A DNA stretch of 64,000 nt, taken from a virus. Both the position numbers and the translations under genes were made by a program. Positions within the stretch are counted from its first letter, which is position 1, and every line of letters begins with the position of its first letter. A model generated the notes under the pieces. The model worked only from the letters and a program-made list of their open reading frames with translations. It made no database searches and was not told where the DNA came from. Positions 1-64,000 of the stretch are shown here, piece after piece. The stretch is taken from positions 162,273 to 226,272 of the IMG/VR virus record IMGVR_UViG_3300045988_069849. The stretch is one strand, 5' to 3'.

Positions 1-11
1 AATCAAGTACT

Positions 12-1313
12 TCAACACTAATTTCTTTTATATCATAGTTATAGTAATAAGTACCGTTCCCAAGTTTTTGGATTGTCTAAGGATAAACGTCCATTTGTAT
101 TCTATTCGGCTCTAACATAAGGTGTTATTTTAAAATTTATAGGAAATTTGTATCTAAGCAAAGAATAGTGTAATCTCCTATTCTTACTTTTAAAATAGTA
201 GGGTTTATTGTTATACATGAAATGTACTCGAAAATGATTGTCATAATCAACAACCTCTACAATGTGAATATATTTATTATAAAACTTAGATATGTTAACT
301 TCTTTTCCATTCCAGTTAGAGAATTTCAATCCAGTTAATTCCTCTACCTTTCTCAGCAAGTTCTTAGAGTTGCAAAATTTCATCCATCCAAAATAAGACC
401 TCATTCTTCTATTCAATTCATCTTTATCAATCTTATTCTATTTATATAGATTTATAAGCCTAAACATCCTCATTTTTATAGATTTTTTCAGTAGAACATG
501 AGTATGATAGAATTTATAGCCTACGAAATCAATACCTCTGCTTTCTACAGGGAATATTTGATAATTAGGCTTCAACTCTAGGTTAAGAACCTGTTTCAAA
601 TATAGTTTTATAGATACTAATACATTTCTCAAATAATTCTTGTCATTACCAAGAATCACAATATCGTCAGCATATCGAAAGTAGTACTTACATTTTAACT
701 CCTCTTTTACCCAGTGGTCAAAATATGTCAGATATAAATTTGCAAAGAATTGTGATAGATAATTTCCAATAGGAACTCCCTTCGCTGAATAAATTATTTC
801 TTTCAACAGTTTTAATAGTTTTTTATCCTTTATCTTTCTCTATAACATTTCGTATAAAATGTCGTGAGTTATAGAAGGATAGAATTTTTTTATATCCATT
901 TTCAAGCAATACTTTGTTTCTTCTGGATGTTTCTATAACACCTTAAACAAATCATACTCTACTTTATGAATACCTCTATTTCGTATAGAGGAATATGTTT
1001 GGTCTATAAATATACTAGTCCAAATAGGCTCCATAATATTCATTATAGCATGGTGAGTTATTCTATCTGGATAGTATGGAAGTCTAAAGATTAATCTTTC
1101 TTTAGGTTCGTATATTATAAAGGTACTATATTCAGAGGTTTGATAAATCAAATCCCTTAACTTATCGGATAATTCCTTATTTTCTTTTAATCTATTCTTA
1201 TCATGCTGCTTGATTCCACATCTAATAGACTTATTTCTTCTAGCTTTATCGTCAGCTAGTTCGATGTTATCTTCAGCGTATACTTTCTCGTGCAAATATC
1301 CTACACGTTTCAA
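12..1313 (-). CDS. DGR reverse transcriptase; one frame read through in-frame TAG codons at 102-104, 438-440, 840-842, 933-935 (and 18-20)
   Basis: ORF-track fragments 933..1313, 438..806 and 102..416 (-) share one frame (lower coordinate = 0 mod 3) and each ends on TAG. The fragments contain RT motifs: RLIFRLPYYPDRITHHAIM (motifs 1-2), GVPIGNYLSQ (DGR-type SQ motif), YADDIVILG (YxDD). N-terminus LHEKVYAEDNIELADDKARRNKS resembles the DGR RT N-terminus. Apparent start is TTG at 1311-1313; putative TGA stop at 12-14. Confidence 0.8.
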
Positions 1314-1450
1314 TTTTTTATATATTTCATCGGAAGCGTTCGAGAATTAACCTACTAACACCCTTCATTCAACACTACGTTATCTTTTGCCTAGAGGCAA
1401 GGATATTACTTAGCAAACTAAAAAAAAATAATAAAATGTTTCTAAATATA

Positions 1451-1556
1451 TAATAACTCGACATTGGAATTGGCATTGCTGACGTCATTGTTAGAATTGA
1501 AATAGCTGAGACCTGCATTGCTGCCATTATTCGCGTTGCTGCCTACTAGCAGTACT
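1451..1556 (-). repeat. DGR template repeat (TR), A-rich in sense orientation
   Basis: A ~105-nt segment between the RT and the target gene. It is homologous to 1656-1762 and to 29043-29140. All ~27-28 mismatches against each copy fall at adenines of this copy, read on the minus strand. Confidence 0.8.
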
Positions 1557-1630
1557 TTTTTGCCAATCAACGGTTTTTAGAAGTAATATCCTACGATTTA
1601 TCATCTAAATCGATTTTTATATTGTATATC

Positions 1631-3448
1631 TTAAGATACTCTATTCAGAGTCCTGAACCCGACAATGGAAGAGGCACCGCCGACGCCACCGTCAGAATTG
1701 AAACAGCCGAGACCCGCACCGCCGCCAACATTCGCGCCGCCGCCCACCCGCAGCGTGCGAAGCGCTGTGCTGCTTGCGTTGCAGTAATGGTAATCGCAAA
1801 TATAAGTAGTAGCACTTCCTCCAACAGCGGATGGAATTATTTCAGCGGTTTCACCTAAGTCAAATGCCTTAATATAACCATCAGATGCTACTTCGTATCC
1901 TGCAACGGTTTTCTCTCCAACTACGTCGGTAAATTCCGATACGTTAGTAGTTGTATAGACAGTGCTAATCTCATTAGCAGCTGCTCTCACTATAACTACT
2001 CCGTCCAGGTTAGTCCAAATGTCTCCAAACGGATTATCGAACCCTCTCCAGCGAGGTACTTTAAATGTATGAGTTGCTACTGTATTTGTGCCATCTTGAG
2101 CTGTACATTCTGGAATAACTAAATCTTTTACTCCAGTGAAGTTACCAAATTCATTGCAGTAACCACAAGGCGTAAGTGGATATGTTGCATTATATCCTGA
2201 CCAACTTGTAGCTGCGTTAGCCCAATCTGTAACTCCAGGTCCCAAACCCCCTTGATGATATCCATCCGCAGTTAACTCTGCATTATATGCAGCCTAAGAA
2301 TTAAAATTAGCATATTCAATGACATAATTCCAGTAGAATATCCATTTGTAATATTCATAGCATAGCAATTCTGAACCAGCATTTGTTGCATATGTTCTCA
2401 TAGTAGCTCTAGAAATATTAGTTCTAGGCTTTCCTAAATCACTTCTGAATATATCCTTAGTTTCTAATTCTGTAGTTAGATAATCATCGTAGTTAGCTCT
2501 ATTTCCTCCACCTCTAAATGCAGTAGTAGTATTAACTACTGATACAGCTTTTGGAGTTGCGGAGACTGTGGTATCAACTGTACTTCTGTATGCATCTATT
2601 AATAGTTCAGGAATTTCTACCCATGAATCATCAATTTTGACAGTAGAAGTTCTAACCCATCTTTTGTTTCCATCGCTGCCAGATTTTCCATAAAATTTAG
2701 GAGTATTAACTCTTACTGTTCCATCAGTTCCATCTAAGACAGATGGAGTTTCTCCGTCTTCTTTATAAGACCAGTCATCTGGAAACAGATAGTAATTTAC
2801 TACATCATTGTTTGCTACACAACCTCTATACGCTGATTGAATAGGAAGAGATTTATGCAGCAAAGGATTACCTATTCTAGTAAGTTCCGGAGATGCTACT
2901 GTAACATCCCATTCTACTCCATAGGAATATAAATCCATATTACTATTTAGCTCAGTAATCTACTTATCAAGCTTTTGTTGTGCCTTCTACAATTCTTCCC
3001 AAGCCTCATTTAGCGCTGTAAATTGCTCTTCTAGCTTAGAACTTGAATCTGCCCATTCAGCAGTACCATCTGCTGAGAAAACTAGCATCTATCCAGATGC
3101 TCCTCCAGATGGAATATGTTTATTTCCAGAAGTAGTTGGATGTACATAATTATTAGCATTATTAGCTATAGTACTTAACTTTTCCTTCTCAGTTTCAGTA
3201 TAATTGGCTTCAGAAAGTCCCTTTCCTAACTCCTTATCTACTTTGCCTTCAAGCTCACCCTTAGTAGCTAATTCACTAATATCCTAATGCTCAGTTAAAT
3301 ATCCACTATCATTCTGTAACTAAGAAGTTTTAGTTGGAATTGCATTAGCCTTGGCATATGTCGTATCTATAACATTTCCAGCACCATCGTAAGTAGCTTT
3401 TAAATCGTATGTGGTTTCCCCAACCTTTATAGATTTGATTGCTGCCAT
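1631..3448 (-). CDS. tail fibre / receptor-binding protein (~605 aa); DGR target with VR1 at its C-terminus; in-frame TAGs at 2294, 2960, 2987, 3089, 3284, 3320
   Basis: One frame (lower coordinate = 2 mod 3) runs from ATG 3446-3448 to TAA 1631-1633, linking ORF-track fragments 2294..2938 and 1631..2245. It contains the conserved tail-fibre motif HIPSGGASG[Q]MLVFSADGTAEWAD, in which the Gln is encoded by TAG. The C-terminal ~35 aa are encoded by the GC-rich VR. Confidence 0.7.
1656..1762 (-). repeat. DGR variable repeat VR1
   Basis: A GC-rich island in an AT-rich genome. It aligns to the TR with ~28 substitutions, all but at most one at TR adenines. It lies at the 3' end of the tail-fibre ORF. 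Confidence 0.8.
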
Positions 3449-3461
3449 ATCATTGTATTAT

Positions 3462-3662
3462 TAAAGTTTCATCAACTACATCGTGATCTATTCCCTCTAT
3501 GGAAGCAGTTAGGTCCTCAACAGCCTTCTACAATTCTGCTTTAGTAGCATAGTTCTTGAGAACTTCCTAGTCTACTCCAGAGCCTCCTCCTATACTTCCT
3601 CCAACAACTTTTACTGGTTTGGCAGAACTCTTAAACTGTCCTTCAATATAAATTGTTCCCAT
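3462..3662 (-). CDS. small late protein (~66 aa), two in-frame TAG
   Basis: Manual translation with TAG=Q gives MGTIYIEGQFKSSAKPVKVVGG... It lies directly upstream of the tail-fibre start. Confidence 0.35.
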
Positions 3663-3689
3663 ATTGTTTAAAATATTAATTGTTCATTT

Positions 3690-5506
3690 TCTCCATCTAC
3701 CTCTACACTAGAACCTGGCTATAAAGCGTCTATCTTTTTCTACAATTCGGCTACGGCCTAGCTAATTAGTTCTTCTACCTCAGCTTTGGTGTAGTATCTC
3801 TCTATAAGATATTCGCTCCTAACATATCCAGTATCTTGTAAATCTTTTTCTCCATAGGTGCAATAATAAGTATCTTCTTCAGTCTTACTATTCTCAACTA
3901 GGTCATCATAATCAGCTTGTGGTAAGCATACAAGTTTTGGTACTTCTTCAGTAATAGCAACTTGCTTGCCTCCAGCAAATAGCCTGTTATCTTCTGTGGT
4001 AAGTTTAACAGAACTCTCAATAACTTGCTCAGTTCCTGTTTCCTCAGAAGGTTCTCCAGTTGTTCCCTATTGTACTTCTTTTTCTCCAATTTTCTAAATA
4101 GTAATATCAGAAGTTTCTACTGATGTAGATTTCAAAAGCTCAGTGCTAAATTCTTTAGCAGCAGCAGCCTAATCATCCTGATATTTTTTCTAGGTAACAA
4201 ATATGAAATCATCATCTCCGGTTTCAGGAGAGTCTCCCCTTAAACTTTCTTTTGTTACGTAATCTTCGGCTATCTAATCTGATAAATCAGATAATGACTA
4301 TTGAGTAGCATAAGTAGACTGAGCATTTTCCTTAGTAAGAAATTTGTCATCAACCTGCTAAATAGTATAATAAGCCTTAATATCTTCTGTAGTAACGTAG
4401 TTTCCAAGTTTTTGCAAACCTTGAACTATTTCATCAATCTACTTCTTGGAGTAATAATTTGTAGCAACCCAGGACTGATATTGATTGGTAGTATGATAAT
4501 TCTAATCCAAATATTCCTTAGTAATATAAACCTTTGCATCATTTGTGACGTCATATACATAGTAATATGTATCAGGCTCTACCGTCCCTTCCTCTACTAA
4601 CTTTAGATACTCTTCTTCAGTTAATGTTACTAAGTTCGGAATATCCGATTCAGTAGCAATCTAATCTTCACCTATAAATAATCCTTCAGACCTAACGTCT
4701 ACTACTAGCTAGCTCTCTCCCTCTACTACAGGAGATTTTATCTATCCAACAGTGATGCTTTCTAAGGAACCATCTCCATCTACCTTAAGAGTTTTATCTA
4801 ACTCGTCTTGGATGGCCTACTAATCTTCCTCATATTCTTTCTTTGTAACGAAGACAAAATCATCTCCTTCCATTCCCTCTCCTCTAAGACTTTCTTTAGT
4901 AACGAAAATATTGTCTGTTTCTTCCTTAGTATAATACTTAGTCAGGGATAGAGCTAAAGAATCATTAGAGACATAATTAGTAGTTAATTCTTCCAGTGTA
5001 GCATAATCTGATAGGCTGGCAATAGTGTTATCTAAGTCTGTTCTAATCTATACTACAGTAGTATTAAGGGCCTTCTGTTTTAATTGCTCTTCTATCTTTT
5101 TTCCCCATTCCGCAGATAGGTAAAACTAGTCATCGTCTAAGCTATCCTCATATATATAATAATATGTCTCAGCATGAAGATACGTTTTACTTTCATCTAT
5201 GGGCCTAAAATCGTCTGTAGTATTCTCAGACCATTCTTTATATTCAGCCTCTGTACAGGTGATTATCTAGATAGATTCATAGGATGCTTTCCATCCTTCC
5301 TTGTATTTAATCTTAGACTTATCAATTAGCATATAAATATTTCCGTTATCTATGTTAGCAACGGTCATACCTTGATAAGCATACTTCTCTGGAATAGAAT
5401 AAAGTTCGTCTAAGTTATTAACGACTGTTCTATTATCGAGAGGCTTCGGAGTTTCTACGGTTAAAGCGACACCTAAGGTAGCATCACCTGTATATTTAAA
5501 TGCCAT
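3690..5506 (-). CDS. late structural gene(s) with internal tandem repeats (DDFVFVTKKEYEED / DDFIFVTQKKYQDD); TAG-interrupted; probably 1-2 genes, internal boundaries unresolved
   Basis: Start is MAFKYTGDATLGV (ORF-track 5267..5506). The track fragment 3898..4089 is in a different frame. Coding is continuous only if TAG is sense. A ~45-nt repeat unit occurs at ~4170 and ~4840. Confidence 0.3.
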
Positions 5507-5507
5507 T

Positions 5508-7080
5508 ATTGTGATAGAATAAAGTTAATTTGATGTGGCAATGCTGAGGAGTAAGTATCTTTCTTAGTCCATACCTTGTAAGTAAATCCATTTATCTACT
5601 CGGTAGACGTTTCCCAACCACTTAGGTCTACATTTAAATATCCAAGTCCCCCATCTACGGTAAATGAATTTAACTATGTGTTACTTCCTGGCAATTTTAT
5701 AATAGCCTTACCACTTAGTGAAAATGTGATAGTTCCAGACGATTGTCCAAAAGGAACTAGCGCCTATTTAATCACACTATCAGTATTACCAGAATACCAA
5801 GGATATGTGGCTACTACCTAAGCGGTAGCGGAAATAGAACCAGCTTCTACTCTCTTATCTGTAACTTCTCCTTTATTGTTTATCAAATATTCTCCAGCGG
5901 CATAACTCACTGTACCAGAGTGAGTATAAGTACCAATAGAATTATATGTATCAGACTCTACAGGAGAACTGTTATAAGTAATAGTTTCTTGTCTGTCAGT
6001 TTCTTCTCCAGCATCATTCTTTATAAATGTAAGTGTAGGAGTTAATAAAGCAGTTCCTACTTCTACTATTTGAGAAGTAAAACTATAATAAAGCTATGGG
6101 TATACTAAATCTCTAACTACTGTTGGAAATAGTAAAGTATCAATAATCTCATTAAAGGGCTTGCCCTTAAGTTTCTCTACTGTAGTCCCTTCAATTACTG
6201 TTGAAGTAGTATCATCTGGGAGTTCTGTCTAATAAGTAGCTATAGTTTCTAAGTTAGTTTGTATATTAGTAATACTTTCAGTATTAGCTTCTACTTTAGT
6301 ATTTGTCTCTTGTTGTGCTTCCTAAGTTTTCTATACTTCTTTCTTTGTTTCTTCTAGAGCAGGTTCAAGATTCTTAACATAGATACCTGGAAGGATAATA
6401 GAAGAGGTTTCCTCTCCAATCTCCTATTCTATTAAATGAATAGCATTATCTTCCTAAGTAGATAAAATCACCTCTAAAGAATTATCTTCCTTTAGTTCTA
6501 TAGTTTTGGAATTTTGGAGACTATTCTTAATCCAATTAAGAATGTTTTTATCAACATCTATATTCTCAATAGCATTATTCAACTCAACTATAGCTTCATT
6601 GATTTTTACTATTTCTTCAGATAGATTATTAATCCCTTTTCTATTAGTATCAATTTCTCGTTGTAAATCCTCCTTCAATACAGATATAGAAGTTCTAATA
6701 TTGCTTATATCGACTTTCAGTTCTTCTATTGCTTCTGTATTAGATTCATATTCACTAATAAAGTATAGGGCATAGTCTAGGGCATCCTTCACAGTATTAA
6801 TACCTTCTGCAACGTCACTAGTATAGGTCCATTTTTGTTCTATATACTATACTAGGTCTTTTTGCAGTTCTATGGTTCCACTAATGTTTCCCCACAATAG
6901 ACTCTACTCATCAGCAATACCTAAGTTCTTTCTTACTTTAGCTTTTTCTAGTTCTGTCCTATATTCTCCTAAATAGTTATTTCTTAAGAGGGGTATAGGC
7001 TCACATTTTATAGGCTTACCCTTTTTACCACAAGGCACTATATCTGCGTTACTTACCGAAGTGTAAATAGACTGTATCAT
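5508..7080 (-). CDS. late structural protein (~520 aa, coiled-coil region; fibre/baseplate-like), several in-frame TAG
   Basis: Start MIQSIYTSVSNADIVPCGKKGKP at 7078-7080. It contains ORF-track fragment 6454..6792 and continues through TAG codons to TAA near 5508. The exact frame was not verified along the full length. Confidence 0.4.
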
Positions 7081-7234
7081 TCTAGTTTAATAATTGCTAT
7101 TTAATAAATTCGTGATTATCTAGTCTTACAGGTAGGTTAATAAAACAAATTAGATTAAGAATATCTTGATAATCTGGTTTATATCCCTTTTTGAGTTTTC
7201 TTAGAAAATCCTCATACCTTTTAATAGCCTTTCT

Positions 7235-7379
7235 CTTAAGAGCATCCACAACCTATACGTTTATGTCCATGGTGGTGATTATCACAGAATCCTCCACAGG
7301 TACGGAACATCGCTAGTAATCTCTCAGCCTCCATGAATTGTTTAAAGCATATTAAATAATCTATAATGTTAAGAGTCAT
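7235..7379 (-). CDS. small Cys/His-rich protein (MTLNIIDYLICFKQFMEAERLLAMFRTCGGFCDNHHHGHKRIGCGCS)
   Basis: Manual translation of a short ORF. Too short for the ORF track. Confidence 0.3.
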
Positions 7380-7481
7380 CCATATGAAATCTCGAGCAAA
7401 TATATCTGCTTCCTAATCTCTAGTTAGACACTTATTTAGTAAAGCATCAAAGAGTTTCTTACAATAATTAATGTAACACTA

Positions 7482-7967
7482 CTACAAGTTTCCTGTAAAG
7501 AAAACATCTACCTTACATTTTTTTATAGTAGTTCCTTCTATGTTTCGTTCAAGAACTTCTTTAACTGTACACTCTTCTAGCTTACCTTCTACTTCTTTAT
7601 ATAATTTTTCTCCATCAGTAACATAGATAGTCTCATAGTATTCCTTGTATTCGTCCGATGAATTTTCATACCATTTCATATTAGGAATAATGATATGGTC
7701 TACTACGTAATAACCATCATCCTTGACCTTAAACATACACGAGTCTAAGTCTTCTGTATGGTCATTAAGTAGGACATCTATCAGAGTAGCATCACTTATA
7801 CTAACTTTGATGATAGTATTCAAGGTAGCACTCTCACTATACTTATAGGAGTCGTAAGAAGTTACTACCTCTACATCTTCATCAATATACTAGCCATATT
7901 CTTTTGAGAAATCTTCTATCAGTATTTCCCCATTAATTTGGGTATGTATATCAATACTAAATTCCAT
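7482..7967 (-). CDS. late protein (~161 aa), one in-frame TAG
   Basis: ORF-track fragment 7482..7823 extends upstream through a TAG to the start MEFSIDIHTQINGEIL. Confidence 0.45.
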
Positions 7968-7980
7968 ATTGTAATAATTA

Positions 7981-8709
7981 AGACTCAATAGGCCACTAGC
8001 CATATTGAGCAGGGGTAGAAAAAGGTTTCCATTTACCTGCTTGTCTTATTCGTCTAGACATGAAGACGGAAGTAAATGATAAACTAATATCTTGAGGATA
8101 ATCTGTCCAGATATAAGAATATCCATCTGGGGTCGGAGGTAGTTTATCTAGTCCAGAAGAAGGCTGACCATTCCAATAGTAGTTATAGTCATATGCCTTT
8201 AGAGAAGTAACTTCTGTAGTTTCTTTCCCTTCAGCATCTATATACAGCGGATTTCCGTCCTCATCTGTTTTCTATTTATATTCTATAACTGGTGTTATTC
8301 CCTCGGTTCTAGTATATATAGTCTATATAATAGTAGAGACATCACTCGCTACTATTTCATAGATAGTAGTTCCCTATGATTCATCAGCTCCCTAAAAAGT
8401 AAATTTAGTTCTTTTCCATATATACGGATTCTCTTCTGTTGGAAGCTCAAAAGTATCAGACCACTACTTACTTGATAATTTTATTTCAGATTCATCGGCA
8501 GTATTAGCAGGGAGATAATGTATTTTAATAATAATACTATTAACTGCTTCACTTGAACCGGATAAATCTGATACCTACTTAAATAATTTTTTTAGGTCGT
8601 CTTCTACATTTGATTTAGAACCGGAAGCATTACTTATAATTACTGTCCCATCAGAGATAGGATAAATCTACTGCTAATCTTTGTTGTATACAATTGTTCC
8701 AGTTGCCAT
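7981..8709 (-). CDS. late structural protein (~240 aa), multiple in-frame TAG
   Basis: Manual translation MATGTIVYNKD[Q]QIYPISDGT... It starts directly after the portal stop. Confidence 0.4.
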
Positions 8710-8710
8710 A

Positions 8711-10882
8711 TTAATGTATTTGTCTTATTTTGTCATTATATGGATTTCCATCATGAAGCTAAGCCAACTCTATTTCAGTTCTTTTTTCTTCAATATCCAT
8801 TTGTCTATCTTTATAAGTAGAATCAGACTGAGCTTTAAGCCAGTTAACTTTATATTCTAACTGCATCTTCTACTATTCTAATCCTAGTCTCTATTCATCT
8901 AAGCTTTCAATCTTTTGCTGAGCTTTCTATAATTCTTGCTATAACTACTGAGCCTATTGAGAAGTTTCTTCTAATTTTTCTTGTAGTTGCTGAAGCTGAT
9001 TATTTTCCTCTTTGCGAACTTGAACAGCTTTCTTAACCTTATATTTAAGGTCTGTCAGACTCTTAGATGTAAGAGCCTCAAAAATAATATCTGGGTCCAT
9101 CTGTTGACTTTTTACGAACTCTGGAATGATTGCTTTTATAGTCTATAGATCTTCCATCACTTCTGAACTAGCAGTAATATGAATATCGTAGTCAGTAACA
9201 GTAAAATACTCAGGAAGTGCGGTGAATATCTGTTGATATTTATCCCCAAGTATAATAGTTCCAGTTAATCCTTTCTTATAAGTAACTTTAGCCTAATTAA
9301 GACTATCTAGTAGTATCTCGCAGGTTATTAAATCCATCTGCTAAAAATAGTGCTTAGTTACTATATACGAGTTAGCTACTCCCTACTTAATATTAGTAAC
9401 TGCATCTCTAGTTTCTATACCGTTAAGTCGTTCCCTAAATACTCCAGTTATTGATGATGTAGTTTGTTCTACTGATTGAATAGCTAATTCAATAGCCTAT
9501 ACAGCCTATGCTTTTAAGGTATCATCAAATCCGTTATATATCTAGTTTGGAGCTTGCTGTCCATCATTCCTACCTTCTTGGCTTGAGTCTATCCACATGA
9601 TACCACCTTTTTTATAGGCTAACCATTTTTGTACTCGTTCTGGCCATTTAACTCCTAAGTTGGTAGGCAACAGAGACATATCCATAATAACTCCGGCAGT
9701 ACCACTATTAGCTATTAGATTATCTCTATAATAGTTTAATAAGTCGTATCTATCCTACAGATGTGCACATTTTAATATAAGAGAATAAGGCTACTAAGAG
9801 CGATTTAAGAAATATACTCCATTTACCGATAAAGAACAGAAGTTGGGATTATCTTTAGATCTCATAACAGTCTTGTCTAATCCTCTAAGAATATATATCT
9901 CTTCTCCTATTCTAATAGTATTGTATCTCTACATCACAAAATCATCATCTGTTTCAATCCATTCAACATCATAGACTGGGATTAACTAGAACCTATGAGC
10001 ACTATATTCATTGTCTGGATAGCCGGGAATGGTTTCATGATTCTAATCTTCATTTACTACTGTACAAGTATCTCCATATACTCTTCTATAAACAGCAGCT
10101 GAATCATCAGCTCGCCATTCATCTTTTAGTCTTCTTAAATCTTCTCTAGATATTTCTTTGCCATATTTAGCTAAAATCTAACTCTTACTCATCCACTTTC
10201 TTACTACAACTCTATATGAGTTCCTTACATATGGAGATTCTGGATTTCTATCAACAAATGTATTAAGTGGGTTTAATACCTCTATTTCAATATTAGTTCC
10301 AGAAGCCGATGATTTCACTCTAAAGAATGTATAACCAGTAATTAATAGGTCTGTTAGTAACTAACGTAACTTAGTAATTAAATCGGTTTCTCTGGATTGC
10401 ATAATATAATGTACTATATTCTAAGCTGCAATTTCATATTGAGAAATAAAGGATTGGTCAATATCCTATATAATTTTATCTAACTAAGTCTTTACAGCTT
10501 TATCAGTAATATCCTTGCCATCAATAAACTTAAGAATTGAATTACTTAAATGGTCTTTCAAAAACTTTACTATTCCCTTGGTTATTTCTAGCTATTTTTC
10601 TCTTGTTATATTACTGATAGTATCTGAATCTTTGCAAGAAATTTTCGGAAGTATAGGAGTTCCTAAATATTCTCCAACTAGAGCATCTACGTGTTTCTTT
10701 AATAAAGGCGTAAACTCTACCGAAGTGGGGCTACCTATTCCGAAGTTTTCTTCCAGATAACGGAACTATTCAGGATCTCTTTTACCATTATAATAATTAT
10801 AAGCTTTCTGTAACTCATACTTATCATATACAAGTTCCGCAATAGCCTCGTTTGTCTTGTCTATCAATTCCTTCTCTTTCAT
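8711..10882 (-). CDS. putative portal protein (~724 aa) with a Q-rich C-terminal coiled coil; about 25 in-frame TAG
   Basis: A single frame runs from ATG 10880-10882 (MKEKELIDRTNEAIAELVYDKYELQKAYNYYNGKRDPE...) to TAA 8711-8713 when TAG=Q. It sits immediately downstream of terL and its size is portal-like. No motif-level proof. Confidence 0.45.
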
Positions 10883-11102
10883 AACATAAATTATGTTGTT
10901 CTGGAGGAAGTTTAGTAGCGTTATAATACTTAACTCTTTGTAACTTCCTACTTCTTAATTCTTCCTTAATAAATGGCAGAAATTCTTCGTCTGGTAAATC
11001 TGCTATTATTACTAATGGCATTTCTGACCTATCAAAGTTAAAAGAGACTTTATACCCAACTGGGTCTAAACTCTCAATATCTAGTCCGCCTATATACTCC
11101 AT
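10824..11102 (-). CDS. possible small ORF in an alternative frame, spanning the terL/portal junction
   Basis: ORF-track 10824..11285 is an uninterrupted 153 codons. It overlaps the terL 3' end and the portal 5' end in a third frame. Only the part downstream of the terL stop could be an independent gene. Confidence 0.2.
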   Translation of the reverse strand: MEYIGGLDIESLDPVGYKVSFNFDRSEMPLVIIADLPDEEFLPFIKEELRSRKLQRVKYYNATKLPPEQHNLCYEREGIDRQDKRGYCGTCI

Positions 11103-13437
11103 TTTGTACAAGTCCCTCATATATTCTAGGATCACTTGTTTCAACTCTGTATGGGTCATCATATTCGTTTCTTTGCATATTAAGTTCAGGAGTTTTCTTA
11201 GTTGGAATAACTCCAAATCTTTTAATTCCTCTCTCGTCGTAATAGTAACCAAAATCTTGGAACTATTCAACTTCTTTCTCCACAAGTACGGGCTGTCTTC
11301 CTGATAGCTCTTGGTCTGCCAACTCAGTCATACCTACAGCGGCTACAATATCATACTTACCCTTATTTTCATCATTATATGCAGTAAACTATTCTAGCAT
11401 TTCTTCGAACCATATAGTATGGCAATAGTCTTCTATAAAGGCGGCTGTTAAATCAGTATGCTATTCAATTATAGTTTTTGTAGCAGGAGTTCCATACTAT
11501 TTAGTAGTTCCATTTCTGACATCAGTTAGAGTAGCTCTTGGGCGCTTCATAAAATAGTTAAGGCATCCTTTTTCTCTAGCCCAAGTAACCATACCCATAC
11601 GAGTAGCTTCTATATTTATTTTACAATTATAATAGCGAGCTAAACACATAGCTATTTTATAGGCTTCTCTGATGTCTCCAGGTCTATCCTTGTACATAGC
11701 AACATACTGAGGGTCATTCATACCAAACGCACGTTTCTTAATCGTTATGCAGAAATCAGACGGATCTCTGGTTTCCTTAGAAGTCTAATTCGCTCCAATA
11801 TCAATACCGTCTATACCTGCTACGTATAAGTCTCGCATCTCTTTATAAACTGGAACTTCAAAATCCTAGCCATTATTTTCTGCTTCCTATCTAAGCTTTT
11901 CCATTTGTTCTTTATATAAGTCAGACCATATTGGATGCTCTAGAATTTTTACTTTACCATTGCTATTAGGAATCCATTTAAAGCCATCAATGTTATCCTA
12001 AGTATGTTTATTATTTTTGTAAAAATAATCAATATAACCACATTCGGGTCTTGGACCAATTTGTTTAAGTCTTATATTAGCTATCTATTCGGCAACTAAA
12101 ATTTTATTAAATTTATTAACACCTTCTAGATTAAATGCTTCTTCTGCATTCCAACAACGTTCAGCACATTTCTTTAGGTAGTCTTCTGGTACAGCTAACA
12201 GATTATCTCGCTCCTCCTATAAGAATTTCTTATATTCTACAGTATTACACACTCCTCTGTGGTCCATAAATTCTGGATTCAAAGATTGTATAAAGTATGG
12301 AATAAAGAATCCACTCTCTATAGTAGTCCCATCCTAAGTCCAATTATGTCTAAATGGAAGAATCTTATATGCTCTTGGATTATAGTAAATCTTTTTTAAG
12401 CCCTCTAGAGGAGCACCCATATCACCGCCAGTACCTCCAAACAACATTGTTCCACGAGGCATACCTTGAACTTCACAAAGTTCTTGACCTTGTACCACAG
12501 CGGTATCAAGTCCAGGCCAGGAACCAGCTTCATCATATATTAATAAATCTACACGGTCTCCACGAATGTTAGATGGTTTAGCTCCGTTAATTGCTACAAC
12601 CTCAGATTTAAATCCTACGTCTTCAAACTAACCATTTATTTTGATTTGTTTACCTGATTTCTTTCTCAAATCCTGGTCAATAAGTCGCAATTTAAAAAAT
12701 CCTCCTCCAGTACAGGTATTTAAGAATGTAAGAGCATTGTCAAACTTACTAAAGGTACCCTTAAGGAAGGTATCATTAAAGCAAGTAATCATAACCCTAC
12801 TTCTTCTAATAACAGAGTACATACGAGCAGAAAGAGAGGCGTTTATTTCAGAGAATCCAATAGAACGAGCTTTCATTAAAGCTGCGTGCTTGTGTAGCAC
12901 TCTAGCCATCTATAGATAATGAAAGAACATATAATGTGATGCAAAGAATATTGGGAAGTCATTATCAGTACCCTCACCAGAGGCTTTCTACTAGTCAATA
13001 GTAGGTAACTAATAGAAATTTAAGAAGAAGTAATTATCTCCAGTAATGGTGTATCCATTAACTGTCATTCCATACTTACATCTTCTATATTGCTCTTTCC
13101 AAAATTCGTTGTACCGCTTACTATCTCTAAGGTAGGGACAGTATTGACCAGTTCGTTTATATACTTCCCTAGTCTCGGTAAACCAATCTGGATTAAAGTC
13201 CAATCCATGAGTTTCGTCAATAGGTCTGTATCCAGTTATTTCATAAGATAAGGTAGGGTCAAATACTTCTATTTTATCTCCTATTTTAACATCCCAATAG
13301 TCAGAATTTCTGACCCTTTCCTCTCTTATTTTCTATACTAATTCTCTAGCTTCTTTAGCATCCTCTTTCTATTCTTTTTCTCTTACCTAATCTACAATAT
13401 TCTATATTTCTTCAGGTAATATCTTTTTTCTTGGCAT
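11074..13437 (-). CDS. terL: terminase large subunit (788 codons incl. stop), ~10 in-frame TAG
   Basis: One frame (lower coordinate = 1 mod 3) runs from ATG 13435-13437 to TGA 11074-11076, joining ORF-track fragments 13009..13203, 12628..12909 and 11497..11721. It contains the Walker B-like LLIYDEAG and an FGGTGGDMG motif. TAG codons sit in sensible positions, e.g. EEI[Q]NIVD[Q]VREKE[Q]KEDAKEARELV[Q]KIREE. Confidence 0.8.
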
Positions 13438-13439
13438 AA

Positions 13440-14006
13440 TTAAAAGTCTCCTGGGTCAAAACCATCCACAGCTCCAGCTCTAACAGTAGATTGTTCAGTA
13501 AGTTCTTTCTTAACCTAGTCTTCTAGTGTTATGAGTTCTTCATGAACTTTGTGAAGGGTAGCCATTTCCTTCATTACTTTTTCAGCCTGGAATACTGGTT
13601 TGCCGTTATTATCACGCTCATTTAAATCTACAATAGTTTCGAAATAATCAATAAACTAGTCTGCAGCTCTTTTAGCTGCTTCTAGTAATTTTATTGACTT
13701 GTTTGAATCTTGTAACGCTCTGTATTTCCTACAAGCTTCTCTAAATATAGGGTCATTAAATTCTGACTCTGTCAATCCAGAATCACTAATAGCTTCGTCA
13801 TGTCGTTCATGTTCCGAATACTAACTGTACGGACTTTTCCAGTCTATAGCTAAATAAATGTAAGATAGTTCTCTAGTAGCTCTATCCTTTTCTGCAGATT
13901 TATCCCTCTAGATTAAAGCCTTAAATTCCTTAACTAGCAATATCTCTGGTTCATTTATTTCTAGCTATTTAGTTAAAGTGTTATAGTTAAATACATTCAT
14001 AATCAT
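13440..14006 (-). CDS. putative terminase small subunit (~188 aa), 5 in-frame TAG
   Basis: Lies immediately upstream of terL. Manual translation MIMNVFNYNTLTK[Q]LEINEPEILLVKEFKALI[Q]RDKSAEKD... The assignment is positional only. Confidence 0.4.
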
Positions 14007-14037
14007 TAATCATTATCATACACATTAGATAATCTTA

Positions 14038-14616
14038 TTATTTCTTTTTCATTTTGGAACCGCACTTATTGACTTTCATTTTGGAACCACAAGCGTCTTT
14101 CTTAGCATATTGTTTTCTGTCAGGAACCCATTTTCCTCCCTGGAAATTACCCTTATGTCCCTTATTGGCCATAGTTTCCTAATCATTGTATTTATTGATT
14201 GATATAGAATCTCTTGAGGCTTCGTCTCTAGCAGATTTCATATCTTTCTTATACTAAGCTCTTCCAGCCTTAAATTTATCAACTTCATTAGCTTTCTTAG
14301 TAACTTTAGTTCCTTTTTGTGCTTTCTGGCAAGCTTTACAGATTCTACCGCCTTGCTTAAAATATACAAGCTCTTCTCCTTCTGGACATACTCCTTTTAG
14401 CTTCTTATAATACTCAAGCTTAGCTCCAAGCCTAGCCATTACTCCTCCTTGCATTTTCTGCATAAATTCCTGATACTTAGCTTTAATGCCGTCTTCTCCT
14501 AATTGTTCAGCATAAGCTTGTAAATCCTATTCAGATTGTACTTGTATTCCCTACGCAGCGGCATCTTGTATTAGATATGCCATAAATGCTTTTTGTAATT
14601 CTTCCTAGTTAGCCAT
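14038..14616 (-). CDS. basic Cys-rich protein (~192 aa), 3 in-frame TAG
   Basis: ORF-track 14254..14463 ends on TAG and continues. Start MANWEELQKAF at ~14616. The C-terminus ...CGSKMKKK ends at TAA 14038-14040. Confidence 0.4.
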
Positions 14617-14826
14617 TACTCTTCTACTTTAATTAAATCCTTAGTATTAAACACTGCTTCCTACATAAGTCCGGAATCAGTAAACCATCTACATCTTAAT
14701 CCTCGTAATCCTTGGTTATCTTTAAATAAAGCTGCTTCTCTTCTTAGAACAAGCATAACTGGAGAATGCATTACTTTACACTACCGTAAAGTAACACAAT
14801 CCCCAGGCTTAAAATAAACTTTTTCA

Positions 14827-15429
14827 TCAATTGTTTCCATACTTCAATTCGTTTCTTCTTTCAGTTAGCTTTTCGTTAACTACAGCCATAATTCTGTTCT
14901 CATTAACTACAACAAATCCAAACTTGTAGAACGGAACCATGCACTCGCTAGCTATTGTATAGAATACTATATCTCCAGGTTTTAGGAACTCACACTTGTG
15001 CCCAACCTCAATAACAGTACCCACTTTAATAAATTGTTGTTCTTCTTCTATTTCTCCTGTTTCATTAGATTTATATGTTGGAGCAAACCCACCTAAGTCT
15101 GTAATTAATCCACTCTTAGTAGTTTTAATTTTTTGAAACGGATTTTGTTCGAAAGGTTTAATTAATGCATACCCATACATAGGCATAATTTCTACACCAT
15201 TCATATCCTCAGATAATGATTTGGCGTAAGATTCTAAAGCTGCATTATGTTTAGAGAATTTATCTTCTAATTCATCTACTGCTGTATTGAATCTTTCCTG
15301 TTTTTCTCTTAATAAAGTTTTATCTGCAGCTTCTCCATTTACTATAAGGTGCTGTCCTGTACCTTCCATACCAGTTATAGCTAGTGCTAGTTTCTCATTA
15401 CTGTTCAATTCTGTTCTTAAAGTTTCCAT
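14827..15429 (-). CDS. hypothetical protein (200 aa), standard code
   Basis: Intact ORF in the track with a TGA stop. Confidence 0.6.
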   Translation of the reverse strand: METLRTELNSNEKLALAITGMEGTGQHLIVNGEAADKTLLREKQERFNTAVDELEDKFSKHNAALESYAKSLSEDMNGVEIMPMYGYALIKPFEQNPFQKIKTTKSGLITDLGGFAPTYKSNETGEIEEEQQFIKVGTVIEVGHKCEFLKPGDIVFYTIASECMVPFYKFGFVVVNENRIMAVVNEKLTERRNELKYGNN

Positions 15430-15530
15430 AATTCATTTTACCATTTACATAAATCACAATGTTCATCTTCTATTCTAGTTTTGTTCTCTAGTATACAACC
15501 ACACTCCTCACATACTTCTCCAAATGAAGT

Positions 15531-15776
15531 CTATAATTTATGAGGACAAGTATTACAAATATTTAATCTTGTGGTTGCTAAATCTTGATTAATTCCAAAT
15601 ATATGGAAATATATACTCTTCAATATTACTAAAGGTTTAGTAAATATTGCTTTAATCCATTTCTTTGGCATCTTTTCAGTAGGTTCTTGAGTCATAAGTA
15701 TATAAGCCTTAGTAGGGTTAGCCATTACTGGAGTCCCATATAGTAATAAATTATTTACCATTTCTTCGCAGGACAA
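15531..15776 (-). CDS. small Cys-containing protein
   Basis: ORF track. Confidence 0.35.
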   Translation of the reverse strand: MSCEEMVNNLLLYGTPVMANPTKAYILMTQEPTEKMPKKWIKAIFTKPLVILKSIYFHIFGINQDLATTRLNICNTCPHKL

Positions 15777-15970
15777 TGCTTCTTCTCATTAGGTATCTTT
15801 AATTCCAGTAGACATCCGCATCCTTTTATATACCCTTCTTTTGGACCAATACTTATGTCATTGTTTTCTGGATTTAAATACAACTGTCCATTACATATTG
15901 CATCTTCTTGATTACATATTGGACAGCGTCTACATATTTTCCATCTTTCTTCTATTTCCTCTAGTGTCAT
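15755..15970 (-). CDS. small Cys-rich protein (CxxC pairs)
   Basis: ORF track; RCPICNQEDAICNG...GCGCLLEL. Confidence 0.4.
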   Translation of the reverse strand: MTLEEIEERWKICRRCPICNQEDAICNGQLYLNPENNDISIGPKEGYIKGCGCLLELKIPNEKKHCPAKKW

Positions 15971-15972
15971 AA

Positions 15973-16887
15973 TTAATATTCAATACGTTGACGTTTCTTT
16001 TTATTTTCTGCCAATATAGATTCTTTCTTGTAAAAAGAAAGCATTCTTATTACTTCATCTTTTAAATATGGTAAGTGATATACTGTCATGTTATCACTGT
16101 GGTCGAAGTGTACTAAAACTAAGTCTTCAATTTCAAATTCTGGGTTTTTCTTCTGAATCATCCAGGCGTAAGTACTTAGCTGAAGGGCATAATGCCAATA
16201 ATTAACATCATCTAAATTATTTAGAGGATACTTCATCTTAACTGATGTCTTAGTTTTAGAATTAAAGAAGCTCTTTGTTTCTATTTTTTTATTAGTCTTC
16301 CAGTCACCAATAATTATCTTATTACCTCTTTTAACTAATAAGTCAATTTGTCCAGCTATTCTTAGTTTTCCGTCCTCAGATACTCTAGAGATTAGATACT
16401 CAGGATATACCCCATTCTCCAAATCTAGATTGTTATAGTCTTTTATACACTCAAACTTGCCACCTATTTGATATTTACTTAGGTCTATATCCTTCTTCTT
16501 TTTGTAAAAAGAGTTTTCCAAATCTGCATGGATTCTAGTTCCTCTCTCGCAAGAGTTTCTGTTCTCCATATCCCATGCATCTAAGATAGCTTGTTGTTCT
16601 TTATTAAACTCGTCTTCTGTAATGTTATGAAGTTCAAGTAGAACTTTGTCAAATTTCTTAGTATTCAGCAGAGATTTTTTCTCGATAGCCCAATCTTCTT
16701 TAGGTAGAAGTTTCTCTAGTGCTTTATAAGCTGACCAGAACTCTTTATCAAAGGGTTGGGTGAAAGAATGAATTAAAGTCGTTACAGATATAAATTTCTG
16801 TTCTGGCTTTGTAACATCATAATAAATATGAGCTTCCTCTTCGAAAGCTATGTTCCCATTTTGTTTTGTAATTTTACTTTTGTCCAT
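15973..16887 (-). CDS. PD-(D/E)XK-family nuclease (RecB/Cas4-like exonuclease)
   Basis: GQIDLLVKRGNKIIIGDWKTNKK matches the D...(D/E)xK core. 304 aa. Confidence 0.55.
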   Translation of the reverse strand: MDKSKITKQNGNIAFEEEAHIYYDVTKPEQKFISVTTLIHSFTQPFDKEFWSAYKALEKLLPKEDWAIEKKSLLNTKKFDKVLLELHNITEDEFNKEQQAILDAWDMENRNSCERGTRIHADLENSFYKKKKDIDLSKYQIGGKFECIKDYNNLDLENGVYPEYLISRVSEDGKLRIAGQIDLLVKRGNKIIIGDWKTNKKIETKSFFNSKTKTSVKMKYPLNNLDDVNYWHYALQLSTYAWMIQKKNPEFEIEDLVLVHFDHSDNMTVYHLPYLKDEVIRMLSFYKKESILAENKKKRQRIEY

Positions 16888-17001
16888 TAGTCATAATTCA
16901 TTTAATCATTTATCACATTTATCTATATTTATTTGATACTTTTCAAGTATATTAATATTCTTTGTAAGATACAAATCAATAAATAATACATTATATTAAA
17001 A

Positions 17002-17345
17002 ATGTCTAATATGACAAAAATGGTAACATTTGGATGTCCAATTTTTAAAAACGGGTCAGGCATTCATATTAAAGAGAAAAACAAAGGTAAATTTACTGCC
17101 TCTGCTAAGGCTGCAGGATAGTCTGTACAGGAACATGCTAAATCTGTACTAAACAATCCTAATGCTACTCCTCTTCAGAAGAAGCGTGCTAACTTTGCTA
17201 GAAACGCGGCTAAATGGAAACACGAAGATGGAGCTAAGATACATAAACCAAGTGGACATAGATCTATTCTAGATAATGGATGGATTCCTACTACTAGATT
17301 AAAGAAAGGAAATTATGGATTAATTAAAACAAGAAAGCAATGAAC
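17002..17345 (+). CDS. small basic protein with one in-frame TAG (plus strand)
   Basis: Manual translation MSNMTKMVTFGCPIFKNGSGIHIKEKNKGKFTASAKAAG[Q]SVQEHAKS...KTRKQ. Confidence 0.4.
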
Positions 17346-17418
17346 GCTGTAGTTAAATTAATTAAAGAATTTATACTTAAGATATATCTTTATTTACTAT
17401 TTATATTTAATAAGTAAT

Positions 17419-17610
17419 ATGGACTATAATAGAGCAACTCTTTATGCGGCTACTGGTCGTACTTTATTACTCCCTGGCTGGAAAGGGTATTTTTATTGGG
17501 ACTATACTAAGAATGAATTAAATTTTAGAAATGGAGACTATCATTTAGATAACAAATAGCTCAAGGAGAAAGGAGTTATGGAACGTAATGATTGGTATTA
17601 TATAATATGA
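17419..17610 (+). CDS. small protein with one in-frame TAG
   Basis: Manual translation MDYNRATLYAATGRTLLLPGWKGYFYWDYTKNELNFRNGDYHLDNK[Q]LKEKGVMERNDWYYII. Confidence 0.3.
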
Positions 17611-18043
17611 TAATTAAAAATAATATTATACCGTTTGGAGGTTATAAAGTAATTAATCTGTTTGGATTAATATTTACTAAGTCGGATTTGACTGATGAGG
17701 ATAAGAATCACGAGAATATCCATTCAGTATAGATTTTAGAATGTGCAATAGCGTTTGCAATACTTATATCTATATTATTTGGATTAGAATGGGTATGGTT
17801 AGCTATTCCATCTTTCTATATCTGGTATGGATTAGAGTATTTAATTATACGACTATTAAGACTTAAAGATTCTCAAAATGATTGCTACAGAGATGTAAGC
17901 TTTGAAGAAGAAGCTTATATGAATGAAGACAATTTACAGTATCTAGAAGGATAGAGAAAGATGTTTTCATGGATAAAATATCTAAAAGTTAATGCATAAC
18001 AAAATAGGCGAACTTAGACAATTAAGTCTAGGCTCGCCTATTT

Positions 18044-18601
18044 TTATTTACTATTATACGTACAAGTGATTCTGTTTGGCTCTTCCCACCAAGGTTTATC
18101 TGAAAGTGGAGTTCTGATGCTATTGGGCCAATTTATAATTGGAGTAGTTTCCTCTACTATAGCCTCCATTATTTTAAATAATGTATCCAAGTCTAGCTCT
18201 GGAAGCAGCTCATGAATATTAGTTATTGTTTTCTTATAATTTATCATACCTTCAAAAGTGTCGTTAATAATTGCTTTCTCTATTGTAGTATCTTTATATA
18301 AACCATGTTGTAGTATATTTCTTACTTGATGGTCTATTTGATTCCATATATCTAATAATATAGAAGAATCATCTGAAAGACTATATTGTGGATAGCTAGC
18401 CCTTAAACTGCTAAGTACTTTGCCATTAATGTAAATGTCAAATACGAAATTTTTTATATCATCTGTAGTTTCTCCAGAAATTCCTGCAGCTCTTTGTAAA
18501 AGTTTAAGAGCCTTTTCATATACTTCTCTTTCTTCACGTTCTCTTCTTGAAGAATTAAACATCATCATATTTGCGGCTACTGACATATTAGTACGATACA
18601 C
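18044..18601 (-). CDS. hypothetical protein (185 aa)
   Basis: ORF track. Confidence 0.5.
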   Translation of the reverse strand: MYRTNMSVAANMMMFNSSRREREEREVYEKALKLLQRAAGISGETTDDIKNFVFDIYINGKVLSSLRASYPQYSLSDDSSILLDIWNQIDHQVRNILQHGLYKDTTIEKAIINDTFEGMINYKKTITNIHELLPELDLDTLFKIMEAIVEETTPIINWPNSIRTPLSDKPWWEEPNRITCTYNSK

Positions 18602-18750
18602 TTAGCTTATTTAAGTTGTCTAGATAATCTAAGAACCATTGTTCGTTTTGTTTTCCTTCTTCTACAATAGTATTAATTAAAGATTCTGTAGCTAATAGTG
18701 TTATTTCTGCTAGTTCCTCTAATTCCGATTTAGTAAGTTCGTTATATTTT

Positions 18751-19065
18751 TCAATCAAGTTTAACATAATCCATCCAGTCTTTTATATATGATTTACATT
18801 CTTCCAAATCTGGATAGATACTTGTTATAGAGCATCCAGTTTTCGGATTTTTAAAGTGGTGCATCTTAGCCTCTTCTTTTTTCTCCTCTTCTGTATTTCT
18901 ATTTAATGTTCTATTCCAATAGTTGTACTTTTCATCTAACATTTCCATATCACATTCCTCTAATATTTTCATATTAGGGTTATTCATTATCTTGTCGTAC
19001 TTTCTCTTTAAATTAGAGACTTTGACAACATCATTTCCATTTAATACAACTGCACACTGTTTCAT
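18751..19065 (-). CDS. hypothetical protein (104 aa)
   Basis: ORF track. Confidence 0.5.
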   Translation of the reverse strand: MKQCAVVLNGNDVVKVSNLKRKYDKIMNNPNMKILEECDMEMLDEKYNYWNRTLNRNTEEEKKEEAKMHHFKNPKTGCSITSIYPDLEECKSYIKDWMDYVKLD

Positions 19066-19292
19066 TTCAATACCTTATAAGTACATATCTTGCCTATCTG
19101 TTTTCCTTGAATTGTTATTTGCGGAAGAAAATAGCAGGCTTGATTCTCAAATTCTTGAGGTACAAAGATATAATCAAACTTACTTCCAACTACCTTCTCA
19201 CAAACTTTATTCCAATCGTCTCCCTCTTCTATAATAAGAGTTTTAGCTCCTGTTGGAGTTACTACATAATTCTCATTTAATTTTATCATAAC
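19062..19292 (-). CDS. hypothetical protein (trimmed; the track ORF N-terminus is the tRNA)
   Basis: ORF track 19062..19364. The first ~24 residues overlap the suppressor tRNA. The likely real start is MIKLNENYVV. Confidence 0.35.
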   Translation of the reverse strand, partial: VMIKLNENYVVTPTGAKTLIIEEGDDWNKVCEKVVGSKFDYIFVPQEFENQACYFLPQITIQGKQIGKICTYKVLK

Positions 19293-19306
19293 TATTAATT
19301 TTGGCG

Positions 19307-19378
19307 TTGCCCTACTAGGATTCGAACCCAGACTAAATGATTTAGAGTCATCTGTGCTGACCATTACACCATAGGGCA
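19307..19378 (-). tRNA. amber suppressor tRNA, anticodon CUA (reads UAG), tRNA-Gln-derived
   Basis: Cloverleaf: acceptor tgcccta/tagggca, D-arm gtgt-aatggtca-gcac, anticodon stem gatga/tcatt with loop CUCUAAA (positions 34-36 = CUA), variable tagt, T-arm ctggg-ttcgaat-cctag, discriminator A. D-arm and T-arm are nearly identical to tRNA-Gln(UUG) at 34205-34276. Confidence 0.8.
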
Positions 19379-19383
19379 GTAAC

Positions 19384-19918
19384 TTATTTCTCTTTTAGAG
19401 ATTTATTTTCTGCTGCCAATTTCTCTAGTTCTTTTCTTAATTGTTCATTTTCGTGAAATAAAGCCTGCATAGTAGCGTTGATACTAGCTAATAGTATTCT
19501 CATTTGAGCAACCTATTCATACATAAGCTTTCAGTTGTTCAATTCTCTTTTTAGCTATATCTGACAATGCCATTTTGAATTTAGCAATACCAGCTCTTAC
19601 TGTTTCTAACTTGCCGCTTTCTAAGCATTCTTGTATTTTATGAACTTCAAGCTCTCCTAGATATTCGCATACATCTATAAATAAATCATCATCTAGAGAT
19701 TCTAAATATTTCTGGAATTGGTCTACCTCTTCATTAGCTAGACAGCTTTCTTCCTTCTATCTTTCATAAGATATTAATAAGAACAAAGAATCGTCGGTAG
19801 ATTCGGACTTAATAGTTAGCCCATTACCAGACATATAATATTCTTGATTCGTATTAATTGCCTCAACTAGCTATTTAAACTAGTCCTAATTTAACAATGT
19901 TTCTAAGTCTGTAATCAT
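19384..19918 (-). CDS. TAG-containing gene upstream of the suppressor tRNA (possible regulator; ~177 aa)
   Basis: Manual translation MITDLETLLN[Q]D[Q]FK[Q]LVEAINTNQEYYMSGNGLTIKSES...; at least 8 in-frame TAG. The frame was not verified end to end. Confidence 0.35.
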
Positions 19919-20236
19919 AATTGTTTTCTTTTTAGTTATATACAACAATAACCTCCGAAAAGTTAAACGCAAAGTTAAAAAATTCTAATTCAAATATTAT
20001 ACATATTTTATATATTAAGGGGAAAGCCGGTACAGGTACTTTATATAAATAGCCCCCTGGGGTTATTATAAATTCCGACTTTTATATTTGGAGGGCAATT
20101 ACCTAGATTCCAAAAATTCATAGAGTGAGTGTAGTGGCGGTCCACAACCCCTTTAGTCCCCCCCTGTATATTGATATAAAACTAAAACAAAAACAAAAAT
20201 CAATTTCCAGTATTAACATTTTAAAATTTTAAGATT

Positions 20237-20683
20237 ATGACACTCGAAGAATTGAAAGACCAGAACGTAAGCGCAGTAGAAAGAGCTAAGGCAGTAGTAT
20301 CAGCATTGGGACTGAAAGGTGGTGAACGCTCAGTTGTTGTCGGCTTGTCAAAGGGCGATAAGTTTAAGTTGGTAGCAATGAACAAGGTAGATTTGCCTGC
20401 AAATGCCAACCAACCAAACCAAAGCAACTTTACACCGATTACATTTAGCACTGACACAGGTGCAACCATTGGTGCAAAACACTTTGCGGGCGTAGAAATC
20501 GACGACGATGCTCCGGCAATCGGTTCAACTCCGTTGGAAAATGCCGCTTTCCTTGTTTATTGCATTGACCACAATGTAACATTTAAGGTAGACAAAAAGG
20601 TAACGGAAGACATCGAAGCTACCACTGACCGCCAAGCCTACAAGAAAAATACTTACAAGCTGGTAGTGGAAGACTATGATTAA
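20237..20683 (+). CDS. hypothetical protein (148 aa), GC-richer than its flanks
   Basis: ORF track. Confidence 0.55.
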   Translation: MTLEELKDQNVSAVERAKAVVSALGLKGGERSVVVGLSKGDKFKLVAMNKVDLPANANQPNQSNFTPITFSTDTGATIGAKHFAGVEIDDDAPAIGSTPLENAAFLVYCIDHNVTFKVDKKVTEDIEATTDRQAYKKNTYKLVVEDYD

Positions 20684-21666
20684 AAGATTGGGGAGAAATC
20701 CCCTTTCTTTTACATACAAATAATCTTTGTAGAAATGGACATAAGAAAAAAGTTTAAGACTATAAAGTGTTTGTATAATTGGGGCATAATCTATGACCCA
20801 AAGACTAATGAAAAGTTAAATTTCAAATCCAAACGTGTTTATTGCGTAACTTCTTGGGCTTGGATTATGACCTATCAAAAGTCAGAAGAAGATATTCCTG
20901 AGATAATTAGGATACTCTTTGTAGATTAACTCTAAGGTACTATGAGTTTTAAATAAAGTGCCCACATGAACCCCATCATCGGAACGTTGGTTAACGGGGA
21001 AAACAACATCACAACAAATCAAATCAAAGTTTTTGTTTAGTTTTAGGATTGTATCTGGCAGCTTGGAAAGACAAGCAAAATCTTTATACCTATCTGCTAA
21101 TAGGTTTAGTGTTCAACGCGAAAATTCGGTAAAGGAAGGAGAGAAATTGTCCACTAAAAAGACCCTCAATTTCCGGACTTTTTCCGATTTTCAAAAAATC
21201 CGCCAGAGTAGGAGTTATATAGCTCACACTCTCTATAGACATTATTTAGTATTTAGCCTATAAAAAGGCAACAAAAAGCGAGGCTACGCAGAAGAGCCTA
21301 ACACCAAAAATAACTGCTACAAATTCTATGTGCATATTCGCAAACTTGAGCACTATAGGATTTAGGTTGAGCTGTAAGGATTGGTCACTTATAGCAATAT
21401 TATGAGTACTGCTGATATGTCAGTGACCGTACATATCACATATAAAATATGTTATACAATTATGTTAGAAGTTGCCAGGTCTAAGAAGCCTGATTAAAAT
21501 CTCTAGATAGTAAGAGAGAACCTCATAAGGGTTCATTTTCCATCTCGAATCTATTCGCAAGTTTTGAGATTAGCTACCTCAGAATTTAGTGAACGTTGAT
21601 AACGTTGTATGTCTGGAAAACATACTAAATAATCTCCTATCTTATACTAGTTGTCAAGATAGGATT

Positions 21667-21737
21667 TCCCCATTAGTATAATGCTATTGCGCCTTCCTCT
21701 AAAGAAGGAGATTCTGGTTCGAGTCCAGAATGGGGAA
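21667..21737 (+). tRNA. tRNA-like with anticodon CUA (second candidate amber suppressor), non-canonical D-arm
   Basis: Acceptor tccccat/atgggga (U1-A72), anticodon stem ccttc/gaagg with loop CUCUAAA, variable agat, T-arm tctgg-ttcgagt-ccaga, discriminator A. The D-arm lacks G18G19 and pairs weakly. Confidence 0.4.
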
Positions 21738-22097
21738 CTTGGTATTTGAGGACTACAACTACTTGTAGACTCTGTTGCAGTTAAAGATTATAATGGGTAC
21801 GCCCTGAGACTAATGCAGAGCATCTCTTATGAATAGAGGTGTCTTATCGTGAGATAAGGCAAAGTATTGTGAGATTGAGAGAATTACTAGCTAAAATGTT
21901 AGAAGAAGACCCAGATTCAAGTAGCAATATCTACAAAGAAATATGGGGAGCTTATACTGCTGGGATGAACTCCTTGCTCGAGTAGCAACAATTCCAAGCT
22001 TGGTGAATTAAAACTAGCTAACCTAATTACTCTTTATAAGGTTGAGAATGTAAAAAGAGAATTGGAATGGTAAGCCCATCTCCCTTCGTCCTTTGCT

Positions 22098-22140
22098 GGT
22101 TTAGAAGTGAAACAGAAACCAGCACTTTTTAGTAACTTAT
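22098..22140 (+). terminator. hairpin plus T-run (intrinsic terminator-like)
   Basis: gctggtttagaagtgaaacagaaaccagc followed by acttttt. Confidence 0.35.
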
Positions 22141-22153
22141 AAACTTTTATAAT

Positions 22154-22645
22154 ATGAATACATTAGCATTAGATCATGTAAACAAGCGCGCAGAATTCGT
22201 AATGTCGTTTACTATTCCTTTCAAAGCAGTTGAAGATCCAACGTCGCAGGCCAAGTGCTACAGTCCGCATGAAGTAATTATGGCATGGCGAGAGGTGTGC
22301 ATCAAAGCATTACGAATGAGAATCGATGCCTGTATGGAAATGTTGTTCCGCAACAAGGACAGAGTGATAGGCTCGGACGAACGTGGCGTTTTGTTTAAGA
22401 AGAAGAATGGAAACATTCACCACTTTTCTCATGCTAGCTGTTTTGCTATGGAGGCTTTCATAGAGATATTGGAAGAAGCAGAGAGTGCCGGGGACATAAC
22501 TTTCGATGCTCTTCAAATACAGCAACTGATGAAGGCTTTGTACTGGATTCCAGACGAACTGAAGAACGATCATCAGGGAATAGGTTTCGGAGAACTAATT
22601 GACTGCCTGCTCTGCATTTTTAGCAACTCTCTGATAAACGAGTAG
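22154..22645 (+). CDS. hypothetical protein (163 aa)
   Basis: ORF track. Confidence 0.6.
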   Translation: MNTLALDHVNKRAEFVMSFTIPFKAVEDPTSQAKCYSPHEVIMAWREVCIKALRMRIDACMEMLFRNKDRVIGSDERGVLFKKKNGNIHHFSHASCFAMEAFIEILEEAESAGDITFDALQIQQLMKALYWIPDELKNDHQGIGFGELIDCLLCIFSNSLINE

Positions 22646-23172
22646 GAACTATCGTAATGATAGCTCTAATAGTTTCATCATTTAATTAGCATATGAAATA
22701 TAAGATTGAATTTAACTATCGTTACGGTAAAGACTATGTATACTGTAATGAATACCATGAAGATGAGCGGTTTATACAGCCACTTAATTCTAATGGTAAA
22801 CCCTTATGTACTATTGCAAAGACTAATATATTATCTATTAGAGAATGCAAATAACGCCAACGCTATAAAGATTGGCAAATTTAAGATTGCACATGGAGAT
22901 TGAACGCTGAAACATGTGGTAACTAAATAGGAGAGGTCTTGTAAGTTCAAGGTAGTTCCGCTTAGTGCTTGCCTGCTAAGTATCACTACACAGTCAGTTG
23001 GAAGACTAACATTTAAAAAACTCAATAACTTCCCAAGACATTGAGGGCACCAGTTTCTTATGAATAAATACTCTGAAAAGCCTATATATGGGCAGGACAG
23101 AGCCTCGAAAGTCTTAGACCAGAGAGATAGTAAGTTTTAGGTGTAAAATGCGATTAATAAAAGAAAAAGATT

Positions 23173-23766
23173 ATGGAACAGTATTTAGATGCAAAAATTA
23201 AGAGATTTACTCAAAAGCAATTATTCAAGAAAATAACTAAAGTTAAAACTATGCTAGGTTTAGGAGGATTACATCCTGAGAAATACCTAGAAGTTGTACC
23301 CGAACATAAAAATTGTGTCCTAGTTGACTTCAATCCAGCAGATGCATTAGTAAGAAGAAATTCTCTTATTGGAGAGTTTGATTTACTTACTAATTCTCCA
23401 GCGGAGAGAAGTCCGCTCAACTTCGTTGATTGTGATTTCTGCAAGTCCATTATAAATAATGGAGCAGATTTACTATATATTTATACGAAGATGCAGCTTT
23501 CTCCAATTAGAAACAAGTATATCACATTTACTTTTAGTTGTAGAACTGCGGGAGACGAGAGAACAATTGAGTGGTTGGCAAAGAATTTCCCAGAACTTGA
23601 TATTCCAAGAAATTACGTGTTTATAAATGATACAAGATGTAAAGAGATTGGATATCGTCAGTATGTTAAACGTATGTATGATCCAACTAGAGACAGATTC
23701 TTGGACATATACAAATACAGAGATTCTGGAGATAACATGATTACCGGACTAATTAAAATCCTCTGA
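23173..23766 (+). CDS. hypothetical protein (197 aa)
   Basis: ORF track. Confidence 0.6.
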   Translation: MEQYLDAKIKRFTQKQLFKKITKVKTMLGLGGLHPEKYLEVVPEHKNCVLVDFNPADALVRRNSLIGEFDLLTNSPAERSPLNFVDCDFCKSIINNGADLLYIYTKMQLSPIRNKYITFTFSCRTAGDERTIEWLAKNFPELDIPRNYVFINDTRCKEIGYRQYVKRMYDPTRDRFLDIYKYRDSGDNMITGLIKIL

Positions 23767-24258
23767 TGAGTCTTTGAAAATTAAGACGAAACTACCCATC
23801 TTTGGGTAGTCAGGATTAAAAAGAAAAAGAAATGAGAAAGTACAACAGATTAAATTGCGATTCAACTGTTCGCGCAAGATTTATAGATACTTGGGGACGA
23901 GTAATAACTTTAGTCGGAACCCATGCCTTCGAATATGCCATTCACATAGAAGGAGTAAGAACAGTTACTGAAACATTTGAGAATGGAACATTAGCAAGAA
24001 AAAGATTTAACGAATTAAAAAAGAAACCATGAGAAAGAGATTTAAGATGAGCAGAATTGCTTCATCAGACAACTATGAGTTGTCAAGAAAGATTCACGCA
24101 ATGTACCTCCAAAGATTTCACGAGGAGAACATAGAAGTGATTACAGAGATTTCATCTACATTAGTAATTAAAGAACAAAAGTATATTCGGGTATTTGGGA
24201 AGTTAATTCCTGTTTCCGAAGAAGAATTGAGAATACATAACACTTTAATATCTGTGAA

Positions 24259-24501
24259 ATGATGGAAGATTTGTTAACAATAGTAAGATGGGCAATAACA
24301 TTGCCTGTTTGGTTGCTAGAACATATACTTAAGGCTATGACCTTGATAGTTCTGGTATTGGTAATCATCGTCATGGCGGTATTATATCCGCTATTTCGGT
24401 CTATCTGGCGTAAGACAGGACAGTCTGTGATTTTTAAGTATGCAACAAAATGGAGAGGAAACTATCCGCTAACCAAAAAAGTATTTGACTTATGGCAATG
24501 A
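24259..24501 (+). CDS. small membrane protein
   Basis: ORF track; hydrophobic LLTIVRWAITLPVWLLEHILKAMTLIVLVLVIIVMAVLYPLF. Confidence 0.4.
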   Translation: MMEDLLTIVRWAITLPVWLLEHILKAMTLIVLVLVIIVMAVLYPLFRSIWRKTGQSVIFKYATKWRGNYPLTKKVFDLWQ

Positions 24502-24778
24502 TGAGAAGAATTACCGAAATAAACGGTGAGATAATTGTGGTAGAAACTATGATTATCGTAGGAGAAATAGTATTAATTACAGTACAAATAAATGGAGAAC
24601 TAGTTCGCTATGAAATATTATCTGTTAGACAGTTATGGGAAGGTCGTTAGGGCCTTCTCAAGCTGGTCTGAGGCTAACAAATTTCGTATAACTAGAAATA
24701 GACCAGATTGGAGGATTGTATGACATACATCGTTGTATTTATAATATTAATCATCATGTGGAAAATGATTGAAGACGA

Positions 24779-25738
24779 ATGAAAACAGTATTAACCCATA
24801 CAGGAAAAATCTATGTTGATACAGAACATAGACTAGAGTTCTTAACTGTAGGAGACTATGGTAAGGAGAACAACATCAAGGCTGATTTCTTAGGTCTAAC
24901 TAAGGAAATCAATGGAGTAGAGAATACAGCAGTAGACCTAAGCAAGAAATGGGTAGCAACTATTTCAACTCAGAAAGGCTGTCCTATGCATTGTAAATTC
25001 TGTGATGTTCCCAAGTTTGGATTCTATGGAAATGCTTCTATAGAAGATATGGATAGACAAATCCGAACTATTATAGAAGGCGAAAGTGTCAGAGAAACAG
25101 ACAGGTTTAATGTACACTTTGCTAGAATGGGAGAACCAACATGGAATGATAATGTATTAGCATTTGGACTTGCTCTCAGAGGTGTGGTTAAGTCTGCAGG
25201 GTTAATAGCTAAAACTGTTCATCCAGTAGTTTCCACGATGCTTCCGAAAGCAAATAATAAGCTTGGAAACTTCTTACAGGTTTGGTGTAGCATAAAAAAT
25301 GAGTTCTACAATGGAGAAGCAGGCTTACAGTTTTCAATCAATTCTACAGACGATGAACAGAGAAACGAGCTGTTTGACTCTAAGAGTTTGTCACTAGCAC
25401 AAATTTCTCAGTTGGCTAATGAGTTACCAATGCCAGTAGGCAGAAAGTATACTCTAAATTTTCCAGTAACCTCACAAACTATTCTCGATGCGAAGGAATT
25501 GTCAAAGCTATTTGATAGGGAGAAATTTATTGTTAAAATCACTCCTATACATGAAACAGCTTCTGCTATAGAGAATGGTTTCCAGGTAACTGGATACTCT
25601 GATTATGACGTTTATCGTCGCTTTGAACAACCTTTATTGAAAGAAGGTTGGGATGTTATAGTGTTTGTTCCATCTAAGGAGGAAGATTCTGACCGAATTA
25701 CTTGTGGGAACGCACTAATCTCTGAAGAAAAGATTTAA
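24779..25738 (+). CDS. radical SAM enzyme (CxxxCxxC)
   Basis: GCPMHCKFC matches C-x3-C-x2-C. 319 aa. Confidence 0.6.
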   Translation: MKTVLTHTGKIYVDTEHRLEFLTVGDYGKENNIKADFLGLTKEINGVENTAVDLSKKWVATISTQKGCPMHCKFCDVPKFGFYGNASIEDMDRQIRTIIEGESVRETDRFNVHFARMGEPTWNDNVLAFGLALRGVVKSAGLIAKTVHPVVSTMLPKANNKLGNFLQVWCSIKNEFYNGEAGLQFSINSTDDEQRNELFDSKSLSLAQISQLANELPMPVGRKYTLNFPVTSQTILDAKELSKLFDREKFIVKITPIHETASAIENGFQVTGYSDYDVYRRFEQPLLKEGWDVIVFVPSKEEDSDRITCGNALISEEKI

Positions 25739-25790
25739 CAATTCTTAACTAAGGAGAACGTAGTTCGCTGTATATAATAGCGAACACGAT

Positions 25791-25864
25791 GTCCCGTTAG
25801 CTCAGTTGGATAGAGCAACAGCCTTCTAAGCTGTGGGTCGTAGGTTCGAATCCTACACGGGATA
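25791..25864 (+). tRNA. tRNA-Arg (anticodon TCT)
   Basis: gtcccgt-ta-gctc..gagc-a-acagc-cttCTaa-gctgt-gggtc-gtagg-ttcgaat-cctac-acgggat-a. Confidence 0.8.
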
Positions 25865-26104
25865 CTAACAATTAAAAAACAAAACTATGATACTATTTAT
25901 TTATATCTTAGGAGTACTAATGGCATGGTTTCTAATGTATTTAGAAGAGAAATATCGTTATAAGAAGGAAAAGAACTATAAATTTACTTTAGGTAATCTG
26001 TTATCAAGCATATTCTTTTCTTTATTTTCATGGATTGTAGTAGCAGCGTGCCTAATATCCTTGTCGGATAAAATAATCTTAGTAGATAAACCCGACTAAT
26101 TAAT

Positions 26105-26178
26105 GACTCCGTAGCTCAGTTGGTTAGAGCACGATACTTTTAATATCGGGGTCCCGAGTTCGAATCTCGGCGGAGTCA
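26105..26178 (+). tRNA. tRNA-Lys (TTT)
   Basis: Acceptor gactccg/cggagtc; anticodon loop cttttaa; T-arm ccgag-ttcgaat-ctcgg. Confidence 0.8.
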
Positions 26179-26232
26179 CTCTTTTTCTTTTATTCCGCTA
26201 GTAAACATTTGTTGTGAAACACGTGTTTGCAT

Positions 26233-26305
26233 CTGGGTATAGTCGAGTTGGTAAGATGCTACATTTGGGATGTAGAGACCGCAGGTTCGAGTCCTGCTAT
26301 CCAGA
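26233..26305 (+). tRNA. tRNA-Pro (TGG)
   Basis: Anticodon arm ctaca-tttggga-tgtag; T-arm gcagg-ttcgagt-cctgc; acceptor ctgggta/tatccag. Confidence 0.7.
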
Positions 26306-26510
26306 CAAGAAGTAATCAACATTCACTATTAGTACAGCAATTAGGACTGTAGGGTGCCTTTTAGATGAATCCCTGATTACTCCGATTAACAGAGGCAATA
26401 TCCTTAATATCGTTACCACGCACTGCGGCTATTAGCTGTTAGATGATTTGGGGTGCCAAATGGAAGAACGGTGACAGCTATGTTAATTAGAACGAATCTG
26501 TTAATTGTAT

Positions 26511-26593
26511 GGGAGTGCGCCAACGTTGGAGAGTTGGGCTTGACTGTAAATCAAGTGCCTATGGCTTAGAAGGTTCGAATCCTTCCACTCCCA
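26511..26593 (+). tRNA. tRNA-Tyr (GTA), long variable arm
   Basis: Acceptor gggagtg/cactccc; anticodon arm cttga-ctgtaaa-tcaag; T-arm gaagg-ttcgaat-ccttc. Confidence 0.75.
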
Positions 26594-26686
26594 CAAATTT
26601 AATGAATATGTTAATAGGATTTTTAGTATTTATTATTCTAGAAATAGCTATAATAGCTACTATAGGGTTTACTTATTTTCACGAAG

Positions 26687-27058
26687 ATGATAAGAATTTC
26701 AAGAATTATCGCAAAGGAAAGAATAGCTGATTTGTTAGACTTAAATTTCGTGTCTAAGATAGAATTAAGACAGGGAAAACAAGGATTTAATAATCCTGCT
26801 ATTTGTAGAGTAGAAATCTATTTACTACTTGAAAACGACAAAGAGTACTTTAATTCCAAAATGACTGATATTATGTCATGGGCACAAAAGAACAAATGTA
26901 ACATTGCTTTTACTACTGCTAGTATGGCTCTCAAAGACGGATTTATTAAAGAATCTGCTTTTGATGATTTTAACTACCCAGTTCCTAAAAAGTATAAAGC
27001 ATTATGTGATATTTATTCAGCAAGTTACTTTAATCTATTTAATAGGAGAAAATTATGA
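26687..27058 (+). CDS. hypothetical protein (123 aa)
   Basis: ORF track. Confidence 0.5.
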   Translation: MIRISRIIAKERIADLLDLNFVSKIELRQGKQGFNNPAICRVEIYLLLENDKEYFNSKMTDIMSWAQKNKCNIAFTTASMALKDGFIKESAFDDFNYPVPKKYKALCDIYSASYFNLFNRRKL

Positions 27059-27355
27059 AAGAATTAAATAATTATATTCTATATTGTTCTAACTTAGATG
27101 ATAATGAGTATAATCTATTGTGGGAATACTATAATGAACAGTCCTTTCTTAATAAAATTAAAGAAGATTTTAGTTATTTATTTTTTACGTTATTTATATG
27201 GAAGATAAGTACGAAGGATTATCTGACGAAGAGCTTAAAGAGATTTTTGAAGATATGGAAGCAGACTATTGGATAGACTACTATCAGTCTCTTTGCGAAT
27301 GAAACGCAGCAGTTGGCTTTCGGAATCTCTGTCTTAACAAAATGAGTCCGTAATT

Positions 27356-27439
27356 GGGATTGTAACCGGTAATTGGTAGCCGCGCAGACTGTAAATCTGC
27401 TCTCTTTTGAGACTGGAGGTTCGAGTCCTCCCAATCCCA
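27356..27439 (+). tRNA. tRNA-Tyr (GTA) second copy, long variable arm
   Basis: Acceptor gggattg/caatccc; anticodon arm gcaga-ctgtaaa-tctgc (the same arm as classical bacterial tRNA-Tyr); T-arm ggagg-ttcgagt-cctcc. Confidence 0.7.
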
Positions 27440-27443
27440 CACA

Positions 27444-27459
27444 TTTTAATTAATTAGAT
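27444..27459 (+). promoter_or_regulatory. conserved motif TTTTAATTAATTAGAT directly upstream of a start codon (copy 1 of 3)
   Basis: The same 16-mer recurs at 40275-40290 and, nearly identical, at 41720-41735. Each copy is just 3' of a tRNA and just 5' of an ATG. Confidence 0.3.
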
Positions 27460-27460
27460 T

Positions 27461-27655
27461 ATGACAAAAGAAGAAGCAATTAGAGCTATGTCTGAAGGAA
27501 AGAAAGTAAGGCATAGATACTTTAGTAAAGACGAATGGGTGACTATAAATTCCAGCGGACTATATGAGTTCGAAGATGGTGTAAAAGTTGACTCATCGTT
27601 ATTTTGGATGGACAGACAGGATTCCTACTGGAATGATGGATGGAGCTTAGTTTAA
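27461..27655 (+). CDS. hypothetical protein (64 aa)
   Basis: ORF track. Confidence 0.4.
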   Translation: MTKEEAIRAMSEGKKVRHRYFSKDEWVTINSSGLYEFEDGVKVDSSLFWMDRQDSYWNDGWSLV

Positions 27656-27682
27656 CTTTAAATAAGAATAAAATGACAACGT

Positions 27683-27934
27683 ATGAGTACGGAAAAGGAT
27701 ACTTGCCAGAAATCTGGTACTAGTGTAATATTCCAAAAAGAAATTACGCAGTGTAGGGAATGTCCTCATTGTAGAATCGCTCCTGACCCAGACCCTGACG
27801 ACTGGTTCAATGACGATGATGAAAAAGCGCTTTGTAAAGAAGCAGGGAATAAACTAATTGAGGGAATGTTAAGACCTTACGAAAGGGTATTAATTCCGGA
27901 TTGGTGTCCATTAAAAACTAATAAACAAAAATGA
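27683..27934 (+). CDS. Cys-containing small protein
   Basis: ORF track; CRECPHC... Confidence 0.45.
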   Translation: MSTEKDTCQKSGTSVIFQKEITQCRECPHCRIAPDPDPDDWFNDDDEKALCKEAGNKLIEGMLRPYERVLIPDWCPLKTNKQK

Positions 27935-28395
27935 ATAGAATTAAGACAAAAGCCTATCTTGAGGTAACTTTAGAGCAGGCACGCGAATGGTATGAAAGCG
28001 GTAATGAAGACTTGAAGAAATTAGCTCTTACTGCATTTAGTGAGGAAATGCTAATTCCTTCCTTTAAAGAGATAGTAGAGTCTGAAGAAGATTATGGTTT
28101 TTGGAATACATTAGTATGTCCTCCAAGCATGACAGAACAACTCAGTTCTCTAGCTAGTTTACAAATAGTTGCTAACTATCTAAATAAAGGATGGATCAAA
28201 ACAGAAGGTAATACTGGCTATTTTCTTGGAAAAGGTTCTTCTCTATCTGGAAAGACGGAAACTGATATAAAAGGAGTGTACGTCGTCATGCATCAAAACG
28301 TAAAATATCCAGGTATTGTTTATTTTAGAACTGTAGCTGATGCACAGAAAGCGGTAAAGATTCTTGGTAAAAAGTTATTGCCGTTGTTTGAATAA
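27931..28395 (+). CDS. hypothetical protein (154 aa)
   Basis: ORF track. Confidence 0.55.
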   Translation: MNRIKTKAYLEVTLEQAREWYESGNEDLKKLALTAFSEEMLIPSFKEIVESEEDYGFWNTLVCPPSMTEQLSSLASLQIVANYLNKGWIKTEGNTGYFLGKGSSLSGKTETDIKGVYVVMHQNVKYPGIVYFRTVADAQKAVKILGKKLLPLFE

Positions 28396-28405
28396 ATGAT
28401 TAGAT

Positions 28406-28479
28406 GGTGTTATTAGTTCAGTTGGCAGAACGCTACATTGTGGCTGTAGAGGTCAGCGGTTCGAATCCGCTATAACACC
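28406..28479 (+). tRNA. tRNA-His (GTG) with encoded G-1
   Basis: G-1 precedes acceptor gtgttat/ataacac; discriminator C73; anticodon arm ctaca-ttGTGgc-tgtag; T-arm agcgg-ttcgaat-ccgct. Confidence 0.8.
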
Positions 28480-28697
28480 CATAGTATAATTCCCAGAACG
28501 ATCAACAAATTGGCAGATGTACAGTGTTATCTCATAACAAGACATAGTGTAGAGTCTTAGGAAAGTCTGAATAAGTGAAGAATCGGAACTCTTATTAATT
28601 ATATTATGAAAGATAGAAAATTATTTTGGTTTTGGTTTTGTGTAATATCTATAATTTACATAATTACCTATTGGTGTTTTATTAAAAATTACAACGA

Positions 28698-29258
28698 ATG
28701 AAAAAGACAATTGAAATCGAATGTCCTGATGGTTACAAACCAGTTTACAATGCAGAGACTGGAAAAGTAGAAATTGTGTCTGAAGACATTACTGCAAGGG
28801 TACAGACTTACGAAGATGCTTGTAAAATCATGAGTAGAGATGTCTATGGTAATGTTCCTGCAAATTTCTCTGTTGATGCTTTGCGCAAATTGCACGTCAT
28901 TCTCGATGCCTTAAACGAAGGACATAAGTTTAATCTATTAACTGGAACTGTATGGTATCCTTGGGTTCGGTTCTTTAGAATGAAATCAGTACCGAAAGAT
29001 GCAGAGGTCATTGGACACTTCCGTTATCAGGGCGAGAAATTCGCGTTGGTGGGCGGCGGCGCGAATGTTGGCGGCGATGCGGGTCTCGGCTCTTTCTATT
29101 CTGACTATGGCGTCGGCGATGCCTGTTCCATTGTCGGGTTGCTTGCGTGCAAATCTGAGGAGATTGCCAAATATGTATCAACTCAGTTTGGCAAACTCGT
29201 ATTCGAAGCTTGTTTTGCCAGACACTTCAATGTAGGAGAATTTGAATGGCTAGACTAA
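28698..29258 (+). CDS. second DGR target protein (186 aa) carrying VR2 near its C-terminus
   Basis: ORF track. Residues ~115-150 (LVGGGANVGGDAGLGSFYSDYGVGDACSIVGL) are encoded by VR2. They parallel the tail-fibre C-terminus LRVGGGANVGGGAGLGCFNSDGGVGGASSIVGF. Confidence 0.7.
   Translation: MKKTIEIECPDGYKPVYNAETGKVEIVSEDITARVQTYEDACKIMSRDVYGNVPANFSVDALRKLHVILDALNEGHKFNLLTGTVWYPWVRFFRMKSVPKDAEVIGHFRYQGEKFALVGGGANVGGDAGLGSFYSDYGVGDACSIVGLLACKSEEIAKYVSTQFGKLVFEACFARHFNVGEFEWLD
29043..29140 (+). repeat. DGR variable repeat VR2 (remote, opposite strand to TR/RT)
   Basis: Aligned to the TR sense strand there are 27 mismatches, every one at a TR adenine. VR2 also differs from VR1 at many of the same positions. 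Confidence 0.8.
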
Positions 29259-29506
29259 TTGTAATTCTACTATTGCTTGCCTCATGCACACACGATAAGG
29301 TAGTAAATCACAATCAAACTGATACCATAAAGTATGAAGAGATATATTGCCCAAATTGTGATGGAATTGGTCAAGTAAAGATGTCAGCTGGGTCTAGAGT
29401 TGTATTAGGCATCCTTACACTAGGTCCAGGTGCTCTTTGTGATACCGAATCATGTAGTATGTGCAATGGAACAGGAATAGTTAAAAGAAGAGTACTAAAC
29501 AAATGA
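29246..29506 (+). CDS. small lipoprotein-like/Cys-rich protein
   Basis: ORF track; MARLIVILLLLASCTHDK... is a signal peptide with a lipobox-like LASC. Confidence 0.45.
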   Translation: MARLIVILLLLASCTHDKVVNHNQTDTIKYEEIYCPNCDGIGQVKMSAGSRVVLGILTLGPGALCDTESCSMCNGTGIVKRRVLNK

Positions 29507-29982
29507 AGAAATTTTTAATGCTTATTGTGGCTATGCTCTTTATGAGTGTAGCCTCATTCTCTCAAATAACCATATCTCAAGAAGATTATGATAGGTTGCC
29601 TGGAGAGACGAGAACCCAAATCGAGAAAATAACTACCGAGAAGGCTATAAAAGGAGAAATCAAAGAAGTATCTGAATATGCAAGTCTCGGAAAGGAGATT
29701 GGAGTTGCAGTAAATGAGACACTAAAAGCAGTTGAAGATTCGGCTATAAGAATATCTGAATCTAATCTAGGACAAACAGCGATAACTATTGTAGTATGGA
29801 AATTACTATATAAGGAGATAGCTGGAGTCGTAATAGGTATACTACTGCTAGGAATATCTCTATTTTTACTAATAACTGGAAGAGGAAAACTATCTAAAGA
29901 CGATGAAGATGCTGGCGGATGGATAAGTGTAGTCGGTGGCGCAGTATTCTTTATTTCTTCTATGATTTGTGTATTTGGCTGA
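29503..29982 (+). CDS. membrane protein (signal peptide plus C-terminal TM helices)
   Basis: ORF track. Confidence 0.55.
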   Translation: MKKFLMLIVAMLFMSVASFSQITISQEDYDRLPGETRTQIEKITTEKAIKGEIKEVSEYASLGKEIGVAVNETLKAVEDSAIRISESNLGQTAITIVVWKLLYKEIAGVVIGILLLGISLFLLITGRGKLSKDDEDAGGWISVVGGAVFFISSMICVFG

Positions 29983-30078
29983 GGAGCAGTCCAGGCTATA
30001 GGCTGGTGTATTCTAGCTATATTCTGTGTATTATTGCTTCTTGGATGTATGTTAGGCTAACTAATTGGTTAGCCCTTT

Positions 30079-30167
30079 GGAAGGGTGGCAGAGTCAGGTT
30101 TAATGCAACGGTCTTGAAAACCGTCGGGCGGTAAAACGTCCCCAGGGTTCGAATCCCTGTCCTTCCG
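30079..30167 (+). tRNA. tRNA-Ser (TGA), long variable arm
   Basis: Anticodon arm acggt-cttgaaa-accgt; T-arm caggg-ttcgaat-ccctg; acceptor ggaaggg/tccttcc. Confidence 0.7.
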
Positions 30168-30176
30168 CAATTAACT

Positions 30177-30249
30177 ATAGGATTGGTGTTAACGGTTAGC
30201 ACGTCGGTCTCCAAAACCGAAGGTAAGGGTTCGAATCCTTTATCCTATG
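30177..30249 (+). tRNA. tRNA-Trp (CCA)
   Basis: Acceptor ataggat/atcctat; anticodon arm tcggt-ctccaaa-accga; T-arm aaggg-ttcgaat-ccttt. Confidence 0.75.
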
Positions 30250-30272
30250 CAAATATCAATAACTAAAAACTT

Positions 30273-30491
30273 ATGAAGAGAATTAGATTAATTTGTATGA
30301 TGGCTGTTGTAGCAATAGTTACGGCAGTCTGTTGTTCGTTTACTTCTAGGGAAGACCGAAATCATTTTTCGGTTATAAAGGTATATACCGACCCTAATAG
30401 TCACATGAATGTCTATAGAGTCTCCGTTCCTGGGAGAGTGTATTACGTACTTCATAATACGACTCAAGGAGGGTTATGTAAATTACAATGA
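30273..30491 (+). CDS. small secreted/membrane protein
   Basis: ORF track. Confidence 0.4.
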   Translation: MKRIRLICMMAVVAIVTAVCCSFTSREDRNHFSVIKVYTDPNSHMNVYRVSVPGRVYYVLHNTTQGGLCKLQ

Positions 30492-31015
30492 GCGAAACTT
30501 ATTATCTCTTAGCAGCCATTTCGTATGGCATTTTTATTGTTCAGTTCATACTCTCTTGGTTTGGTGGCGACACTGACTTAGATGTAGATTTAGATGGAGA
30601 ATTGGACATGGATGTGAGTGATATTGTCTCTTTTAAAGGACTAGTACATTTTGTAATGGGAGCAAGTGGATGGCTTTGTATTAAGCATTCCGTTTCTCAT
30701 TCTATAGAATGGTACGATTATTTAATCGCATTAATATGCGGTATTCTTTTTGTGGTTATACTTTACTACTTATATAAACTTTGTTTAAAACTCCAACATC
30801 AAGTTATTCCTGAAAAGGGTGAAGCCTTAGTTGGGAGAATTGGAACAATCACTATCCCTAATGATATTTCTGGTGGTAGTTCTGTTATCTTAGTTGAGAT
30901 AAATGGAATGCTTCAAGAATTGTCAGCTTATGCTGAAGAAGAGCATAAGACGTATAAAAACGGGGACAAAGTGAGAATTTCAAAATTTGAGAATGGAAAG
31001 TATTATTTTAACTAA
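30488..31015 (+). CDS. NfeD-like membrane protein (partner of SPFH proteins)
   Basis: N-terminal TM helices plus a C-terminal OB-like region GEALVGRIGTITIPN...GDKVRISKFENGKYYF. Lies directly upstream of, and translationally coupled to, the SPFH gene. Confidence 0.55.
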   Translation: MSETYYLLAAISYGIFIVQFILSWFGGDTDLDVDLDGELDMDVSDIVSFKGLVHFVMGASGWLCIKHSVSHSIEWYDYLIALICGILFVVILYYLYKLCLKLQHQVIPEKGEALVGRIGTITIPNDISGGSSVILVEINGMLQELSAYAEEEHKTYKNGDKVRISKFENGKYYFN

Positions 31016-31030
31016 AAAGAATTTTTAAAG

Positions 31031-40299: not shown

Positions 40300-40665
40300 A
40301 TGATAGTACAACCTATTGGAAAGTTTAAACTTACTTATGCAAATGGTATAAGTCAAGTTAAGCTGTTAATAACTCAGGAAGACTACAAGTCTATTGTCAA
40401 ACCTATATTAGATAATATAGCTGAGTTAGAGGCACAGCGAAGTGGGATTAATAAAAAGAGTAAAAGGTATAAGGAAATTTCGGAAAAACTTAGAGAACTG
40501 AAAAAACCTATATCGGAACTTGGAGAGTTTTTTACAAGCACGTCTCCTCTTGGATTAGCACTATGGAGTAGTCGCTTCCCAAACTTGATACTTCCGCCTC
40601 AACAAGGCGGTGGACATTTTGTTAGATTTGAAAAATTAGATTTGTATGAAAATAAGGAAGGTTAA
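40300..40665 (+). CDS. hypothetical protein (121 aa)
   Basis: ORF track. Confidence 0.5.
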   Translation: MIVQPIGKFKLTYANGISQVKLLITQEDYKSIVKPILDNIAELEAQRSGINKKSKRYKEISEKLRELKKPISELGEFFTSTSPLGLALWSSRFPNLILPPQQGGGHFVRFEKLDLYENKEG

Positions 40666-40902
40666 CTCTACTATCAAAAGACGAGTTCTTAGGGAAGTGT
40701 CTAGAGAGTGCAGAAAGAGGAATATGATGGACAAGAAAGGTGAAATTCCAAATGATATTAAGGACATATGGGAAGCGATTAAAGTATTAACAAAGAGAAA
40801 TAAACAATTTGCTGTTAGATATGCATCAATGTGATTATTGTTGTTGGTATAATCCTGCTAGTGGGTGCTGTAATTGTCCATACGTAATGAGACGGAAAGC
40901 GT

Positions 40903-41100
40903 GTGAGAAGGCTCGTAAACAGAAAGAAGAAAATGAAAAGCCTAGAAAGTTATAGCATATTTACTAAGCCTAAACTATCTAATCCTGTATCATGGGAGGA
41001 TATGAAAGAATTTAATACCCATATGAAGGAAGTAGTTAGAGACTATAAGATTAGGCAAGCTAAAGCTAGAGAAAGCGCTAAGAAAGTAATTATTAAGTAA
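40903..41100 (+). CDS. small basic protein
   Basis: ORF track. Confidence 0.4.
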   Translation: MRRLVNRKKKMKSLESYSIFTKPKLSNPVSWEDMKEFNTHMKEVVRDYKIRQAKARESAKKVIIK

Positions 41101-41364
41101 ATACTAACCTGGCAAGGTAAAAATCCAGTCGGGGTCTGTTAGCATTTATGCTAATAAGTCGAAGCCAGTCCCTGCGTAGTTATAATAGGCAAGCTGAACT
41201 TGAGAATTGTTAAACGGATGGTTGCCGTTAAAAGATATATAGTTACAAACTTATGTATCCAGAATATAACTAATTAAAGACTTATCTGGTGATGTTAGGT
41301 TATGGAATCCTAACAGTGGAAATTTATGAGTTATGTCACCAATTAAAAAGAAAATCTCAAACAT

Positions 41365-41437
41365 GGGCCGTTAGCTCAAATGGCTAGAGCGCTGGTTTTG
41401 CACACCGGAAGATAGGGTTCGAGTCCCTGCGTGTCCA
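41365..41437 (+). tRNA. tRNA-Ala-like (TGC) with G3-U70 but an imperfect acceptor stem (possible pseudo-tRNA)
   Basis: D-arm gctc-aaatggcta-gagc; anticodon arm ctggt-ttTGCac-accgg; T-arm taggg-ttcgagt-ccctg. Acceptor gggccgt vs cgtgtcc pairs only at positions 1-4. Confidence 0.45.
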
Positions 41438-41455
41438 CAACAAAATTAAATAATT

Positions 41456-41641
41456 ATGAAAGTATACGTAGTCGTAGTGAATCATCATCCAGCTAATGCG
41501 CCTCAGAACTATAAAACTGAGTGTCAGATATTTCTGGATAAAAAGGAAGCCGAAGGCTATAAGAAAGCCAAGGAAGAAGAATATCCCATACGTTGGGGAG
41601 GTGAATACAATCATTGTGAAATATTTAAAAAACATTTGTAA
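41456..41641 (+). CDS. small protein (61 aa)
   Basis: ORF track. Confidence 0.4.
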   Translation: MKVYVVVVNHHPANAPQNYKTECQIFLDKKEAEGYKKAKEEEYPIRWGGEYNHCEIFKKHL

Positions 41642-41644
41642 TAT

Positions 41645-41717
41645 CGCGGGGTGTTAGCAGAGGTAGCTAGTCAGGCTCATAACCTGAAGGTCGAGGGTTC
41701 GAGTCCCTCTCCCGCTA
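41645..41717 (+). tRNA. tRNA with CAT anticodon (fourth CAT copy)
   Basis: D-arm tagc-agaggta-gcta; anticodon arm tcagg-ctCATaa-cctga; T-arm gaggg-ttcgagt-ccctc. Exact acceptor pairing is ambiguous. Confidence 0.55.
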
Positions 41718-41719
41718 CT

Positions 41720-41735
41720 AGTAATTAATTAGATA
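41720..41735 (+). promoter_or_regulatory. conserved motif GTAATTAATTAGATAC (copy 3, one mismatch)
   Basis: Follows a tRNA and precedes ATG 41751. Confidence 0.25.
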
Positions 41736-41750
41736 CTTAATTTTTAGATT

Positions 41751-42176
41751 ATGAATTACGAAAATCTTACCAAAGAAACTCTCCCTGTAGAGTTTCAAAA
41801 CAGAATCGAACGATTTAATCGTCTATTCTCAGCTGCAACCGACCATTCCTTCGAAGAGGATGACTTGTTTGAGTATGAAATGTTATGTATAAAGCAAGCT
41901 CTTTCATTCTCGGAATTTTTCCAAGATTTCGGTGATGAACAGTATCAAGACTTCTTGAAGCAATATGAGAGCTTATACGACTTAGTTGATGCTATTAAGG
42001 ACAAACTTCAGTTCTTTGATAACGGACATACTGGAAACTCTATGAGCATGAGTTGGCTTTTATTCCGAACTTATCGAGAAAGACCGGAATTAGTTCCGTA
42101 TATGCACGGATGCTTGGCTCAGCTCGTTGGGGATGAAGGCTATTATGATGACCGTTCAGATGTTCCAGAACTATGA
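41751..42176 (+). CDS. hypothetical protein (141 aa)
   Basis: ORF track. Confidence 0.55.
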   Translation: MNYENLTKETLPVEFQNRIERFNRLFSAATDHSFEEDDLFEYEMLCIKQALSFSEFFQDFGDEQYQDFLKQYESLYDLVDAIKDKLQFFDNGHTGNSMSMSWLLFRTYRERPELVPYMHGCLAQLVGDEGYYDDRSDVPEL

Positions 42177-42469
42177 GCGTAATACAACAGGTCTACTTAG
42201 CTGAATCAGGCAGTTCTATTTACATAAAGGGGATTAAACCTGATAAAGAGAATGAATATTCTGGTGAGATTACTCTAAATGGTAATCCCACTAGATTAGA
42301 GAGAAAAGAACGTTACCATATAAGTAACGGTATGCTTGTTACAGATAGTTATCATATCCCTATGGAGTTCATTATTAGCTTCTTGCAGGCTAACGGATGT
42401 GTTCAAGAAGGAGAAGATGGCAAGTCGTATGTTGTTTTAAGAGAAGTAGAATTTAAATTGAATAACTAA
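42173..42469 (+). CDS. hypothetical protein (98 aa)
   Basis: ORF track. Confidence 0.5.
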   Translation: MSVIQQVYLAESGSSIYIKGIKPDKENEYSGEITLNGNPTRLERKERYHISNGMLVTDSYHIPMEFIISFLQANGCVQEGEDGKSYVVLREVEFKLNN

Positions 42470-43050
42470 TGTTATCAGTATTATATAGCGAATATGAGCT
42501 GTGGGGTTGTCCTAATTGTGGGTGCGATTCTGTTATAAGTAGTGGAGTTTCTGGAGGAGGTCTAACATCTGGAACTTGTAGACATTGCAAGTTAAAATTT
42601 GAAGTTAGAAGCGAAAATCCAATGGGAATAGTCAAATATGGCTGCCATCCAGAAAATCCCTCAGACCCGAAATCTAAATGGGTTATGGAAAGCGCAATCA
42701 GAATTGAACATCCTAGAAAAGGTATTCCTGCATGGAATTGGGAACCAGTTGACGAACGTCCAGAAGAAGGAGAATATTGGAACTCTCGTGGTCCTGGCTA
42801 TCCAGATGTTTCTGGCTTTGTAAAGACCAAAGCTGCTGGTGAGCGTATTCTAGCTATGGTGCATGAAGTGTTAGGAACTGACAAGTGTAAGACTTATCTA
42901 GATTTCAGACCAAGTGAACCAACGTGGATTCAATTCAAATTTCATAAAGACGAGTTTGATATAGAGAAACTAGATTCTCTTACTCGTGATAGTGGAATAA
43001 TTACTAAAGACATAATCAAACAATGTATTTATGGCAAAAGTAGTAAATAG
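42469..43050 (+). CDS. zinc-ribbon-containing protein (193 aa)
   Basis: ORF track; CPNCGC...CRHCKLKF. Confidence 0.55.
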   Translation: MLSVLYSEYELWGCPNCGCDSVISSGVSGGGLTSGTCRHCKLKFEVRSENPMGIVKYGCHPENPSDPKSKWVMESAIRIEHPRKGIPAWNWEPVDERPEEGEYWNSRGPGYPDVSGFVKTKAAGERILAMVHEVLGTDKCKTYLDFRPSEPTWIQFKFHKDEFDIEKLDSLTRDSGIITKDIIKQCIYGKSSK

Positions 43051-43282
43051 GGCCTCTGATATAATCCAACTTAAAGACCTAAAGGATGGGGAATTTGCAG
43101 AAGTAATAGAATGGTTTGAGGATGGAACAGTATCTAACGGAGATATAATTCAAAGATGTGGACTTGCACTATTTATATTAGGAAGTTGTTCTTACTATCC
43201 TGAGATATTTAGTAAGGGTGCTAGAGACTATACTAATACTAAGTTACGAACACTACCTGAGGGTACAACTATAATGTTATAA
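43031..43282 (+). CDS. hypothetical protein (83 aa)
   Basis: ORF track. Confidence 0.45.
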   Translation: MAKVVNRASDIIQLKDLKDGEFAEVIEWFEDGTVSNGDIIQRCGLALFILGSCSYYPEIFSKGARDYTNTKLRTLPEGTTIML

Positions 43283-43322
43283 TTTCTTTTTCCAGTTTTC
43301 TAATTAAAGATAAACTGGGTAT

Positions 43323-43884
43323 GGGCCTACTTGGATTTGACAGGCGATTACAAATTATAAGGACGTGTAGAGCGCAATCTCTTTAAACGAAGAAAAAACA
43401 ATAAATGCTACTTATAGCGAAGTAAGAATGGCAGCCTAAGCTGCTGGCTTGTTGGTAGACACTATTAACTAAGTCGGGTTACGGGAGAGACCTAGAAACA
43501 GAAGAGGTTGAGTATATTGATATAATGGAGAGCTAGGCTCTAATCCTAGTAATATACTCTTAATCAGAACACTCTAAGAGTTAGTAAGACTGAATCTCCT
43601 ACGTCATAAAACAGATGGAAGATGTGTTCCATGAGATGTGACGAATCTCTAAAGTATCATCCCGTTCTCCAACGTAAATGGAGTGGTGGAACGTTGACTT
43701 CGGTCAGCCCTATAGTTTGGTAGCTTGTAGATAAGCATCTAGAGAAATACTTAGTATGGACTCTTGTAAGACTTATAAAACTACCTAAATGCTAGAACTC
43801 CCTAGCTGATGTAATAAAAATGAGACGCACGTTATCCTTGTAACGAGGGTTGTTTGGACACGGGTTCGACTCCCGTTAGGTCCA
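43323..43884 (+). ncRNA. ssrA: candidate phage-encoded tmRNA (ssrA-like), ~560 nt
   Basis: 5' end gggccta ttggatttgacaggcg resembles the tmRNA 5' consensus (acceptor + GGAUUCGACGGG). 3' end ggac-acggg-ttcgact-cccgt-taggtcc-A forms a T-arm plus acceptor 3' strand. The 7-bp acceptor gggccta/taggtcc has G3-U70, the tRNA-Ala identity element. An internal tag-like ORF starts at GCA: AISLNEEKTINATYSEVRMAA followed by TAA. There is no protein-coding ORF across ~560 nt. Confidence 0.5.
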
Positions 43885-43887
43885 CAT

Positions 43888-43932
43888 AATAGGGCTATAG
43901 CTCAACTGGTTAGAGCACCACATCAATAATAT
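43888..43932 (+). pseudogene. truncated tRNA 5' fragment (acceptor + D-arm only) fused upstream of tRNA-Ile
   Basis: gggctat-a-gctc-aactggtta-gagc-a then a degenerate anticodon arm and no T-arm. Confidence 0.35.
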
Positions 43933-44004
43933 TGGGATGTAGTTTAACGGTTAGAACAAGAAACTGATAATTTCTAGACGGCAGTTCAACTCTGTCCTTC
44001 CCAA
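43933..44004 (+). tRNA. tRNA-Ile (GAT)
   Basis: Acceptor tgggatg/cttccca (one mismatch); D-arm gttt..gaac; anticodon arm agaaa-ctGATaa-tttct; T-arm ggcag-ttcaact-ctgtc. Confidence 0.65.
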
Positions 44005-44021
44005 CTAATACTGTAAATAAT

Positions 44022-44570
44022 ATGTAGAAAATTTCTGAACAAATCAAACAACAAGTAAAAGTTCTTAGAGAAAATGGATATTCTTATGATAAAATATCTG
44101 AAGAATTGTCTATTGGAAAAGGTTCTGTTTCTAATATCTGTAAAGAATTTGGATTATGCCAAAAGATAGTTGAGCTAACTCCAGAGAAAATTATAGAAGT
44201 TTAGAAAATGTATGACGAAATAGGTAACATAAAAGAGGTTGCGAGACTCTCTGGAATATCCTATAATAGACTTCGAAACGTTATAGTAAGCAAAAAGATA
44301 ACTCCTAAAACTGGCTACGACAACGTTAAAGAATATAGAAAGCGTACAAAATAGGAACTAGTCGAGTATAAAGGTGGAAAGTGTTAGATATGCGGCTATA
44401 ATAGATGTAATGAAGCATTAGACTTTCATCACCTCGACCCAAGCGAGAAAGATTTCTCATTATCTGGGTAGCACAAACCTATAGAACTTTTAAAGAAAGA
44501 GGTAGATAAATGTATACTTCTCTGTTGTAGGTGTCACAGAGAAATTCACGCAGGAGTAATTGCGCTATGA
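44022..44570 (+). CDS. HNH homing endonuclease with 6 in-frame TAG codons, embedded in the tRNA array
   Basis: Manual translation with TAG=Q: M[Q]KISEQIKQQVKVLRENGYSYDKISEELSIGKGSVSNICKEFGLCQKIVELTPEKIIEV[Q]KMYDEIGNIKEVARLSGISYNRLRNVIVSKKITPKTGYDNVKEYRKRTK[Q]ELVEYKGGKC[Q]ICGYNRCNEALDFHHLDPSEKDFSLSG[Q]HKPIELLKKEVDKCILLCCRCHREIHAGVIAL, stop TGA. CxxC...HH...CxxCH is an HNH/zinc-finger motif. Confidence 0.65.
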
Positions 44571-44682
44571 TGTGGAGGTTATCAGTTCAAGTCTGATTAG
44601 CCCTACAAAACCGCCAGCTCACGCGGTATATAAGAAAGGATTGCCGGACTCGCAGGTGTAACGAGATAAATACCTGCATTTT

Positions 44683-44755
44683 CGAGGCTGTGGTGTAATG
44701 GCTTGCATATCACACTGTCACTGTGAAGGTTGGGGTTCGAATCCCCCAGTCTCGG
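44683..44755 (+). tRNA. tRNA-Asp (GTC)
   Basis: Acceptor cgaggct/agtctcg; anticodon arm tcaca-ctGTCac-tgtga; T-arm tgggg-ttcgaat-ccccc. Confidence 0.6.
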
Positions 44756-44762
44756 CATTTAT

Positions 44763-44835
44763 TCCCCTGTAGTTTAGTTGGTTAGAACACGTGATTTGTA
44801 ATCTCGAGACCTCGGTTCGAATCCGAGTGGGGGAT
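44763..44835 (+). tRNA. tRNA-Thr (TGT)
   Basis: Acceptor tcccctg/tggggga (two wobble pairs); D-arm gttt..gaac; anticodon loop ttTGTaa; T-arm ctcgg-ttcgaat-ccgag. Confidence 0.65.
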
Positions 44836-44862
44836 CTTAACCATTAAATCAGATTAATTTTT

Positions 44863-45537
44863 ATGACTAGATTAGAAAAGTATTTAGTAGCAACTGCTAC
44901 TGAGATTATCGAAGCGGAAACAACTGTTTCTCGCTACTTTGTCATTGGAAACGTCAAAGTTAGAGTATCAGACCATTTAAGTAAAATGAGTGATGCAGAC
45001 TTACAAGTAATTATCCCATTGAACGGAGGGACTAAGTATATAGTTACTGTTAAGGATAGTCCTGGAAAATTTCTTGTATGGAATGCAACTCAAATAAAAG
45101 ACTTTATTCCTTCATTGCAGATTATTAAGGGCTTGAAGGAAGGAGTGCAACTTAAGCCAAAACCTAAAGACTCTGCAGTTCAGAAGATTCAGCTAGCATT
45201 AAATAATAGTAATACCGATGGAGGTTCGTTAACGTTTGATGGTACTATTATTGAGTCTAGATTGAAAGAAAAGCAACTTACTTCCAAACAGCGGGAAGTT
45301 TTCAGGAGAACTAAATCTACTTGGGATATTTCTCAGATTGGAACATTACCCAGTATGATTAAAGTAGATTTGGGATTGTCAAATGGTTCTGTAAACGAAG
45401 ATGTGCAGATATTTCTAACTTGTACATCTTTAACCTACAAAGAAATTCTGAACATTTATAAAATAATAGTTGTTGATAACCGTATGGTTCCAACTATTAA
45501 ACTGTTGCAAGAAGCTTATAGCTTGATTGTGCAGTAG
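44863..45537 (+). CDS. hypothetical protein (224 aa)
   Basis: ORF track. Confidence 0.6.
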   Translation: MTRLEKYLVATATEIIEAETTVSRYFVIGNVKVRVSDHLSKMSDADLQVIIPLNGGTKYIVTVKDSPGKFLVWNATQIKDFIPSLQIIKGLKEGVQLKPKPKDSAVQKIQLALNNSNTDGGSLTFDGTIIESRLKEKQLTSKQREVFRRTKSTWDISQIGTLPSMIKVDLGLSNGSVNEDVQIFLTCTSLTYKEILNIYKIIVVDNRMVPTIKLLQEAYSLIVQ

Positions 45538-45540
45538 GAT

Positions 45541-45612
45541 AGCGCCATCATCTAATGGTTAGGATTTAGGCTTTTCACGCCTGCCATACGGGTTCGAATC
45601 CCGTTGGCGTTA
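45541..45612 (+). tRNA. tRNA-Glu (TTC)
   Basis: Acceptor agcgcca/tggcgtt; D-arm atct-aatggtta-ggat; anticodon arm taggc-ttTTCac-gcctg; T-arm acggg-ttcgaat-cccgt. Confidence 0.7.
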
Positions 45613-45669
45613 CTATGTACCCCAGCAGCGAAAGTTGTTGGGGTATTTTTTGTTTAATATAATTAATAA

Positions 45670-45990
45670 TTGATGAGAAAAACATTTGAGTTTGTAAAGG
45701 TTGGAGGAGTCTGGTTCTATTGGTGGCCAGATTATGACGGAACACCAGAGGAACTAGCAATGGTTGGTGGTGCAGATGAACTTCTTGATTCTCTAGATAA
45801 TAAGTTTGTTAGATTGCAGATGGTTGACCCAGCTGCAGCTAAGATAACGTTGTCTAAAATTGAGGAGGATGAATGTGGAGCAACTTACTTATGCAAAAGT
45901 AAGAATTACAATGACAGGGTATGGATTTGTGCTGTAACTCTATCAGTATTCGGGGAATATCCTCAAAATATTTACCTAAAAGATATGTAA
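45670..45990 (+). CDS. hypothetical protein (106 aa)
   Basis: ORF track. Confidence 0.5.
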   Translation: MMRKTFEFVKVGGVWFYWWPDYDGTPEELAMVGGADELLDSLDNKFVRLQMVDPAAAKITLSKIEEDECGATYLCKSKNYNDRVWICAVTLSVFGEYPQNIYLKDM

Positions 45991-45993
45991 AAA

Positions 45994-46419
45994 ATGAAAA
46001 CGTTAAATGAGATTTTAGACAATTACAAAGACTATGCCGTAGTTCTCGATGACCGTTTCGGTTCTAGATTAGCAAAGTTTTTAACAGAAGAGCAGTTAGA
46101 AAAAATAGGCTTCAAGTACGATGGTGATGAGCCTTATCCAGAGCCTAAGGAATGGACTAGAGAGAATATCCTAGAGCAACTTAAGTCTGACGTGGAGTTT
46201 GGTTTTGAGAAGGCTCTAGACCAGAGAGGCATTTCAGCTAGCCTAATGTTCTACGTGGTACTAAGGTGGAATCAAGTTCTAGAAGAGGGCTTAGAGAATT
46301 ATCCTGAAGAGAATTATGCTATGTATGGGTTGCCTTTGTTTAAGGCTACTGCTGTAAAGTATGGATGGGAGAATCCTATAGGCGACGATAATGGGGACGA
46401 AGAGTTCTACAATGAATAG
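45994..46419 (+). CDS. hypothetical protein (141 aa)
   Basis: ORF track. Confidence 0.55.
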   Translation: MKTLNEILDNYKDYAVVLDDRFGSRLAKFLTEEQLEKIGFKYDGDEPYPEPKEWTRENILEQLKSDVEFGFEKALDQRGISASLMFYVVLRWNQVLEEGLENYPEENYAMYGLPLFKATAVKYGWENPIGDDNGDEEFYNE

Positions 46420-46607
46420 CGCTATGAAGGAATCTTCTATACTTAAAGCAATTTCTGACGCTATTGAAGAATACGAGGAAAATCAACAAAGACGAATAGA
46501 CCTGTTAGAGAGTAAAATTCTGCTATTTGAGAGAGAAAGGGAGGCTTTTATTCGGCATTTGAGAGAAGGAAACATTCAATTATTAAAGGATTATCTAGGA
46601 ATTAAAG

Positions 46608-46931
46608 ATGAGTAAGTACTATTTAATTAAGGAATGTAATAATATTCCTTTTATCTTAGGACAGTTCGATAGTATTGAAGAGGCTGAGGCCGCTCTTCCT
46701 TCTACAAATAAGAAGGGAGCTAAGCACTTTGTCGTTTGTTCTACAGAGCAATTAAAGTCAGCAAGGGCGGCTATATCCTACTTACAAGAAGAACTTAGAA
46801 AGAGTCGAGAGGAGGTACGGCAATGGAGGGATTTAGAACTTAAAACAAGGCTAGATTTCTCAAACCAAATCTGTGAATTATCGAAGATAGCTAATCTAAC
46901 TGTAGAGGACCTAACTAAAGTATTGTTATGA
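46608..46931 (+). CDS. hypothetical protein (107 aa)
   Basis: ORF track. Confidence 0.5.
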   Translation: MSKYYLIKECNNIPFILGQFDSIEEAEAALPSTNKKGAKHFVVCSTEQLKSARAAISYLQEELRKSREEVRQWRDLELKTRLDFSNQICELSKIANLTVEDLTKVLL

Positions 46932-47230
46932 TAGTAAGTTCTCCTTTTGATAAAGATTTGCTTGGACATGAGATAAGGGGTGTAAATACATCTTACTACG
47001 GACTTTCTGCATTGCAGGCTGTAATAAATCATGACGGAATCCGTCAAGATATTGCAAAATATATGTATAGAGACTGCATTGTAGATGGAGGACGAAAAGG
47101 AGTAATCATAGGATTTGAGGATAATAATCAATTCTTTGATTACTACTATATAGTCTATGTGCCAGAGCTAAATACTACTGTATATCAATTAGCTAATGAT
47201 GCGAGATTTATTAATTCAATTGAGATATGA
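46928..47230 (+). CDS. hypothetical protein (100 aa)
   Basis: ORF track. Confidence 0.5.
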   Translation: MIVSSPFDKDLLGHEIRGVNTSYYGLSALQAVINHDGIRQDIAKYMYRDCIVDGGRKGVIIGFEDNNQFFDYYYIVYVPELNTTVYQLANDARFINSIEI

Positions 47231-47384
47231 AAGTATATTATATTTCAATTCCCACGGCATATGACGGGCAAGTCCCTATAAACTATGAGAAGATCTCTCC
47301 TCTTTTTCTAGAGAAGAAAGACGCTATAGAATGGGCGGTAACTCAAAATTACTGGGATATTAGATTAATAGAAGAAGAAGTTTT

Positions 47385-47879
47385 ATGAAAAAGAAAGTTT
47401 TAATTATCCTTATGATTAGTATTGTATTCGGATTTGCAACTGGTTATTCTTTGCATCATCTGATACATTTCAATCAGAAACAGGAGGAAATGGTATTGCT
47501 GCCAGAGCATCCATTCTACTTATTGGATGAAGTAAACGAAGAAGTATTGTACAATACTTTGAAGCATTACGATTTTCCAAATCCAGCAATTATAACAGCT
47601 CAGGCTGTTCTGGAATCTGGCAATTTTAAATCGAAACTTTGTAAGGACAATAACAATCTGTTCGGATTGTATAATTCCAGAACAATGTCTTACTTCAAGT
47701 TCGATAGTTGGATAAGCTGCGTGTTCGCTTATAAGCAATTTATCCTTAGTAAGTATAACCCAGAAGAGGATTATTACAAATTCCTAGACAGAATTGGCTA
47801 CGCTGAGGATTCCTTGTATGAAAGTAAAGTTAAGGAATTGGAATTAGATATACTTAATAAATATGGAAGCTCAAATTGA
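47385..47879 (+). CDS. peptidoglycan hydrolase, glucosaminidase (FlgJ-like) domain with an N-terminal TM anchor
   Basis: AIITAQAVLESGNFKSKLCKDNNNLFGL matches the mannosyl-glycoprotein endo-beta-N-acetylglucosaminidase signature. Confidence 0.6.
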   Translation: MKKKVLIILMISIVFGFATGYSLHHLIHFNQKQEEMVLLPEHPFYLLDEVNEEVLYNTLKHYDFPNPAIITAQAVLESGNFKSKLCKDNNNLFGLYNSRTMSYFKFDSWISCVFAYKQFILSKYNPEEDYYKFLDRIGYAEDSLYESKVKELELDILNKYGSSN

Positions 47880-48129
47880 AGAAGCTATCAAATTTAGAAA
47901 GAAAGCTAATTTCAAGATATTAACTAGATTAAGTCAAATCATTGACCAATATCCTTATCTAAGATTTCACCAAATTCTTATTATATATAAGATTAGTGAG
48001 CTGGGAGTGGATAAGTTCAATGAGGAGAGTGTAGAAACTTTGAAGAAGCTAGAGCATGAAATGGTGGAAAAAGGAATTAGTAAGATTACTAGTAATAGTT
48101 CTGATGGGAACAATACTATTAGTAACTAG
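47863..48129 (+). CDS. hypothetical protein (88 aa)
   Basis: ORF track. Confidence 0.45.
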   Translation: MEAQIEEAIKFRKKANFKILTRLSQIIDQYPYLRFHQILIIYKISELGVDKFNEESVETLKKLEHEMVEKGISKITSNSSDGNNTISN

Positions 48130-48210
48130 GGAAGTAACGGGTTTTGAGACCGCAGTTATGACTGGTCTAACTATTATATTATGCAATCAAATATTTAACG
48201 AATAAAGATT

Positions 48211-50226
48211 ATGAATTTTAAAGATTTCAAGAAAGATGTAGAGTCTGCTTTCAATGCTATGATTGCAGATAATTTATTTGTAGTTAATGTAGACAAAGAC
48301 CTTTTGTGGATGAGTTATCTTCTCTCCTTTGAGGACGAAACAATTCGGCAAGATCACAATTGTAATGCTTGTAAGTCTTTCATACGTCACTATGGTAAGG
48401 TAGTCGCTATAGACCCTCAAACCTACAAGGTGAAAACCTTCTGGGATGATGTTCACACTCCTGGCTATGAAAAGACCGCATCTGATTTAGCTAAGCTCGT
48501 TAAGGAAGCTGGAATAGGAGATATATTCATTCAGGATGTTAATGAGTTTCACGGTTGTGACCATAATGTGCAACTTCTTCCTGATGGAACTACTAGAACT
48601 TGGACTCACTTGTACGTGACTATTCCTAACAAGTTTAAATTCAACAAGAGAGTACATCATTTCGATTCTGCCGCAGGTTATCGCGGAGATGTTAGAGCTA
48701 GAGCTGGTGTCTTTGAACGCTCTCTTTCCGAGCTTAAACTAAGTGCGGTAGAAACCGTAATTGAGTTGATAGAGGATAATAATCTCTATCGCGGAGAAGA
48801 GTTCCTAAAGACTCTGCAAGAGTTCAGAAGAACTATGCTTGAGGCCGATAATCTCTCACCAGAGGTTCGCACTAACTATTGTTGGTTTAACTTCAAATCT
48901 CCAATAGCTAAAATTAGAAATACGGCTATGGGAACTCTACTGATTGACTTAAGTAATGGTGTAGACCTGGAAAGAGCTGTTAAGTCTTATGAGAACATTA
49001 TGGCTCCATCTAACTATAAGAGACCTACTGCTCTTATTACTAAGAAACAAATTGAGGCTGCTCAGAAGAAGGTTGAAGAACTTGGGTTAACTGATGCCCT
49101 TCCTCGCCGTCATGCTCGTGTAGAAGATATTTCTGTAAACGACGTTCTGTTCGTAAATAGAGACACTCGTGCACGTATGAAAGGAGGTATATTTGACTCT
49201 TTAAAAGAGACCTCAACGGTTAATCCTAAAGAGTATACCAAAGCTACTGAAATTTCAATTTCGGAGTTTGTAACTAATGTATTGCCACACTCTAAGGATG
49301 TGCAAATTCTTGTTGAGAATAAGCATATTCCTAATTTTGTTACCCTAACTGCTCCAGAGAACCCTGATGCAGGTCAGCTGTTCAAATGGAAGAATAACTT
49401 CGCTTGGGTGTATAATGGCTCTATGGCGGATTCATTCAAGGAGAAAGTAAAAGCAGCAGGTGGTAACGTAAATGGATTCCTAAGATGTTCTCTACACTGG
49501 TTTAACTATGATGACCTTGACCTCCATGTAACAGAACCTGGTGGTAATGAAATCTATTACGGGCATAAGAGAGGATTAACTGGTGGTACACTAGATGTAG
49601 ATATGAACGCTGGTTCTGGTAAAACCAGAGATGCAGTCGAGAATATTATCTGGACTGACCAATCTAAACTCAGAGCAGGTCGATATGAAGTGCGTGTGCA
49701 TAACTTCTGCAAAAGAGAACATATAGACTTTGGATTCGAGGTAGAAATCGAAATCAATGGAGAACTTCATAAGTTCAACTATGATAAGATGGTGTCAGAC
49801 AGAGAATATATTGCGGTAGCAATTATCAAGGTAGATTCTATTGGTAATATAACCCTAAGTCCGGTAATTGCCGAAGGTGCAACTTCATACAAGTCTATGA
49901 ACGAGTGGGGCATTGATACTATGCGTTTCCAAACTGTTTCTTGCATCATGTATTCTCCAAATTATTGGGAAGGTAATGAAATAGGAAACAAGCACCTATT
50001 CTTCATGATTGATGGATGTAAAAATCCTGACCCAGTTCGAGGATTCTTCAATGAATATTTGAGACCCGATCTCGAAAAAGATCATAAGAGAGTATTCGAA
50101 GCTATTGGCTCTAGAGCTAAAGCAGAATACAACGATAACCAGTTGAGTGGACTAGGATTCTCTAGTACGTCTCACGACGAGGTTGTAGTTAAAGTTGATA
50201 ATAAACCATTTAAAATTAAATTCTAA
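48211..50226 (+). CDS. large hypothetical protein (671 aa)
   Basis: ORF track; no motif recognised by eye. Confidence 0.65.
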   Translation: MNFKDFKKDVESAFNAMIADNLFVVNVDKDLLWMSYLLSFEDETIRQDHNCNACKSFIRHYGKVVAIDPQTYKVKTFWDDVHTPGYEKTASDLAKLVKEAGIGDIFIQDVNEFHGCDHNVQLLPDGTTRTWTHLYVTIPNKFKFNKRVHHFDSAAGYRGDVRARAGVFERSLSELKLSAVETVIELIEDNNLYRGEEFLKTLQEFRRTMLEADNLSPEVRTNYCWFNFKSPIAKIRNTAMGTLLIDLSNGVDLERAVKSYENIMAPSNYKRPTALITKKQIEAAQKKVEELGLTDALPRRHARVEDISVNDVLFVNRDTRARMKGGIFDSLKETSTVNPKEYTKATEISISEFVTNVLPHSKDVQILVENKHIPNFVTLTAPENPDAGQLFKWKNNFAWVYNGSMADSFKEKVKAAGGNVNGFLRCSLHWFNYDDLDLHVTEPGGNEIYYGHKRGLTGGTLDVDMNAGSGKTRDAVENIIWTDQSKLRAGRYEVRVHNFCKREHIDFGFEVEIEINGELHKFNYDKMVSDREYIAVAIIKVDSIGNITLSPVIAEGATSYKSMNEWGIDTMRFQTVSCIMYSPNYWEGNEIGNKHLFFMIDGCKNPDPVRGFFNEYLRPDLEKDHKRVFEAIGSRAKAEYNDNQLSGLGFSSTSHDEVVVKVDNKPFKIKF

Positions 50227-50228
50227 TT

Positions 50229-50603
50229 ATGTACAAACAAGCGTCTAAAATGAAGTTGCGCTTTGCAACTAGTAAAGGTAATTTGAGTGTGGAAGATTTG
50301 TGGGACTTAAGTCTGCCTGCATTGGACAGACTGGCAGTGTCCTATGACGAAGAATTAGCCAAGAGTCCTAGAAAATCTTTCATAACTAATGATACTCCTA
50401 GCAATAGCGAACTGGAGTTAAAGTTCAACATTGTGAAAGATGTTATCACTGATAAGCTGAAAGACAAGGCCGCTAGAGAAGCAGCTAAAGATAAGGCAGC
50501 TGAGAAGGCACGCCTGACTGAACTGCTGGCTAAGAAACAGTCTGAGAAAATGGAAAGTATGTCCGAAGATGAAATCAGACAACGACTTGCAGAACTCGGA
50601 TAA
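50229..50603 (+). CDS. hypothetical protein (124 aa), K/E-rich C-terminus
   Basis: ORF track. Confidence 0.5.
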   Translation: MYKQASKMKLRFATSKGNLSVEDLWDLSLPALDRLAVSYDEELAKSPRKSFITNDTPSNSELELKFNIVKDVITDKLKDKAAREAAKDKAAEKARLTELLAKKQSEKMESMSEDEIRQRLAELG

Positions 50604-50883
50604 TTGTGTCGTATTGAAAACAGTTAGTCCACAAATCTTAGATAAACTAAGGGAAAGTGGATTGACTGTTTGTACGTGTTGTGAATTTCCTGGTACAGCC
50701 TGGTTAGTATTCAGACCAAATATGCCTACATCGGATATTCACGGTGAGGGGTATGATTTCGAAGAGATAGGACTTTTTGGAACAGAGGCTGTTCTCAAAT
50801 ACTTCGAAGCTAACACTCCGAATTATGTAGATTGCGGAACTGATGTCGATAAATTTATTAACATTTGTTTGCAGTTTAAATAA
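50569..50883 (+). CDS. hypothetical protein (104 aa)
   Basis: ORF track. Confidence 0.45.
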   Translation: MKSDNDLQNSDNCVVLKTVSPQILDKLRESGLTVCTCCEFPGTAWLVFRPNMPTSDIHGEGYDFEEIGLFGTEAVLKYFEANTPNYVDCGTDVDKFINICLQFK

Positions 50884-50969
50884 GTTAACGGTTTTTAACT
50901 TTGAATTTAACACTTGTACTGTTATTATAGTAAGTTGATTAGCGGTACGTGAGTATAGCTAATTACTAT

Positions 50970-51055
50970 GCCCGAATGGTGGAATTGGTAGACACGTCAG
51001 ATTTAAGCTCTGATGCCCAGTAATGGGCGTGTGGGTTCGAGTCCCACTTCGGGTA
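50970..51055 (+). tRNA. tRNA-Leu (TAA), long variable arm
   Basis: Anticodon arm tcaga-ttTAAgc-tctga; T-arm gtggg-ttcgagt-cccac; acceptor gcccgaa/ttcgggt. Confidence 0.7.
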
Positions 51056-51246
51056 CTAATTTAATATCAATAATATGGAAAGATATATAGAAGAACTTAT
51101 TGAAATATATAGAAAAAATACTCTAAAGTCAGATGAAGAATTAGAATCTCTGAAGAGTTTACTTAGAAATGTTCATCGTGATGGATTTATAGCAGGAGAA
51201 GAATCAATAATTAATGTTGTGGATAAACTAACAAAACGTAACTAAT

Positions 51247-52158
51247 ATGAACAGTGTATTTTTTGGAAATGAAGGGTTGACTTCTACGTCAGCAAACTTC
51301 TATGCGAACATCGCACAAGAAATGATTCAAGCAGCACAGGAACGCTTGAATAATGTGAAATTCTTTCAAGTATCTGTAGCCTCTATCGGTGGAGGAGAAA
51401 AGCAGTTAATGACAGTAGGACAAAAGTCCCTTGACTTTATAAAAGATGATTTGGAAAAGGTCGCTGCCATGAATAGTTTTTGTGCTTGGGTACGAGAAGC
51501 TATTAAAGAGAAAGAAGGAATGATTGGCAAAGTATCTGCTACTATGCTTGATGATTGGGCAGAAAGTCAGGGAATAGGACTGCCAGAGCAGCCTAAGTAT
51601 CCAGAAGCTCTACCTTCTCCGACTGAAGAGACTATCATAAAGTCGTGGGATATTAACAAGAGAAATAAATTCCTAAGATTAGAGGCGTTTGCTTCTACCT
51701 ATGGAAAGTATATTCATCCAAAAGGAGCCTTTAGTAAAGCACGAAAAGAAGTTCATGCAGCTGAGAATTGTCCTATCTATAAGGAAGGCTCTGGAAGAGA
51801 TTTAATTCTCTACTACCAAGACCCTACCATCGAAGTAGAAAAAGTGGACAATATGTTCATGTCTCTTCAAGACACCTATCGTTCTTACGAGAAGGAGTTA
51901 AATGCTCTTAAAGCTGAGCTTAAGGAGGAGGTTAATAAACTTTCTAACACTCAAGAACAAGAGTATCGTGAGAAAATGGCTGAATTTAAAGCAAAATACG
52001 ACAAATATACCTCCGAATTAGGAGAGTTGAGAAGTCGTTTCAATAGTTGGAAAACTTCTGAAATGGAACGTATTTCCAAACTAAAAATCGCTTTGCCTAA
52101 GAATCTTTTAGATATTTTCGAAGAGATTAGGAGACAAGGCGACTCTTCCTCTAAGTAA
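51247..52158 (+). CDS. hypothetical protein (303 aa), coiled-coil C-terminus
   Basis: ORF track. Confidence 0.6.
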   Translation: MNSVFFGNEGLTSTSANFYANIAQEMIQAAQERLNNVKFFQVSVASIGGGEKQLMTVGQKSLDFIKDDLEKVAAMNSFCAWVREAIKEKEGMIGKVSATMLDDWAESQGIGLPEQPKYPEALPSPTEETIIKSWDINKRNKFLRLEAFASTYGKYIHPKGAFSKARKEVHAAENCPIYKEGSGRDLILYYQDPTIEVEKVDNMFMSLQDTYRSYEKELNALKAELKEEVNKLSNTQEQEYREKMAEFKAKYDKYTSELGELRSRFNSWKTSEMERISKLKIALPKNLLDIFEEIRRQGDSSSK

Positions 52159-52789
52159 TTAGAGGACTTCCGTAGGAAGCTAACATAACATACTTAACAG
52201 GAATAATTATGAACAGTATATTCTTAAATCCGCATGGATTTAATCTTTATTCGCTGGCTACACAAAAATTTACAACCTACTCTCTAATTGAGAGTCTTTG
52301 TCTTAGTCTTTGTTAGTGTAGCTAGGTCTTTGACTACGGCTTCATCTTTGCCTGCGCGTTAGCTTCCTACATAGCTCGTCAACCACGTGTTGAAGGAGTT
52401 ACGGAATCCCTTCGGGATTCTAGCCTTTTGCTTCAGTTACAAGTAATCTTTAAACTTGGTGACTATTATCCCAAATTCTCAACAAGATGAAGAGGGAGGT
52501 TGACCAACCTAATAATGGTACAAGCTCTTCGGAGTGATAGGAGTGGGGAAAGTATCTGGTGAAGCACAGATACTGGAACCACTCTTTTTTTTGATAGATA
52601 AAATGATTATTAACTAATTTAAATTAAGAAAAATGAAGAAAGTACTATTGCTTTTCGGAATGGTTGCACTGATGTCTGCTTGTGCAGGTAATACAAAGAC
52701 TCAGGCTCCAGAAAACGATTCTATCGCAATCGTTAAAGAAGTTGCTGACACAATGAGTGTAGACACTCTAGGTGTGGATAGTCTTGTAA

Positions 52790-53131
52790 TTGATAGTATT
52801 CAGTAATATGGATTTTATCGCAACCAGAGTCAATGAACTCTTAAGTAGGGTATCTCCTATTAAGCGATGGCTTATTTCTGATGTTGCGAATGAATACTAT
52901 CGAGCAGGATATCAAGATGGTCAGAAACTAGTCTACAGAAATGTGTTAAAGGGAAGCGCATTGAGAGAGTTTATCGAAATTCTAAATCATTGCGGAATTA
53001 AACTTAGTTACAACTTACGTAAGGGTGGGCTACTGGTCAGTGTAAGAACTGATAAGTTGTCCAACTTACAGAATCTTGTTAATTGTTACAAAAATGAGCA
53101 AAACAAAGAGAACAGTCCTGACAAGGGATGA
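52790..53131 (+). CDS. hypothetical protein
   Basis: ORF track. Confidence 0.45.
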   Translation: MIVFSNMDFIATRVNELLSRVSPIKRWLISDVANEYYRAGYQDGQKLVYRNVLKGSALREFIEILNHCGIKLSYNLRKGGLLVSVRTDKLSNLQNLVNCYKNEQNKENSPDKG

Positions 53132-53474
53132 TTGTCCCCCATTGGAGGAACAATACAAAAGCATTATGGAGAACTTTGATTTTGATAAGGTTCTGGAGTA
53201 TATGCAGTGGGACAAGAGTCATAGAGAATATGATGACGAGGGTCGCTGTATAGGCAAAAGTACATGGAAAATGTATGTAGGTCCGAACGAACACAGAGTT
53301 CCCACTCTTTACGAACTATCCAGAAATGCTAGCGTACTACTAAGAGAAGTAATGAAGCTGTACAATGACAACAAAAGTCCTTATCTTTCTATAGCTACTG
53401 GACCATTCAAGGTTATTTGCAGATATGGGATGCTGGAACTTATAGCTTGCCTAGAAACTTGGAGTTATGATTGA
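53076..53474 (+). CDS. hypothetical protein (132 aa)
   Basis: ORF track. Confidence 0.5.
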   Translation: MLIVTKMSKTKRTVLTRDDCPPLEEQYKSIMENFDFDKVLEYMQWDKSHREYDDEGRCIGKSTWKMYVGPNEHRVPTLYELSRNASVLLREVMKLYNDNKSPYLSIATGPFKVICRYGMLELIACLETWSYD

Positions 53475-53880
53475 ATTTAATCAGATTTTTTGTGAGGATT
53501 TGAAAGATGATTTCGAGGAAGCTGGTAGGCATGAGAGAAATTTCGAGTTAGACGAGTTTATTCAGAAGGATTTAAGTAGAGCATTTGCGTTTGGTTATTG
53601 TCATTTAGACTGGATAAAGGAGAAAATGTGGTTTCCTGTTCCTATTAGGAAGGCTTTACGGCATTTAGGGGACGACCTAGAAGATTTTGCTCCTCAGCTT
53701 AAATGGCTTAACGAAAAATATGGTGCTATAGGAAAGAGAGTTAGAATTGTTGATTATGCAAACTATATTTTAGATAATATATTTTGTGACAATCAAGACG
53801 ATTTGCTAAAGATAGCAATATTACTCGGAACTAACATGAGAGTAAATACTGCTGATGAGCAGGCTAGAAGTGTTCACTGA
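53467..53880 (+). CDS. hypothetical protein (137 aa)
   Basis: ORF track. Confidence 0.5.
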   Translation: MIEFNQIFCEDLKDDFEEAGRHERNFELDEFIQKDLSRAFAFGYCHLDWIKEKMWFPVPIRKALRHLGDDLEDFAPQLKWLNEKYGAIGKRVRIVDYANYILDNIFCDNQDDLLKIAILLGTNMRVNTADEQARSVH

Positions 53881-54298
53881 TGGAGCTTTTAGCTCGTCTA
53901 GAGACACAGGAGGAGTAGGAGTTGTATTCGTAATTGATGGGGAAAAAGCCTATGAATTTAGTAAGATGATTCCTAATACTACTAATAATAAATGTGAGTT
54001 GTTAGCAGTAATTTATGCTCTAAATGCAGTAAGTCGTAAAATCGAATCTCTGACTATTTACTCAGATTCTCAGTACGTCATAGGATGTGCTACTAAAGGA
54101 TGGAAAAGAAAGAAGAACGTAGAGTTATGGAATTTATACGACAAGGTCTTAAATAAGGCAAAGCAATTTTGTCCTAATATAGATTTTTGTTGGGTGAAAG
54201 GACATACTTCAAGTTCAGACTTCTTTTCTCAGATGAATAATCTCGCAGATAAATTAGCAGTTGAAGCAAGTCAGGAATATGAAACTAAGAAAGAATAA
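53855..54298 (+). CDS. rnhA: ribonuclease HI
   Basis: EVFTDGAFSS...NNKCELLAVIYAL...IYSDSQYVIG...WVKGHTS...NNLADKLA matches the RNase H fold signature. Confidence 0.7.
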   Translation: MSRLEVFTDGAFSSSRDTGGVGVVFVIDGEKAYEFSKMIPNTTNNKCELLAVIYALNAVSRKIESLTIYSDSQYVIGCATKGWKRKKNVELWNLYDKVLNKAKQFCPNIDFCWVKGHTSSSDFFSQMNNLADKLAVEASQEYETKKE

Positions 54299-54695
54299 GA
54301 ATAAGAAACTTATCAAAGAAGCTATGAAGTTTTATCCATTCGATTATGGATTTGTTCTCTCTTTAGAGAAACAAGCCCTAATTAGAATGTATGAATACTT
54401 TAAGGTATCTAGAATTGCGGAAGGCAATGAACGTGTCGAAAAAGAGCTAAATCTAGCACTAAAGCTATTAGATATTGTGCTAGAAATAGATTCTGCGTAT
54501 CACCATGACTTTAGACCTGGGTCAAAGGGATTTGTAGATAGACACATAAATACTAAAAATTGGAATCGATTCCACCCTAAGGCTGCTGATCTCGATTGGA
54601 ATACTCCAATCCTTAAAGATTATCTGAGAAGAGAAAAAGCCTGGTACTTATACAACAAACTAAAGTTTGAACGTATGAGGTCTTGGTGGGATTAA
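54261..54695 (+). CDS. hypothetical protein (144 aa)
   Basis: ORF track. Confidence 0.5.
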   Translation: MKQVRNMKLRKNKNKKLIKEAMKFYPFDYGFVLSLEKQALIRMYEYFKVSRIAEGNERVEKELNLALKLLDIVLEIDSAYHHDFRPGSKGFVDRHINTKNWNRFHPKAADLDWNTPILKDYLRREKAWYLYNKLKFERMRSWWD

Positions 54696-54711
54696 TTTAA
54701 TTAATAGAATT

Positions 54712-55728
54712 ATGAAGAAAATTTTTAGTATTATTTGTTTGTGTTTAATGTGCGTGTTTGCTAGCGCACAAGTTGTTGAAACTGGAAGTTTGAAAGATAA
54801 CTGGTATGTTTCTGGTAATGTAGGTACCACAATTTGGGACAACTCAAGAAGTTGGGCTGAACCTCATGATGTATTAGTAAATATTGCGGTGGGTAAAGAA
54901 ATTACTCCTATCTTCGGACTAGAGTTAGATATGATGGCAGGTATGAATCAAGGCAGTAAAACGTTCTTCGATTCCCATAACCTTACAGCTAATGTAACTA
55001 CTAATCTAACTAATCTTATTTGTGGATACGAAGGCTCTAGACGTTTATTTGAGCCTGTATTACTGATAGGTGCTGGTTGGTATCATACTTATGGTGATGT
55101 TTATAATAATGTATCTGCAAGAGGTGCAATTAGATGCAACTTTAATATTACTGATAGTTGGGCACTAAATGTTACTCCAGAGTATATGCTACTTCCAAAG
55201 ACTACTCCTCTAAATCATGAAGTAAATGTTTATATAGGAGCCACTTACCGGTTTAAGTCTAATAAAGGAAACTTTCCTATGATGAAACTATATAGTGACG
55301 CTGAAGTAGAAAGTCTTAATGCTGCTATTAACGAGTTGAGGGTTAAGAATAGCGAATTGGAATCTCGTAAACCAGTAGAAATAATTAAGACTGATACTAT
55401 AGTAGTTACTAAGGTAGAACTTCTTACACCTAAAATTCAGTTTTTACAGAACTCTTCTGAAATCTCTACAACTTCTAATGTTGCAGTATCGGAGTTAGCA
55501 GCTTATATTTCAAATAGTGGTAAGTCATATATGATTGAAGGATATGCTTCTGAAGAAGGTCCAGTAGATTTTAATGACAACTTAGCTGTAGCTAGAGCAG
55601 AATCTATGAAGAAGGCCCTTATCAGTTATGGCGCTCCAGAGGATAAGCTTATAGTTAAAGGCTGCGGAAGCACTACTGAGTTTGGAGATAGAGAATTTAA
55701 CAGAATCGTAATCGTAACAGAACAATGA
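54712..55728 (+). CDS. OmpA-family outer-membrane protein (signal peptide, beta-barrel-like N-domain, C-terminal OmpA domain)
   Basis: MKKIFSIICLCLMCVFASAQ is a signal peptide. The C-terminal YMIEGYASEEGPVDFNDNLAVARAESMKKALISYG...NRIVIV is an OmpA-like peptidoglycan-binding motif. Confidence 0.7.
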   Translation: MKKIFSIICLCLMCVFASAQVVETGSLKDNWYVSGNVGTTIWDNSRSWAEPHDVLVNIAVGKEITPIFGLELDMMAGMNQGSKTFFDSHNLTANVTTNLTNLICGYEGSRRLFEPVLLIGAGWYHTYGDVYNNVSARGAIRCNFNITDSWALNVTPEYMLLPKTTPLNHEVNVYIGATYRFKSNKGNFPMMKLYSDAEVESLNAAINELRVKNSELESRKPVEIIKTDTIVVTKVELLTPKIQFLQNSSEISTTSNVAVSELAAYISNSGKSYMIEGYASEEGPVDFNDNLAVARAESMKKALISYGAPEDKLIVKGCGSTTEFGDREFNRIVIVTEQ

Positions 55729-56291
55729 AATACAAGAAAAAAGTAAAATGGTTAAAGGATAAACAGGCATGGTGGGATAAGCAGGGAAAAGATTTCCAAG
55801 CTGCAACCACTAGACCTGGTTCCGTTAAAACTCGATAATCTATGTTAGCTATTATACTAGCAATAGTCTTGATAATCGCCTTTATTTATTACGACCCATA
55901 TGTAGATATTACAGAGGATAATGTCTTATTATGGTATAATGGTAAGGGATATAGGGAATACATTATTCTGTGGTCCAGAAATACTAATTAAGTATGGACG
56001 TAAAGATTATGTTGATAAGTGATTGTATAGGAGTTGTGCTCTATGCGCTCCTATACTATACACTTTATCATACCTATGAACTAGATTATTTAGGTTCTGG
56101 AAGGTGGAGAAGGTGGAGAAGAATATCTGTGCCTGGTTGGGCTGTAGTTATAGCCCTAGTGAGCCTATGTCTTCCTCCTGTAGCTGTCTCGCTTTCTATA
56201 GTAAGCTGGATTATATATATGCTTAAGTTTCTCGGCGATAAATATTACGAGGTAGACGTTTCTTTTATTAAGTTTTTATCAAACTCAATAC

Positions 56292-56804
56292 ATGACACGA
56301 ATATTTAAACATCTAATTAGGATTATTAAGCATAAATACTGGGTAGCACGCTATTGTTTCCAGTTAGGTCTTTATTGGCAGGGAATAGTACATGACTGGT
56401 CTAAGTTTAGCTATACTGAATTTAGTAGGTCAATAAAGTATTGGGACGATACTATTAGTCCTCTAGCTAATGAGAAAAACATACACGGATATTCTGAAAC
56501 CTTCCTACATCATCGAGGAAGAAATCCACATCACTATGAATATTGGGTTCATAGTTTAGATGAAGGAGGAGTTCCAGCGAAAATGCCAAGAAAATATGCT
56601 TTGGAATTAGTCTGTGATTATCTGGCTGCTGGGAGAACCTATAATAAAGATTTTACCTATGGGAGTGAGTACAACTGGTGGATTAAATTTCTAAGTTCAC
56701 CTAGAGCTATACATCCCGAAACCAAGGACTTCGTAACTAAATGCTTTAGGCATTTGAGTGCCGGAGGTAATATTAAATATTTATTGAAAATTGACTATGA
56801 GTAA
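56292..56804 (+). CDS. hypothetical protein (170 aa), His-rich motif HHRGRNPHHYEYW
   Basis: ORF track. Confidence 0.5.
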   Translation: MTRIFKHLIRIIKHKYWVARYCFQLGLYWQGIVHDWSKFSYTEFSRSIKYWDDTISPLANEKNIHGYSETFLHHRGRNPHHYEYWVHSLDEGGVPAKMPRKYALELVCDYLAAGRTYNKDFTYGSEYNWWIKFLSSPRAIHPETKDFVTKCFRHLSAGGNIKYLLKIDYE

Positions 56805-57615
56805 GATAATAGGGCAAGACAAGTTAATTAAGGAAGTTAATAGAATATTTCAGGTATTTATAAATAGTAATTGCAAGATAAGACCGCACTTTATTCTTAC
56901 AGGTGAGAGCGGGTCTGGTAAGAGCTTTACTATTAAACAGTTATGTGATATGAATGAACTTAGCTTTCTAGAAGTTAATGCAGCTCAAATAACTAAAGAG
57001 GGTATTTCTGGAAATAGTTTAAGCAAAATTCTATCTCCACTTGTTAACTATAGTCACACACCTATTGTAGTCTTCGTAGACGAGTTTGATAAACTTTTCA
57101 TCAACGGAAACACTAATAGCCAACTGGCTAATGAATCTACTGCCAGTGTACAGAACGAGTTTCTCAAACTTTTAGAGTCTGATACTACTAGTGTTTTTGG
57201 CGATTATGGGAAGTACATATCAGTCCCTATTGATAATGTACTATTTGTGTTTGCTGGAGCATTCAATAATGAGCCTCACATTACATTAGATAGACTAAGA
57301 GACTTTGGAGTTAAAACAGAGTTTCTTGGAAGAGTAGGATTAATCTACAATACTAAACCTCTCACTCTAGAGGATTTGTATTCTATCTTGGAGTGTTCAG
57401 ACTTGTTGCAGAATTATCTTGACTTATTCTTTAATGTAAATAGAGAACAAGTCATTAGTGATTTGAAAGGGTATCTCGAAAGTTCTTTTCGCAATAATAC
57501 TCTTGGAGCAAGAACAATTAATACTCTTATTCACCAATACTTTATCAAAGGTGGAAAACTCGAAACTGAAGAAGTAAAAGAAATAACTTTTAACAAAAAA
57601 TTAGAATGGAAATAA
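56791..57615 (+). CDS. AAA+ ATPase (274 aa)
   Basis: Walker A GESGSGKS; Walker B VVFVDEFDK. Confidence 0.65.
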   Translation: MTMSKIIGQDKLIKEVNRIFQVFINSNCKIRPHFILTGESGSGKSFTIKQLCDMNELSFLEVNAAQITKEGISGNSLSKILSPLVNYSHTPIVVFVDEFDKLFINGNTNSQLANESTASVQNEFLKLLESDTTSVFGDYGKYISVPIDNVLFVFAGAFNNEPHITLDRLRDFGVKTEFLGRVGLIYNTKPLTLEDLYSILECSDLLQNYLDLFFNVNREQVISDLKGYLESSFRNNTLGARTINTLIHQYFIKGGKLETEEVKEITFNKKLEWK

Positions 57616-59156
57616 TTAATGCTACAGATGGTTACAAGTTGGGCCATCACAGAATGTACCCCGAAGGTACTGAACAAGTTTATAGTAACTGGACTCCTAG
57701 AAGTAATAAATACTTCCCAGAAGCAACCGAAGGTTCAGTAGTATTTGGTATTCAATACCTAATCAAAGAATATCTCATTAAACAGTTTGAGAAAAACTTC
57801 TTTAATCTACCAAAGAAGGAAGCTGTGGAGATGTTCTATCGTAGAGTAAACAACTTTGTTGGTATTGAATCCGTTGGGTACAGACATATTGAAGCTTTAT
57901 ATGACCTTGGGTATCTACCAATTCGCATAAAGGCTCTTCCTGAAGGTTCTGTGTGCCCTATTCGGGTTCCCATGATGACCATTACAAATACTCTACCCGA
58001 GTTCTTTTGGTTAACTAACTACTTAGAGACTATTATCAGCTGTACCTTGTGGATGCCATGCACATCTGCTACTAGAGCTAGGCTTTATAAGAAAGAGCTA
58101 CATCGTCATGCTTGCAAGACTGGTTTTCCAACAGATGTAAATCTTGGTTTTTGTTGTCATGATTTCTCAATGCGAGGTATGGCGGGAATGGAAGCCGCAA
58201 TTATATCTGGTATGGCGCATATGACTTCTTTTGTGGGAAGTGAAACTATTCCAGCTATTGCTGCTTTGGAAGAATATTATGGAGCTAATTCAGACGAGGA
58301 ATTGATTGCTGCTACAGTTCCAGCAACAGAACACTCTGTAATGTGTGCTGGAGGGGAGGAAGATGAGCTGGGCACTTTCAAACGTCTAATTAATGATTTG
58401 TATCCTTCTGGGTTTGTTTCTATTGTATCTGATACTTGGGATTTCTGGAATGTAATTGAAAATTTCTTGCCCAAGCTGAAGAAAGACATTATGGCTCGTG
58501 ATGGTAGAGTAGTAATCCGTCCTGATAGTGGAGACCCAGTAGATATAATCTGCGGGTTGAGAACTAATCCTCACTTCAATACCAGAATGAAAGAAGGTAA
58601 GTATTATTGCTGCTATGCTCCGTTTAACGACGATGCAGAGTATGTTGAAGTGTCCGAAGGTCAATATTATGGGGCATATTATATGCTTGGTAAAATCTTC
58701 GGATGGAATACTACTTCAAAGGATTACCGTTATCCTAGCACTAAGGTTGGTCTGCTTTATGGAGATTCTATTACTCTGGAACGTCAAAAGCAAATCTACT
58801 TGAGATTAGAAAACGCTCATATGGCGGCTTGTAATCTCGTTCTGGGAGTAGGTTCATATTCCTATCAGTATGCAAGTAGAGATAGTCTTGGGTTTGCTAT
58901 TAAGGCTACTGCTTGCGTAGTAAATGGCGAATTGAAAGAAATCTTCAAACATCCTAAAACTGATGATGGTACTAAGAACTCTTTGAAAGGTTTGATTGCT
59001 GTCTATAAATGTCTGGATGGGAAGTATACTGCTACCGACCAGGTCTCAATCGAGGAGGAAAAAGAGGGATGCTTAGAGACTGTCTTTGAAGATGGTATCT
59101 TGAAGAAAGAATATTCTCTTGAAGAAATCAGACAAAGAATTGACCATGGACTTTAA
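57606..59156 (+). CDS. nadV: nicotinamide phosphoribosyltransferase (NAMPT/NadV)
   Basis: N-terminal DGYKLGHHRMYPEGTEQVYSNWTPR matches the NAMPT signature. Length 516 aa. Confidence 0.7.
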   Translation: MEIINATDGYKLGHHRMYPEGTEQVYSNWTPRSNKYFPEATEGSVVFGIQYLIKEYLIKQFEKNFFNLPKKEAVEMFYRRVNNFVGIESVGYRHIEALYDLGYLPIRIKALPEGSVCPIRVPMMTITNTLPEFFWLTNYLETIISCTLWMPCTSATRARLYKKELHRHACKTGFPTDVNLGFCCHDFSMRGMAGMEAAIISGMAHMTSFVGSETIPAIAALEEYYGANSDEELIAATVPATEHSVMCAGGEEDELGTFKRLINDLYPSGFVSIVSDTWDFWNVIENFLPKLKKDIMARDGRVVIRPDSGDPVDIICGLRTNPHFNTRMKEGKYYCCYAPFNDDAEYVEVSEGQYYGAYYMLGKIFGWNTTSKDYRYPSTKVGLLYGDSITLERQKQIYLRLENAHMAACNLVLGVGSYSYQYASRDSLGFAIKATACVVNGELKEIFKHPKTDDGTKNSLKGLIAVYKCLDGKYTATDQVSIEEEKEGCLETVFEDGILKKEYSLEEIRQRIDHGL

Positions 59157-59583
59157 TCATCCTTTTGGGAAAGAAGCTTGCAAGAAACGACTATTAGAAG
59201 AGTATCATAAATACGGAAAGCTAATAGTCGCTTTCGATTTTGATAATACTATTTTCGATTACCATAATACTGGCGGAGATTATAGTTGCGTTATAGAACT
59301 ACTTAAAGAATGCTCACTTCTAGGTTTTGAAATGATTTTATTCACCACTGATGAAGATGATTATAAAATTATGGCAAAGCAGACAATTTGTATGCGATTA
59401 GGAATAGCAAATATTACTTCTAATACTTTATCTGCTCCAAACATTAGTAGTTCTATATTCTCTAAATCTAAGAAACCTTATTACAATATCCTCCTAGATG
59501 ATAGGGCAGGTCTGGAAGAAAGTTATGAAATCTTAAAATATGTAGTAGATGAAATTAAACTTAATCAACAAGGAAATCAGTGA
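59119..59583 (+). CDS. HAD-superfamily hydrolase (DxDxT motif)
   Basis: IVAFDFDNTIFDY. Confidence 0.5.
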   Translation: MKKSDKELTMDFNHPFGKEACKKRLLEEYHKYGKLIVAFDFDNTIFDYHNTGGDYSCVIELLKECSLLGFEMILFTTDEDDYKIMAKQTICMRLGIANITSNTLSAPNISSSIFSKSKKPYYNILLDDRAGLEESYEILKYVVDEIKLNQQGNQ

Positions 59584-60358
59584 AATTAAGTACGATGTTA
59601 CTAGATTTCCTGATGGAGAGCCTCAGTTTTTCCTTACTGAGGAATTAAACAGAAAGGAATCTATTGATGTCATTTGTAGAATATCTAATACTGAGGATTT
59701 ATTCCTCTTAGTGCAAGTAGGAGATATTTTAGATAGACAAGAAGTAGAATGGGATTTACACATTACTTATTTAATGTCTATGCGTATGGATAGAGTAATG
59801 AGTTTTAATCGTCCATTCTCCTTGAAAGTAGTATGTAATATGTTAAATAGCTTAGGCTATAGAAACATATATGTTCTTGAGGCACATTCTAGTAGAACTT
59901 TTCATCTTCTTGGTGACAGATGTTTACCTTGGGAATTTGGACACCACTCTTGGATTCCAGCCCAAAGTAATATCGTGTTCCCAGACCATGGGGCGAAGGA
60001 CAGATATGGAAGTAACTATTCTCACTATGGTTATTTAGTCTTCAAAAAGGAAAGAAATCTAGAGACTGGAAGAATTGAGTCCTTTGAAATAGAGGAGTCT
60101 AAGAATTGCTACTATTCTACATTTGTGTTCATTGATGACTTGTGTGATGCCGGAGGAACTTTCCTAGGAGAGCTTAAGGTTCTCAAAGAGAGATATCCAA
60201 ATAGCAAGTTTATCATAATCGTATGTCACGCAGTTAATGATAAAGGTCTGATTAATATGTGTAATAATTTTGACCAGGTTATTGTATCTAATTCTCATAG
60301 GGATATTAATTATCGTCCCAGCAACGAGAACTTAACTGTAATAGACGTTTGTAAATAA
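59549..60358 (+). CDS. type I phosphoribosyltransferase-fold protein (Prs/PRPP-synthase-like)
   Basis: FVFIDDLCDAGGTF matches the PRPP-binding PRTase motif. Confidence 0.5.
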   Translation: MKLNLINKEISEIKYDVTRFPDGEPQFFLTEELNRKESIDVICRISNTEDLFLLVQVGDILDRQEVEWDLHITYLMSMRMDRVMSFNRPFSLKVVCNMLNSLGYRNIYVLEAHSSRTFHLLGDRCLPWEFGHHSWIPAQSNIVFPDHGAKDRYGSNYSHYGYLVFKKERNLETGRIESFEIEESKNCYYSTFVFIDDLCDAGGTFLGELKVLKERYPNSKFIIIVCHAVNDKGLINMCNNFDQVIVSNSHRDINYRPSNENLTVIDVCK

Positions 60359-60591
60359 CAAAATAAAAATGGTAATTGAAGGTCCTTTTTACAGACTTAC
60401 TCCCATTAGTGAATCTTCTCCGAGGTTTGACTTGGAATTGTTGTATGATATTGGTGGGAAAAATCCGAGAAAAGAATTTAAAGTGGAAGGCTATGGCTAT
60501 CCCCTAGAAGCTGCTATAGAGCGATGTCGCCATTATGCAGTAAGAAAAAAGTTCGGAAAAGATGAAGTTATAACTTTAGGTAGGTACTTAG

Positions 60592-61065
60592 ATGAGTTTA
60601 AAAAGGCAAAGGAGGAAATTAAACTCGAAGTCTCAGGAGATTCAGGAGATTCTAGCGGAGAGGCTGAATAAGCTTTGTAGATTCTTAGATGAGGAATATG
60701 ACGTTAATTGTGGAGGGTGTTGCTATATAGCATACTGTCTAGCTAGGCTACTAAGTAGAGATAAATTCAAGTTCAAAGTCATTATTTACGAGGATTATGA
60801 ACTAGAAGAAAAGTTTAGCGAAGTAGCGAGAAGTCATTATCATTATGCGATTTCTATTGGAAAGTACACCATAAACGCAGCAGATTGTGATGATGACGAT
60901 AGCTTTTGCAGAAATGTGTATACTGGCGTAAAAGCTTCCGAACTACTATCTCACTATCAGAAATGTAGCTGGAATGACTGTTATAATACTCAAAAGAATC
61001 AATTCATTTTTAAGACTATAAAGGTGTTTTATGACGACCTCACGGAGGACTTACGAGAAGGATAA
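60592..61065 (+). CDS. hypothetical Cys-rich protein (157 aa)
   Basis: ORF track. Confidence 0.45.
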   Translation: MSLKRQRRKLNSKSQEIQEILAERLNKLCRFLDEEYDVNCGGCCYIAYCLARLLSRDKFKFKVIIYEDYELEEKFSEVARSHYHYAISIGKYTINAADCDDDDSFCRNVYTGVKASELLSHYQKCSWNDCYNTQKNQFIFKTIKVFYDDLTEDLREG

Positions 61066-61295
61066 ACAAATTGTGCATACGCACGATAAGTTTATCTACT
61101 GTAGTTCAGTATATCAAATATGGAGCTGGGGAGCTGCTCTAATGGAAGAAAAATACTACTCTTCTAATAAACCTATTGTATTGAAAAAGAATCAACTATG
61201 TTGTAAGAGGAAGAAGTACTCTTTGCATAGATTCTTTGAATTACAATTTGCTCCCGAAGAATATTTAATTAATAACGGTTTTAAAATTGTAGAAA

Positions 61296-61880
61296 ATGAA
61301 ACAGGATGTGATTGAGTACATGGTAGACTCATTTGTAGACTTTAAGGGTGAAGAACGTAAAATTGTAGCTTGTGCTTTAAGTCAGGCTGCTGAAGTAAGT
61401 GAGGATGATTGTGTCTTAGCAGTAGGTTGGGTAGCTCCCGATGAATACATATGCACAAATGATCCGGACTATGCTAGAATCTGTAGAGTAGTAACCGTTG
61501 GTATTGCAGTATGTAATCCTAGTGATACCTTCGATTTGGCTAAGGGACAGAAGAAGGCTTACGATAAGGCTCTTCATGATCCAAAGTGTCCAGCTATTTA
61601 TACTACATCTAGAGGTGTAGCAGGTAAAGTGCTGGTAAAAGCATTCTTGGAACAGGAGCTTACTTTCTTGAAAGAAAATCCAGAGCGTATCATTAAGGGG
61701 TATAACCAAATGAAAGCTCGATTCGAAAGAAAAGAAGCCCTCAAGAACGAAATCAAAAATCTCTCTGATAAAGAGAAGCAAGCTTTGAATCTAGCTAAAG
61801 AAGGTATAGATGTAGTTAAATGCGCTGAACTGGTAACTAAAGCCAAGGCAATAGGCGTTGAGCTAAATGAACAGGACTAA
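61296..61880 (+). CDS. hypothetical protein (194 aa)
   Basis: ORF track. Confidence 0.5.
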   Translation: MKQDVIEYMVDSFVDFKGEERKIVACALSQAAEVSEDDCVLAVGWVAPDEYICTNDPDYARICRVVTVGIAVCNPSDTFDLAKGQKKAYDKALHDPKCPAIYTTSRGVAGKVLVKAFLEQELTFLKENPERIIKGYNQMKARFERKEALKNEIKNLSDKEKQALNLAKEGIDVVKCAELVTKAKAIGVELNEQD

Positions 61881-62062
61881 GTTTTGCTATATCTTAATAG
61901 CCTTGATGGGATTGCTAATTATTTATTTGCTAATACCTAAGAAGGAAACCGCAGTTTCTCCGCCTAATGTGCAGGAAATAGTAAGGGATTCTATAATTAG
62001 AGATAGCATCTATATAGTTAACGATTCCATCGTGGAGAAAATTAAGTATATAGACAAAGAGT

Positions 62063-62437
62063 ATGATGAGAAAGTATCTACTATTATGTCTAGTTCTGAT
62101 AGCATCAATTTGTGCTTTTTCTCAGAATACATCGACCGTTACAATAACCAGCGAGCAACTAAAAACAACTAATCTGATATTTGCCGAGCATCAGAAGTTG
62201 TCTGAAACTGTTCCGTTATTGAATAAGCGAATAACTAATCTAGAACTAATAAATAAGAGTTGGGAAAAAACGGATTCTCTTCGTAGAGTTCAGTTACTGT
62301 ATTATGGAAACATAATTGAAGATAAAAATAGATCTATTGAAGGTCTTAATAAGTCTTTAAAAAAGAAGCAGAATGTCATTAAATATGGCGCTGCTGGTTC
62401 ATGTGTATTAATATTATTATGCCTATTACTGAAGTAA
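62063..62437 (+). CDS. secreted/membrane-anchored protein (signal peptide, C-terminal TM)
   Basis: ORF track. Confidence 0.4.
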   Translation: MMRKYLLLCLVLIASICAFSQNTSTVTITSEQLKTTNLIFAEHQKLSETVPLLNKRITNLELINKSWEKTDSLRRVQLLYYGNIIEDKNRSIEGLNKSLKKKQNVIKYGAAGSCVLILLCLLLK

Positions 62438-62591
62438 TGTTTAAGGACAAAGATGGTTTTCACTACAAACATCCTGAACGTAGCTGCACTAGGTGTAAGA
62501 ATTACCCTTGCTTGCCTAACATGGATAAGCTGCAAGGAGACTTCGCTTCTTATGGTTGTAGGAAGTTCGAGGATATTAATACATTTGAAGT

Positions 62592-62915
62592 GTGGAAACC
62601 AAAGAAGTAACTTACCATGTCAAATTTGTTGCTGAATGTGAGGACGGGATGGGATACGCTAATTATGTCTTTGAAAGGCTAGAATATGATAATCTAGATT
62701 ACAAGGATATAATGTGTGTTCGATTCCCGAATTGGAACCAGTGTTCTATGAAATTAGGAGATGTCGGCTATGTTTCACTAAGATACGTAGAAGAAGGCAT
62801 CGATAGATGGTACGATGGTAAAGATTTTGTTCCATACAAGGATAGTAATATAATTTTCTTGAAATTTATTCATGAAAAGCCTATCATTGAAGATGGACAA
62901 ATATTATTAGATTAA
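62592..62915 (+). CDS. hypothetical protein (107 aa)
   Basis: ORF track. Confidence 0.45.
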   Translation: METKEVTYHVKFVAECEDGMGYANYVFERLEYDNLDYKDIMCVRFPNWNQCSMKLGDVGYVSLRYVEEGIDRWYDGKDFVPYKDSNIIFLKFIHEKPIIEDGQILLD

Positions 62916-62960
62916 CATTAAAAAGGAGATAAACTATGAAGTATTTTTAAAGAATAATTT

Positions 62961-63824
62961 ATGACTGTATTAGGAGATAAGCTGAGAGAGGCTTTGAGCG
63001 ATAAAGCAAACGACGTTAATAGCTATGTATGGAAAGGACCTAAGGTAAATGGGGTCCAGGAGGAAATTAAATTGGTAGACGCAGGTTATGACCAGCTGAG
63101 ACGATTCTACAATCATTGTGAACAAATGTTGTACAACTCTGATACCAAGAATCCGGGTCGTGTAACATTACTCGGAATTGTGTCCGACCAAATACAAAGA
63201 TGTCGTGCAGAGCTTCTTATTAGATGGCTTAGAGCTGAAAAGCAATACACAAACACACGTTGTTTGGAAGACTTGAAAGCTGTTATCAAAAACAATAAGG
63301 AAGTGTTAACTAATGAGGCTATTAAGGTCTATCCAATTGGAGAGATTCTTAATGGAATCCCTGTAGAGTTTAGAGAAGTACCAGTAAGTTTAGTTATGGA
63401 TGCTTGTTTAGATTCCTTGGGATTGTTTGACAACTCTCATTTGACGCTTAACTTCATTGTAAAAATGGGACTGTGGTTTACACAGCAAGAAATGCAGAAA
63501 GACTTGTATCGTAAAGACCCAGTGACAGGTAAAGCTGTTAACAGACTGTTAGTAGTAAGTAAGGAACTTCGTTTGAATCCTTCTATAGCTCTGAAAATCT
63601 GTGATACTGGATTAAGTTATGCTGAGTTTAGATCTATGTGTAGATTGAAACGAGATAAATATGCTAACTTAACTAGTGATCAGCTCAGACTGCTATCAAA
63701 CAAAGTTCTTTATCGCTTCCAAAATCAATGCGAGAACCAGGCTAAACAATGGAAGGATAAGATGGAAGAAATCAAGAAAGTTGCAGAACTTAAAGGATGG
63801 GACATCACTAGGAATATAGATTGA
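62961..63824 (+). CDS. hypothetical protein (287 aa)
   Basis: ORF track. Confidence 0.55.
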   Translation: MTVLGDKLREALSDKANDVNSYVWKGPKVNGVQEEIKLVDAGYDQLRRFYNHCEQMLYNSDTKNPGRVTLLGIVSDQIQRCRAELLIRWLRAEKQYTNTRCLEDLKAVIKNNKEVLTNEAIKVYPIGEILNGIPVEFREVPVSLVMDACLDSLGLFDNSHLTLNFIVKMGLWFTQQEMQKDLYRKDPVTGKAVNRLLVVSKELRLNPSIALKICDTGLSYAEFRSMCRLKRDKYANLTSDQLRLLSNKVLYRFQNQCENQAKQWKDKMEEIKKVAELKGWDITRNID

Positions 63825-64000
63825 TGAAAGACCTCTTTACTCCTGTTACTCGTGATGAGCGACAGGAGCAATGTAAGAGAGCCTGGTTATTACATAAAGG
63901 AAGAGGCACCATAGAAGCCTGTACAGGCTTTGGTAAAACACGATGTGCTATTAATTGTTTAAAGGCTGTTCTATCTAAATATCCTACTATTAGAGCATTG

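Follow-up and report, generated by a model that had tools for sequence, protein, structure and literature searches.

Recoding of the amber codon in late genes (TAG to Gln, "code 15") has been described for crAss-like phages (Yutin et al. 2021, PMC7886860) and amber recoding of phage late genes also by Borges et al. (2021, bioRxiv 10.1101/2021.08.26.457843), while Peters et al. (2022, PMC9523058) proved by proteomics that two crAss-like phages read TAG as Q. Amber-suppressed Zeta crAss-like phages with a DGR include ctoVY1, cthgQ11, 3717_85572 and ctHMy13, which have genomes of 176-189 kb, 23-27 tRNAs, a CTA suppressor and a GC content of 34.5-35.1% (PMC12386605, Table 1). The window analysed here (64,000 nucleotides, positions 162,273 to 226,272 of IMG/VR virus record IMGVR_UViG_3300045988_069849) belongs, judging from its crAss-like terminase large subunit (TerL) and portal, to a large crAss-like phage of the gut, so the earlier note was right to compare it with the code-15-like pattern of that group. 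The GC content of the window was 35.9% and close relatives measured 175-193 kb, in agreement with the Zeta group of Crassvirales. The best TerL match in the "phages" collection had 43-44% identity.

Compared with the published crAss-like recoding, nothing essential differs. TAG occurs in TerL, portal and tail genes and lies opposite Gln, early and replication genes keep the standard code, a tRNA-CUA is encoded by the phage, and close relatives differ in code; the CTA suppressor and the amber-suppressed late genes are likewise shared with the Zeta phages of PMC12386605. The window differs in that two distinct CUA tRNAs (Sup1 and Sup2) flank the divergent early/late switch region, and in that neither a release factor nor a synthetase turned up among the proteins scanned from its 64 kb. 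The novelty hinted at earlier was overstated: the literature already covers the phenomenon, the phage group and an amber-suppressed reverse transcriptase of a DGR, and in public protein sets this portal already has Gln at 28/28 sites. What the window adds is the confinement of early TAG to last codons, a complete DGR, a tmRNA, a RAGATH-14 RNA beside Sup2 and UUA variants of Sup2.

When non-overlapping ORFs (minimum 80 aa) were chosen greedily, they covered 36% of positions 1-19,920 under code 11 and 90% when TAG was read as sense (code 15). Control recodings covered 39% with TGA and 57% with TAA as sense, without a gain comparable to that of TAG. The longest ORF was 304 aa under code 11 and 787 aa with TAG as sense. 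In-frame TAG accounted for 117 of 4,686 codons in the late set (11 genes) and for 0 of 9,250 codons in the early plus-strand set (49 genes; Fisher p=1.6e-56), and off-frame TAG was equally frequent in both (28-32 per 1000), a late pattern far beyond chance. TAG made up 50% of the late-gene Gln codons. The CAA:CAG ratio was 87:31 in late genes versus 152:126 in early genes, and this particular depletion of late CAG is expected from CAG<->TAG transitions. The only in-frame stops in late genes were TAG, never TAA or TGA, and the reading frame was unbroken at every one of them. All coordinates given by the earlier note were reproduced. Its view that TAG is sense across the late block, and not the border of separate short genes, agreed with the Pfam and PHROG domains (RT, portal, TerL, tail protein and HNH) that cross TAGs; on these matches the code-11 fragments are not better supported as separate genes.

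The late genes lie mostly on the minus strand. TerL (11074..13437) ran from ATG 13437 to TGA 11074 as proposed, with 787 aa plus the stop and 20 TAG (phrog_6681, 7.7e-63). The portal (8711..10882; 723 aa, 28 TAG, stop TAA) matched P22_portal in Pfam and phrog_6547 (1.5e-47); several TAGs do lie in its Q-rich C-terminal coiled coil, but the peptide quoted for it in the earlier note was slightly mis-transcribed. Between the portal and the tail fibre were found 3668..5506 (612 aa, 20 TAG, function unassigned), a tail-protein-like gene at 5506..7080 (524 aa, 12 TAG; weak match to the tail protein phrog_788, 1e-4) with a homologue in the standard-code relative L001, 7236..8003 (255 aa, 4 TAG; 29% identical to its syntenic counterpart in L001) and 7978..8709 (243 aa, 9 TAG). 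Upstream of TerL were 13440..14006 (188 aa, 5 TAG; phrog_16390, 49% identity to L001), 14038..14616 (192 aa, 5 TAG, the first at codon 4) and a small Cys-rich ORF with a single TAG (15438..15776). The minus-strand genes that the earlier note had listed as free of TAG were indeed so, namely a GroES-like gene (14827..15429), a PD-(D/E)XK exonuclease (15973..16887) and 18044..18601. The short plus-strand genes at 17-18 kb carried sense TAGs as it had stated, with one in 17002..17343 and two in 17607..17999 (phrog_15610). The gene that opens the minus-strand block (19517..19918; 133 aa from ATG 19918) contained 4 TAG.

A codon alignment of the portal with 79 IMG/VR relatives, including a standard-code subset of 30 distinct relatives, showed Q in 47% of the standard-code cells of the 28 TAG columns versus a background of 6.8% (6.9-fold). 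Six of the 28 columns were invariant Q in the 30 standard-code relatives and another four had Q in 28-29 of them. In recoded relatives, 55% of the non-TAG codons in these columns were CAA or CAG versus 14% GAA, and TAG alternated with CAA/CAG in the TerL columns as well. In the tail-fibre motif HIPSGGxxG-[TAG]-(I/M)L..DGTA.W, the TAG (aa 119) corresponded to Q in every matching standard-code relative, so that in portal and tail fibre alike TAGs fell on conserved Gln positions and not in gaps. The syntenic standard-code relative MT835470 had Q opposite 14 of 57 TAGs (background 4.6%), and relatives of the plus-strand genes at 17-18 kb had Q at aa 40 (29 matches) and at aa 42 (24 matches).

These alignments also bear on whether the TAGs are artefact or decay, that is, sequencing or assembly errors, pseudogenes, or introns or inteins that split the genes. 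Zeta crAss-like phages are rich in introns and inteins (PMC7886860), and the TerL match in the relative MT835539 is in three pieces over 4.4 kb. However, stops of one kind only in a frame kept throughout, the same TAG positions in dozens of independent assemblies, their alignment to Gln, and homology without insertions (a portal of 723 aa versus about 723-736 aa in standard-code proteins) make such an origin hardly conceivable, and the portal alignment of 79 relatives had already refuted it.

The pooled likelihood for the residue at TAG placed Gln first; Glu trailed by 11.7 log units, Arg and Lys by about 25. A minority of TAG columns had E, A, T, K or I in standard-code relatives, which is expected for variable positions, so the call of Gln rests on the aggregate. 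By codon alignment, TAG in the late genes is read as Gln; this assignment, made in the earlier note, was borne out by the alignments, the likelihood and the kinship of Sup1 with tRNA-Gln.

About 30 tRNA genes were found in the window, grouped in a block where the early strand begins. Two predicted tRNA genes had the anticodon CUA, and thus the lack of any UAG-reading tRNA, which the earlier note had named as counter-evidence, was not observed. Sup1 (19306-19378, minus or late strand; Rfam tRNA, 66 bits), which has U1-A72 and A73, is located downstream of a late gene that itself holds 4 TAGs. It was 78% identical to the phage tRNA-Gln(UUG) at 34205..34277 (plus strand), its apparent parent, with D and T arms that each differ by one base. 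By sequence Sup1 is a paralogue of this tRNA with the anticodon changed to CUA, and as a tRNA-Gln duplicate it would be expected to be charged with Gln. In the fetched flanks, 20 of 25 close recoded relatives had a conserved Sup1 at the corresponding position, and the 36 standard-code relatives all lacked it. Sup2 (21667-21738, plus strand; Rfam tRNA, 56.5 bits) leads the tRNA array of the early strand and had at most 64% identity to any other tRNA of the window; its U1-A72 pair was found in four other window tRNAs too, and its anticodon is UUA in some near-identical relatives. A RAGATH-14 RNA (RF03145; 21467..21638, plus strand; 184.6 bits versus a gathering score of 149.1) was found 28 nt upstream of Sup2.

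Classical nonsense suppressors derived from tRNA-Gln include E. coli supE and the T4 tRNA-Gln amber and ochre suppressors, and a tRNA-Gln with anticodon CUA (or UUA) puts Gln at UAG. Sup1 similarly retains the tRNA-Gln body, and Sup2 varies between CUA and UUA among relatives. Unlike the classical suppressors, the window has a dedicated fixed gene beside an intact tRNA-Gln(UUG), serving more than 100 sense TAGs instead of the rescue of a mutation.

Reassignment of TAG to another residue (Glu, Lys, Tyr, Ser, Leu, Trp or pyrrolysine) has in our view a slim chance of being correct. ARAGORN labelled both CUA tRNAs "tRNA-Pyl", an assignment made on the anticodon alone, but both fold as ordinary cloverleaves and no PylS or PylBCD domain was found among the scanned window proteins. 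Glu is the second commonest residue opposite TAGs and with TerL alone trailed Gln by only 0.7 log units, and the amino-acid identity of Sup2 is not fixed by its sequence. Against this stand the pooled preference for Gln over Glu and, by about 25 log units or more, over all others, the six invariant Gln columns of the portal, the exchange of TAG with CAA/CAG and not GAA in recoded portal relatives, and the close paralogy of Sup1 and tRNA-Gln.

Overall, it is very likely that the phage uses two genetic codes, the standard one early and one with UAG as Gln late, decoded by phage suppressor tRNAs. It was observed directly that TAGs stand in frame, that they are equivalent to Gln codons of relatives, that two CUA tRNAs are encoded and that the modules are strictly divided. 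The late code set would comprise the genes for packaging, portal, tail and tail fibre and for the DGR reverse transcriptase, plus the pair of short plus-strand genes at 17-18 kb and, from within the early array, the gene of an HNH homing endonuclease, and Sup1 and Sup2 would be the amber suppressors that decode UAG. Following the model of Borges et al., a standard-code host would translate the early genes first, and the cell would effectively move to code 15 as suppressor tRNA builds up. Full-length virion, packaging and homing-endonuclease proteins would then be made only after the switch, which would make the TAGs a translational timer. The place of Sup1, on the late strand behind a gene with 4 TAGs of its own, counts against this timing.

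Suppression would have to be nearly complete in genes that hold 20-28 TAGs (0.9^28 is about 5%), and host RF1 would then have to be out-competed or neutralised. Among about 26 window proteins scanned with Pfam (about 30 with PHROG), none was a release factor, an aminoacyl-tRNA synthetase or an inhibitor of RF1. If TAG were still a stop and leaky read-through attenuated the late proteins to low levels, the absence of an RF1-inactivating factor or RF2 gene among the scanned window proteins would agree with it, and the terminal TAG of six early ORFs could terminate. However, read-through of 90% per site would yield about 5% full-length portal (28 TAG) and 12% full-length TerL (20 TAG), too little to be plausible for structural proteins of which many copies are required. 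TAG also makes up half of the late Gln codons, and its number among relatives (5 to 36) drifts freely like that of a synonymous codon. This possibility seems less probable still than another residue at TAG. Recoding was a clade trait in the portal tree.

The early plus-strand module contained the tRNA array, NAD salvage genes, ATPases and others. The claim that 20-64 kb lacks TAG except in the HNH gene held for the codons of the 49 early genes counted, but 6 of 68 early ORFs end at TAG, so that early-gene TAG, the HNH gene apart, is confined to last codons. These six ORFs (range 22154..48147, plus strand; ends 22645, 27276, 43050, 45537, 46419 and 48129) have a back-up TAA or TGA 2-22 codons after the terminal TAG, and relatives had TAG, CAG, TAT, GAG or GAA at these end TAGs. 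The HNH homing-endonuclease gene (44022..44570, plus strand), inside the early tRNA array, had 5 in-frame TAG, and its match to the HNH endonuclease phrog_2255 (5.3e-25, aa 98-179) extended across 3 of them; an intron endonuclease with recoded stops was described by Borges et al. In addition, a phage tmRNA was identified at 43323..43887 (plus strand; RF00023, 62.1 bits versus a gathering score of 47, E=1e-23), with G3:U70, an insertion of roughly 273 nt and a tag reading frame of (A)ATYSEVRMAA with stop UAA. It was conserved in 8 relatives. PMC12386605 gives one CTA suppressor per genome and mentions neither tmRNA nor RAGATH-14, whereas the window has two CUA tRNAs and both RNAs.

Finally, the DGR was complete in the window, with reverse transcriptase, template repeat (TR), variable repeat (VR) and tail-fibre target. 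The code-11 fragments 933..1313, 438..806 and 102..416 reported earlier (minus strand) fused into a reverse transcriptase gene at 39..1313 (424 codons when counted from TTG, the earliest possible start; 4 in-frame TAG, stop TAA). Its Pfam RVT_1 match (1e-19, aa 76-267) ran across two TAGs, and its GxxxSQ motif was GNYLSQ in the recoded translation. The target gene (1631..3448, minus strand; 6 TAG) matched the tail protein phrog_5302 (1.9e-83) and ran from ATG 3448 to TAA 1631 as proposed, with 605 aa plus the stop. The VR lies inside it at 1656-1753 (aa 566-598) and was 74% identical to the 98-nt TR (1455..1552, minus strand), with adenines of the TR, read on the coding (minus) strand, accounting for 24 of 25 mismatches. 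The full-length reverse transcriptase with GxxxSQ, the amber codons in its gene and the tail-fibre target resemble the DGRs of the Zeta phages.

Read with the bacterial code, the window (G+C content 35.9%) contained only short ORFs in its first 19.9 kb, the longest of which was 305 codons from stop to stop. When TAG was read as a sense codon, ORFs of 793, 747, 618, 608 and 526 codons were produced in this region, and reading TGA or TAA as sense did not restore the long ORFs there. Re-calling with code 15 instead of code 11, as proposed in the earlier note, raised the ORF coverage of 1-19,920 from 36% to 90% when non-overlapping ORFs of 80 aa or more were chosen greedily, while the controls with TGA and TAA as sense gave 39% and 57%, respectively. 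A total of 117 in-frame TAG codons and no in-frame TAA or TGA were found in the 4,686 codons of 11 genes of the late module (1 to ~19.9 kb, mostly minus strand), whereas 49 plus-strand genes of the early module (~20-64 kb) had 0 in-frame TAG in 9,250 codons (Fisher p = 1.6e-56). Outside the reading frame, TAG trinucleotides occurred at the same frequency in both gene sets. The reading frame was kept across the TAG codons, and Pfam and PHROG domains spanned TAG positions in the late genes. The first TAG was located at codons 4-80 of every late gene except the reverse transcriptase (RT) gene, where it was codon 127 as numbered from an upstream TTG. The earlier note had described a late module in which TAG encodes Gln, and both this observation and its interpretation were correct.

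Proteins encoded in the minus-strand block included the RT (39..1313; Pfam RVT_1, 1e-19), a tail protein or fibre (1631..3448; phrog_5302, 2e-83), the portal (P22_portal; phrog_6547, 1.5e-47), the large terminase TerL (11074..13437; phrog_6681, 8e-63) and several proteins without assigned function. The gene structures that had been drawn from the sequence alone were reproduced, namely the coordinates of three RT fragments, a TerL of 787 aa ending in TGA, a tail fibre of 605 aa ending in TAA, three TAG-free genes (14827..15429, 15973..16887 and 18044..18601) and TAG codons inside the plus-strand genes at 17.0-18.0 kb. Among the TAG-free genes of the late block were those for a GroES-like protein and a PD-(D/E)XK exonuclease. 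No lysis genes were identified within the 64-kb window. A complete DGR was found on the minus strand within 39-3448, comprising the RT with a GxxxSQ motif (GNYLSQ) and 4 amber codons, a TR at 1455-1552 and a VR at 1656-1753 which lies at the 3' end of the tail-fibre gene, within its last 40 codons (aa 566-598 of 605). Mismatches between TR and VR fell at TR adenines in 24 of 25 cases and were mostly A to G. No avd-like ORF was evident between the DGR target and the RT. A DGR with such an arrangement is already known in Zeta crAss-like phages (PMC12386605).

Alignment with homologues showed that TAG aligns with Gln in the portal, TerL, the tail fibre and the genes at 17-18 kb. In MT835470, a syntenic relative with the standard code throughout, Q stood opposite 14 of 57 TAG codons of the window (background 4.6%), with E and K next in frequency. 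The portal comparison used 79 portal genes with their DNA, 36 without TAG and 43 with 5-36 TAG codons. At the 28 TAG columns of the window's portal, Q occupied 47% of the cells of 30 distinct standard-code sequences, a 6.9-fold enrichment over the portal background of 6.8%; six of the 28 columns were invariant Q and four more had Q in 28-29 of the 30 sequences. In the recoded relatives, CAA and CAG accounted for 55% of the non-TAG codons at these columns, and the TAG columns of TerL behaved in the same way. A BLOSUM-based likelihood computed over column majorities ranked Gln first, with Glu 11.7 log units and Arg and Lys about 25 log units lower. The TAG that had been placed at a conserved Gln of the tail fibre (tested as HIPSGGxxG-[TAG]-(I/M)L..DGTA.W) was opposite Q in all matching standard-code relatives and in one near-identical genome, and exchange between TAG and Q was also seen in both plus-strand genes at 17-18 kb. 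TAG made up 50% of the Gln codons of the late genes. The CAA:CAG ratio was 87:31 in late compared to 152:126 in early genes, showing a selective depletion of CAG in late genes, which is the footprint expected from exchange of C and T, in either direction, between CAG and TAG. For two crAss-like phages, Peters et al. confirmed Gln at TAG codons with metaproteomics (PMC9523058).

A tRNA able to read UAG, which the earlier note had put forward as a check, was encoded twice. ARAGORN identified 29 tRNA genes in the window, two of them with anticodon CUA, designated Sup1 (19306-19378, minus strand) and Sup2 (21667-21738, plus strand, opening the early tRNA array); Rfam confirmed both and added one tRNA-Ala. 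Sup1 showed 78% identity to the phage tRNA-Gln(UUG) at 34205-34277. Their D and T arms differed by one base each, both carried U1-A72 and A73, and the differences were confined to the anticodon arm and compensated acceptor pairs. On these grounds Sup1 is a duplicate of tRNA-Gln that was turned into an amber suppressor. Of 25 close recoded relatives, 20 had it at the same position, whereas the flanks fetched for the 36 standard-code relatives all lacked it. Sup2 had at most 64% identity to any other tRNA of the window; it also had U1-A72 and A73, as did several others, and U1-A72 was rejected as proof of a Gln tRNA because four other window tRNAs have this pair. ARAGORN labelled these genes 'tRNA-Pyl' from the anticodon alone. 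Pyrrolysine decoding was rejected: both are ordinary cloverleaves, Sup1 is paralogous to tRNA-Gln, TAG aligns with Gln, and no Pyl genes (pylS/pylBCD) were found among the scanned window proteins.

Variants of these tRNAs were observed in relatives. In seven close relatives (L083, L084, L088, L089, L090, L093 and L095), several with a portal matching that of the window, the tRNA at the Sup2 position had an ochre-type anticodon, UUA, able to read UAA and UAG. Recoding of TAA in these relatives was rejected for the portal, as their portal genes had no in-frame TAA. TAA terminated most genes of these phages. A single '*' in the portal of another relative (L022) was its genuine TGA stop. Two further relatives (L086 and L094) had a Sup2-position tRNA with a 6-nt anticodon loop. 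One locus (L025) carried at 103-192 a 90-nt CUA tRNA whose body resembles tRNA-Gln and whose variable region contains 17 inserted nt; a different decoding of TAG was rejected for this relative, since the tRNA body is Gln-like and Q is still found opposite its TAG sites.

The two modules were divided near 20 kb, where the sign of the GC skew flips at the point of divergent transcription. Promoter, terminator and repeat scans of the switch region at 19.3-22.2 kb gave nothing above chance. The earlier statement that the 20-64 kb module lacks TAG except in an HNH gene held for internal codons, as the HNH endonuclease (44022..44570; phrog_2255, 5e-25) was the sole early-module gene with internal TAG (5 codons), but it did not hold for ORF ends, six of which were TAG. 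A recoded homing endonuclease within an early region is the same situation as in Borges et al. (bioRxiv 10.1101/2021.08.26.457843). The stops of 68 early plus-strand ORFs were 40 TAA, 22 TGA and 6 TAG, the last at ORFs ending at 22645, 27276, 43050, 45537, 46419 and 48129 (plus strand). Each terminal TAG was followed by a TAA or TGA 2, 3, 5, 5, 8 or 22 codons on, and relatives had CAG/TAT or GAG/GAA at two of the six positions with the ORF continuing to the same downstream stop. From these nearby second stops and the sense codons in relatives, TAG seems to be tolerated in early genes only where termination and read-through are equivalent and its meaning is irrelevant. A TAG stop followed by a close second stop has been reported in Zeta genomes without amber suppression (PMC12386605).

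The resemblance to crAss-like gut phages claimed in the earlier note was borne out, as TerL and the portal were homologous to those of crAss-like phages. TerL shared 25-29% identity with many named crAss-like phages across ~80% of its length and 43-44% identity with two unannotated human-gut phage records, and the PHROG matches phrog_6681 (TerL) and phrog_6547 (portal) supported this homology. Megablast of 8-20 kb against the GenBank phage collection gave no near-identical match. Thousands of relatives of the portal were present in public metagenome protein sets, and IMG/VR contigs with an essentially identical portal were 175-193 kb, which serves as a proxy for the genome size since the window itself is 64 kb. 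Genomes of the Zeta group are 145-192 kb (PMC7886860; PMC12386605), and the window has the Zeta-type features of ~30 tRNA genes, a DGR and an HNH gene. Size, tRNA block, DGR and crAss-like packaging genes are consistent with a putative placement in the Zeta group. In a neighbour-joining tree of the portal, the 43 recoded sequences formed one clade with a single TAG-free member, and the other clades were TAG-free. This member (L060), the only TAG-free portal within the recoded clade, suggests a reversion to the standard code. In another relative, MT835539 (55 kb), the TerL match at 12001-16434 was split into three pieces over 4.4 kb, which suggests intron or intein insertions as reported for Zeta crAss-like phages.

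Late-gene recoding of TAG to Gln with phage suppressor tRNAs is already established in crAss-like phages (PMC7886860; bioRxiv 10.1101/2021.08.26.457843). It has been reported explicitly for the Zeta group, the branches of which differ in using TAG recoding, TGA recoding or the standard code (PMC7886860). Amber-suppressing, DGR-bearing Zeta genomes of 176-189 kb have 23-27 tRNAs and a CTA suppressor, and amber codons inside DGR RT genes have been noted for Zeta (PMC12386605). The suggestion that the recoding might be new for this genome was not upheld: the phenomenon is known, and the same portal is present in public protein collections with Q at all 28 TAG sites. The public loci encoding this portal gave no translation under code 11, so automated pipelines had already called those contigs in code 15. 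Recoding in the window by itself opens no new question. Under code 11, the structural module of a very common gut phage (a single portal cluster comprises 1,084 sequences) is broken into meaningless fragments, and annotation misses TerL, the portal, the tail fibre and the DGR reverse transcriptase. With sense TAG codons equivalent to Gln, suppressor tRNAs of phage origin and a split between early and late genes, the window is a clean example of two genetic codes within one phage genome.

The near exclusion of TAG from early genes, yet its use for half of the late Gln codons, fits the published idea of a timing of late translation. The TAG-free early genes point to a host that would use the standard code. 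Following Yutin et al. (PMC7886860) and Borges et al. (bioRxiv 10.1101/2021.08.26.457843), early genes would be translated first while the suppressor tRNA accumulates, and full-length proteins from TAG-containing late genes would be possible only after this build-up. With 28 TAG codons in the portal gene, read-through of 90% per site would leave ~5% full-length product, so reassignment would have to be nearly complete, which in turn would require that RF1 is out-competed or disabled. A comparison of ~26 window proteins with Pfam recognised no release factor, aminoacyl-tRNA synthetase, candidate inhibitor or other protein for a code change.

Two structured RNAs were found in the early module. 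The orphan structured RNA RAGATH-14 (RF03145, 184.6 bits) was located at 21467-21638 (plus strand), ending 28 nt before the start of Sup2; a conserved hairpin lies between the two. RAGATH-14 followed by a CUA tRNA was found in 12 further relatives of ~115-190 kb. It also occurred in 13 other contigs, which measured 28-101 kb (67-101 kb in eleven cases) and were judged crAss-like from their size alone. None of these had a tRNA after RAGATH-14, so a general role as partner of suppressor tRNAs was rejected, and its pairing with Sup2 is lineage-specific. Among crAss-like phages, RAGATH-14 seems to be an ncRNA of general occurrence, with the smaller contigs so classed by their size. A literature search found no description of RAGATH-14. 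A tmRNA was identified at 43323-43887 (plus strand; Rfam RF00023, 62.1 bits against a gathering score of 47, E = 1e-23), with the G3:U70 alanine identity pair, an insertion of ~273 nt and a tag frame that reads (A)ATYSEVRMAA and stops at UAA; the ARAGORN run on the window did not report it. The tmRNA was kept in eight relatives, in one of which (L130) it was a compact form of 341 nt with 134 bits. This survey scanned loci from large relatives only, and a 21-nt T-arm pattern proved too unspecific for it. The tags were ATYSEVRMAA, AEIAPVRMAA and AEDNLAYAA, and the stop was always TAA or TGA. No mention of a tmRNA was found in two genome papers on crAss-like phages.

Whether these RNAs act together with the suppressors was also considered. 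RAGATH-14, the two suppressors and the tmRNA might be cooperating parts of a code-switch machinery larger than that described so far for these phages, though we regard this as unlikely. The two non-identical amber suppressors flank the divergent early/late switch region, and the anticodon of Sup2 toggles between CUA and UUA among near-identical genomes. Under such an arrangement, Sup2 would be coupled to RAGATH-14 as a control or processing element of its expression. Ribosomes that fail to stop at host TAG codons, or that stall at UAG because RF1 is blocked while suppressor tRNA is scarce, would be rescued by the tmRNA; a role of the tmRNA with either kind of ribosome is speculation.

Other observations were made in the early module, which also encodes an SPFH protein, an OmpA-like protein and AAA ATPases. 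The 83-nt 'tRNA-Tyr(AUA)' called by ARAGORN at 39354-39436 (plus strand) is doubtful, with a poorly paired anticodon stem, and the tRNA-Ala(UGC) at 41365-41437 (plus strand), found by Rfam and missed by ARAGORN at default settings, has a weak acceptor and T stem. Finally, a NAMPT gene (Pfam, 3e-32) adjoins a gene for a PRTase-family protein at 57606-60358 (plus strand), the latter matching at 1.3e-05 and 25.7 bits, just below the Pfam cut-off of 27 bits. The two look like a putative pair for NAD+ salvage or reconstitution; pairs of this type have been linked to the countering of defence by NAD depletion.

Follow-up and report, generated by a model that had tools for sequence, protein, structure and literature searches.

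Our analysis indicates that the locus described here is very probably an active diversity-generating retroelement (DGR) of the Avd-less "target-TR-RT" type, carried by a crAss-like (probably Zeta-group) gut phage of ~185-190 kb in which TAG encodes glutamine. The window, that is, the whole 64,000-nt stretch of DNA that was analyzed, contains the DGR parts on the minus strand in the order fiber gene with variable repeat 1 (VR1), noncoding template repeat (TR), and reverse transcriptase (RT) gene, with the TR placed in the fiber-RT intergenic region 141 nt upstream of the RT start. A second variable repeat (VR2) lies in a remote gene, here called T2, and both VRs are in frame near the 3' ends of their ORFs. 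The features are as follows.

39..1313, minus strand: gene for the DGR reverse transcriptase, 424 codons, with a TTG start at 1313 and a TAA stop at 41..39
1316..1404, minus strand: conserved structured RNA in the TR-RT spacer, resembling Rfam RT-17 (covariance model and conservation)
1455..1553, minus strand: template repeat (TR); noncoding, with 31 adenines and, in the VR frame, 10 AAY codons
1594..1612, minus strand: 7-bp hairpin CGATTTA-GATGA-TAAATCG between the fiber stop codon and the TR (fold prediction)
1631..3448, minus strand: target gene 1, tail-fiber protein of 605 aa; six in-frame TAG codons, C-terminal tip modeled as C-type-lectin-like
1656..1754, minus strand: variable repeat 1 (VR1); encodes fiber residues ~565-598
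19306..19378, minus strand: suppressor tRNA, anticodon CUA; most similar to the phage tRNA-Gln(UUG), with 57 of 73 positions identical
21667..21738, plus strand: second tRNA with anticodon CUA (tRNA scan of the window)
28698..29258, plus strand: target gene 2 (T2), 186 aa; member of an unannotated family, with neither TAG codons nor a signal peptide
29047..29140 (aligned from 29042), plus strand: variable repeat 2 (VR2); 27.5 kb from the TR and on the opposite strand, encodes T2 residues ~117-148

The recoding of TAG to glutamine and the structured spacer RNA were absent from the original prediction, as was the position of VR2 in a small nonstructural gene and not in a second fiber.

The TR and VR1 were found within a few bases of where the original prediction had placed them, with a best ungapped offset of 201 nt; a repeat search paired 1455-1552 with 1656-1753 at 74% identity. 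The predicted alignment of ~100 nt held, and the ~28 substitutions counted in it proved slightly high, given that 26 of 99 positions differ on the sense (minus) strand. Recomputation upheld the adenine specificity of these mismatches: 25 of the 26 fall at TR adenines, mostly as A>G (21 A>G, 3 A>T, and 1 A>C), and the sole mismatch elsewhere, a T>G, lies five bases in from the 5' edge (hypergeometric P = 1e-16 for 31 adenines in the 99-nt TR). VR2, which had been named without coordinates, was located at 29042-29140 on the plus strand, and its real homology to the TR starts near 29047. Of its 26 differences from the TR, 23 are A>N and the 3 non-A differences all lie in the first five bases; it matches the TR at 65 of 68 non-A positions (P = 8e-13). 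Both VRs are GC-rich islands, as had been suggested, with a GC content of 0.68 in VR1 and 0.63 in VR2, compared to 0.44 in the TR and 0.36 in the whole window. The codon repertoire of the TR amounts to 9.45e15 variants, and stop codons are unreachable through adenine substitution; up to ~1e16 peptide variants could thus be encoded, all without a stop codon. Repeat scans and adenine-masked TR scans detected no third VR in the window or in any relative.

The RT translation contains the YADD and GVPIGNYLSQ (GxxxSQ) motifs on which the DGR-type assignment had originally been based, and our searches bear this assignment out. The best PDB match is 8ub7 (E 1.2e-44), a chain that was identified by sequence as the BPP-1 Brt, whereas group II intron and retron-type RTs reach only 1e-15, and the PHROG match is phrog_1423 (6.5e-113). 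The Pfam match is RVT_1 (1e-19), and scores against the NCBIfam group II and retron models fall far under their cut-offs (113 versus 300 and 70 versus 235, respectively). Because Pfam and NCBIfam hold no DGR-specific RT model, the clade was judged by the PDB and PHROG matches, and by these the RT is of the DGR type. It is 52-58% identical to RTs from crAss-like phages for which DGRs have been described. A basic C-terminal extension of 74 aa (residues 330-403; pI 9.9) is missing from the BPP-1 bRT and is kept to residue ~395-399 in the cr7_1 and LMMB RTs. The element had been drawn from position 12, which required correction, given that the RT gene runs from 1313 to 39.

The placement of VR1 in the C terminus of a 605-aa tail-fiber protein was confirmed: the gene has 605 codons, and 7 residues remain between the VR1-encoded block and the stop codon. 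The suggestion of a C-type-lectin tip was followed up by modeling, and the fiber tip models as a C-type-lectin fold at moderate confidence (pLDDT 70) with weak Foldseek E-values. The model starts after the last TAG residue and so lacks the N-terminal helices of the lectin domain, a truncation that probably lowered the scores. The fiber matched no Pfam or NCBIfam family, and a fiber-family profile search of PDB sequences returned nothing significant.

Only with TAG read as glutamine are the RT and fiber ORFs intact; the standard code leaves them fragmented. Every internal stop is a TAG, with four in the RT (at 935, 842, 440, and 104) and six in the fiber, and the last 20 codons of the RT lie after the TAG at 104..102. 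The fiber TAG is aligned with glutamine in 75 of 79 homologues. There are 29 tRNAs in the window, two of which have the anticodon CUA. These observations support the reading of TAG as Gln in this phage, in which case the suppressor tRNA at 19306..19378 would be needed for translation of both the RT and the fiber. Standard-code annotation hides such elements, since the RT then looks like three fragments.

We compared the locus across about 30 related assembled phage genomes of 183-193 kb, using population sets of 25 TR/VR1 and 30 VR2 sequences. The VR variation across populations that the original prediction had called for was clearly found. Among 25 genomes, the TR hardly varies, while VR1 and VR2 differ in every genome, almost only at TR-adenine positions; the entropy at TR-A columns is 1.28 bits in VR1 and 1.24 bits in VR2, compared to 0.18 and 0.05 bits, respectively, elsewhere. 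The TR variants T8C, C18T, C30T, C45T, and C93T recur in both VRs of the contigs that carry them. The recurrence of non-adenine TR variants in both VRs of the same genome indicates that sequence information passes between the TR and both VRs, most simply from the TR to the VRs, although such concerted changes could in principle be gene conversion. Non-adenine TR variants are rare overall. Adenine-masked TR scans counted exactly three copies (TR, VR1, and VR2) in 18 of 32 contigs and more than three in none, and the remote copy is present exactly once per genome. A megablast search with window positions 1-12000 gave no close relative among GenBank phages. Judged by these differences among assembled genomes, the DGR appears to be active.

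In the second target, T2, some 38 codons separate the end of VR2 from the stop codon, and the similarity between T2 and the fiber is confined to the VR block. In T2, 11 residues are hypervariable, with up to 15 amino acids each, while the 165 others average 0.08 bits. The protein matches phrog_11581 (unknown function) and has 836 homologues; the family, which comprises at least 244 clusters at 50% identity, has no match in Pfam, NCBIfam, or the PDB, a profile search of PDB sequences included, and no relatives were detectable in annotated GenBank phage genomes. Family members are small, lack a signal peptide and TAG codons, and are encoded next to an NfeD/Band_7-like membrane module in the early nonstructural region. 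Structure prediction for T2 reached a pLDDT of only 44.6, a failure that we attribute to a usable alignment made up only of >90% identical sequences.

We considered two other explanations for these patterns. The DGR could be a fossil that was once functional, with an RT that is now a pseudogene containing stop codons and a TR/VR pattern that is a frozen footprint. The standard code does break the RT into three ORFs and the fiber into several, and the question of past versus present activity has also been raised in the zeta-crAss paper (PMC12386605). However, all of the interrupting codons are TAG, in-frame TAG is used throughout the late-gene block, two tRNA-CUA genes are present, and the residue aligned with the fiber TAG is a conserved glutamine. 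In addition, 80 relatives keep the RT reading frame. A frozen footprint would not give VRs that are unique to each genome next to an identical TR, nor TR point variants that are mirrored in both VRs. The fossil reading is thus already largely refuted, and we regard it as extremely improbable.

It could also be that VR2 is a copy of the fiber VR that was brought into T2 by recombination and that varies through recombination with VR1 or through ordinary positive selection. VR1 and VR2 of the window are unusually alike, with 7 differences versus 16.5 +/- 3.0 for cross-genome pairs, no conserved hairpin lies downstream of VR2, and VR2 is missing in the divergent clade. The likeness does not extend to the other genomes, in which 17-34 positions distinguish VR1 from VR2. 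VR2 differs from the TR at 15-25 A sites and at 0-1 non-A sites in 19 of 20 genomes, and in the one exception (L078) the TR itself is altered. The variation is found only in codons with TR adenines, with up to 15 residues at each, VR2 carries the TR markers, and distant members of the T2 family have a VR-like hypervariable block of their own. A VR2 that arose by recombination and varies through recombination or positive selection is therefore very improbable, and mutagenesis of both targets from a single TR by an active DGR is the reading that we carry forward.

The spacer separating the TR from the RT carries a conserved structured RNA, which has a P1 hairpin (CCUUGCC-UCUA-GGCAAAA) and a core of GUGUUAGUAGG...CUCGAA. 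It resembles Rfam RT-17 (RF03020) in its P1 hairpin, its UGGUAG...CGAA core, and the adjoining RT gene, and it aligned to this model over the full model length with a score of 28.7 bits (E 0.0014), missing the gathering score of 40.4; the spacers of cr7_1 and LMMB scored 38.6 and 30.5 bits, respectively. A score below the gathering threshold suggests a diverged relative of RT-17 and not a curated member. The RNA is conserved among relatives with RTs that are only 70% identical, and in its consensus structure P1 shows a compensatory pair and P2 shows GU/GC/AU variation. Its position equals that of RT-10 in BPP-1 (PMC5737381), and the role of RT-17 in DGRs was no more than speculation in Weinberg et al. 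2017 (PMC5737381). We infer that the spacer RNA is the portion of the DGR RNA that serves RT binding and priming.

Other candidate signals around the repeats are less clear. The hairpin at 1594..1612 is kept in the clade of the window, with a double compensatory change in L015/L020, and was seen neither at VR2 nor in the divergent clade. Its role may be that of a target-recognition structure for VR1 or of a 5' element in the TR transcript. A search for a BPP-1-like cruciform after the VRs gave short hairpins only, none of them both conserved and common to the two targets, and no GC-rich IMH was found at the 3' ends of the VRs or TR. The only fixed 3'-end difference between the VRs and the TR is A95>G (GTCGAGTT against GTCGGGTT), which is present in 55 of 55 VRs, and transfer of TR markers reaches position 93. 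A scan of the sense strand for sigma-70 promoters and terminators, which models neither Bacteroidota nor phage promoters, returned nothing.

The predicted order of target, TR, and RT without avd also stood, given that no Avd-like ORF is present between the target and the RT (gaps of 80 nt and 141 nt). ORFs downstream of the RT in relatives had no match to Avd or any other Pfam family. Three Avd candidates were rejected: a 70-aa ORF at 3450-3662 upstream of the fiber (no match), a conserved, acidic ORF overlapping the 3' end of the RT (no Avd or Pfam match), and, still further downstream in relatives, an ORF of 73 aa (no Avd or Pfam match). Avd is not universal, being present in ~74% of DGRs, and its absence is normal for about 29% (PMC5758913). 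We considered that an unrecognized accessory factor could replace Avd, with the basic C-terminal extension of the RT, the acidic ORF at 118..1, or a host protein as candidates. In favor of such a factor, BPP-1 needs Avd (PMC5758913) and none was found here, the RT extension is conserved in the cr7_1 and LMMB RTs and missing from bRT, and the downstream ORF (118..1) is conserved in relatives with only 70% identical RTs. Against it, this ORF has an acidic product (pI 4.8), and some relatives have it fused to a carbohydrate-binding-like domain, which suggests a structural protein. The idea is possible but on balance doubtful, and it would refine the reading of an Avd-less DGR without competing with it.

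Following the Bordetella BPP-1 paradigm, a transcript of the TR and the RT-17-like spacer would be bound by the RT, the spacer would prime cDNA synthesis with misincorporation opposite template adenines, and the cDNA would then replace VR1 or VR2. The 3' boundary of transfer would lie around TR positions 93-95, between GTCG and GGTT. Glycine at the four AGC-templated codons and the GAG-templated codon would then be retained by selection. Given that TAG codons occur in the RT and the fiber and not in T2, synthesis of the RT may depend on the phage suppressor tRNA(s), which would probably limit mutagenesis to the late phase.

The DGR of BPP-1 (mtd-avd-TR-brt) contains the closest solved relative of the RT described here. 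The two systems have in common adenine-specific TR-to-VR differences, a VR at the 3' end of a receptor-binding tail-fiber gene with a C-type-lectin fold, and a noncoding TR placed shortly upstream of the RT, the two being separated by a structured spacer (RT-10 in BPP-1 and RT-17-like here). They differ in that BPP-1 has avd, a YMDD motif, and one target, whereas our locus has no avd, a YADD motif, an RT that is ~75-95 aa longer C-terminally, two targets, genes interrupted by recoded TAG codons, and neither a GC-rich IMH nor a strong cruciform after the VRs. The DGRs of crAssphage LMMB and other Intestiviridae/Suoliviridae phages belong to "lineage 3" of Wu et al. (TG-VR-TR-RT without avd), to which the LMMB RT was assigned by its authors (PMC7290462). 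The gene order here, target-TR-RT with no accessory gene, is one of the defining features of lineage 3/architecture A (PMC5758913; PMC7290462), others being an RT that falls within lineage 3 of the reference RT phylogeny and a VR of class CLec3. Our locus resembles this type in gene order, absence of avd, and a tail-fiber target adjoining the RT. The RT is 56-58% identical over residues 1-399, C-terminal extension included (56% for LMMB), and an RT-17-like spacer RNA is common to both. In contrast, the genomes of that type are ~100 kb with only a single adjacent target reported, the LMMB RT has no TAG codons, and the TerL here is 25-29% identical to Crassvirales TerLs.

There is also a likeness to the zeta crAss-like phages (proposed Echekviridae), of which 43 genomes of 155-189 kb have been described with a tRNA block and frequent stop-codon recoding (PMC12386605). 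Our phage and its 183-193 kb relatives share with them the genome size, the tRNA block, a CUA suppressor tRNA with amber recoding, a DGR in the virion-gene block, amber codons within the RT gene, the GxxxSQ motif, a long variable RT C terminus, a C-type-lectin tail-fiber target, and the absence of Avd, which was found in only two of their genomes (PMC12386605). The phage is probably a Zeta-group crAss-like phage. It differs in having two VRs, whereas the amber-recoded genomes had one VR per TR, and in its remote nonstructural target and spacer RNA, which are unmentioned for the zeta phages (PMC12386605). Nonadjacent targets within 50 kb of the RT are frequent in phage DGRs according to Wu et al. 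(PMC5758913), and in the "Bacuni" phages of Bacteroides uniformis, one TR serves an adjacent and a distant target of the same genome (PMC8143477). A single TR likewise serves both kinds of target here, although the Bacuni phages are ~40-kb siphoviruses with Avd.

In summary, the mechanism of this locus is one that is known already, and Avd-less "target-TR-RT" DGRs, crAss-like DGRs, amber-containing RT genes in zeta-crAss phages, and nonadjacent phage targets have all been published. Our additions, the remote target family and the assignment of the spacer RNA, are modest. T2 could belong to a widespread, so far undescribed family of phage proteins that DGRs diversify and that do not serve as virion receptor-binding proteins, which we consider rather unlikely. 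If this were true, an RT that is expressed late, amber gated, and independent of Avd would diversify a protein for an early stage of the next infection, where T2 might bind a variable host factor, a defense component, or an exclusion target, and the basic C-terminal extension of the RT together with the RT-17-like RNA would stand in for Avd. crAss-like phages rank with the most abundant viruses in the human gut, and the means by which they keep pace with the variable surfaces of Bacteroidales are of practical interest. The locus provides clear evidence from nature that a crAss-type DGR without Avd appears to be active, and it offers two testable leads: a family of small, hypervariable, unannotated proteins from the nonstructural region of large gut phages and a conserved spacer RNA that may link the orphan Rfam motif RT-17 to DGR function.

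Taken together, the sequence comparisons make it very probable that the window carries an active diversity-generating retroelement (DGR) with two targets and no accessory variability determinant (Avd). The DGR of the original prediction is real and was correctly interpreted, and the locus is richer than was described. Its components and the genes used to place the phage are as follows.

3448..1631, minus strand: tail-fibre gene of 605 codons, TAG read through
1754..1656, minus strand: VR1, the variable repeat within the 605-codon gene, 99 nt, from repeat alignment
1553..1455, minus strand: TR, the template repeat, 99 nt, intergenic, from repeat alignment
1313..39, minus strand: reverse transcriptase (RT) gene, 1.27 kb, TAA stop at 39-41
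29042-29140 (homology from about 29047), plus strand: VR2, third repeat copy, from a scan on non-adenine TR positions
11074-13437: gene for a terminase large subunit (TerL)-like protein, 787 aa
19306-19378, minus strand: tRNA with anticodon CUA, from tRNA scan
21667-21738, plus strand: tRNA with anticodon CUA, from tRNA scan

The best ungapped register between TR and VR1 was 201 nt, and a repeat search found 74% identity between 1455-1552 and 1656-1753. On the sense (minus) strand the repeats mismatch at 26 of 99 positions, slightly fewer than the ~28 substitutions counted originally, and the adenine pattern reported with them holds: 25 of the 26 differences fall at TR adenines (21 A>G, 3 A>T, and 1 A>C), the sole exception being a T>G change five bases inside the 5' edge. 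With adenine at 31 of the 99 TR positions, the hypergeometric P for this bias is 1e-16, confirming the predicted repeat pair and its adenine-specific differences. The predicted start of the element at 12 lies beyond the true RT stop codon. When the entire window was searched on both strands and scored on the 68 non-adenine TR positions, VR2 matched at 65 of them, and the next best place matched at 34. VR2 differs from TR by 23 A>N changes and just three non-adenine differences, all in the first five bases (P = 8e-13). No stop codon can arise from TR in the VR frame, and up to 9.45e15 peptides are encodable.

Read with the standard bacterial code, the RT gene falls into three ORFs and the fibre gene into several. 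All of the interrupting codons are TAG, and both genes terminate at TAA. With TAG read through, the minus-strand block from 39 to 14840 resolves into long genes, each containing between 2 and 28 TAGs in frame, and most plus-strand genes have none. One of the two tRNA-CUA genes, among 29 tRNA genes in the window, is identical at 57 of 73 positions to the phage's own tRNA-Gln(UUG). The only fibre TAG covered by the homologue alignment is Gln in 75 of 79 homologues, and closer relatives carry Gln or TAG at the RT TAG positions. Given that the interrupting codons are all TAG, that a tRNA-CUA is Gln-like, and that homologues show Gln, the reading of TAG as Gln, with both DGR genes intact, is well supported by sequence. 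The in-frame TAGs are clustered in the late/structural block (39-14840) and nearly absent from plus-strand genes at 20237-63824, and the two tRNA-CUA genes sit between the TAG-rich minus block and the plus block. ARAGORN also reported a tRNA-Tyr whose anticodon, AUA, is unusual (39354-39436, plus strand) and four tRNA-Met genes within 34990-41718. In the crAss-like phage cr7_1 (NC_055895; locus L001), the anticodon loop of an annotated tRNA-Gln (L001 2895-2965) is CUA, and this tRNA is similar to the suppressor tRNA of the window. The cr7_1 RT region, annotated as two separate CDSs, has five in-frame TAGs, so the published cr7_1 DGR RT is probably amber-recoded and mis-split as well.

The RT product (424 residues) matches Pfam RVT_1 (1e-19) and PHROG 1423, "reverse transcriptase" (6.5e-113), and contains the motifs GVPIGNYLSQ (GxxxSQ) and YADD. 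Its top match among all solved structures was 8ub7_A (1.2e-44), whose aligned segment shows 100% identity with Bordetella phage BPP-1 Brt. RTs of the group II intron and retron types ranked next, at 1e-15 or worse, and scores against the NCBIfam models for group II introns, retrons, and DRTs were all far under the cut-offs. The closest annotated phage RTs are crAss-like (cr7_1, 58%; LMMB and relatives, 56%), and in these genomes the RT comes after a tail or tail-collar fibre gene. Homology to the crAss-like RTs runs to residue ~395-399. The end of BPP-1 bRT corresponds to residue ~329, and the 74 additional C-terminal residues are basic (pI 9.9). The final 20 residues overlap the next ORF, and may be a read-through tail, given that RTs of the non-recoded sister clade stop within a few codons of codon 404 (~residue 407). 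Codon 404 (102-104, minus strand) is the last in-frame TAG.

The 605-aa fibre protein matches PHROG 5302, "tail protein" (1.9e-83). We modelled its C-terminal 220 residues from an 80-sequence alignment (pLDDT 69.7, pTM 0.66), beginning after the last TAG, so that the N-terminal helices of the domain were left out. Structure comparison placed TaqVP first, then the Nanoarchaeota DGR protein AvpA (3.7) and BPP-1 Mtd (2.9), and >20 canonical C-type lectins and FGE-type proteins were also matched. TaqVP was again top-ranked by Foldseek, with weak statistics (E 0.2). A C-type-lectin fold for the fibre tip is moderately well supported by this model.

Many relatives were present in IMG/VR as contigs of 183-193 kb, and these assembled genomes provided 25 TR/VR1 sets and 30 VR2 sequences. 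TR was identical at 99/99 positions in most genomes, while VR1 was distinct in 25 of 25 and the 30 VR2 copies comprised 29 distinct sequences (one shared by two contigs). Mean column entropy at TR-adenine positions was 1.28 bits in VR1 and 1.24 bits in VR2, compared to 0.18 and 0.05 bits at other positions. In T2, the second target gene, which contains VR2, 11 residues take up to 15 amino acids each, which is what AAY codons permit, and the other 165 average 0.08 bits. Natural TR markers (T8C, or C18T+C30T+C45T+C93T) recur in VR1 and VR2 of the same genomes; sequence information therefore moves between TR and both VRs, reaching at least position 93. TR A95 is G in 55 of 55 VRs, and the G94A change of one TR is absent from its VRs, placing either the 3' boundary of transfer or a Gly codon under strong selection at the junction of GTCG and GGTT. 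In the VRs, the four codons templated by AGC nearly always read GGC, which indicates selection for scaffold glycines. Adenine-masked scans of 32 contigs found exactly three TR-like copies per genome in 18 and more than three in none. The remote target appears specific to the clade of the window, given that a sister clade with a TAG-free RT (~70% identical) has only the adjacent TR-VR1 pair.

VR1 and VR2 of the window differ at only seven positions (columns 6-96), compared to 16.5 +/- 3.0 differences (minimum 8, n=689) in cross-genome VR1 x VR2 pairs. Recent VR-VR conversion, a common cDNA lineage, and assembly collapse of the two repeats are all possible sources of this closeness. In two related contigs (L004 and L078, both 9761-9859), part of TR itself contains A>N substitutions, as if overwritten by mutagenised cDNA or VR, and in two others (L007 and L023) the 5' half of VR1 is rearranged (13 and 8 non-adenine mismatches).

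Between TR and RT, a ~90-nt block keeps its conservation in relatives with no more than 70% RT identity, and the AT-rich stretch right after TR loses conservation in the same relatives. The block matched the Rfam motif RT-17 over its full length at 28.7 bits (E 0.0014), below the gathering score of 40.4, and the equivalent regions of cr7_1 and LMMB scored 38.6 and 30.5 bits. RNAalifold predicted a 5-bp hairpin, in which one pair changes in a compensatory way (G-C>A-U), and another helix with GU/GC/AU variation; an invariant A/U helix could pair sequence just after TR with the stretch immediately preceding the RT start codon. A related motif, RT-10, lies between TR and brt in BPP-1, where a priming role was proposed (Weinberg et al., PMC5737381), and by analogy we infer that the spacer RNA may act likewise. 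In one relative (L073, 9837-10004) the RT-17-like motif is tandemly duplicated between TR and RT. The gap separating TR from the fibre stop codon contains a 7-bp hairpin, CGATTTA-GATGA-TAAATCG (1612..1594, minus strand), in which two relatives (L015 and L020) have a double compensatory change. No conserved counterpart of it was found after VR2, so a BPP-1-style cruciform requirement is unsupported.

We found no Avd gene in the fibre-TR-RT gaps or among ORFs downstream of RT in relatives. The fibre-TR (~80 nt) and TR-RT (141 nt) gaps contain no ORFs. After RT, relatives encode a conserved ~125-aa ORF, a 73-aa ORF, and then a 2169-aa structural gene. Neither of the two small ORFs resembles Avd or any Pfam family, and the former, which matches phrog_11557 (unknown function), is acidic (pI 4.8) and in one clade is fused to a CBM_5_12-like C-terminal domain. 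In the window this conserved ORF starts at 118 (minus strand) in another frame, overlaps the RT 3' end, and leaves the left edge. Avd is typically absent from architecture A and lineage 3 of Wu et al., 29% of DGRs (PMC5758913), and from the first crAss-like DGR (PMC7290462).

The TerL-like protein shares 25-29% identity with annotated Crassvirales terminases; against unannotated gut phage contigs the figure is 43-44%. The window phage agrees with the Zeta crAss-like group in genome size of relatives, tRNA block, CUA suppressor, and amber recoding. In that group, DGRs occur in 18/43 genomes, seven RT genes have amber codons, the RTs have GxxxSQ motifs and long C-termini, the targets are C-type-lectin tail fibres, and Avd is absent from all genomes but two (PMC12386605, 2025). 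Phage-associated DGRs commonly have targets that are non-adjacent but within 50 kb (PMC5758913), and one adjacent plus one distant target was described in a Bacteroides siphovirus (PMC8143477). Given these reports, the cassette as such belongs to a known, recently described kind of DGR, and its mechanism is conventional. Three points appear to be new beyond this literature: T2 as a remote target, together with its family; the association of an RT-17-like RNA with crAss-type DGRs; and the evidence of marker transfer from natural TR variants.

T2 (28698-29258, plus strand) encodes 186 aa without TAG codons, and we found no signal peptide or Pfam/NCBIfam family in it. It matches PHROG 11581, of unknown function, and resembles the fibre tip only across the VR block of 39-41 residues (hhalign probability 96%). 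The family comprises 836 homologues in 90% clusters (244 clusters at 50% identity), with no relatives in PDB or Pfam and no match in annotated GenBank phage genomes; the predicted structure (pLDDT 44.6) was too low in confidence to assign a fold. The gene directly upstream (27931-28392, plus strand), separated from T2 by a tRNA-His, has an ~85-residue N-terminal domain in common with the family (hhalign probability 96%) and a different C-terminal half lacking a VR. Shortly downstream, after a small membrane protein gene, lies a ~650-aa gene (30488-32989, plus strand) with A/E/K-rich direct repeats found by repeat search, and its equivalents in distant relatives (L183, 5327-7781; L184, 6349-8803) match Pfam Band_7/SPFH. 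The gene neighbourhoods of distant T2-family members are likewise non-structural and keep synteny with a Band_7/SPFH gene, and the variable columns of a 198-aa subfamily follow the same pattern as T2, so T2-like proteins seem to be recurrent hypervariable targets. The biology of T2 is the main lead arising from this locus.

Follow-up and report, generated by a model that had tools for sequence, protein, structure and literature searches.

A diversity-generating retroelement (DGR) is located at the left end of the window, the window being the whole stretch of 64,000 nucleotides that was analyzed herein (positions 162,273 to 226,272 of the IMG/VR virus record IMGVR_UViG_3300045988_069849). The reverse transcriptase (RT) gene of this DGR lies on the minus strand at 39..1313 and was delineated by its translation, a match to the RVT_1 family and a match to a solved structure. 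It contains 424 codons, with a TTG start at 1313-1311 and a TAA stop at 41-39. Four TAG codons are found in frame, at codon 127 (933..935), codon 158 (840..842), codon 292 (438..440) and codon 404 (102..104), all on the minus strand. No other stop-type codon occurs in this frame from the upstream TAA (1347-1349) to the terminal TAA (39-41). About 26 TAA and TGA codons would be expected per 424 codons at the local base composition; none was observed, and the probability of finding none is about 3e-12. An earlier note on this DNA, made from the sequence alone, had placed in-frame TAGs at 102, 438, 840 and 933, and all four positions are exact. The same note had drawn the gene as 12-1313. The right end of that interval holds, with the TTG at 1313, but its left edge runs 27 nt past the real stop at 39-41.

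The TTG start is kept in the relatives, and most homologues start with MKRIGY at the same point. An upstream ATG (1335-1337) was considered as the RT start and rejected. A polymorphic A run (A5, A6 or A7) puts this ATG out of frame in the window and in most relatives; only the A7 variants have it in frame, and the relatives at 70-74% identity lack it, while the TTG is kept.

The Pfam RVT_1 match (E=3e-19) covers residues 76-267 of the RT and spans two of the TAGs. Similarly, the best match to a solved structure, the RT chain 8ub7_A (328 aa, E=1.2e-44), covers residues 43-329 and spans three of them. The motif IGNYLSQ, which is of the DGR-type GxxxSQ form, is found at residues 182-188 (750..770, minus strand) and aligns to IGSLTSQ in 8ub7_A. 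The catalytic motif YADD is found at residues 214-217 (663..674, minus strand), 3' of the first two TAGs. After the last TAG, a conserved tail of 20 residues follows (42-101). When the NCBIfam profiles were compared with the RT, only sub-threshold matches were obtained (group II intron, retron and Drt RT models), with no match to a DGR-specific model.

On the minus strand, the order of the cassette is the tail-protein target with its variable repeat (VR), then the template repeat (TR), then the RT. The TR lies at 1455..1560 (minus strand) and shows zero to one base change across most of the relatives, while the VR varies. The first variable repeat, VR1 (1656..1753, minus strand), forms the 3' end of the tail-protein gene and ends 23 nt before its stop. 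It is 74% identical to the TR, and all core mismatches fall at TR adenines. The target gene (1631..3448, minus strand) encodes a tail protein in 605 codons with 6 in-frame TAGs and matches phrog_5302 with E=1.9e-83; no CLec-type domain was found in a Pfam search of this protein. A second VR is located on the plus strand at 29035..29140, within a TAG-free ORF of 186 aa (28698-29258). Compared with the TR, it carries 24 mismatches at A and 4 at non-A positions. This ORF resembles the tail target only in the stretch that the VR encodes, and it has no Pfam family match. The tail-fibre target and the second target proposed in the earlier note are thus both real.

The space between the VR and the RT is too short for an accessory protein Avd, and no ORF is found there. 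One relative (L001) has ORFs of 117 aa and 73 aa downstream of the RT; neither has a Pfam match, a search that a divergent Avd could escape. The RVT_1 domain with YADD, the IGNYLSQ motif, the adenine-specific TR/VR pair and the diversification of the VR identify the locus as a DGR.

The recoded virion block and its suppressor tRNAs

The RT gene belongs to a TAG-recoded virion and packaging block on the minus strand (1..14840), which contains TerL, the portal, the tail genes and the DGR, and in which TAG accounts for 117 of the 233 Gln-type codons. TerL (11074-13437, minus strand) has 20 in-frame TAGs and the portal (8711-10882, minus strand) has 28, and both give a full-length PHROG match when TAG is taken as sense. 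Another protein of the block, of 612 aa, carries 20 TAGs, and the neighbours of the RT (TerL, portal and tail genes) carry 4-28 TAGs each. In the relatives, TAG recoding extends past the RT to three more genes (117 aa, 73 aa and ~2170 aa). This indicates that the RT lies inside the recoded block and not at its edge, and it accordingly carries TAGs at a rate matching that of its neighbours. The share of TAG among Gln-type codons was found to be 4/10 in the RT and 113/223 in the remaining 11 genes of the block (Fisher p=0.54).

A second block, on the plus strand (20237..63824), holds 28 of the 29 tRNA genes together with auxiliary genes, and its larger ORFs are without in-frame TAG and can be read with the standard code. 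The RT share of 4/10 was compared with a set of 27 larger ORFs, 24 from the plus-strand block and 3 TAG-free ones from the minus strand (14827-18586). TAG was 0/214 in that set (p=2e-6), which was picked among ORFs already free of in-frame TAG. As TAGs are present in several of the smaller ORFs on the plus strand, the 0/214 describes the larger genes and not the whole block. Reading TAG as sense increases the combined length of the ORFs of at least 100 aa from 44 kb to 77 kb. Four plus-strand genes apparently end in TAG, with a back-up TAA or TGA 2-8 codons further on. Such endings would be expected if TAG terminates translation early and is read through later.

Within the virion block, the ratio of TAG to CAG is 3.8:1, against 2.0:1 for the neutral comparator TTG:CTG. 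This excess leaves room for some selection for TAG in late genes. Scans of 1-4000 for promoters and terminators gave no useful signal, and no transcription unit could be defined from them. Sigma-70-like sites numbered 25 against 16.7 expected and were scattered on both strands. For the Bacteroidetes-type -33/-7 pattern, a single match was obtained over the whole window, with 2.9 expected. Among ten proteins of the plus-strand block that were scanned, no phage release factor or GlnRS was found. The matches of these ten proteins were to SPFH, AAA ATPases, NAMPT, OmpA-like and radical SAM families.

The 29 tRNA genes predicted by ARAGORN in the window include two with the anticodon CUA. The first tRNA(CUA) (19306..19378, minus strand; Rfam tRNA score 66 bits) is a paralogue of the phage's own tRNA-Gln. 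It is 78% identical to tRNA-Gln(UUG) at 34205-34277, versus 51-64% to the other compared tRNAs. The second tRNA(CUA) (21667..21738, plus strand; ARAGORN, Rfam tRNA score 56.5 bits) lies in the TAG-free tRNA-rich block and is more divergent, with an identity of 59% to tRNA-Gln and of 64% to the first tRNA(CUA). The D-arm and anticodon pattern of the Gln-type tRNA(CUA) was found in 28 of the 31 IMG/VR contigs of the TAG-RT clade, the three others being partial contigs, and in 0/22 contigs with a TAG-free RT. The idea of a ribozyme beside suppressor tRNAs comes from PMC10879173. Herein, no Rfam ribozyme match of the HDV-like or theta type was found in 18900-22200 (E<=1). The only motif returned by the ribozyme search of the suppressor-tRNA region was RAGATH-14.

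The TAG codons in related loci

A set of 84 related RT loci was used for comparison. The relatives at 97% or higher RT identity come from ENA, Logan and several IMG/VR metagenomes and were assembled independently. All four TAGs are present at the same codons in 15 of these 16 relatives. The alignment of the 16th (L036) ends at codon 311, and the first three TAGs are present in it. The TAGs in the RT are therefore genuine and are not sequencing errors.

The clades at 83-93% identity carry 3-9 TAGs in the RT, at partly different codons, and there are 30 columns of the RT alignment in which one or more genomes have TAG. In these columns, the strongest enrichment of any residue is that of Gln (3.7-fold). 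At two columns, 188 (the Q of GxxxSQ) and 252, Gln is near-invariant and TAG takes the place of CAA or CAG. The counts among the relatives are CAA 54, CAG 12 and TAG 19 at column 188, and CAA 58, CAG 14, TAG 12 and CGA 1 at column 252. TAG thus evidently stands for Gln in the RT.

The four TAG sites of the window itself are variable, surface-type positions, at which the relatives show CAA, CAG, AAA, AAG, GAG and other codons. At codon 127 the column reads TAG 29, AAT 12, AAA 10, AGG 6, CAG 5 and others. The TAG at codon 158 is found in all 35 recoded relatives of at least 83% identity, and CAA is found there in some relatives at 66-72%. At codon 292, CAA (Gln) is found in 10 relatives, a clade at 90.6-93.2% identity that carries extra TAGs. 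At codon 404 the column is AAG or GAG in those relatives that have the conserved tail ...DPKTWERYLLL. In the earlier note, CAG at the site of a TAG in related genomes was put forward as a sign of sequencing error. Exchange between TAG and CAA or CAG was indeed seen in part of the relatives, but what it speaks for is Gln decoding, not sequencing error.

The activity of the element was then read from sequence variation. All 12 genomes with a near-identical RT (~99%) carry distinct VRs, and the mean divergence among them is 17% in the VR versus 0.65% in the RT region. The variable VR columns fall at 25 of the 30 TR adenines versus 6 of the 68 other positions. The dN/dS of the RT is 0.04-0.15 and is alike before and after codon 127 in the seven relatives where it was computable. 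The synonymous divergence between clades is ~1 or more. The RT is thus intact, under purifying selection and active in this lineage, and the DGR has evidently been active recently in the lineage that carries the four TAGs. Such recent activity means that the TAGs must be decoded in vivo, and the active DGR provides in vivo genetic evidence for TAG decoding in an uncultured lineage.

These data bear directly on the view that the RT is a pseudogene, with TAGs that are either genuine stops or errors of sequencing. Under translation table 11 the ORF is indeed split, and gene callers using that table report a piece of 334 aa (P0006, P0007), as a decayed gene would give. A decayed gene would hardly keep the same TAGs in the 16 independent assemblies (as far as the third TAG in the 16th), nor 424 codons without TAA, TGA or frameshift. 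The constraint on the codons downstream of the first TAG and the ongoing diversification of the VR also speak against decay. A pseudogene or an assembly error is accordingly regarded as extremely improbable.

Read-through and the timing of mutagenesis

A stop at codon 127 would leave a fragment with neither GxxxSQ (182-188) nor YADD (214-217), and full-length RT therefore needs a suppressor. The dependence is also seen in the related loci. At least one TAG is present in the RT of 45/48 loci with TAG-recoded flanks versus 0/36 with unrecoded flanks; these loci share phylogeny, so the counts overstate the statistical support, yet several lineages and two kinds of recoding are involved. The second kind is represented by a TGA-recoded relative (L052), the RT of which has 3 in-frame TGA codons. 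The earlier note's central claim, that the RT requires amber read-through, is borne out by the position of the first TAG before both motifs, by the two tRNA(CUA) genes and by this co-variation with recoded flanks. It follows from the reading frame that the RT can be made only while TAG is translated as sense. In the same way, the codon usage of the RT places it in the class of genes that is translated after the code change.

The explanation that we hold with good confidence is that the DGR is part of a code-15 virion block, that the RT has TAGs at its neighbours' rate, and that these are read through as Gln by the phage tRNA(CUA). The phage would supply tRNA(CUA), at least one copy of which appears to derive from tRNA-Gln. 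The host presumably uses the standard code and RF1, and the charged tRNA(CUA) would outcompete this release factor. Ribosomes would then read through codons 127, 158, 292 and 404 to give the full RT of 424 residues. The RT would copy the TR RNA into adenine-mutagenised cDNA, and this cDNA would replace VR1 and VR2.

The suppressor would presumably act only from mid or late infection, and RT synthesis would then be late. One of the two tRNA(CUA) genes lies in the TAG-free tRNA-rich block, so the suppressor may well be made early, and its late action is an assumption. The RT lies on the strand of the virion genes and in their block, so transcription alone probably places the RT late.

The earlier note had gone further and had described the mutagenesis system as coupled to the recoding switch, so that diversification would be gated to late infection. 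Such a dedicated gate would imply that the RT retains its TAGs under selection, with mutagenic cDNA synthesis delayed until the code switch and tied to virion expression and packaging. The RT would be untranslatable before suppression. The TAG at codon 158 has been kept in every one of the 35 recoded relatives despite the large synonymous divergence between clades. Recoded stops have been gained by RTs in several lineages, TAG and TGA alike, and a general model of late-gene regulation by recoding exists (10.1101/2021.08.26.457843). These points are consistent with a gate, but the coupling finds no sign of being dedicated in the codon counts, as the RT is not enriched in TAG over its neighbours (p=0.54). 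Variation among K/Q/R/N/E is seen at the positions of the four TAGs, and TAG sites turn over between clades, as the 30 TAG columns indicate. The second target lies in the TAG-free block, and transcription is probably late already from the strand and block position of the RT.

The relatives at 66-74% identity provide a further comparison. They use the standard code locally and have the same VR-TR-RT layout, adenine-diversified VRs and a TAG-free RT. The cassette thus works in these relatives without any TAG, which indicates that the DGR does not need the gate that the earlier note had proposed. A dedicated gate is therefore judged unlikely. The same low weight is given to a more specific version, in which the TAGs in the RT would serve as a timer or sensor. 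Retrohoming would then take place only in the pool of replicated genomes shortly before packaging, or only in cells where the code switch has been successful, and a version of the RT with TAG changed to CAG would be mistimed and less fit. Were this doubtful idea true, a translational layer would be added to the control of DGRs; yet nothing sets the RT apart from its neighbours.

The TAGs could alternatively act on amount and not on time. If the four TAGs were read through only in part, they and the TTG start would jointly keep the RT scarce and leave its timing unaffected. The TTG start is conserved, and every TAG would be a point of competition with RF1, as an attenuator requires. The portal with 28 TAGs, TerL with 20 and the 612-aa protein with 20 are needed in the same cells, which argues against attenuation. 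As these proteins of 20-28 TAGs are needed in quantity, read-through per codon would be near 1, and four TAGs would cost the RT little. Furthermore, the TAG density of the RT, 0.94 per 100 codons, is the lowest of the 12 recoded genes of the virion block. Attenuation is thus considered very improbable.

Read-through of the RT as a member of the recoded gene set remains the preferred explanation. The TAGs of the RT were probably acquired along with the recoding of the surrounding genes. The coupling between mutagenesis and the code switch is most plausibly a by-product, arising from the membership of the RT in this gene set, and does not seem to be a dedicated regulatory device.

Relation to known systems

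The phage appears to be a crAss-like gut phage of ~185 kb and most resembles the Zeta group, judging from genome size, architecture and a weak TerL similarity; the MCP and RNAP genes are located outside the window. Its near-identical relatives are found on contigs of 184-192 kb. In a tblastn search with TerL, two unannotated records came first (43-44% identity), and the best annotated matches after them were crAss-like phages at 25-29%. A near-identity DNA search of window positions 1-8000 against 50,697 deposited phage records gave no match, which indicates that there is no close relative among these records. The RT shares 73% identity with one of 414 aa from a GenBank TPA Caudoviricetes MAG, and the cluster of the latter is found on contigs of ~184 kb.

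The chain 8ub7_A is presumably the bRT of the DGR of Bordetella phage BPP-1, a system of bRT, Avd, TR and mtd. The DGR described herein shares with it the order VR - TR - RT, the adenine-specific mismatches between TR and VR, and the SQ and Y[AM]DD motifs. It differs in that no Avd was detected, in its TTG start, in its four TAG sense codons and in having two targets. Compared with 8ub7_A, the RT has ~95 extra residues at the C-terminus.

Amber suppression has been described in 2025 in seven DGR RT genes of Zeta crAss-like phages (PMC12386605). Most of the Zeta DGRs in that paper are without Avd, the longest RT has 414 aa, and several TR-VR pairs are reported only for Lera and ct1yV3. The present phage shares with these Zeta phages a genome of ~175-190 kb, 20-34 tRNA genes and a tRNA(CUA). 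The DGRs share their location in the virion block, a tail-fibre target, an RT with GxxxSQ and, for the most part, the lack of Avd. The RT described herein is different in having 424 aa from a TTG start, and its second VR is in a TAG-free block. The timing or gating of the DGR is not discussed in PMC12386605. Gene callers and DGR finders that use the standard code break or miss such RTs, and the databases hold the 334-aa fragment. The number of DGRs in recoded gut phages is therefore underestimated, as was also stated in PMC12386605.

Recoding of TAG to Gln in late genes, with suppressor tRNAs, was reported for crAss-like phages, including the 145-192-kb Zeta group, by Yutin et al. 2021 (PMC7886860). 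A model in which recoding times the translation of late genes was proposed in the preprint of Borges et al. (10.1101/2021.08.26.457843). Proteomic support for TAG to Gln in crAss-like phages is given in PMC9523058. As in the code-15 phages (PMC7886860, 10.1101/2021.08.26.457843), in-frame TAG in the present phage is mostly restricted to genes for structure and packaging. Also shared are the lack of TAG in the large genes for replication and auxiliary functions, a phage suppressor tRNA and the alignment of TAG with Gln. The two papers differ from the present analysis in that neither PMC7886860 nor 10.1101/2021.08.26.457843 mentions DGRs or RTs. The regulatory reading of the RT TAGs may be taken as a reasonable corollary of the existing, still hypothetical model of recoding. 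The amber-recoded DGR RT of this phage is a further instance of a published phenomenon, ordinary within a system that is itself known and unusual.

Candidate RNA elements and start context of the reverse transcriptase gene

The start of the DGR reverse transcriptase (RT) gene on the minus strand is immediately preceded by a run of A residues (1314-1319, minus strand). This homopolymer is found as A5, A6 or A7 across close relatives, and an upstream ATG (MKYIKK...) is brought into the RT frame only with the A7 variant. The length differences could be homopolymer sequencing noise or true variation in the start context. Within the conserved spacer between the template repeat (TR) and the RT start, the hairpin CCTTGCCTCTAGGCAAAA was located at 1385-1402 on the minus strand. 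The sequence TCTCGAA(C/A)GCTTCC lies just 3' of this hairpin and is kept even in relatives whose RT is only about 72% identical. The hairpin and this spacer sequence are candidate DGR-RNA elements.

Second target and variation among relatives

A second DGR variable repeat was found at 29035-29140 on the plus strand; some 27 kb separate it from the TR, which is on the minus strand. This variable repeat lies inside ORF 28698-29258, a small TAG-free gene of the tRNA/auxiliary block. No match was returned by the Pfam search of the encoded protein, and its likeness to the tail target is limited to the segment encoded by the variable repeat.

In two related loci, L006 (3759-3864) and L037 (3756-3861), the copy at the TR position carries six A-to-G/T changes, against an otherwise invariant TR (at most one base changed in most relatives). 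These changes reflect either mutagenesis of the TR itself or the merging of TR and variable repeat reads in assembly. Within the RT, TAG was found at codon 310 in the related locus L013 and at codon 334 in L017, a single genome in each case. Both columns are TGG (Trp) in nearly all other genomes, and one further genome has TGA at each column. The TAG codons at these Trp columns could be deleterious variants, errors, or a hint that suppression is not strictly Gln-specific.

Structured RNAs near the second suppressor tRNA and elsewhere

A strong Rfam match to the RAGATH-14 RNA (184.6 bits; gathering score 149.1) was identified at 21467-21638 on the plus strand. This RNA precedes the second of the two suppressor tRNA(CUA) genes (21667-21738), with 28 nt between its 3' end and the tRNA. 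As a structured RNA directly 5' of the suppressor tRNA, it may have a bearing on control of the code switch. No mention of the RAGATH-14 family was found in the literature searched. A tmRNA match (Rfam 62 bits; gathering score 47) was found at 43323-43887 on the plus strand, where the full model is covered across 565 nt. No tmRNA was called by ARAGORN. The phage may thus encode a tmRNA-like gene at this locus, which possibly contains an insertion.

TAG codons outside the virion genes

A 133-codon ORF with four in-frame TAGs is located at the extreme head of the minus-strand block (19517-19918, minus strand), on the 5' side of the suppressor tRNA(CUA) gene (19306-19378). About 4.5 kb of TAG-poor genes separate it from the TAG-rich virion genes, and the Pfam search of its product gave no match.

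Within the TAG-free block, four plus-strand genes are apparently terminated by TAG (22154-22657, 42469-43059, 44863-45555 and 45994-46446). In all four, a TAA or TGA follows 2-8 codons past the apparent terminator. Judged from this arrangement, these codons look like tandem back-up stops, which would curb damage when TAG becomes read through. An HTH and HNH endonuclease-like ORF (44022-44570, plus strand) contains five in-frame TAGs in a surrounding block that is otherwise TAG-free. This ORF is reminiscent of the recoded homing endonucleases noted within early genes in the preprint of Borges et al. (10.1101/2021.08.26.457843).

Follow-up and report, generated by a model that had tools for sequence, protein, structure and literature searches.

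The window analysed here, the whole stretch of 64,000 nucleotides of viral DNA, encodes on its minus strand a genuine phage tRNA with the anticodon CUA, an amber suppressor of the tRNA-Gln type that is called supA in what follows. As judged from sequence comparison, this tRNA is very probably functional, belongs to the Gln family and lets the TAG-rich late structural genes of the phage be translated. Its isotype signature and its closest relatives agree on the assignment to a phage-encoded amber suppressor of the tRNA-Gln type, which a preliminary description of the same DNA had already proposed. A second tRNA(CUA), supB, is encoded on the plus strand, and the features under discussion are listed in Table 1.

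Table 1. Position of the suppressor tRNA genes, their neighbours and the TAG-recoded genes in the window
Feature	Position	Strand	Description
TAG-recoded late module	39..14840	(-)	RT, tail proteins, portal, TerL and others; 117 in-frame TAGs
Reverse transcriptase (RT)	39-1043	(-)	PHROG 1423, 2.1e-88; 4 in-frame TAGs; end of the tail-gene block
Portal	8711-10882	(-)	PHROG 9.1e-42; 28 TAGs
TerL	11074-13437	(-)	PHROG 6.2e-60; 20 TAGs
75-aa ORF	19062..19289	(-)	Starts 17 nt after supA; ATG at 19289
supA	19307..19378	(-)	tRNA(CUA), Gln-type amber suppressor; U1 at 19378, discriminator A73 at 19307
Small coiled-coil ORF	19384..19524	(-)	Stop 5 nt before position 1 of supA; gene call of 46 aa in the 99%-identical relative
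TAG-containing ORF	19517..19918	(-)	133 aa, 4 in-frame TAGs; first gene of the supA operon
RAGATH-14 structured RNA	21467..21638	(+)	Rfam RF03145, 184.6 bits vs gathering 149.1; 28 nt upstream of supB
supB	21667..21738	(+)	Second tRNA(CUA); ARAGORN; Rfam 56.5 bits; absent from the preliminary description
Phage tRNA-Gln(UUG)	34205..34276	(+)	ARAGORN; Rfam 66.3 bits; closest paralogue of supA in the window
Genes ending in TAG, then TAA/TGA 2-8 codons on	22154-22657, 24492-24671, 42469-43059, 44863-45555, 45994-46446	(+)

Affiliation of the phage

By tblastn, the TerL protein of the phage is most similar to those of crAss-like phages, and relatives of the phage sit on contigs of 175-195 kb, the window showing about a third of the genome. 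With its low GC content and the 29 tRNA genes (ARAGORN) and one tmRNA encoded in the window, the phage matches the Zeta group that Yutin et al. distinguished among crAss-like phages (PMC7886860), with genomes of 145-192 kb, an assignment made by size and features. A megablast search of positions 17000-24000 against GenBank phages returned no close relative and only two short conserved elements.

Several further structured RNAs were observed in the window. A tmRNA lies at 43323-43887 (+) with an Rfam score of 62.1 bits against a gathering score of 47, and without an ARAGORN call; it carries a 273-nt insertion in the pseudoknot region, and its tag frame, read by eye, is ATYSEVRMAA with the stop UAA. 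This tmRNA might rescue ribosomes running through UAG stops. A further tRNA without an ARAGORN call is found at 41365-41437 (+) (Rfam, 39.5 bits), and ARAGORN calls an unusual tRNA-Tyr with the anticodon AUA at 39354-39436 (+). A type I hammerhead core of textbook form (AUCCU-CUGAUGA-stem II-GAAA-stem III-GUC/AGGAU) occupies 23758-23816 (+) and overlaps the TGA stop of the ORF 23173-23766; its Rfam score is below threshold (RAGATH-1-hammerhead, 29.7 vs 56.3 bits), and positions 23756-23793 share 97% identity with crAss-like phages cr131_1 and cr272_1. Lastly, an intergenic stretch of about 50 nt at 23015-23067 (+) is 96-100% identical in many otherwise unrelated crAss-like phages, including cr115_1, cr113_1, cr53_1 and cr118_1, has no Rfam match, and is possibly a conserved regulatory or RNA element.

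Structure and conservation of supA

The minus-strand cloverleaf of 72 nucleotides proposed in the preliminary description was borne out by ARAGORN, which calls a tRNA at 19306-19378 (-) with the anticodon cta at position 34, and by the Rfam tRNA model RF00005, which matches 19307-19378 (-) over its full length with 66.3 bits (E=3.2e-12), a score equal to that of the phage tRNA-Gln(UUG). ARAGORN leaves the anticodon register unchanged, and its isotype label, 'tRNA-Pyl', merely mirrors the anticodon. In the sequence of supA, UGCCCUA-UG-GUGU-AAUGGUCA-GCAC-A-GAUGA-CUCUAAA-UCAUU-UAGU-CUGGG-UUCGAAU-CCUAG-UAGGGCA-A, the anticodon loop reads directly as C32-U33-C34-U35-A36-A37-A38, with CUA at positions 34-36 of the 7-nt loop, as had been stated; the D-arm, T-arm, U1-A72 pair and length of 72 nt quoted at the same time are all correct on inspection.

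The tRNA has the makeup of a canonical elongator, with a 7-bp acceptor, a 4-bp D stem, a 5-bp anticodon stem, a 5-bp T stem, U33 and a purine at position 37 of the 7-nt anticodon loop, and the nucleotides of the tertiary interactions, namely U8, A14, G18G19 (the GG in AAUGGUCA), the T-loop UUCGAAU (T54-Psi55-C56) and G53-C61. CCA is encoded neither by the supA gene nor by any of the 18 window tRNAs checked. A minimum free energy fold of the single sequence did not return a cloverleaf; that result is uninformative and is superseded by covariation and by the RNAalifold consensus.

Four relatives whose TerL proteins are 73-99% identical to that of the window each have a supA orthologue at the corresponding position, in the same orientation and 5.9-9.6 kb upstream of TerL. 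A wider set came from a pattern scan of IMG/VR that returned 72 contigs, mostly of 100-190 kb, in 70 of which ARAGORN calls a CUA tRNA, 27 of these being identical to the supA of the window. Among the 18 distinct variants of 73 nt, standard pairing is seen in 99.5% of cells and two-sided changes in 13 of the 21 pairs, values reached by none of 500 shuffles. When the register is slid, pairing among these variants falls to 43-53%, while all 21 pairs are supported in the true register, and the consensus structure obtained independently with RNAalifold is the cloverleaf. In the IMG/VR set the search pattern itself demanded an invariant D-arm and anticodon loop (CUA), whose constancy there carries no evidential weight; the supA-type copies recovered from the four relatives and from IMG/VR all read CUA, which in IMG/VR was required by that pattern. 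The 1:72 pair is U-A in 10 variants, U.G in 7 and U.U in one, never a strong pair, and A73 is invariant. supA is a canonical cloverleaf under purifying selection, and its position is kept in relatives.

Some of the supA-type tRNA(CUA) genes in IMG/VR (89-91 nt) have an insertion of about 18 nt that gives a long variable arm and otherwise keep the Gln-type D-arm and U1. A few IMG/VR variants encode CCA, with G or U at position 72.

Genomic context of supA

The supA gene sits in a small leftward operon (~19918 to 18044), with four TAG-free genes after it. The orthologue of the first gene, 19517-19918, precedes supA in the four relatives with a TAG count of 4, 2 or 0, and on this count the idea that the ORF is a conserved autoregulatory device was rejected. 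An ORF at 19062..19364 that overlaps supA had been regarded as spurious in the preliminary description; this holds for its N-terminal 25 codons, but the ORF is called from the ATG at 19289 in a 99%-identical relative, whose gene 2511-2738 maps to 19289-19062.

The same description placed supA at the upstream end of the TAG-rich block, which is true only loosely. The supA operon is a separate one, and between it and the recoded block, which begins near 14840, lie three plus-strand genes (17002-17999) followed by minus-strand genes (14827-16887) that are mostly TAG-free, with one TAG in four genes. Nor is a simple order of tRNA first and TAG genes after it seen, the TAG-containing ORF 19517-19918 being upstream of supA.

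Scans of the surroundings gave negative results. A sigma-70 promoter scan of 18900-22100 found 13 sites against 12.1 expected and is uninformative, as these phages and their hosts use other promoter types. A permissive Rfam scan for ribozymes, including HDV-like and theta ribozymes, found none flanking supA or supB. RF1, RF2, GlnRS and CCA-adding enzyme are all absent from Pfam scans of the 20 largest plus-strand ORFs, and no release factor, RF1 antagonist or aaRS was found in the window, about a third of the genome.

A second CUA tRNA and the RAGATH-14 RNA

The second tRNA(CUA), supB, also has U1-A72 and A73, and its D-arm is non-canonical or degenerate (3 bp and U.U, with a D-loop without GG). 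In its covariation analysis 96.7% of cells are paired, and 10 of the 21 pairs show two-sided changes. Orthologues of supB occur in 13 relatives, where the anticodon is CUA, UUA (ochre) or CUG, the normal Gln anticodon, and the anticodon loop has 6 nt or 8 nt in two of them; the contig IMGVR_UViG_3300045988_066445 carries an identical supB. A supB-type tRNA follows the RAGATH-14 RNA in all 15 Zeta-size viral contigs from IMG/VR and in none of six other viral contigs, in which no tRNA lies within 330 nt downstream of the motif. In the open-access literature, no paper naming the RAGATH-14 motif was found.

These observations bear on which of the two tRNAs decodes TAG. That supB, and not supA, is the principal TAG decoder of the late genes, or that both share this role with supA as an auxiliary, is unlikely. 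supB does share the CUA anticodon, U1-A72, A73 and a covarying cloverleaf with supA, it is kept together with RAGATH-14 in the 15 Zeta-size contigs, and the orthologue that reads CUG points to a Gln identity. Nevertheless, its anticodon and loop length are not fixed among relatives, its D-arm is degenerate, its tRNA score is lower (56.5 vs 66.3 bits), and every contig in which both tRNAs are visible keeps a supA that reads CUA. In our reading, supA is the constant amber suppressor, and supB accompanies it as a variable member of the Gln family. A bolder proposal, which we also consider improbable, is that recoding depends on a two-tRNA system in which supB would be the regulated or evolvable part and RAGATH-14 a cis-acting processing or timing element gating the release of the supB tRNA.

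TAG in the late genes

The TAG-rich minus-strand late block named in the preliminary description was recovered and contains 117 in-frame TAGs, and its genes, including TerL and portal, are intact only when TAG is read as sense; a tail protein of the module matches PHROG with an E value of 1.9e-82. TAG makes up 51% of the Gln-type codons in this block (117/231), against 12% in plus-strand ORFs, and in-frame TAG positions are common to the window and its relatives. The RT is probably part of a diversity-generating retroelement, of the kind reported in Zeta crAss-like phages. ORF coverage was rejected as evidence of recoding: taking TAG as sense raises it from 59% to 85%, but it likewise reaches 85% with TAA as sense, and being non-discriminating it was set aside in favour of homology-backed genes. 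The 3'-neighbour context of in-frame TAG shows no bias relative to that of CAA/CAG (chi-square p=0.52).

Most plus-strand genes have no internal TAG. In several of these non-late genes TAG seems to be a true stop with a backup, to judge from the TAA or TGA that follows within a few codons (Table 1).

The suppressor could also be mainly offensive, with read-through of host UAG stops crippling host (defence) proteins and the decoding of phage TAGs being secondary; such a role has been proposed (PMC7886860 and PMC12386605), and we judge it quite unlikely to be the main one here. Some Zeta phages retain a tRNA(CUA) without any recoding (PMC12386605), and the phage tmRNA could rescue ribosomes stalled after read-through, but the phage cannot do without suppression, given 117 in-frame TAGs in its essential genes (TerL, portal, tail), and this need is enough to explain why the tRNA is retained.

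The amino acid inserted at TAG

In the alignments with relatives, the sense codons opposite TAG are CAA/CAG in 36% of cases for TerL and 44% for portal, followed by GAA and AAA; among residues, E and K rank second and third. A likelihood test on 188 TAG-versus-sense observations finds Gln best, ahead of Glu by 82 log units with BLOSUM62-derived values and by 223 with the alignments' own profiles; the frequency of Q is 45% opposite TAG and 55% opposite true Gln codons. The reading of TAG as Gln in the late genes is thus upheld by a non-circular codon alignment in which Gln is best by more than 80 log-likelihood units. Residue counts at the TAG columns of database homologues (61% Q for TerL, 88% for portal) were rejected as circular, since those proteins were themselves predicted with TAG=Q, and the codon-level tests were used instead.

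The tRNA itself points in the same direction. Within the window, supA is most similar to tRNA-Gln(UUG) (78% identity), the next isotype being at 69%. On Bacteroidota-titled contigs its D-arm motif, UGGUGUAAUGGUNAGCAC, is confined to tRNA-Gln (22 of 22 calls), and the Bacteroidota tRNA-Gln genes with the motif start with U1 and end with A72-A73, as do supA and the phage tRNA-Gln(UUG). As a general Gln marker the motif had to be rejected, being valid only within that phylum and found mostly in tRNA-His outside it: among the matches listed in cellular genomes there are at least 75 tRNA-His vs at least 33 tRNA-Gln, and the motif-bearing tRNA-His among them come from CPR, SAR11 and archaea and have G1-C72 and C73. 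A Prevotella tRNA-Gln(CUG) has U1-A72, G2-C71, C3-G70 and A73 in common with supA. The discriminator A73 is common to supA, the phage tRNA-Gln(UUG) and at least 17 U1-starting cellular tRNA-Gln genes, most of them on Bacteroidota-titled contigs, and G10 is present in supA, as is typical of tRNA-Gln.

In E. coli, the identity elements of GlnRS are U1-A72, G2-C71, G3-C70, G10, G73, U35, G36, A37 and U38. Of this set supA has U1-A72, G2-C71, G10, U35 and A37 and lacks G3-C70, G73, G36 and U38; its 3:70 pair is C-G, and C2-G71 is seen in 8 of the 18 members of the supA family. The full anticodon set U35, G36, A37, U38 is not present, positions 36 and 38 both being A, although the loss of G36 is unavoidable in a CUA suppressor and is tolerated by E. 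coli supE. The E. coli rules may not transfer to this system, as the tRNA-Gln of Bacteroidales and of the phage likewise have A73.

A tRNA-Pyl is recognized by a 6-bp anticodon stem, a 3-nt variable loop, a tiny D-loop without G18G19 and a single acceptor-D linker base, along with pylS/pylBCD genes in the vicinity. It is highly improbable that supA carries a residue other than Gln (e.g. Glu, Lys or Trp) or is a pyrrolysine tRNA. The 'tRNA-Pyl' label of ARAGORN and the ranks of E and K opposite TAG could be quoted for this, but Gln beats Glu by the margin given above, and the E/K pattern is what the substitution of Gln normally looks like. The tRNA-Pyl traits are absent from supA, which has two acceptor-D linker bases, G18G19, an 8-nt D-loop, the T-loop UUCGAAU, five base pairs in the anticodon stem and a variable loop of 4 nt. 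The ORFs scanned contained no pyl genes, and proteomics of crAss-like phages found Gln at TAG (PMC9523058).

Ancestry of supA

The GenBank phage tRNAs nearest to supA, at 80-86% identity, come from crAss-like phages of another family and bear the annotation 'tRNA-Gln'; matches in mycobacteriophages also occur, and the anticodons inspected are those of crAss-like matches. Those of cr60_1, cr7_1 and MT836720 all have the anticodon CUA and an acceptor strand, UGCCCUA, identical to that of supA, and supA is 83-86% identical to these CUA tRNAs of other Crassvirales families. Being closer to them than to the tRNA-Gln(UUG) of its own phage (78%), supA belongs to an old CUA suppressor lineage, found widely in Crassvirales, that already carries the annotation tRNA-Gln. 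The derivation from tRNA-Gln advanced in the preliminary description holds at the level of the family, and tRNA-Gln(UUG) is indeed the nearest gene in the window, but to name it as the donor is too specific, the Crassvirales CUA tRNAs being nearer still. supA is not a one-step mutant of any window tRNA, and 73 nt are too few to resolve a specific donor.

Among 121 cellular matches listed for the D-arm motif, a single CUA tRNA was observed, 82% identical to supA, on CAMJMP010000002.1, a 78-kb contig of a 'Tenericutes' MAG; this is probably a phage contig binned into the MAG.

Proposed mechanism

The gaps of 5 nt and 17 nt to same-strand ORFs, together with the lack of an encoded CCA, suggest that supA would be transcribed inside a polycistronic message, freed from it by RNase P and 3' processing, and completed post-transcriptionally with CCA by a CCA-adding enzyme. 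Charging with Gln would be carried out by the GlnRS of the host (Bacteroidales), since supA keeps the tRNA-Gln signature of the clade in its acceptor and D-arm (a weak U1:A72, G2-C71, A73 and G10) as well as U35. A36-A37-A38 is the classical MiaA substrate motif of tRNAs reading U-starting codons, and in supA it may likewise favour such codons. Abundant supA would then outcompete the host RF1 at UAG, yielding full-length TerL, portal and tail proteins, and plus-strand genes that end in TAG with a backup TAA or TGA would tolerate both decoding states. This scheme is the published code-15 'late gene' recoding. The late switch suggested in the preliminary description is plausible, as a published model rather than something demonstrated by the window.

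Relation to known systems

Work by Ivanova in 2014 is reportedly among the published accounts of TAG recoding in gut phages. Suppressor tRNAs and the reassignment of TAG to Gln in the late genes of crAss-like phages, the Zeta group among them, were described by Yutin in 2021 (PMC7886860), a regulatory or temporal-switch model and the hypothesis of charging by host GlnRS were put forward by Borges in 2021/22 (10.1101/2021.08.26.457843), and proteomic proof that TAG is Gln in crAss-like phages was given by Peters in 2022 (PMC9523058). The code-15 Beta, Delta and Zeta crAss-like phages and Lak phages resemble the phage of the window in low GC, in a tRNA(CUA), in TAGs concentrated in structural genes and in other genes compatible with the standard code, and nothing essential differs; the phage of the window has two CUA tRNAs, and no 'code-change module' of RF2 and aaRS is found in the window.

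The closest individual matches are two RefSeq 'tRNA-Gln' genes with the anticodon CUA, that of cr60_1 (NC_055891.1:24176-24250), with a D-arm identical to that of supA, and that of cr7_1 (NC_055895.1:9123-9194), with a near-identical one. Like supA, the tRNAs of cr60_1, cr7_1 and MT836720 have the anticodon loop CUCUAA, the variable loop UAGU and a similar T-arm, and in cr60_1 and MT836720 the tRNA is also upstream of TerL. These phages differ in belonging to the Suoliviridae, with genomes of ~100 kb and TerL proteins ~27% identical to that of the window, and their tRNAs differ at position 72 or 73 (U or A); that of cr60_1 encodes CCA, unlike supA.

The supE suppressors of E. coli (glnV/glnX) also have a tRNA-Gln body with CUA and share U1-A72, G2-C71, G10, U35 and A37 with supA, whereas E. 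coli tRNA-Gln has G3-C70, G73 and U38 where supA has C3-G70, A73 and A38. In E. coli supE, GlnRS charges the tRNA-Gln with the CUA anticodon and Gln is inserted at UAG. Unlike supE, supA is encoded by a phage, for which its use is obligatory.

The suppressors associated with theta (HDV-like) ribozymes (PMC10879173) resemble those of the window in having no encoded CCA and in belonging to recoded phages, which infect Bacteroidota. A structured RNA adjoins the suppressor in those systems, as RAGATH-14 adjoins supB here; however, RAGATH-14 lies 5' of supB and not at its 3' end, it is not a known ribozyme, and neither window tRNA has an HDV-like or theta ribozyme.

Significance

The supA system is already known: the phenomenon is published, public viral collections contain identical tRNAs, and RefSeq has annotated genes that are nearly identical. 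Recoding of TAG to Gln in late genes by a phage suppressor tRNA has already been established by comparative genomics and metaproteomics, with charging by host GlnRS being probable. For annotation the finding has practical value, as TerL, portal and tail genes fragment under the standard code and ARAGORN mislabels the tRNA as 'Pyl'. Only the pairing of a constant supA with a variable supB and the link between RAGATH-14 and supB are mildly new. If a RAGATH-14 gate on supB proved true, it would give an orphan motif its first function and the phage a physical 'code switch'.

Follow-up and report, generated by a model that had tools for sequence, protein, structure and literature searches.

Why should a phage that already encodes one tRNA reading UAG carry a second of different sequence in a largely non-coding island, and what would the second one do? 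We addressed this question for supB, a tRNA gene with anticodon CUA located in the window, by which we mean the whole 64,000-nucleotide stretch analysed here (positions 162,273 to 226,272 of IMG/VR virus record IMGVR_UViG_3300045988_069849). The argument draws on the following features.

39..14628, minus strand: block of late genes with TAG recoding (portal, large terminase, tail proteins), which the suppressor tRNAs would serve; from in-frame TAGs, PHROG matches and TAG/CAA/CAG exchange.
19306..19378, minus strand: supA, the first tRNA(CUA), on the late-gene strand; from ARAGORN and Rfam.
20929..21466, plus strand: conserved non-coding sequence upstream of RAGATH-14 with compensated hairpins; from nucleotide conservation with indels and RNAalifold.
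21467..21638, plus strand: RAGATH-14 RNA (RF03145), a structured RNA of unknown function; from a full-length Rfam match of 184.6 bits.
21635..21664, plus strand: spacer hairpin between RAGATH-14 and the tRNA, UCCUAUCUU / AAGAUAGGA, with conserved loop UAUACUAGUU; from folds in ten lineages.
21667..21737, plus strand: supB, tRNA with anticodon CUA (21699-21701), apparently of glutamine type; from ARAGORN, Rfam, cloverleaf covariation and a CUG orthologue.
21753..21812, plus strand: downstream elements, namely a hairpin CUACAA-CUAC-UUGUAG (21753-21768) and a block AUAAUGGGUACGCCCUGAGACUA (21790-21812); from sequence and conservation.
22095..22130, plus strand: stem-loop GCUGGUUU...AAACCAGC followed by ACUUUUU, tentatively a terminator of the island; from sequence.

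The window belongs to a zeta-like crAss-like gut phage in which UAG is reassigned to glutamine. Its late ORFs, with PHROG matches to portal, large terminase (TerL) and tail proteins, contain 4-28 in-frame TAGs each, and TerL carries 11-31 TAGs in all relatives whose TerL is at least 67% identical. At 65 TerL TAG sites the commonest alternative codons in close relatives were CAA (39 sites) and CAG (21 sites), followed by Lys and Glu codons, placing in-frame TAGs at Gln-equivalent sites in essential genes. This codon exchange replaced an estimate from non-recoded TerL homologues about 49% identical, in which Gln and Glu tied with seven each. TAG-to-Gln recoding (code 15) with an amber suppressor tRNA(CUA) has been described for the zeta, beta and delta groups of crAss-like phages (Yutin 2021, PMC7886860), and the zeta family as recoded and CUA suppressor-bearing (PMC12386605).

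The constant suppressor of this clade is supA, which is Gln-derived: it shares 78% identity with the tRNA-Gln(UUG) that the phage itself encodes, and nearly all TerL-anchored relatives have it, among them the ones lacking RAGATH-14 and supB. A supA-type tRNA also lies upstream of TerL in cr53_1. Both supA and supB were found in 16 of the 29 TerL-anchored loci of the clade, and in phAss-1 there are three genes for CUA suppressors, against two in its relatives (PMC10607447), so that two UAG readers in one phage are not the oddity that the original prediction took them for. In practice, two CUA tRNAs that differ in origin are to be expected when zeta-like crAss genomes are annotated. We rejected supB as a recent duplicate of supA, the two being only 65% identical. 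No synthetase or release factor was detected among the ten window proteins scanned, and supB presumably relies on a host synthetase.

That supB is a structurally sound second CUA tRNA was borne out by both ARAGORN, which called a tRNA with anticodon CTA at 21667-21738 on the plus strand, and the Rfam tRNA model (RF00005), which matched 21667-21737 with 56.5 bits (E = 1.6e-9) against a gathering score of 29. Its acceptor arm reads TCCCCAT/ATGGGGA (U1-A72), its anticodon arm CCTTC-CTCTAAA-GAAGG and its T arm TCTGG-TTCGAGT-CCAGA, with a variable loop of 4 nt, discriminator A and no encoded CCA; the anticodon loop CUCUAAA has 7 nt, with U33 and the purine at position 37 expected of an amber suppressor. 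The D arm is weak, as first read from the sequence. In the Rfam alignment the D stem comprises G10-C25, U11.G24, A12-U23 and a mismatched U13.U22; the loop that it closes, AAUGCUA, offers a single G in place of G18G19; the canonical tertiary signature G18G19-U55/C56 is accordingly absent, and the T loop UUCGAGU is canonical. Other CUA variants have D loops AAUGCA and AAGUCA, and GG occurs only in UUA variants (AAUGGA) and in L145. The missing G19 and the D-stem U.U mismatch of the window variant could reduce supB function.

Comparison of 13 distinct homologous sequences from related phages (a nine-sequence version was also run) showed 96.7% standard pairs in the cloverleaf pair cells versus 42-53% with slid partners, and none of 500 shuffles reached the observed covariation score. 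Six cloverleaf pairs were altered on both sides, with two compensatory changes in the anticodon stem, and the acceptor helix, also compensated, was 100% paired. The 7-nt anticodon loop with U33 and A37 is preserved in most lineages, and a sequence identical to supB occurs in many contigs from different samples. We conclude that supB is a genuine, conserved tRNA, more than chance would produce. The tRNA-Pyl label given by ARAGORN, which the anticodon alone decides, was rejected on the criteria of a 6-bp anticodon stem, a 3-nt variable loop and a T loop without T-psi-C; supB has a 5-bp anticodon stem, a 4-nt variable loop and the canonical T loop.

What the original prediction missed is that supB is the 3' module of a RAGATH-14 unit, at a position that a hammerhead takes in other crAss-like phages. 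The RAGATH-14 match covers model positions 1-190 with the terminal hairpin shortened (E = 7e-35; gathering score 149.1) and ends 28 nt upstream of supB on the same strand. In 12 of 13 first-round loci RAGATH-14 preceded the tRNA by 28-30 nt on the same strand, as it did in all 28 TerL-anchored loci with a full RAGATH-14, and the arrangement recurred in 23 metagenome contigs; every evaluable locus of the clade keeps this same-strand spacing of 28-30 nt. The spacer forms a hairpin that folded in all ten lineages examined despite differing stem sequences, and hence covaries; it was judged by per-sequence folds, the MAFFT alignment being out of register for pair counting. The Rfam RAGATH-14 model, of which the window holds a full-length copy, stops short of this 3' hairpin. 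Directly 3' of the hairpin stand UU and then position 1 of the tRNA, giving a U at -1, which is present in all slot tRNA variants and is the nucleotide that RNase P prefers there. RAGATH-14 itself is a candidate structured RNA that reportedly came from Breaker laboratory searches near ribozyme-associated genes. A full-text literature search returned no paper on it, and no passage was found in which a tRNA or a hammerhead is given as a fixed partner on its 3' side. In a collection of annotated phages, cr53_1 and MT839646 shared the RAGATH-14 portion alone, and nothing closely related to the island as a whole turned up.

Across about 70 RAGATH-14 copies, the covarying hairpin was nearly always followed by either a supB-type tRNA or a type-III hammerhead (RF00008), with one copy unclassified. 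In cr53_1 and L101 a hammerhead follows the same hairpin (Rfam 42.2 and 39.3 bits, E about 1e-5), and hammerheads occupy the slot in L002, L147 and 15 metagenome contigs, with two further truncated remnants. These matches fall below the Rfam gathering score; their folds show the canonical three-way junction, GUC lying at the 5' edge; six contigs have a CCGAUGAG core, and their hammerheads may be inactive. A slot hammerhead is predicted to cleave 8-9 nt from its own 5' edge, in cr53_1-type phages directly after GGGCUGUC. The hammerhead thus shares with supB the slot and the preceding hairpin, the evidence for their functional equivalence being positional. We infer a shared processing role because, in at least three other lineages, a 5'-cleaving hammerhead stands in for the tRNA at an equal distance, which suggests that supB also serves as the cutting signal of the RAGATH-14 RNA. 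Unlike the hammerhead, supB is not a ribozyme, and its cleavage would need a host enzyme. The earlier proposal of a regulatory tRNA-like RNA was therefore partly right in spirit, since supB is the 3' module of the RAGATH-14 unit in a hammerhead slot; the likely processing role comes in addition to decoding and does not replace it.

Taken together, we favour, with a probability of roughly 0.6, the reading that supB would be a redundant second glutamine amber suppressor whose processing by RNase P also frees the RAGATH-14 RNA. RAGATH-14, the covarying hairpin and the tRNA are most likely transcribed as one precursor, which host RNase P would cut at the 5' end of supB, a single cut both maturing the tRNA and freeing RAGATH-14, whose 3' end would thereby be defined. 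The type-III hammerhead in the slot would do the same job in other crAss-like phages. After 3' trimming and CCA addition, supB would be charged with glutamine by the host enzyme and would help to decode the in-frame UAGs of the portal, terminase and tail genes.

The word redundant reflects how the slot tRNA varies. Within the clade, and between phages whose TerL is 86-97% identical, its anticodon loop appears as CUA, UUA, CUG, a 6-nt or 8-nt loop, or is deleted, and the acceptor and T arms persist. Where the slot tRNA has CUG, UUA, a 6-nt or 8-nt loop or no D arm, TerL nonetheless contains 15-20 TAGs and supA is retained. Decoding by supB is therefore dispensable, given how often its anticodon loop drifts and decays, and supB is best read as a second suppressor that arose independently and largely duplicates the function of supA. 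The same pattern invites a stronger claim, namely that supB is a tRNA-shaped processing signal releasing RAGATH-14, downstream RNAs or both, with no meaningful use in translation and an incidental CUA. The anticodon loop is indeed the least constrained part and the acceptor and T arms are always retained, L128 and L222 keep a minihelix-like remnant in the slot, a hammerhead holds that position elsewhere, and without G19 the D loop is missing a nucleotide that the elbow contact requires. A signal serving RNase P alone, however, would need neither a twice-compensated anticodon stem nor the 7-nt loop with U33 and A37 kept in most lineages. Moreover, CUA is retained on three divergent tRNA bodies, the anticodons seen are not random but confined to the Gln/stop neighbourhood (CUG, CUA and UUA), and U1-A72 is invariant. 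We regard the signal-only explanation as unlikely.

It is also rather improbable that supB is an independently transcribed gene, with RAGATH-14 ending at the hairpin, the tRNA using its own promoter and the adjacency being mere synteny. The hairpin could mark the 3' end of the RNA, and the sigma-70 scan placed a weak match (9 of 12) at 21651-21679, partly within the spacer. The spacer is just 28 nt, however, and, being occupied by a covarying hairpin, leaves no room for a separate supB promoter. Promoter-like matches in the sigma-70 scan were at chance level (14 versus 11.7 expected), with a consensus inappropriate for Bacteroidota or phage polymerases. The hairpin as an intrinsic terminator was rejected, since no U run follows it and hammerheads come after it as well as tRNAs. 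The alternation with hammerheads is likewise hard to explain without shared processing.

Returning to the preferred reading of a glutamine suppressor, the body of supB looks glutamine-type. U1-A72, a glutamine identity element, is invariant in all 13 variants, in which acceptor pairs 2, 3, 5 and 7 vary, and supB combines it with kinship to CUG/UUG tRNA-Gln. The variable-loop/T-arm motif of supB recurs in 23 clearly cellular tRNAs; 12 of these were tRNA-Gln, mostly with U1-A72, and the remainder included ten Bacteroidia tRNA-Arg(CCU) with G1-C72. In L053/L162 the slot tRNA has anticodon CUG and its own compensatory U2-A71 change, and its nearest relatives bear CUA, so that the direction looks like a reversion from CUA to CUG; this orthologue is a single contig with an A52.C62 mismatch in the T stem.

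These observations speak against the different amino-acid identity raised in the original prediction, which in its most plausible form would have supB insert Lys or a Gln/Lys mixture as a working amber suppressor and give UAG a dual meaning. supB has U35 and A73, a combination with which amber suppressors can become substrates of LysRS in E. coli. Its C-G pairs at 2-71 and 3-70 and its discriminator A depart from the identity set of E. coli GlnRS, and the phage's own tRNA-Gln(UUG) likewise has A73. The next rank of Lys and Glu codons at TAG sites and the T-arm motif shared with tRNA-Arg(CCU) point the same way. Against this, the CUG orthologue would mistranslate CAG unless charged with Gln, and Gln codons dominate the TAG sites, exchanging with TAG as CAA and CAG. 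In phages of standard-code hosts only TAG-to-Gln has been reported (bioRxiv 10.1101/2021.08.26.457843), and this assignment has proteomic support in crAss-like phages (PMC9523058). We consider a non-glutamine suppressor quite improbable.

A decaying pseudogene, as in the decayed duplicate once suggested, or a chance cloverleaf is very improbable and already largely refuted by the Rfam score and covariation, for although the D arm of the window variant is weak and a few relatives carry decayed versions (L128, L137/L138, L222), the window cloverleaf is intact, called by ARAGORN, compensated in its acceptor and anticodon stems, found unchanged in many contigs from different samples, and no near copy of supA.

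By itself, a recoded phage with two amber suppressors is no novelty. Recoded gut phages have the same type of CUA tRNA and TAG-as-Gln late genes (PMC7886860, PMC12386605, PMC10607447 and bioRxiv 10.1101/2021.08.26.457843). Unlike the known phage suppressors, supB is not a copy of the main suppressor, has a D loop without G19, is coupled to RAGATH-14 and varies in its anticodon loop between close relatives; none of these four traits is mentioned in the recoded-phage literature examined. What may be new is the RAGATH-14 unit, the anticodon series and the co-occurrence with TAG recoding.

For the first of these, RAGATH-14 gains a handle, appearing as a self-contained unit in which a hairpin, together with a cleavage device that is interchangeably tRNA or hammerhead, fixes the 3' end. 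In MALAT1-mascRNA and MEN-beta, RNase P cutting at a tRNA fold right after the RNA makes its 3' end, and the tRNA punctuation model describes the same for mitochondria. Those systems are eukaryotic or organellar, whereas here the setting is a bacteriophage, the tRNA looks usable in most lineages and the processing is a prediction. The locus would be a case of phage tRNA punctuation and a natural counterpart of tRNA- and ribozyme-based release designs in synthetic biology. In phage T4 the tRNA cluster is co-transcribed with stable RNAs, species 1 and 2. GOLLD and ROOL RNAs likewise adjoin tRNAs in phages (PMC5737381), so that in each case, as here, a structured phage RNA of unknown function lies near tRNA genes and may be co-transcribed with them. 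The partner here differs in being a suppressor-type tRNA at a fixed 28-30 nt that alternates with a self-cleaving ribozyme.

The anticodon series follows the one-step routes of Gln-derived suppressors in E. coli, where supE (glnV) arises by CUG to CUA and reads amber and the E. coli supB (glnU) arises by UUG to UUA and reads ochre. In contrast to those, CUA, UUA and CUG are here natural alleles of one locus in genomes that depend on UAG decoding. One locus with such a series in still-recoded phages shows how a redundant suppressor drifts, and bears on the origin and upkeep of stop-codon reassignment.

With regard to recoding, the RAGATH-14-bearing crAss-like lineages with an assessable code are all TAG-recoded (the window clade, L147 and the cr53_1 type including L214), and L068 probably is too, so that at least two crAss-like families combine RAGATH-14 with TAG recoding, a testable lead. 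It is doubtful that RAGATH-14 is part of the phage code-switch machinery, with the RNA released by tRNA or hammerhead acting on UAG decoding; its fusion to a suppressor-type tRNA in one clade counts for this. If true, RAGATH-14 could control suppressor supply or antagonise release factor 1, and the slot tRNA would be a tunable accessory, fitting the CUA/UUA/CUG switching.

The surrounding island largely matches the non-coding stretch of about 1.2 kb first proposed. Positions 20930-21838 contain only short ORFs and are conserved in relatives with indels that disregard reading frame, and the 3' part of a small gene, intact in relatives, survives at 21839-21985. An ORF at 21033-21263 was rejected, relatives having indels there. 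The sequence at 20929..21466 is probably a further structured RNA of the same island: RNAalifold found double changes at 9 of 41 pairs within 21256-21466. No Rfam family matches 20929..21466, and a permissive Rfam scan of 19000-22400 returned RAGATH-14, both tRNAs and, beyond these, just two sub-threshold matches put down to chance. The four genes flanking the island had no Pfam matches. Of the terminator-like structure placed at 22098-22140, a stem-loop at 22095-22123 followed by ACTTTTT stood up; it is common only to the window and its close relative L158, and the terminator scan passed over it because its loop is 13 nt. The block at 21790-21812 is conserved in all relatives, whichever tRNA variant occupies the slot.

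The CUA-anticodon tRNA at 21667-21737 (+), here termed supB, was called by ARAGORN (tRNA at 21667-21738, +, anticodon CTA) and matched by the Rfam tRNA model over 21667-21737 with 56.5 bits (gathering score 29; E = 1.6e-9), confirming as real the second CUA tRNA-like element of the original prediction.

Parts of supB, read from the sequence
Acceptor stem: UCCCCAU/AUGGGGA, with U1-A72
Anticodon arm: CCUUC-CUCUAAA-GAAGG, anticodon at 21699-21701
Variable loop: 4 nt
T arm: UCUGG-UUCGAGU-CCAGA
3' end: discriminator A; CCA not encoded

The predicted weakness of the D arm was also borne out, with a U13.U22 mismatch in the stem and a loop (AAUGCUA) that holds a single G at the G18G19 site. ARAGORN labelled the gene 'Pyl' because of the anticodon alone, and tRNA-Pyl was rejected because the T loop is canonical, the anticodon stem has 5 bp and the variable loop has 4 nt. 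Together with loci collected via the large terminase (TerL), sequence-pattern searches in metagenomes, GTDB genomes and IMG/VR yielded 13 distinct supB homologues, in which standard pairs filled 96.7% of cloverleaf pair cells, compared to 42-53% with slid partners. Six pairs had changed on both sides (acceptor stem n = 4, anticodon stem n = 2), and the observed covariation score was reached by no shuffle. Judged by this pairing and covariation, supB is maintained by selection as a cloverleaf, anticodon stem included.

The window carries 29 tRNA genes and one tmRNA, and its ORF coverage rises from 59% under the standard code to 85% with TAG as a sense codon. This recoding effect is local: minus-strand ORFs within 39-14628 contain 4-28 in-frame TAGs each, whilst the large plus-strand ORFs past 20 kb are mostly free of them. 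Recoded ORFs encode the portal, large terminase and tail proteins. The nearest annotated TerL relatives, at 25-29% identity, are crAss-like phages, and two unannotated faecal contigs reach 43-44%. These matches, the 110-190 kb size of related IMG/VR contigs, a G+C content of 36% and the tRNA array fit published descriptions of zeta crAss-like phages (PMC7886860; PMC12386605). Among relatives, TerL TAG codons exchange mainly with CAA (39/65 sites) and CAG (21/65 sites), so TAG encodes glutamine, in accordance with earlier reports on such phages (PMC9523058; bioRxiv 10.1101/2021.08.26.457843; PMC10607447). In two relatives (L162, 10001-13522; L167, 10001-13529) the TerL match spans ~3.5 kb rather than 2.36 kb, with many stops in a simple frame count, which suggests an intron or intein insertion of the kind reported for zeta crAss-like phages.

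The first CUA tRNA, supA (19306-19378, -), shares 78% identity with the tRNA-Gln(UUG) that the phage itself encodes. Identity between supB and supA is only 65%, and supB has no close match among the other window tRNAs. Nearly all TerL-anchored relatives carry supA on the late-gene strand, including those with TerL only 67-73% identical, in which supB is absent from the flank, and a supA-type tRNA lies just upstream of TerL in cr53_1 (Suoliviridae), itself TAG-recoded. This wide presence identifies supA as the constant suppressor and supB as an additional, lineage-restricted one. CUA suppressors in recoded crAss-like phages are already documented, as is their occurrence in several copies, with three in phAss-1 and two in its relatives (PMC10607447); a pair of UAG-reading tRNAs in one phage is therefore less unusual than originally supposed.

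Upstream of supB, the Rfam search revealed a structured RNA, RAGATH-14, followed by a short hairpin.

RAGATH-14 unit
21467-21638 (+): RAGATH-14 (RF03145), 184.6 bits (gathering score 149.1), E = 7e-35; its end lies 28 nt from the start of supB
21635-21664 (+): spacer hairpin, then UU, then supB

The spacer hairpin folds in ten lineages with stems that differ in sequence and a conserved loop, marking it as an RNA element that is probably part of the RAGATH-14 RNA. The architecture of RAGATH-14, hairpin and tRNA is fixed, with RAGATH-14 adjoining the position held here by supB (the slot) in 12 of the 13 loci from the first round (the remaining locus is too short to judge), in 28/28 TerL-anchored loci with a full RAGATH-14 and in 23 metagenome contigs. 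Across all samples, every RAGATH-14 copy whose downstream sequence could be read had a tRNA or hammerhead, intact or as a remnant, after it. The sole exception is L068, a 98-kb contig in which (8522-8650, +) RAGATH-14 and the usual hairpin precede a sequence recognisable as neither of the two. The element after that hairpin had no Rfam match at E up to 0.01 and may represent a third class of 3' element. In cr53_1 (L249, NC_055889.1), the supA-type CUA suppressor upstream of TerL is annotated as 'tRNA-Gln' (6664-6738) and late genes contain 1-21 in-frame TAGs each; RAGATH-14 and TAG recoding thus co-occur in a second crAss-like family. Since RAGATH-14 occurred only in TAG-recoded lineages among those assessable, it could belong to the phage code-switch machinery, a proposal we consider doubtful; the lineages number just four or five, and common descent could account for the association.

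Two kinds of element alternate in the slot, a tRNA and a self-cleaving ribozyme. After the same hairpin, a type-III hammerhead replaces the tRNA in crAss-like phages of ~100 kb (cr53_1, L002 and L101), in the zeta-like L147 (whose TerL shares 74% identity with that of the window) and in 15 metagenome contigs, with truncated ribozymes in two further contigs. Rfam Hammerhead_3 scores were 42.2 and 39.3 bits (E 7e-6 and 5e-5), short of the gathering score, 48.5. Both core motifs, CUGAUGAG and CGAAAC, are clear, as is the three-way-junction fold. In metagenome contigs L211, L219, L221, L233, L235 and L245, CCGAUGAG replaces CUGAUGAG (U4 to C, catalytic core), a change that could either abolish ribozyme activity or be tolerated as natural variation. 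Type-III topology places the scissile bond after GUC, which on the fold would fall 8-9 nt from the hammerhead 5' edge; for a tRNA, the RNase P site is the 5' edge itself. Because both are cut at or near the 5' edge, either device would free an RNA made up of RAGATH-14, the hairpin and a short 3' tail. All slot tRNA variants have U at -1, the nucleotide that RNase P prefers. A dense structured-RNA array in L101 (8580-10531, -) has a self-cleaving ribozyme after each of three RNAs (hammerhead after RAGATH-14, twister-P1 after RAGATH-6, hatchet after RAGATH-7), with RAGATH-9 and a permuted tmRNA further along.

We favour, with a probability of roughly 0.6, the reading that supB is a working Gln-type suppressor whose RNase P processing frees the RAGATH-14 RNA. 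RAGATH-14, hairpin and supB would form a single transcript, cut by RNase P at 21666/21667 to mature supB and release the RAGATH-14 RNA; supB would then be trimmed, receive CCA, be charged with glutamine by a host enzyme and contribute to UAG decoding in late genes. The state of the slot was compared across the 29 TerL-anchored loci whose flank contains RAGATH-14.

Slot states among the 29 loci
CUA tRNA: 16/29
UUA tRNA: 7/29
CUG tRNA: 1/29
tRNA with 6-nt anticodon loop: 2/29
tRNA with 8-nt anticodon loop: 1/29
tRNA without D arm and anticodon loop, acceptor and T arms kept: 1/29
Hammerhead: 1/29

A D-arm deletion was also found in the slot tRNA of a metagenome contig (L222). TerL retains 11-20 in-frame TAGs in all phages of this drift set, and supA was detectable in all except the hammerhead-bearing L147, a redundancy that, alongside the drift, indicates that decoding by supB is dispensable while the tRNA fold at the slot is kept. 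A drifting anticodon loop on a retained fold is what would be expected if supB were purely a processing signal, but the compensatory anticodon-stem changes and the persistence of CUA on three divergent bodies make this unlikely and argue that supB in most cases functions as a tRNA. Independent transcription of supB, its adjacency to RAGATH-14 being mere synteny, appears rather improbable.

The UUA tRNA, with its ochre-type anticodon, occupies the slot in L124, L125, L127, L132, L159-L161, L189, L192 and L227; its D loop has the normal GG, and genes of these phages mostly end in TAA with TAG recoding retained. L189 (DXLM01000001.1, 'Bacteroides sp.' MAG, 186,052 nt) and L192 ('Clostridium sp.' MAG, 153 kb) are phage-sized and probably represent this clade binned into bacterial genomes. 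The 8-nt loop CUGCAGAA of L145 (2092-2164, -) and the 6-nt loop UUUAAA of L137 and L138 (2174-2243, -) could mark defective tRNAs, the former alternatively a quadruplet reader.

Four observations favour glutamine over the different amino-acid identity originally raised for supB. U1-A72 is constant in 13/13 variants, whilst pairs 2, 3, 5 and 7 vary. The slot tRNA of contig 3300045988_050979 (L053/L162) has anticodon CUG on a body nested among CUA-bearing relatives, with its own compensatory U2-A71 change, in a phage that keeps a TAG-recoded TerL and supA; CAG would be mistranslated unless this tRNA were charged with glutamine. With UUA as a third slot anticodon (in seven TerL-anchored loci plus three further contigs), the series comprises exactly the states connected by classical Gln suppressor mutations. 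Finally, clearly cellular tRNAs sharing the supB variable-loop/T-arm motif (n = 23) included 12 tRNA-Gln, mostly with U1-A72, ten tRNA-Arg(CCU) with G1-C72 and one tRNA-Met. These observations point to a glutamine-type supB with predicted Gln charging. Because C2-G71, C3-G70 and A73 depart from the identity set of E. coli GlnRS, lysine or mixed charging stays a minor rival, though a very unlikely one. That supB is a pseudogene is scarcely credible. In the literature retrieved, we found no description of a suppressor-type tRNA coupled to RAGATH-14, of its positional equivalence to a hammerhead or of a single locus that passes through such a series of anticodon-loop states.

Further features of the island and window
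20929-21466 (+): conserved non-coding region upstream of RAGATH-14, several hairpins with compensatory changes, one with conserved loop UUCGCAAACUU at 21338-21348
21790-21812 (+): block AUAAUGGGUACGCCCUGAGACUA with GGG-UACG-CCC hairpin
21839-21985 (+): 48-codon GTG ORF
22095-22123: stem-loop, then ACUUUUU
39354-39436 (+): ARAGORN 83-nt 'tRNA-Tyr(ATA)'
41365-41437 (+): Rfam tRNA, 39.5 bits, no ARAGORN call
43323-43887 (+): tmRNA match, 62.1 bits

The non-coding island of the original prediction holds for 20929-21466, which matched no Rfam family and is possibly an undescribed structured RNA, but not for 21839-21985, where the 3' part of a small gene survives as a fragment; L125, L137 and L139 carry this gene intact (MKEKMKRIEEYTKAMRELLAKMLEEDPDSSSNIYKEIWGAYTAGMNSLLE). 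The 21790-21812 block shows conservation in every relative, regardless of which tRNA variant precedes it in the slot. The terminator-like structure is recognisable at 22095-22123 and may terminate the RAGATH-14/supB unit, but is common only to one close relative (L158). The tRNA at 39354-39436, with a 15-nt anticodon-arm loop in RNAfold, could contain an intron or be aberrant, and the 565-nt length of the tmRNA match, against a 374-position model, suggests that the phage tmRNA gene holds a large insertion.
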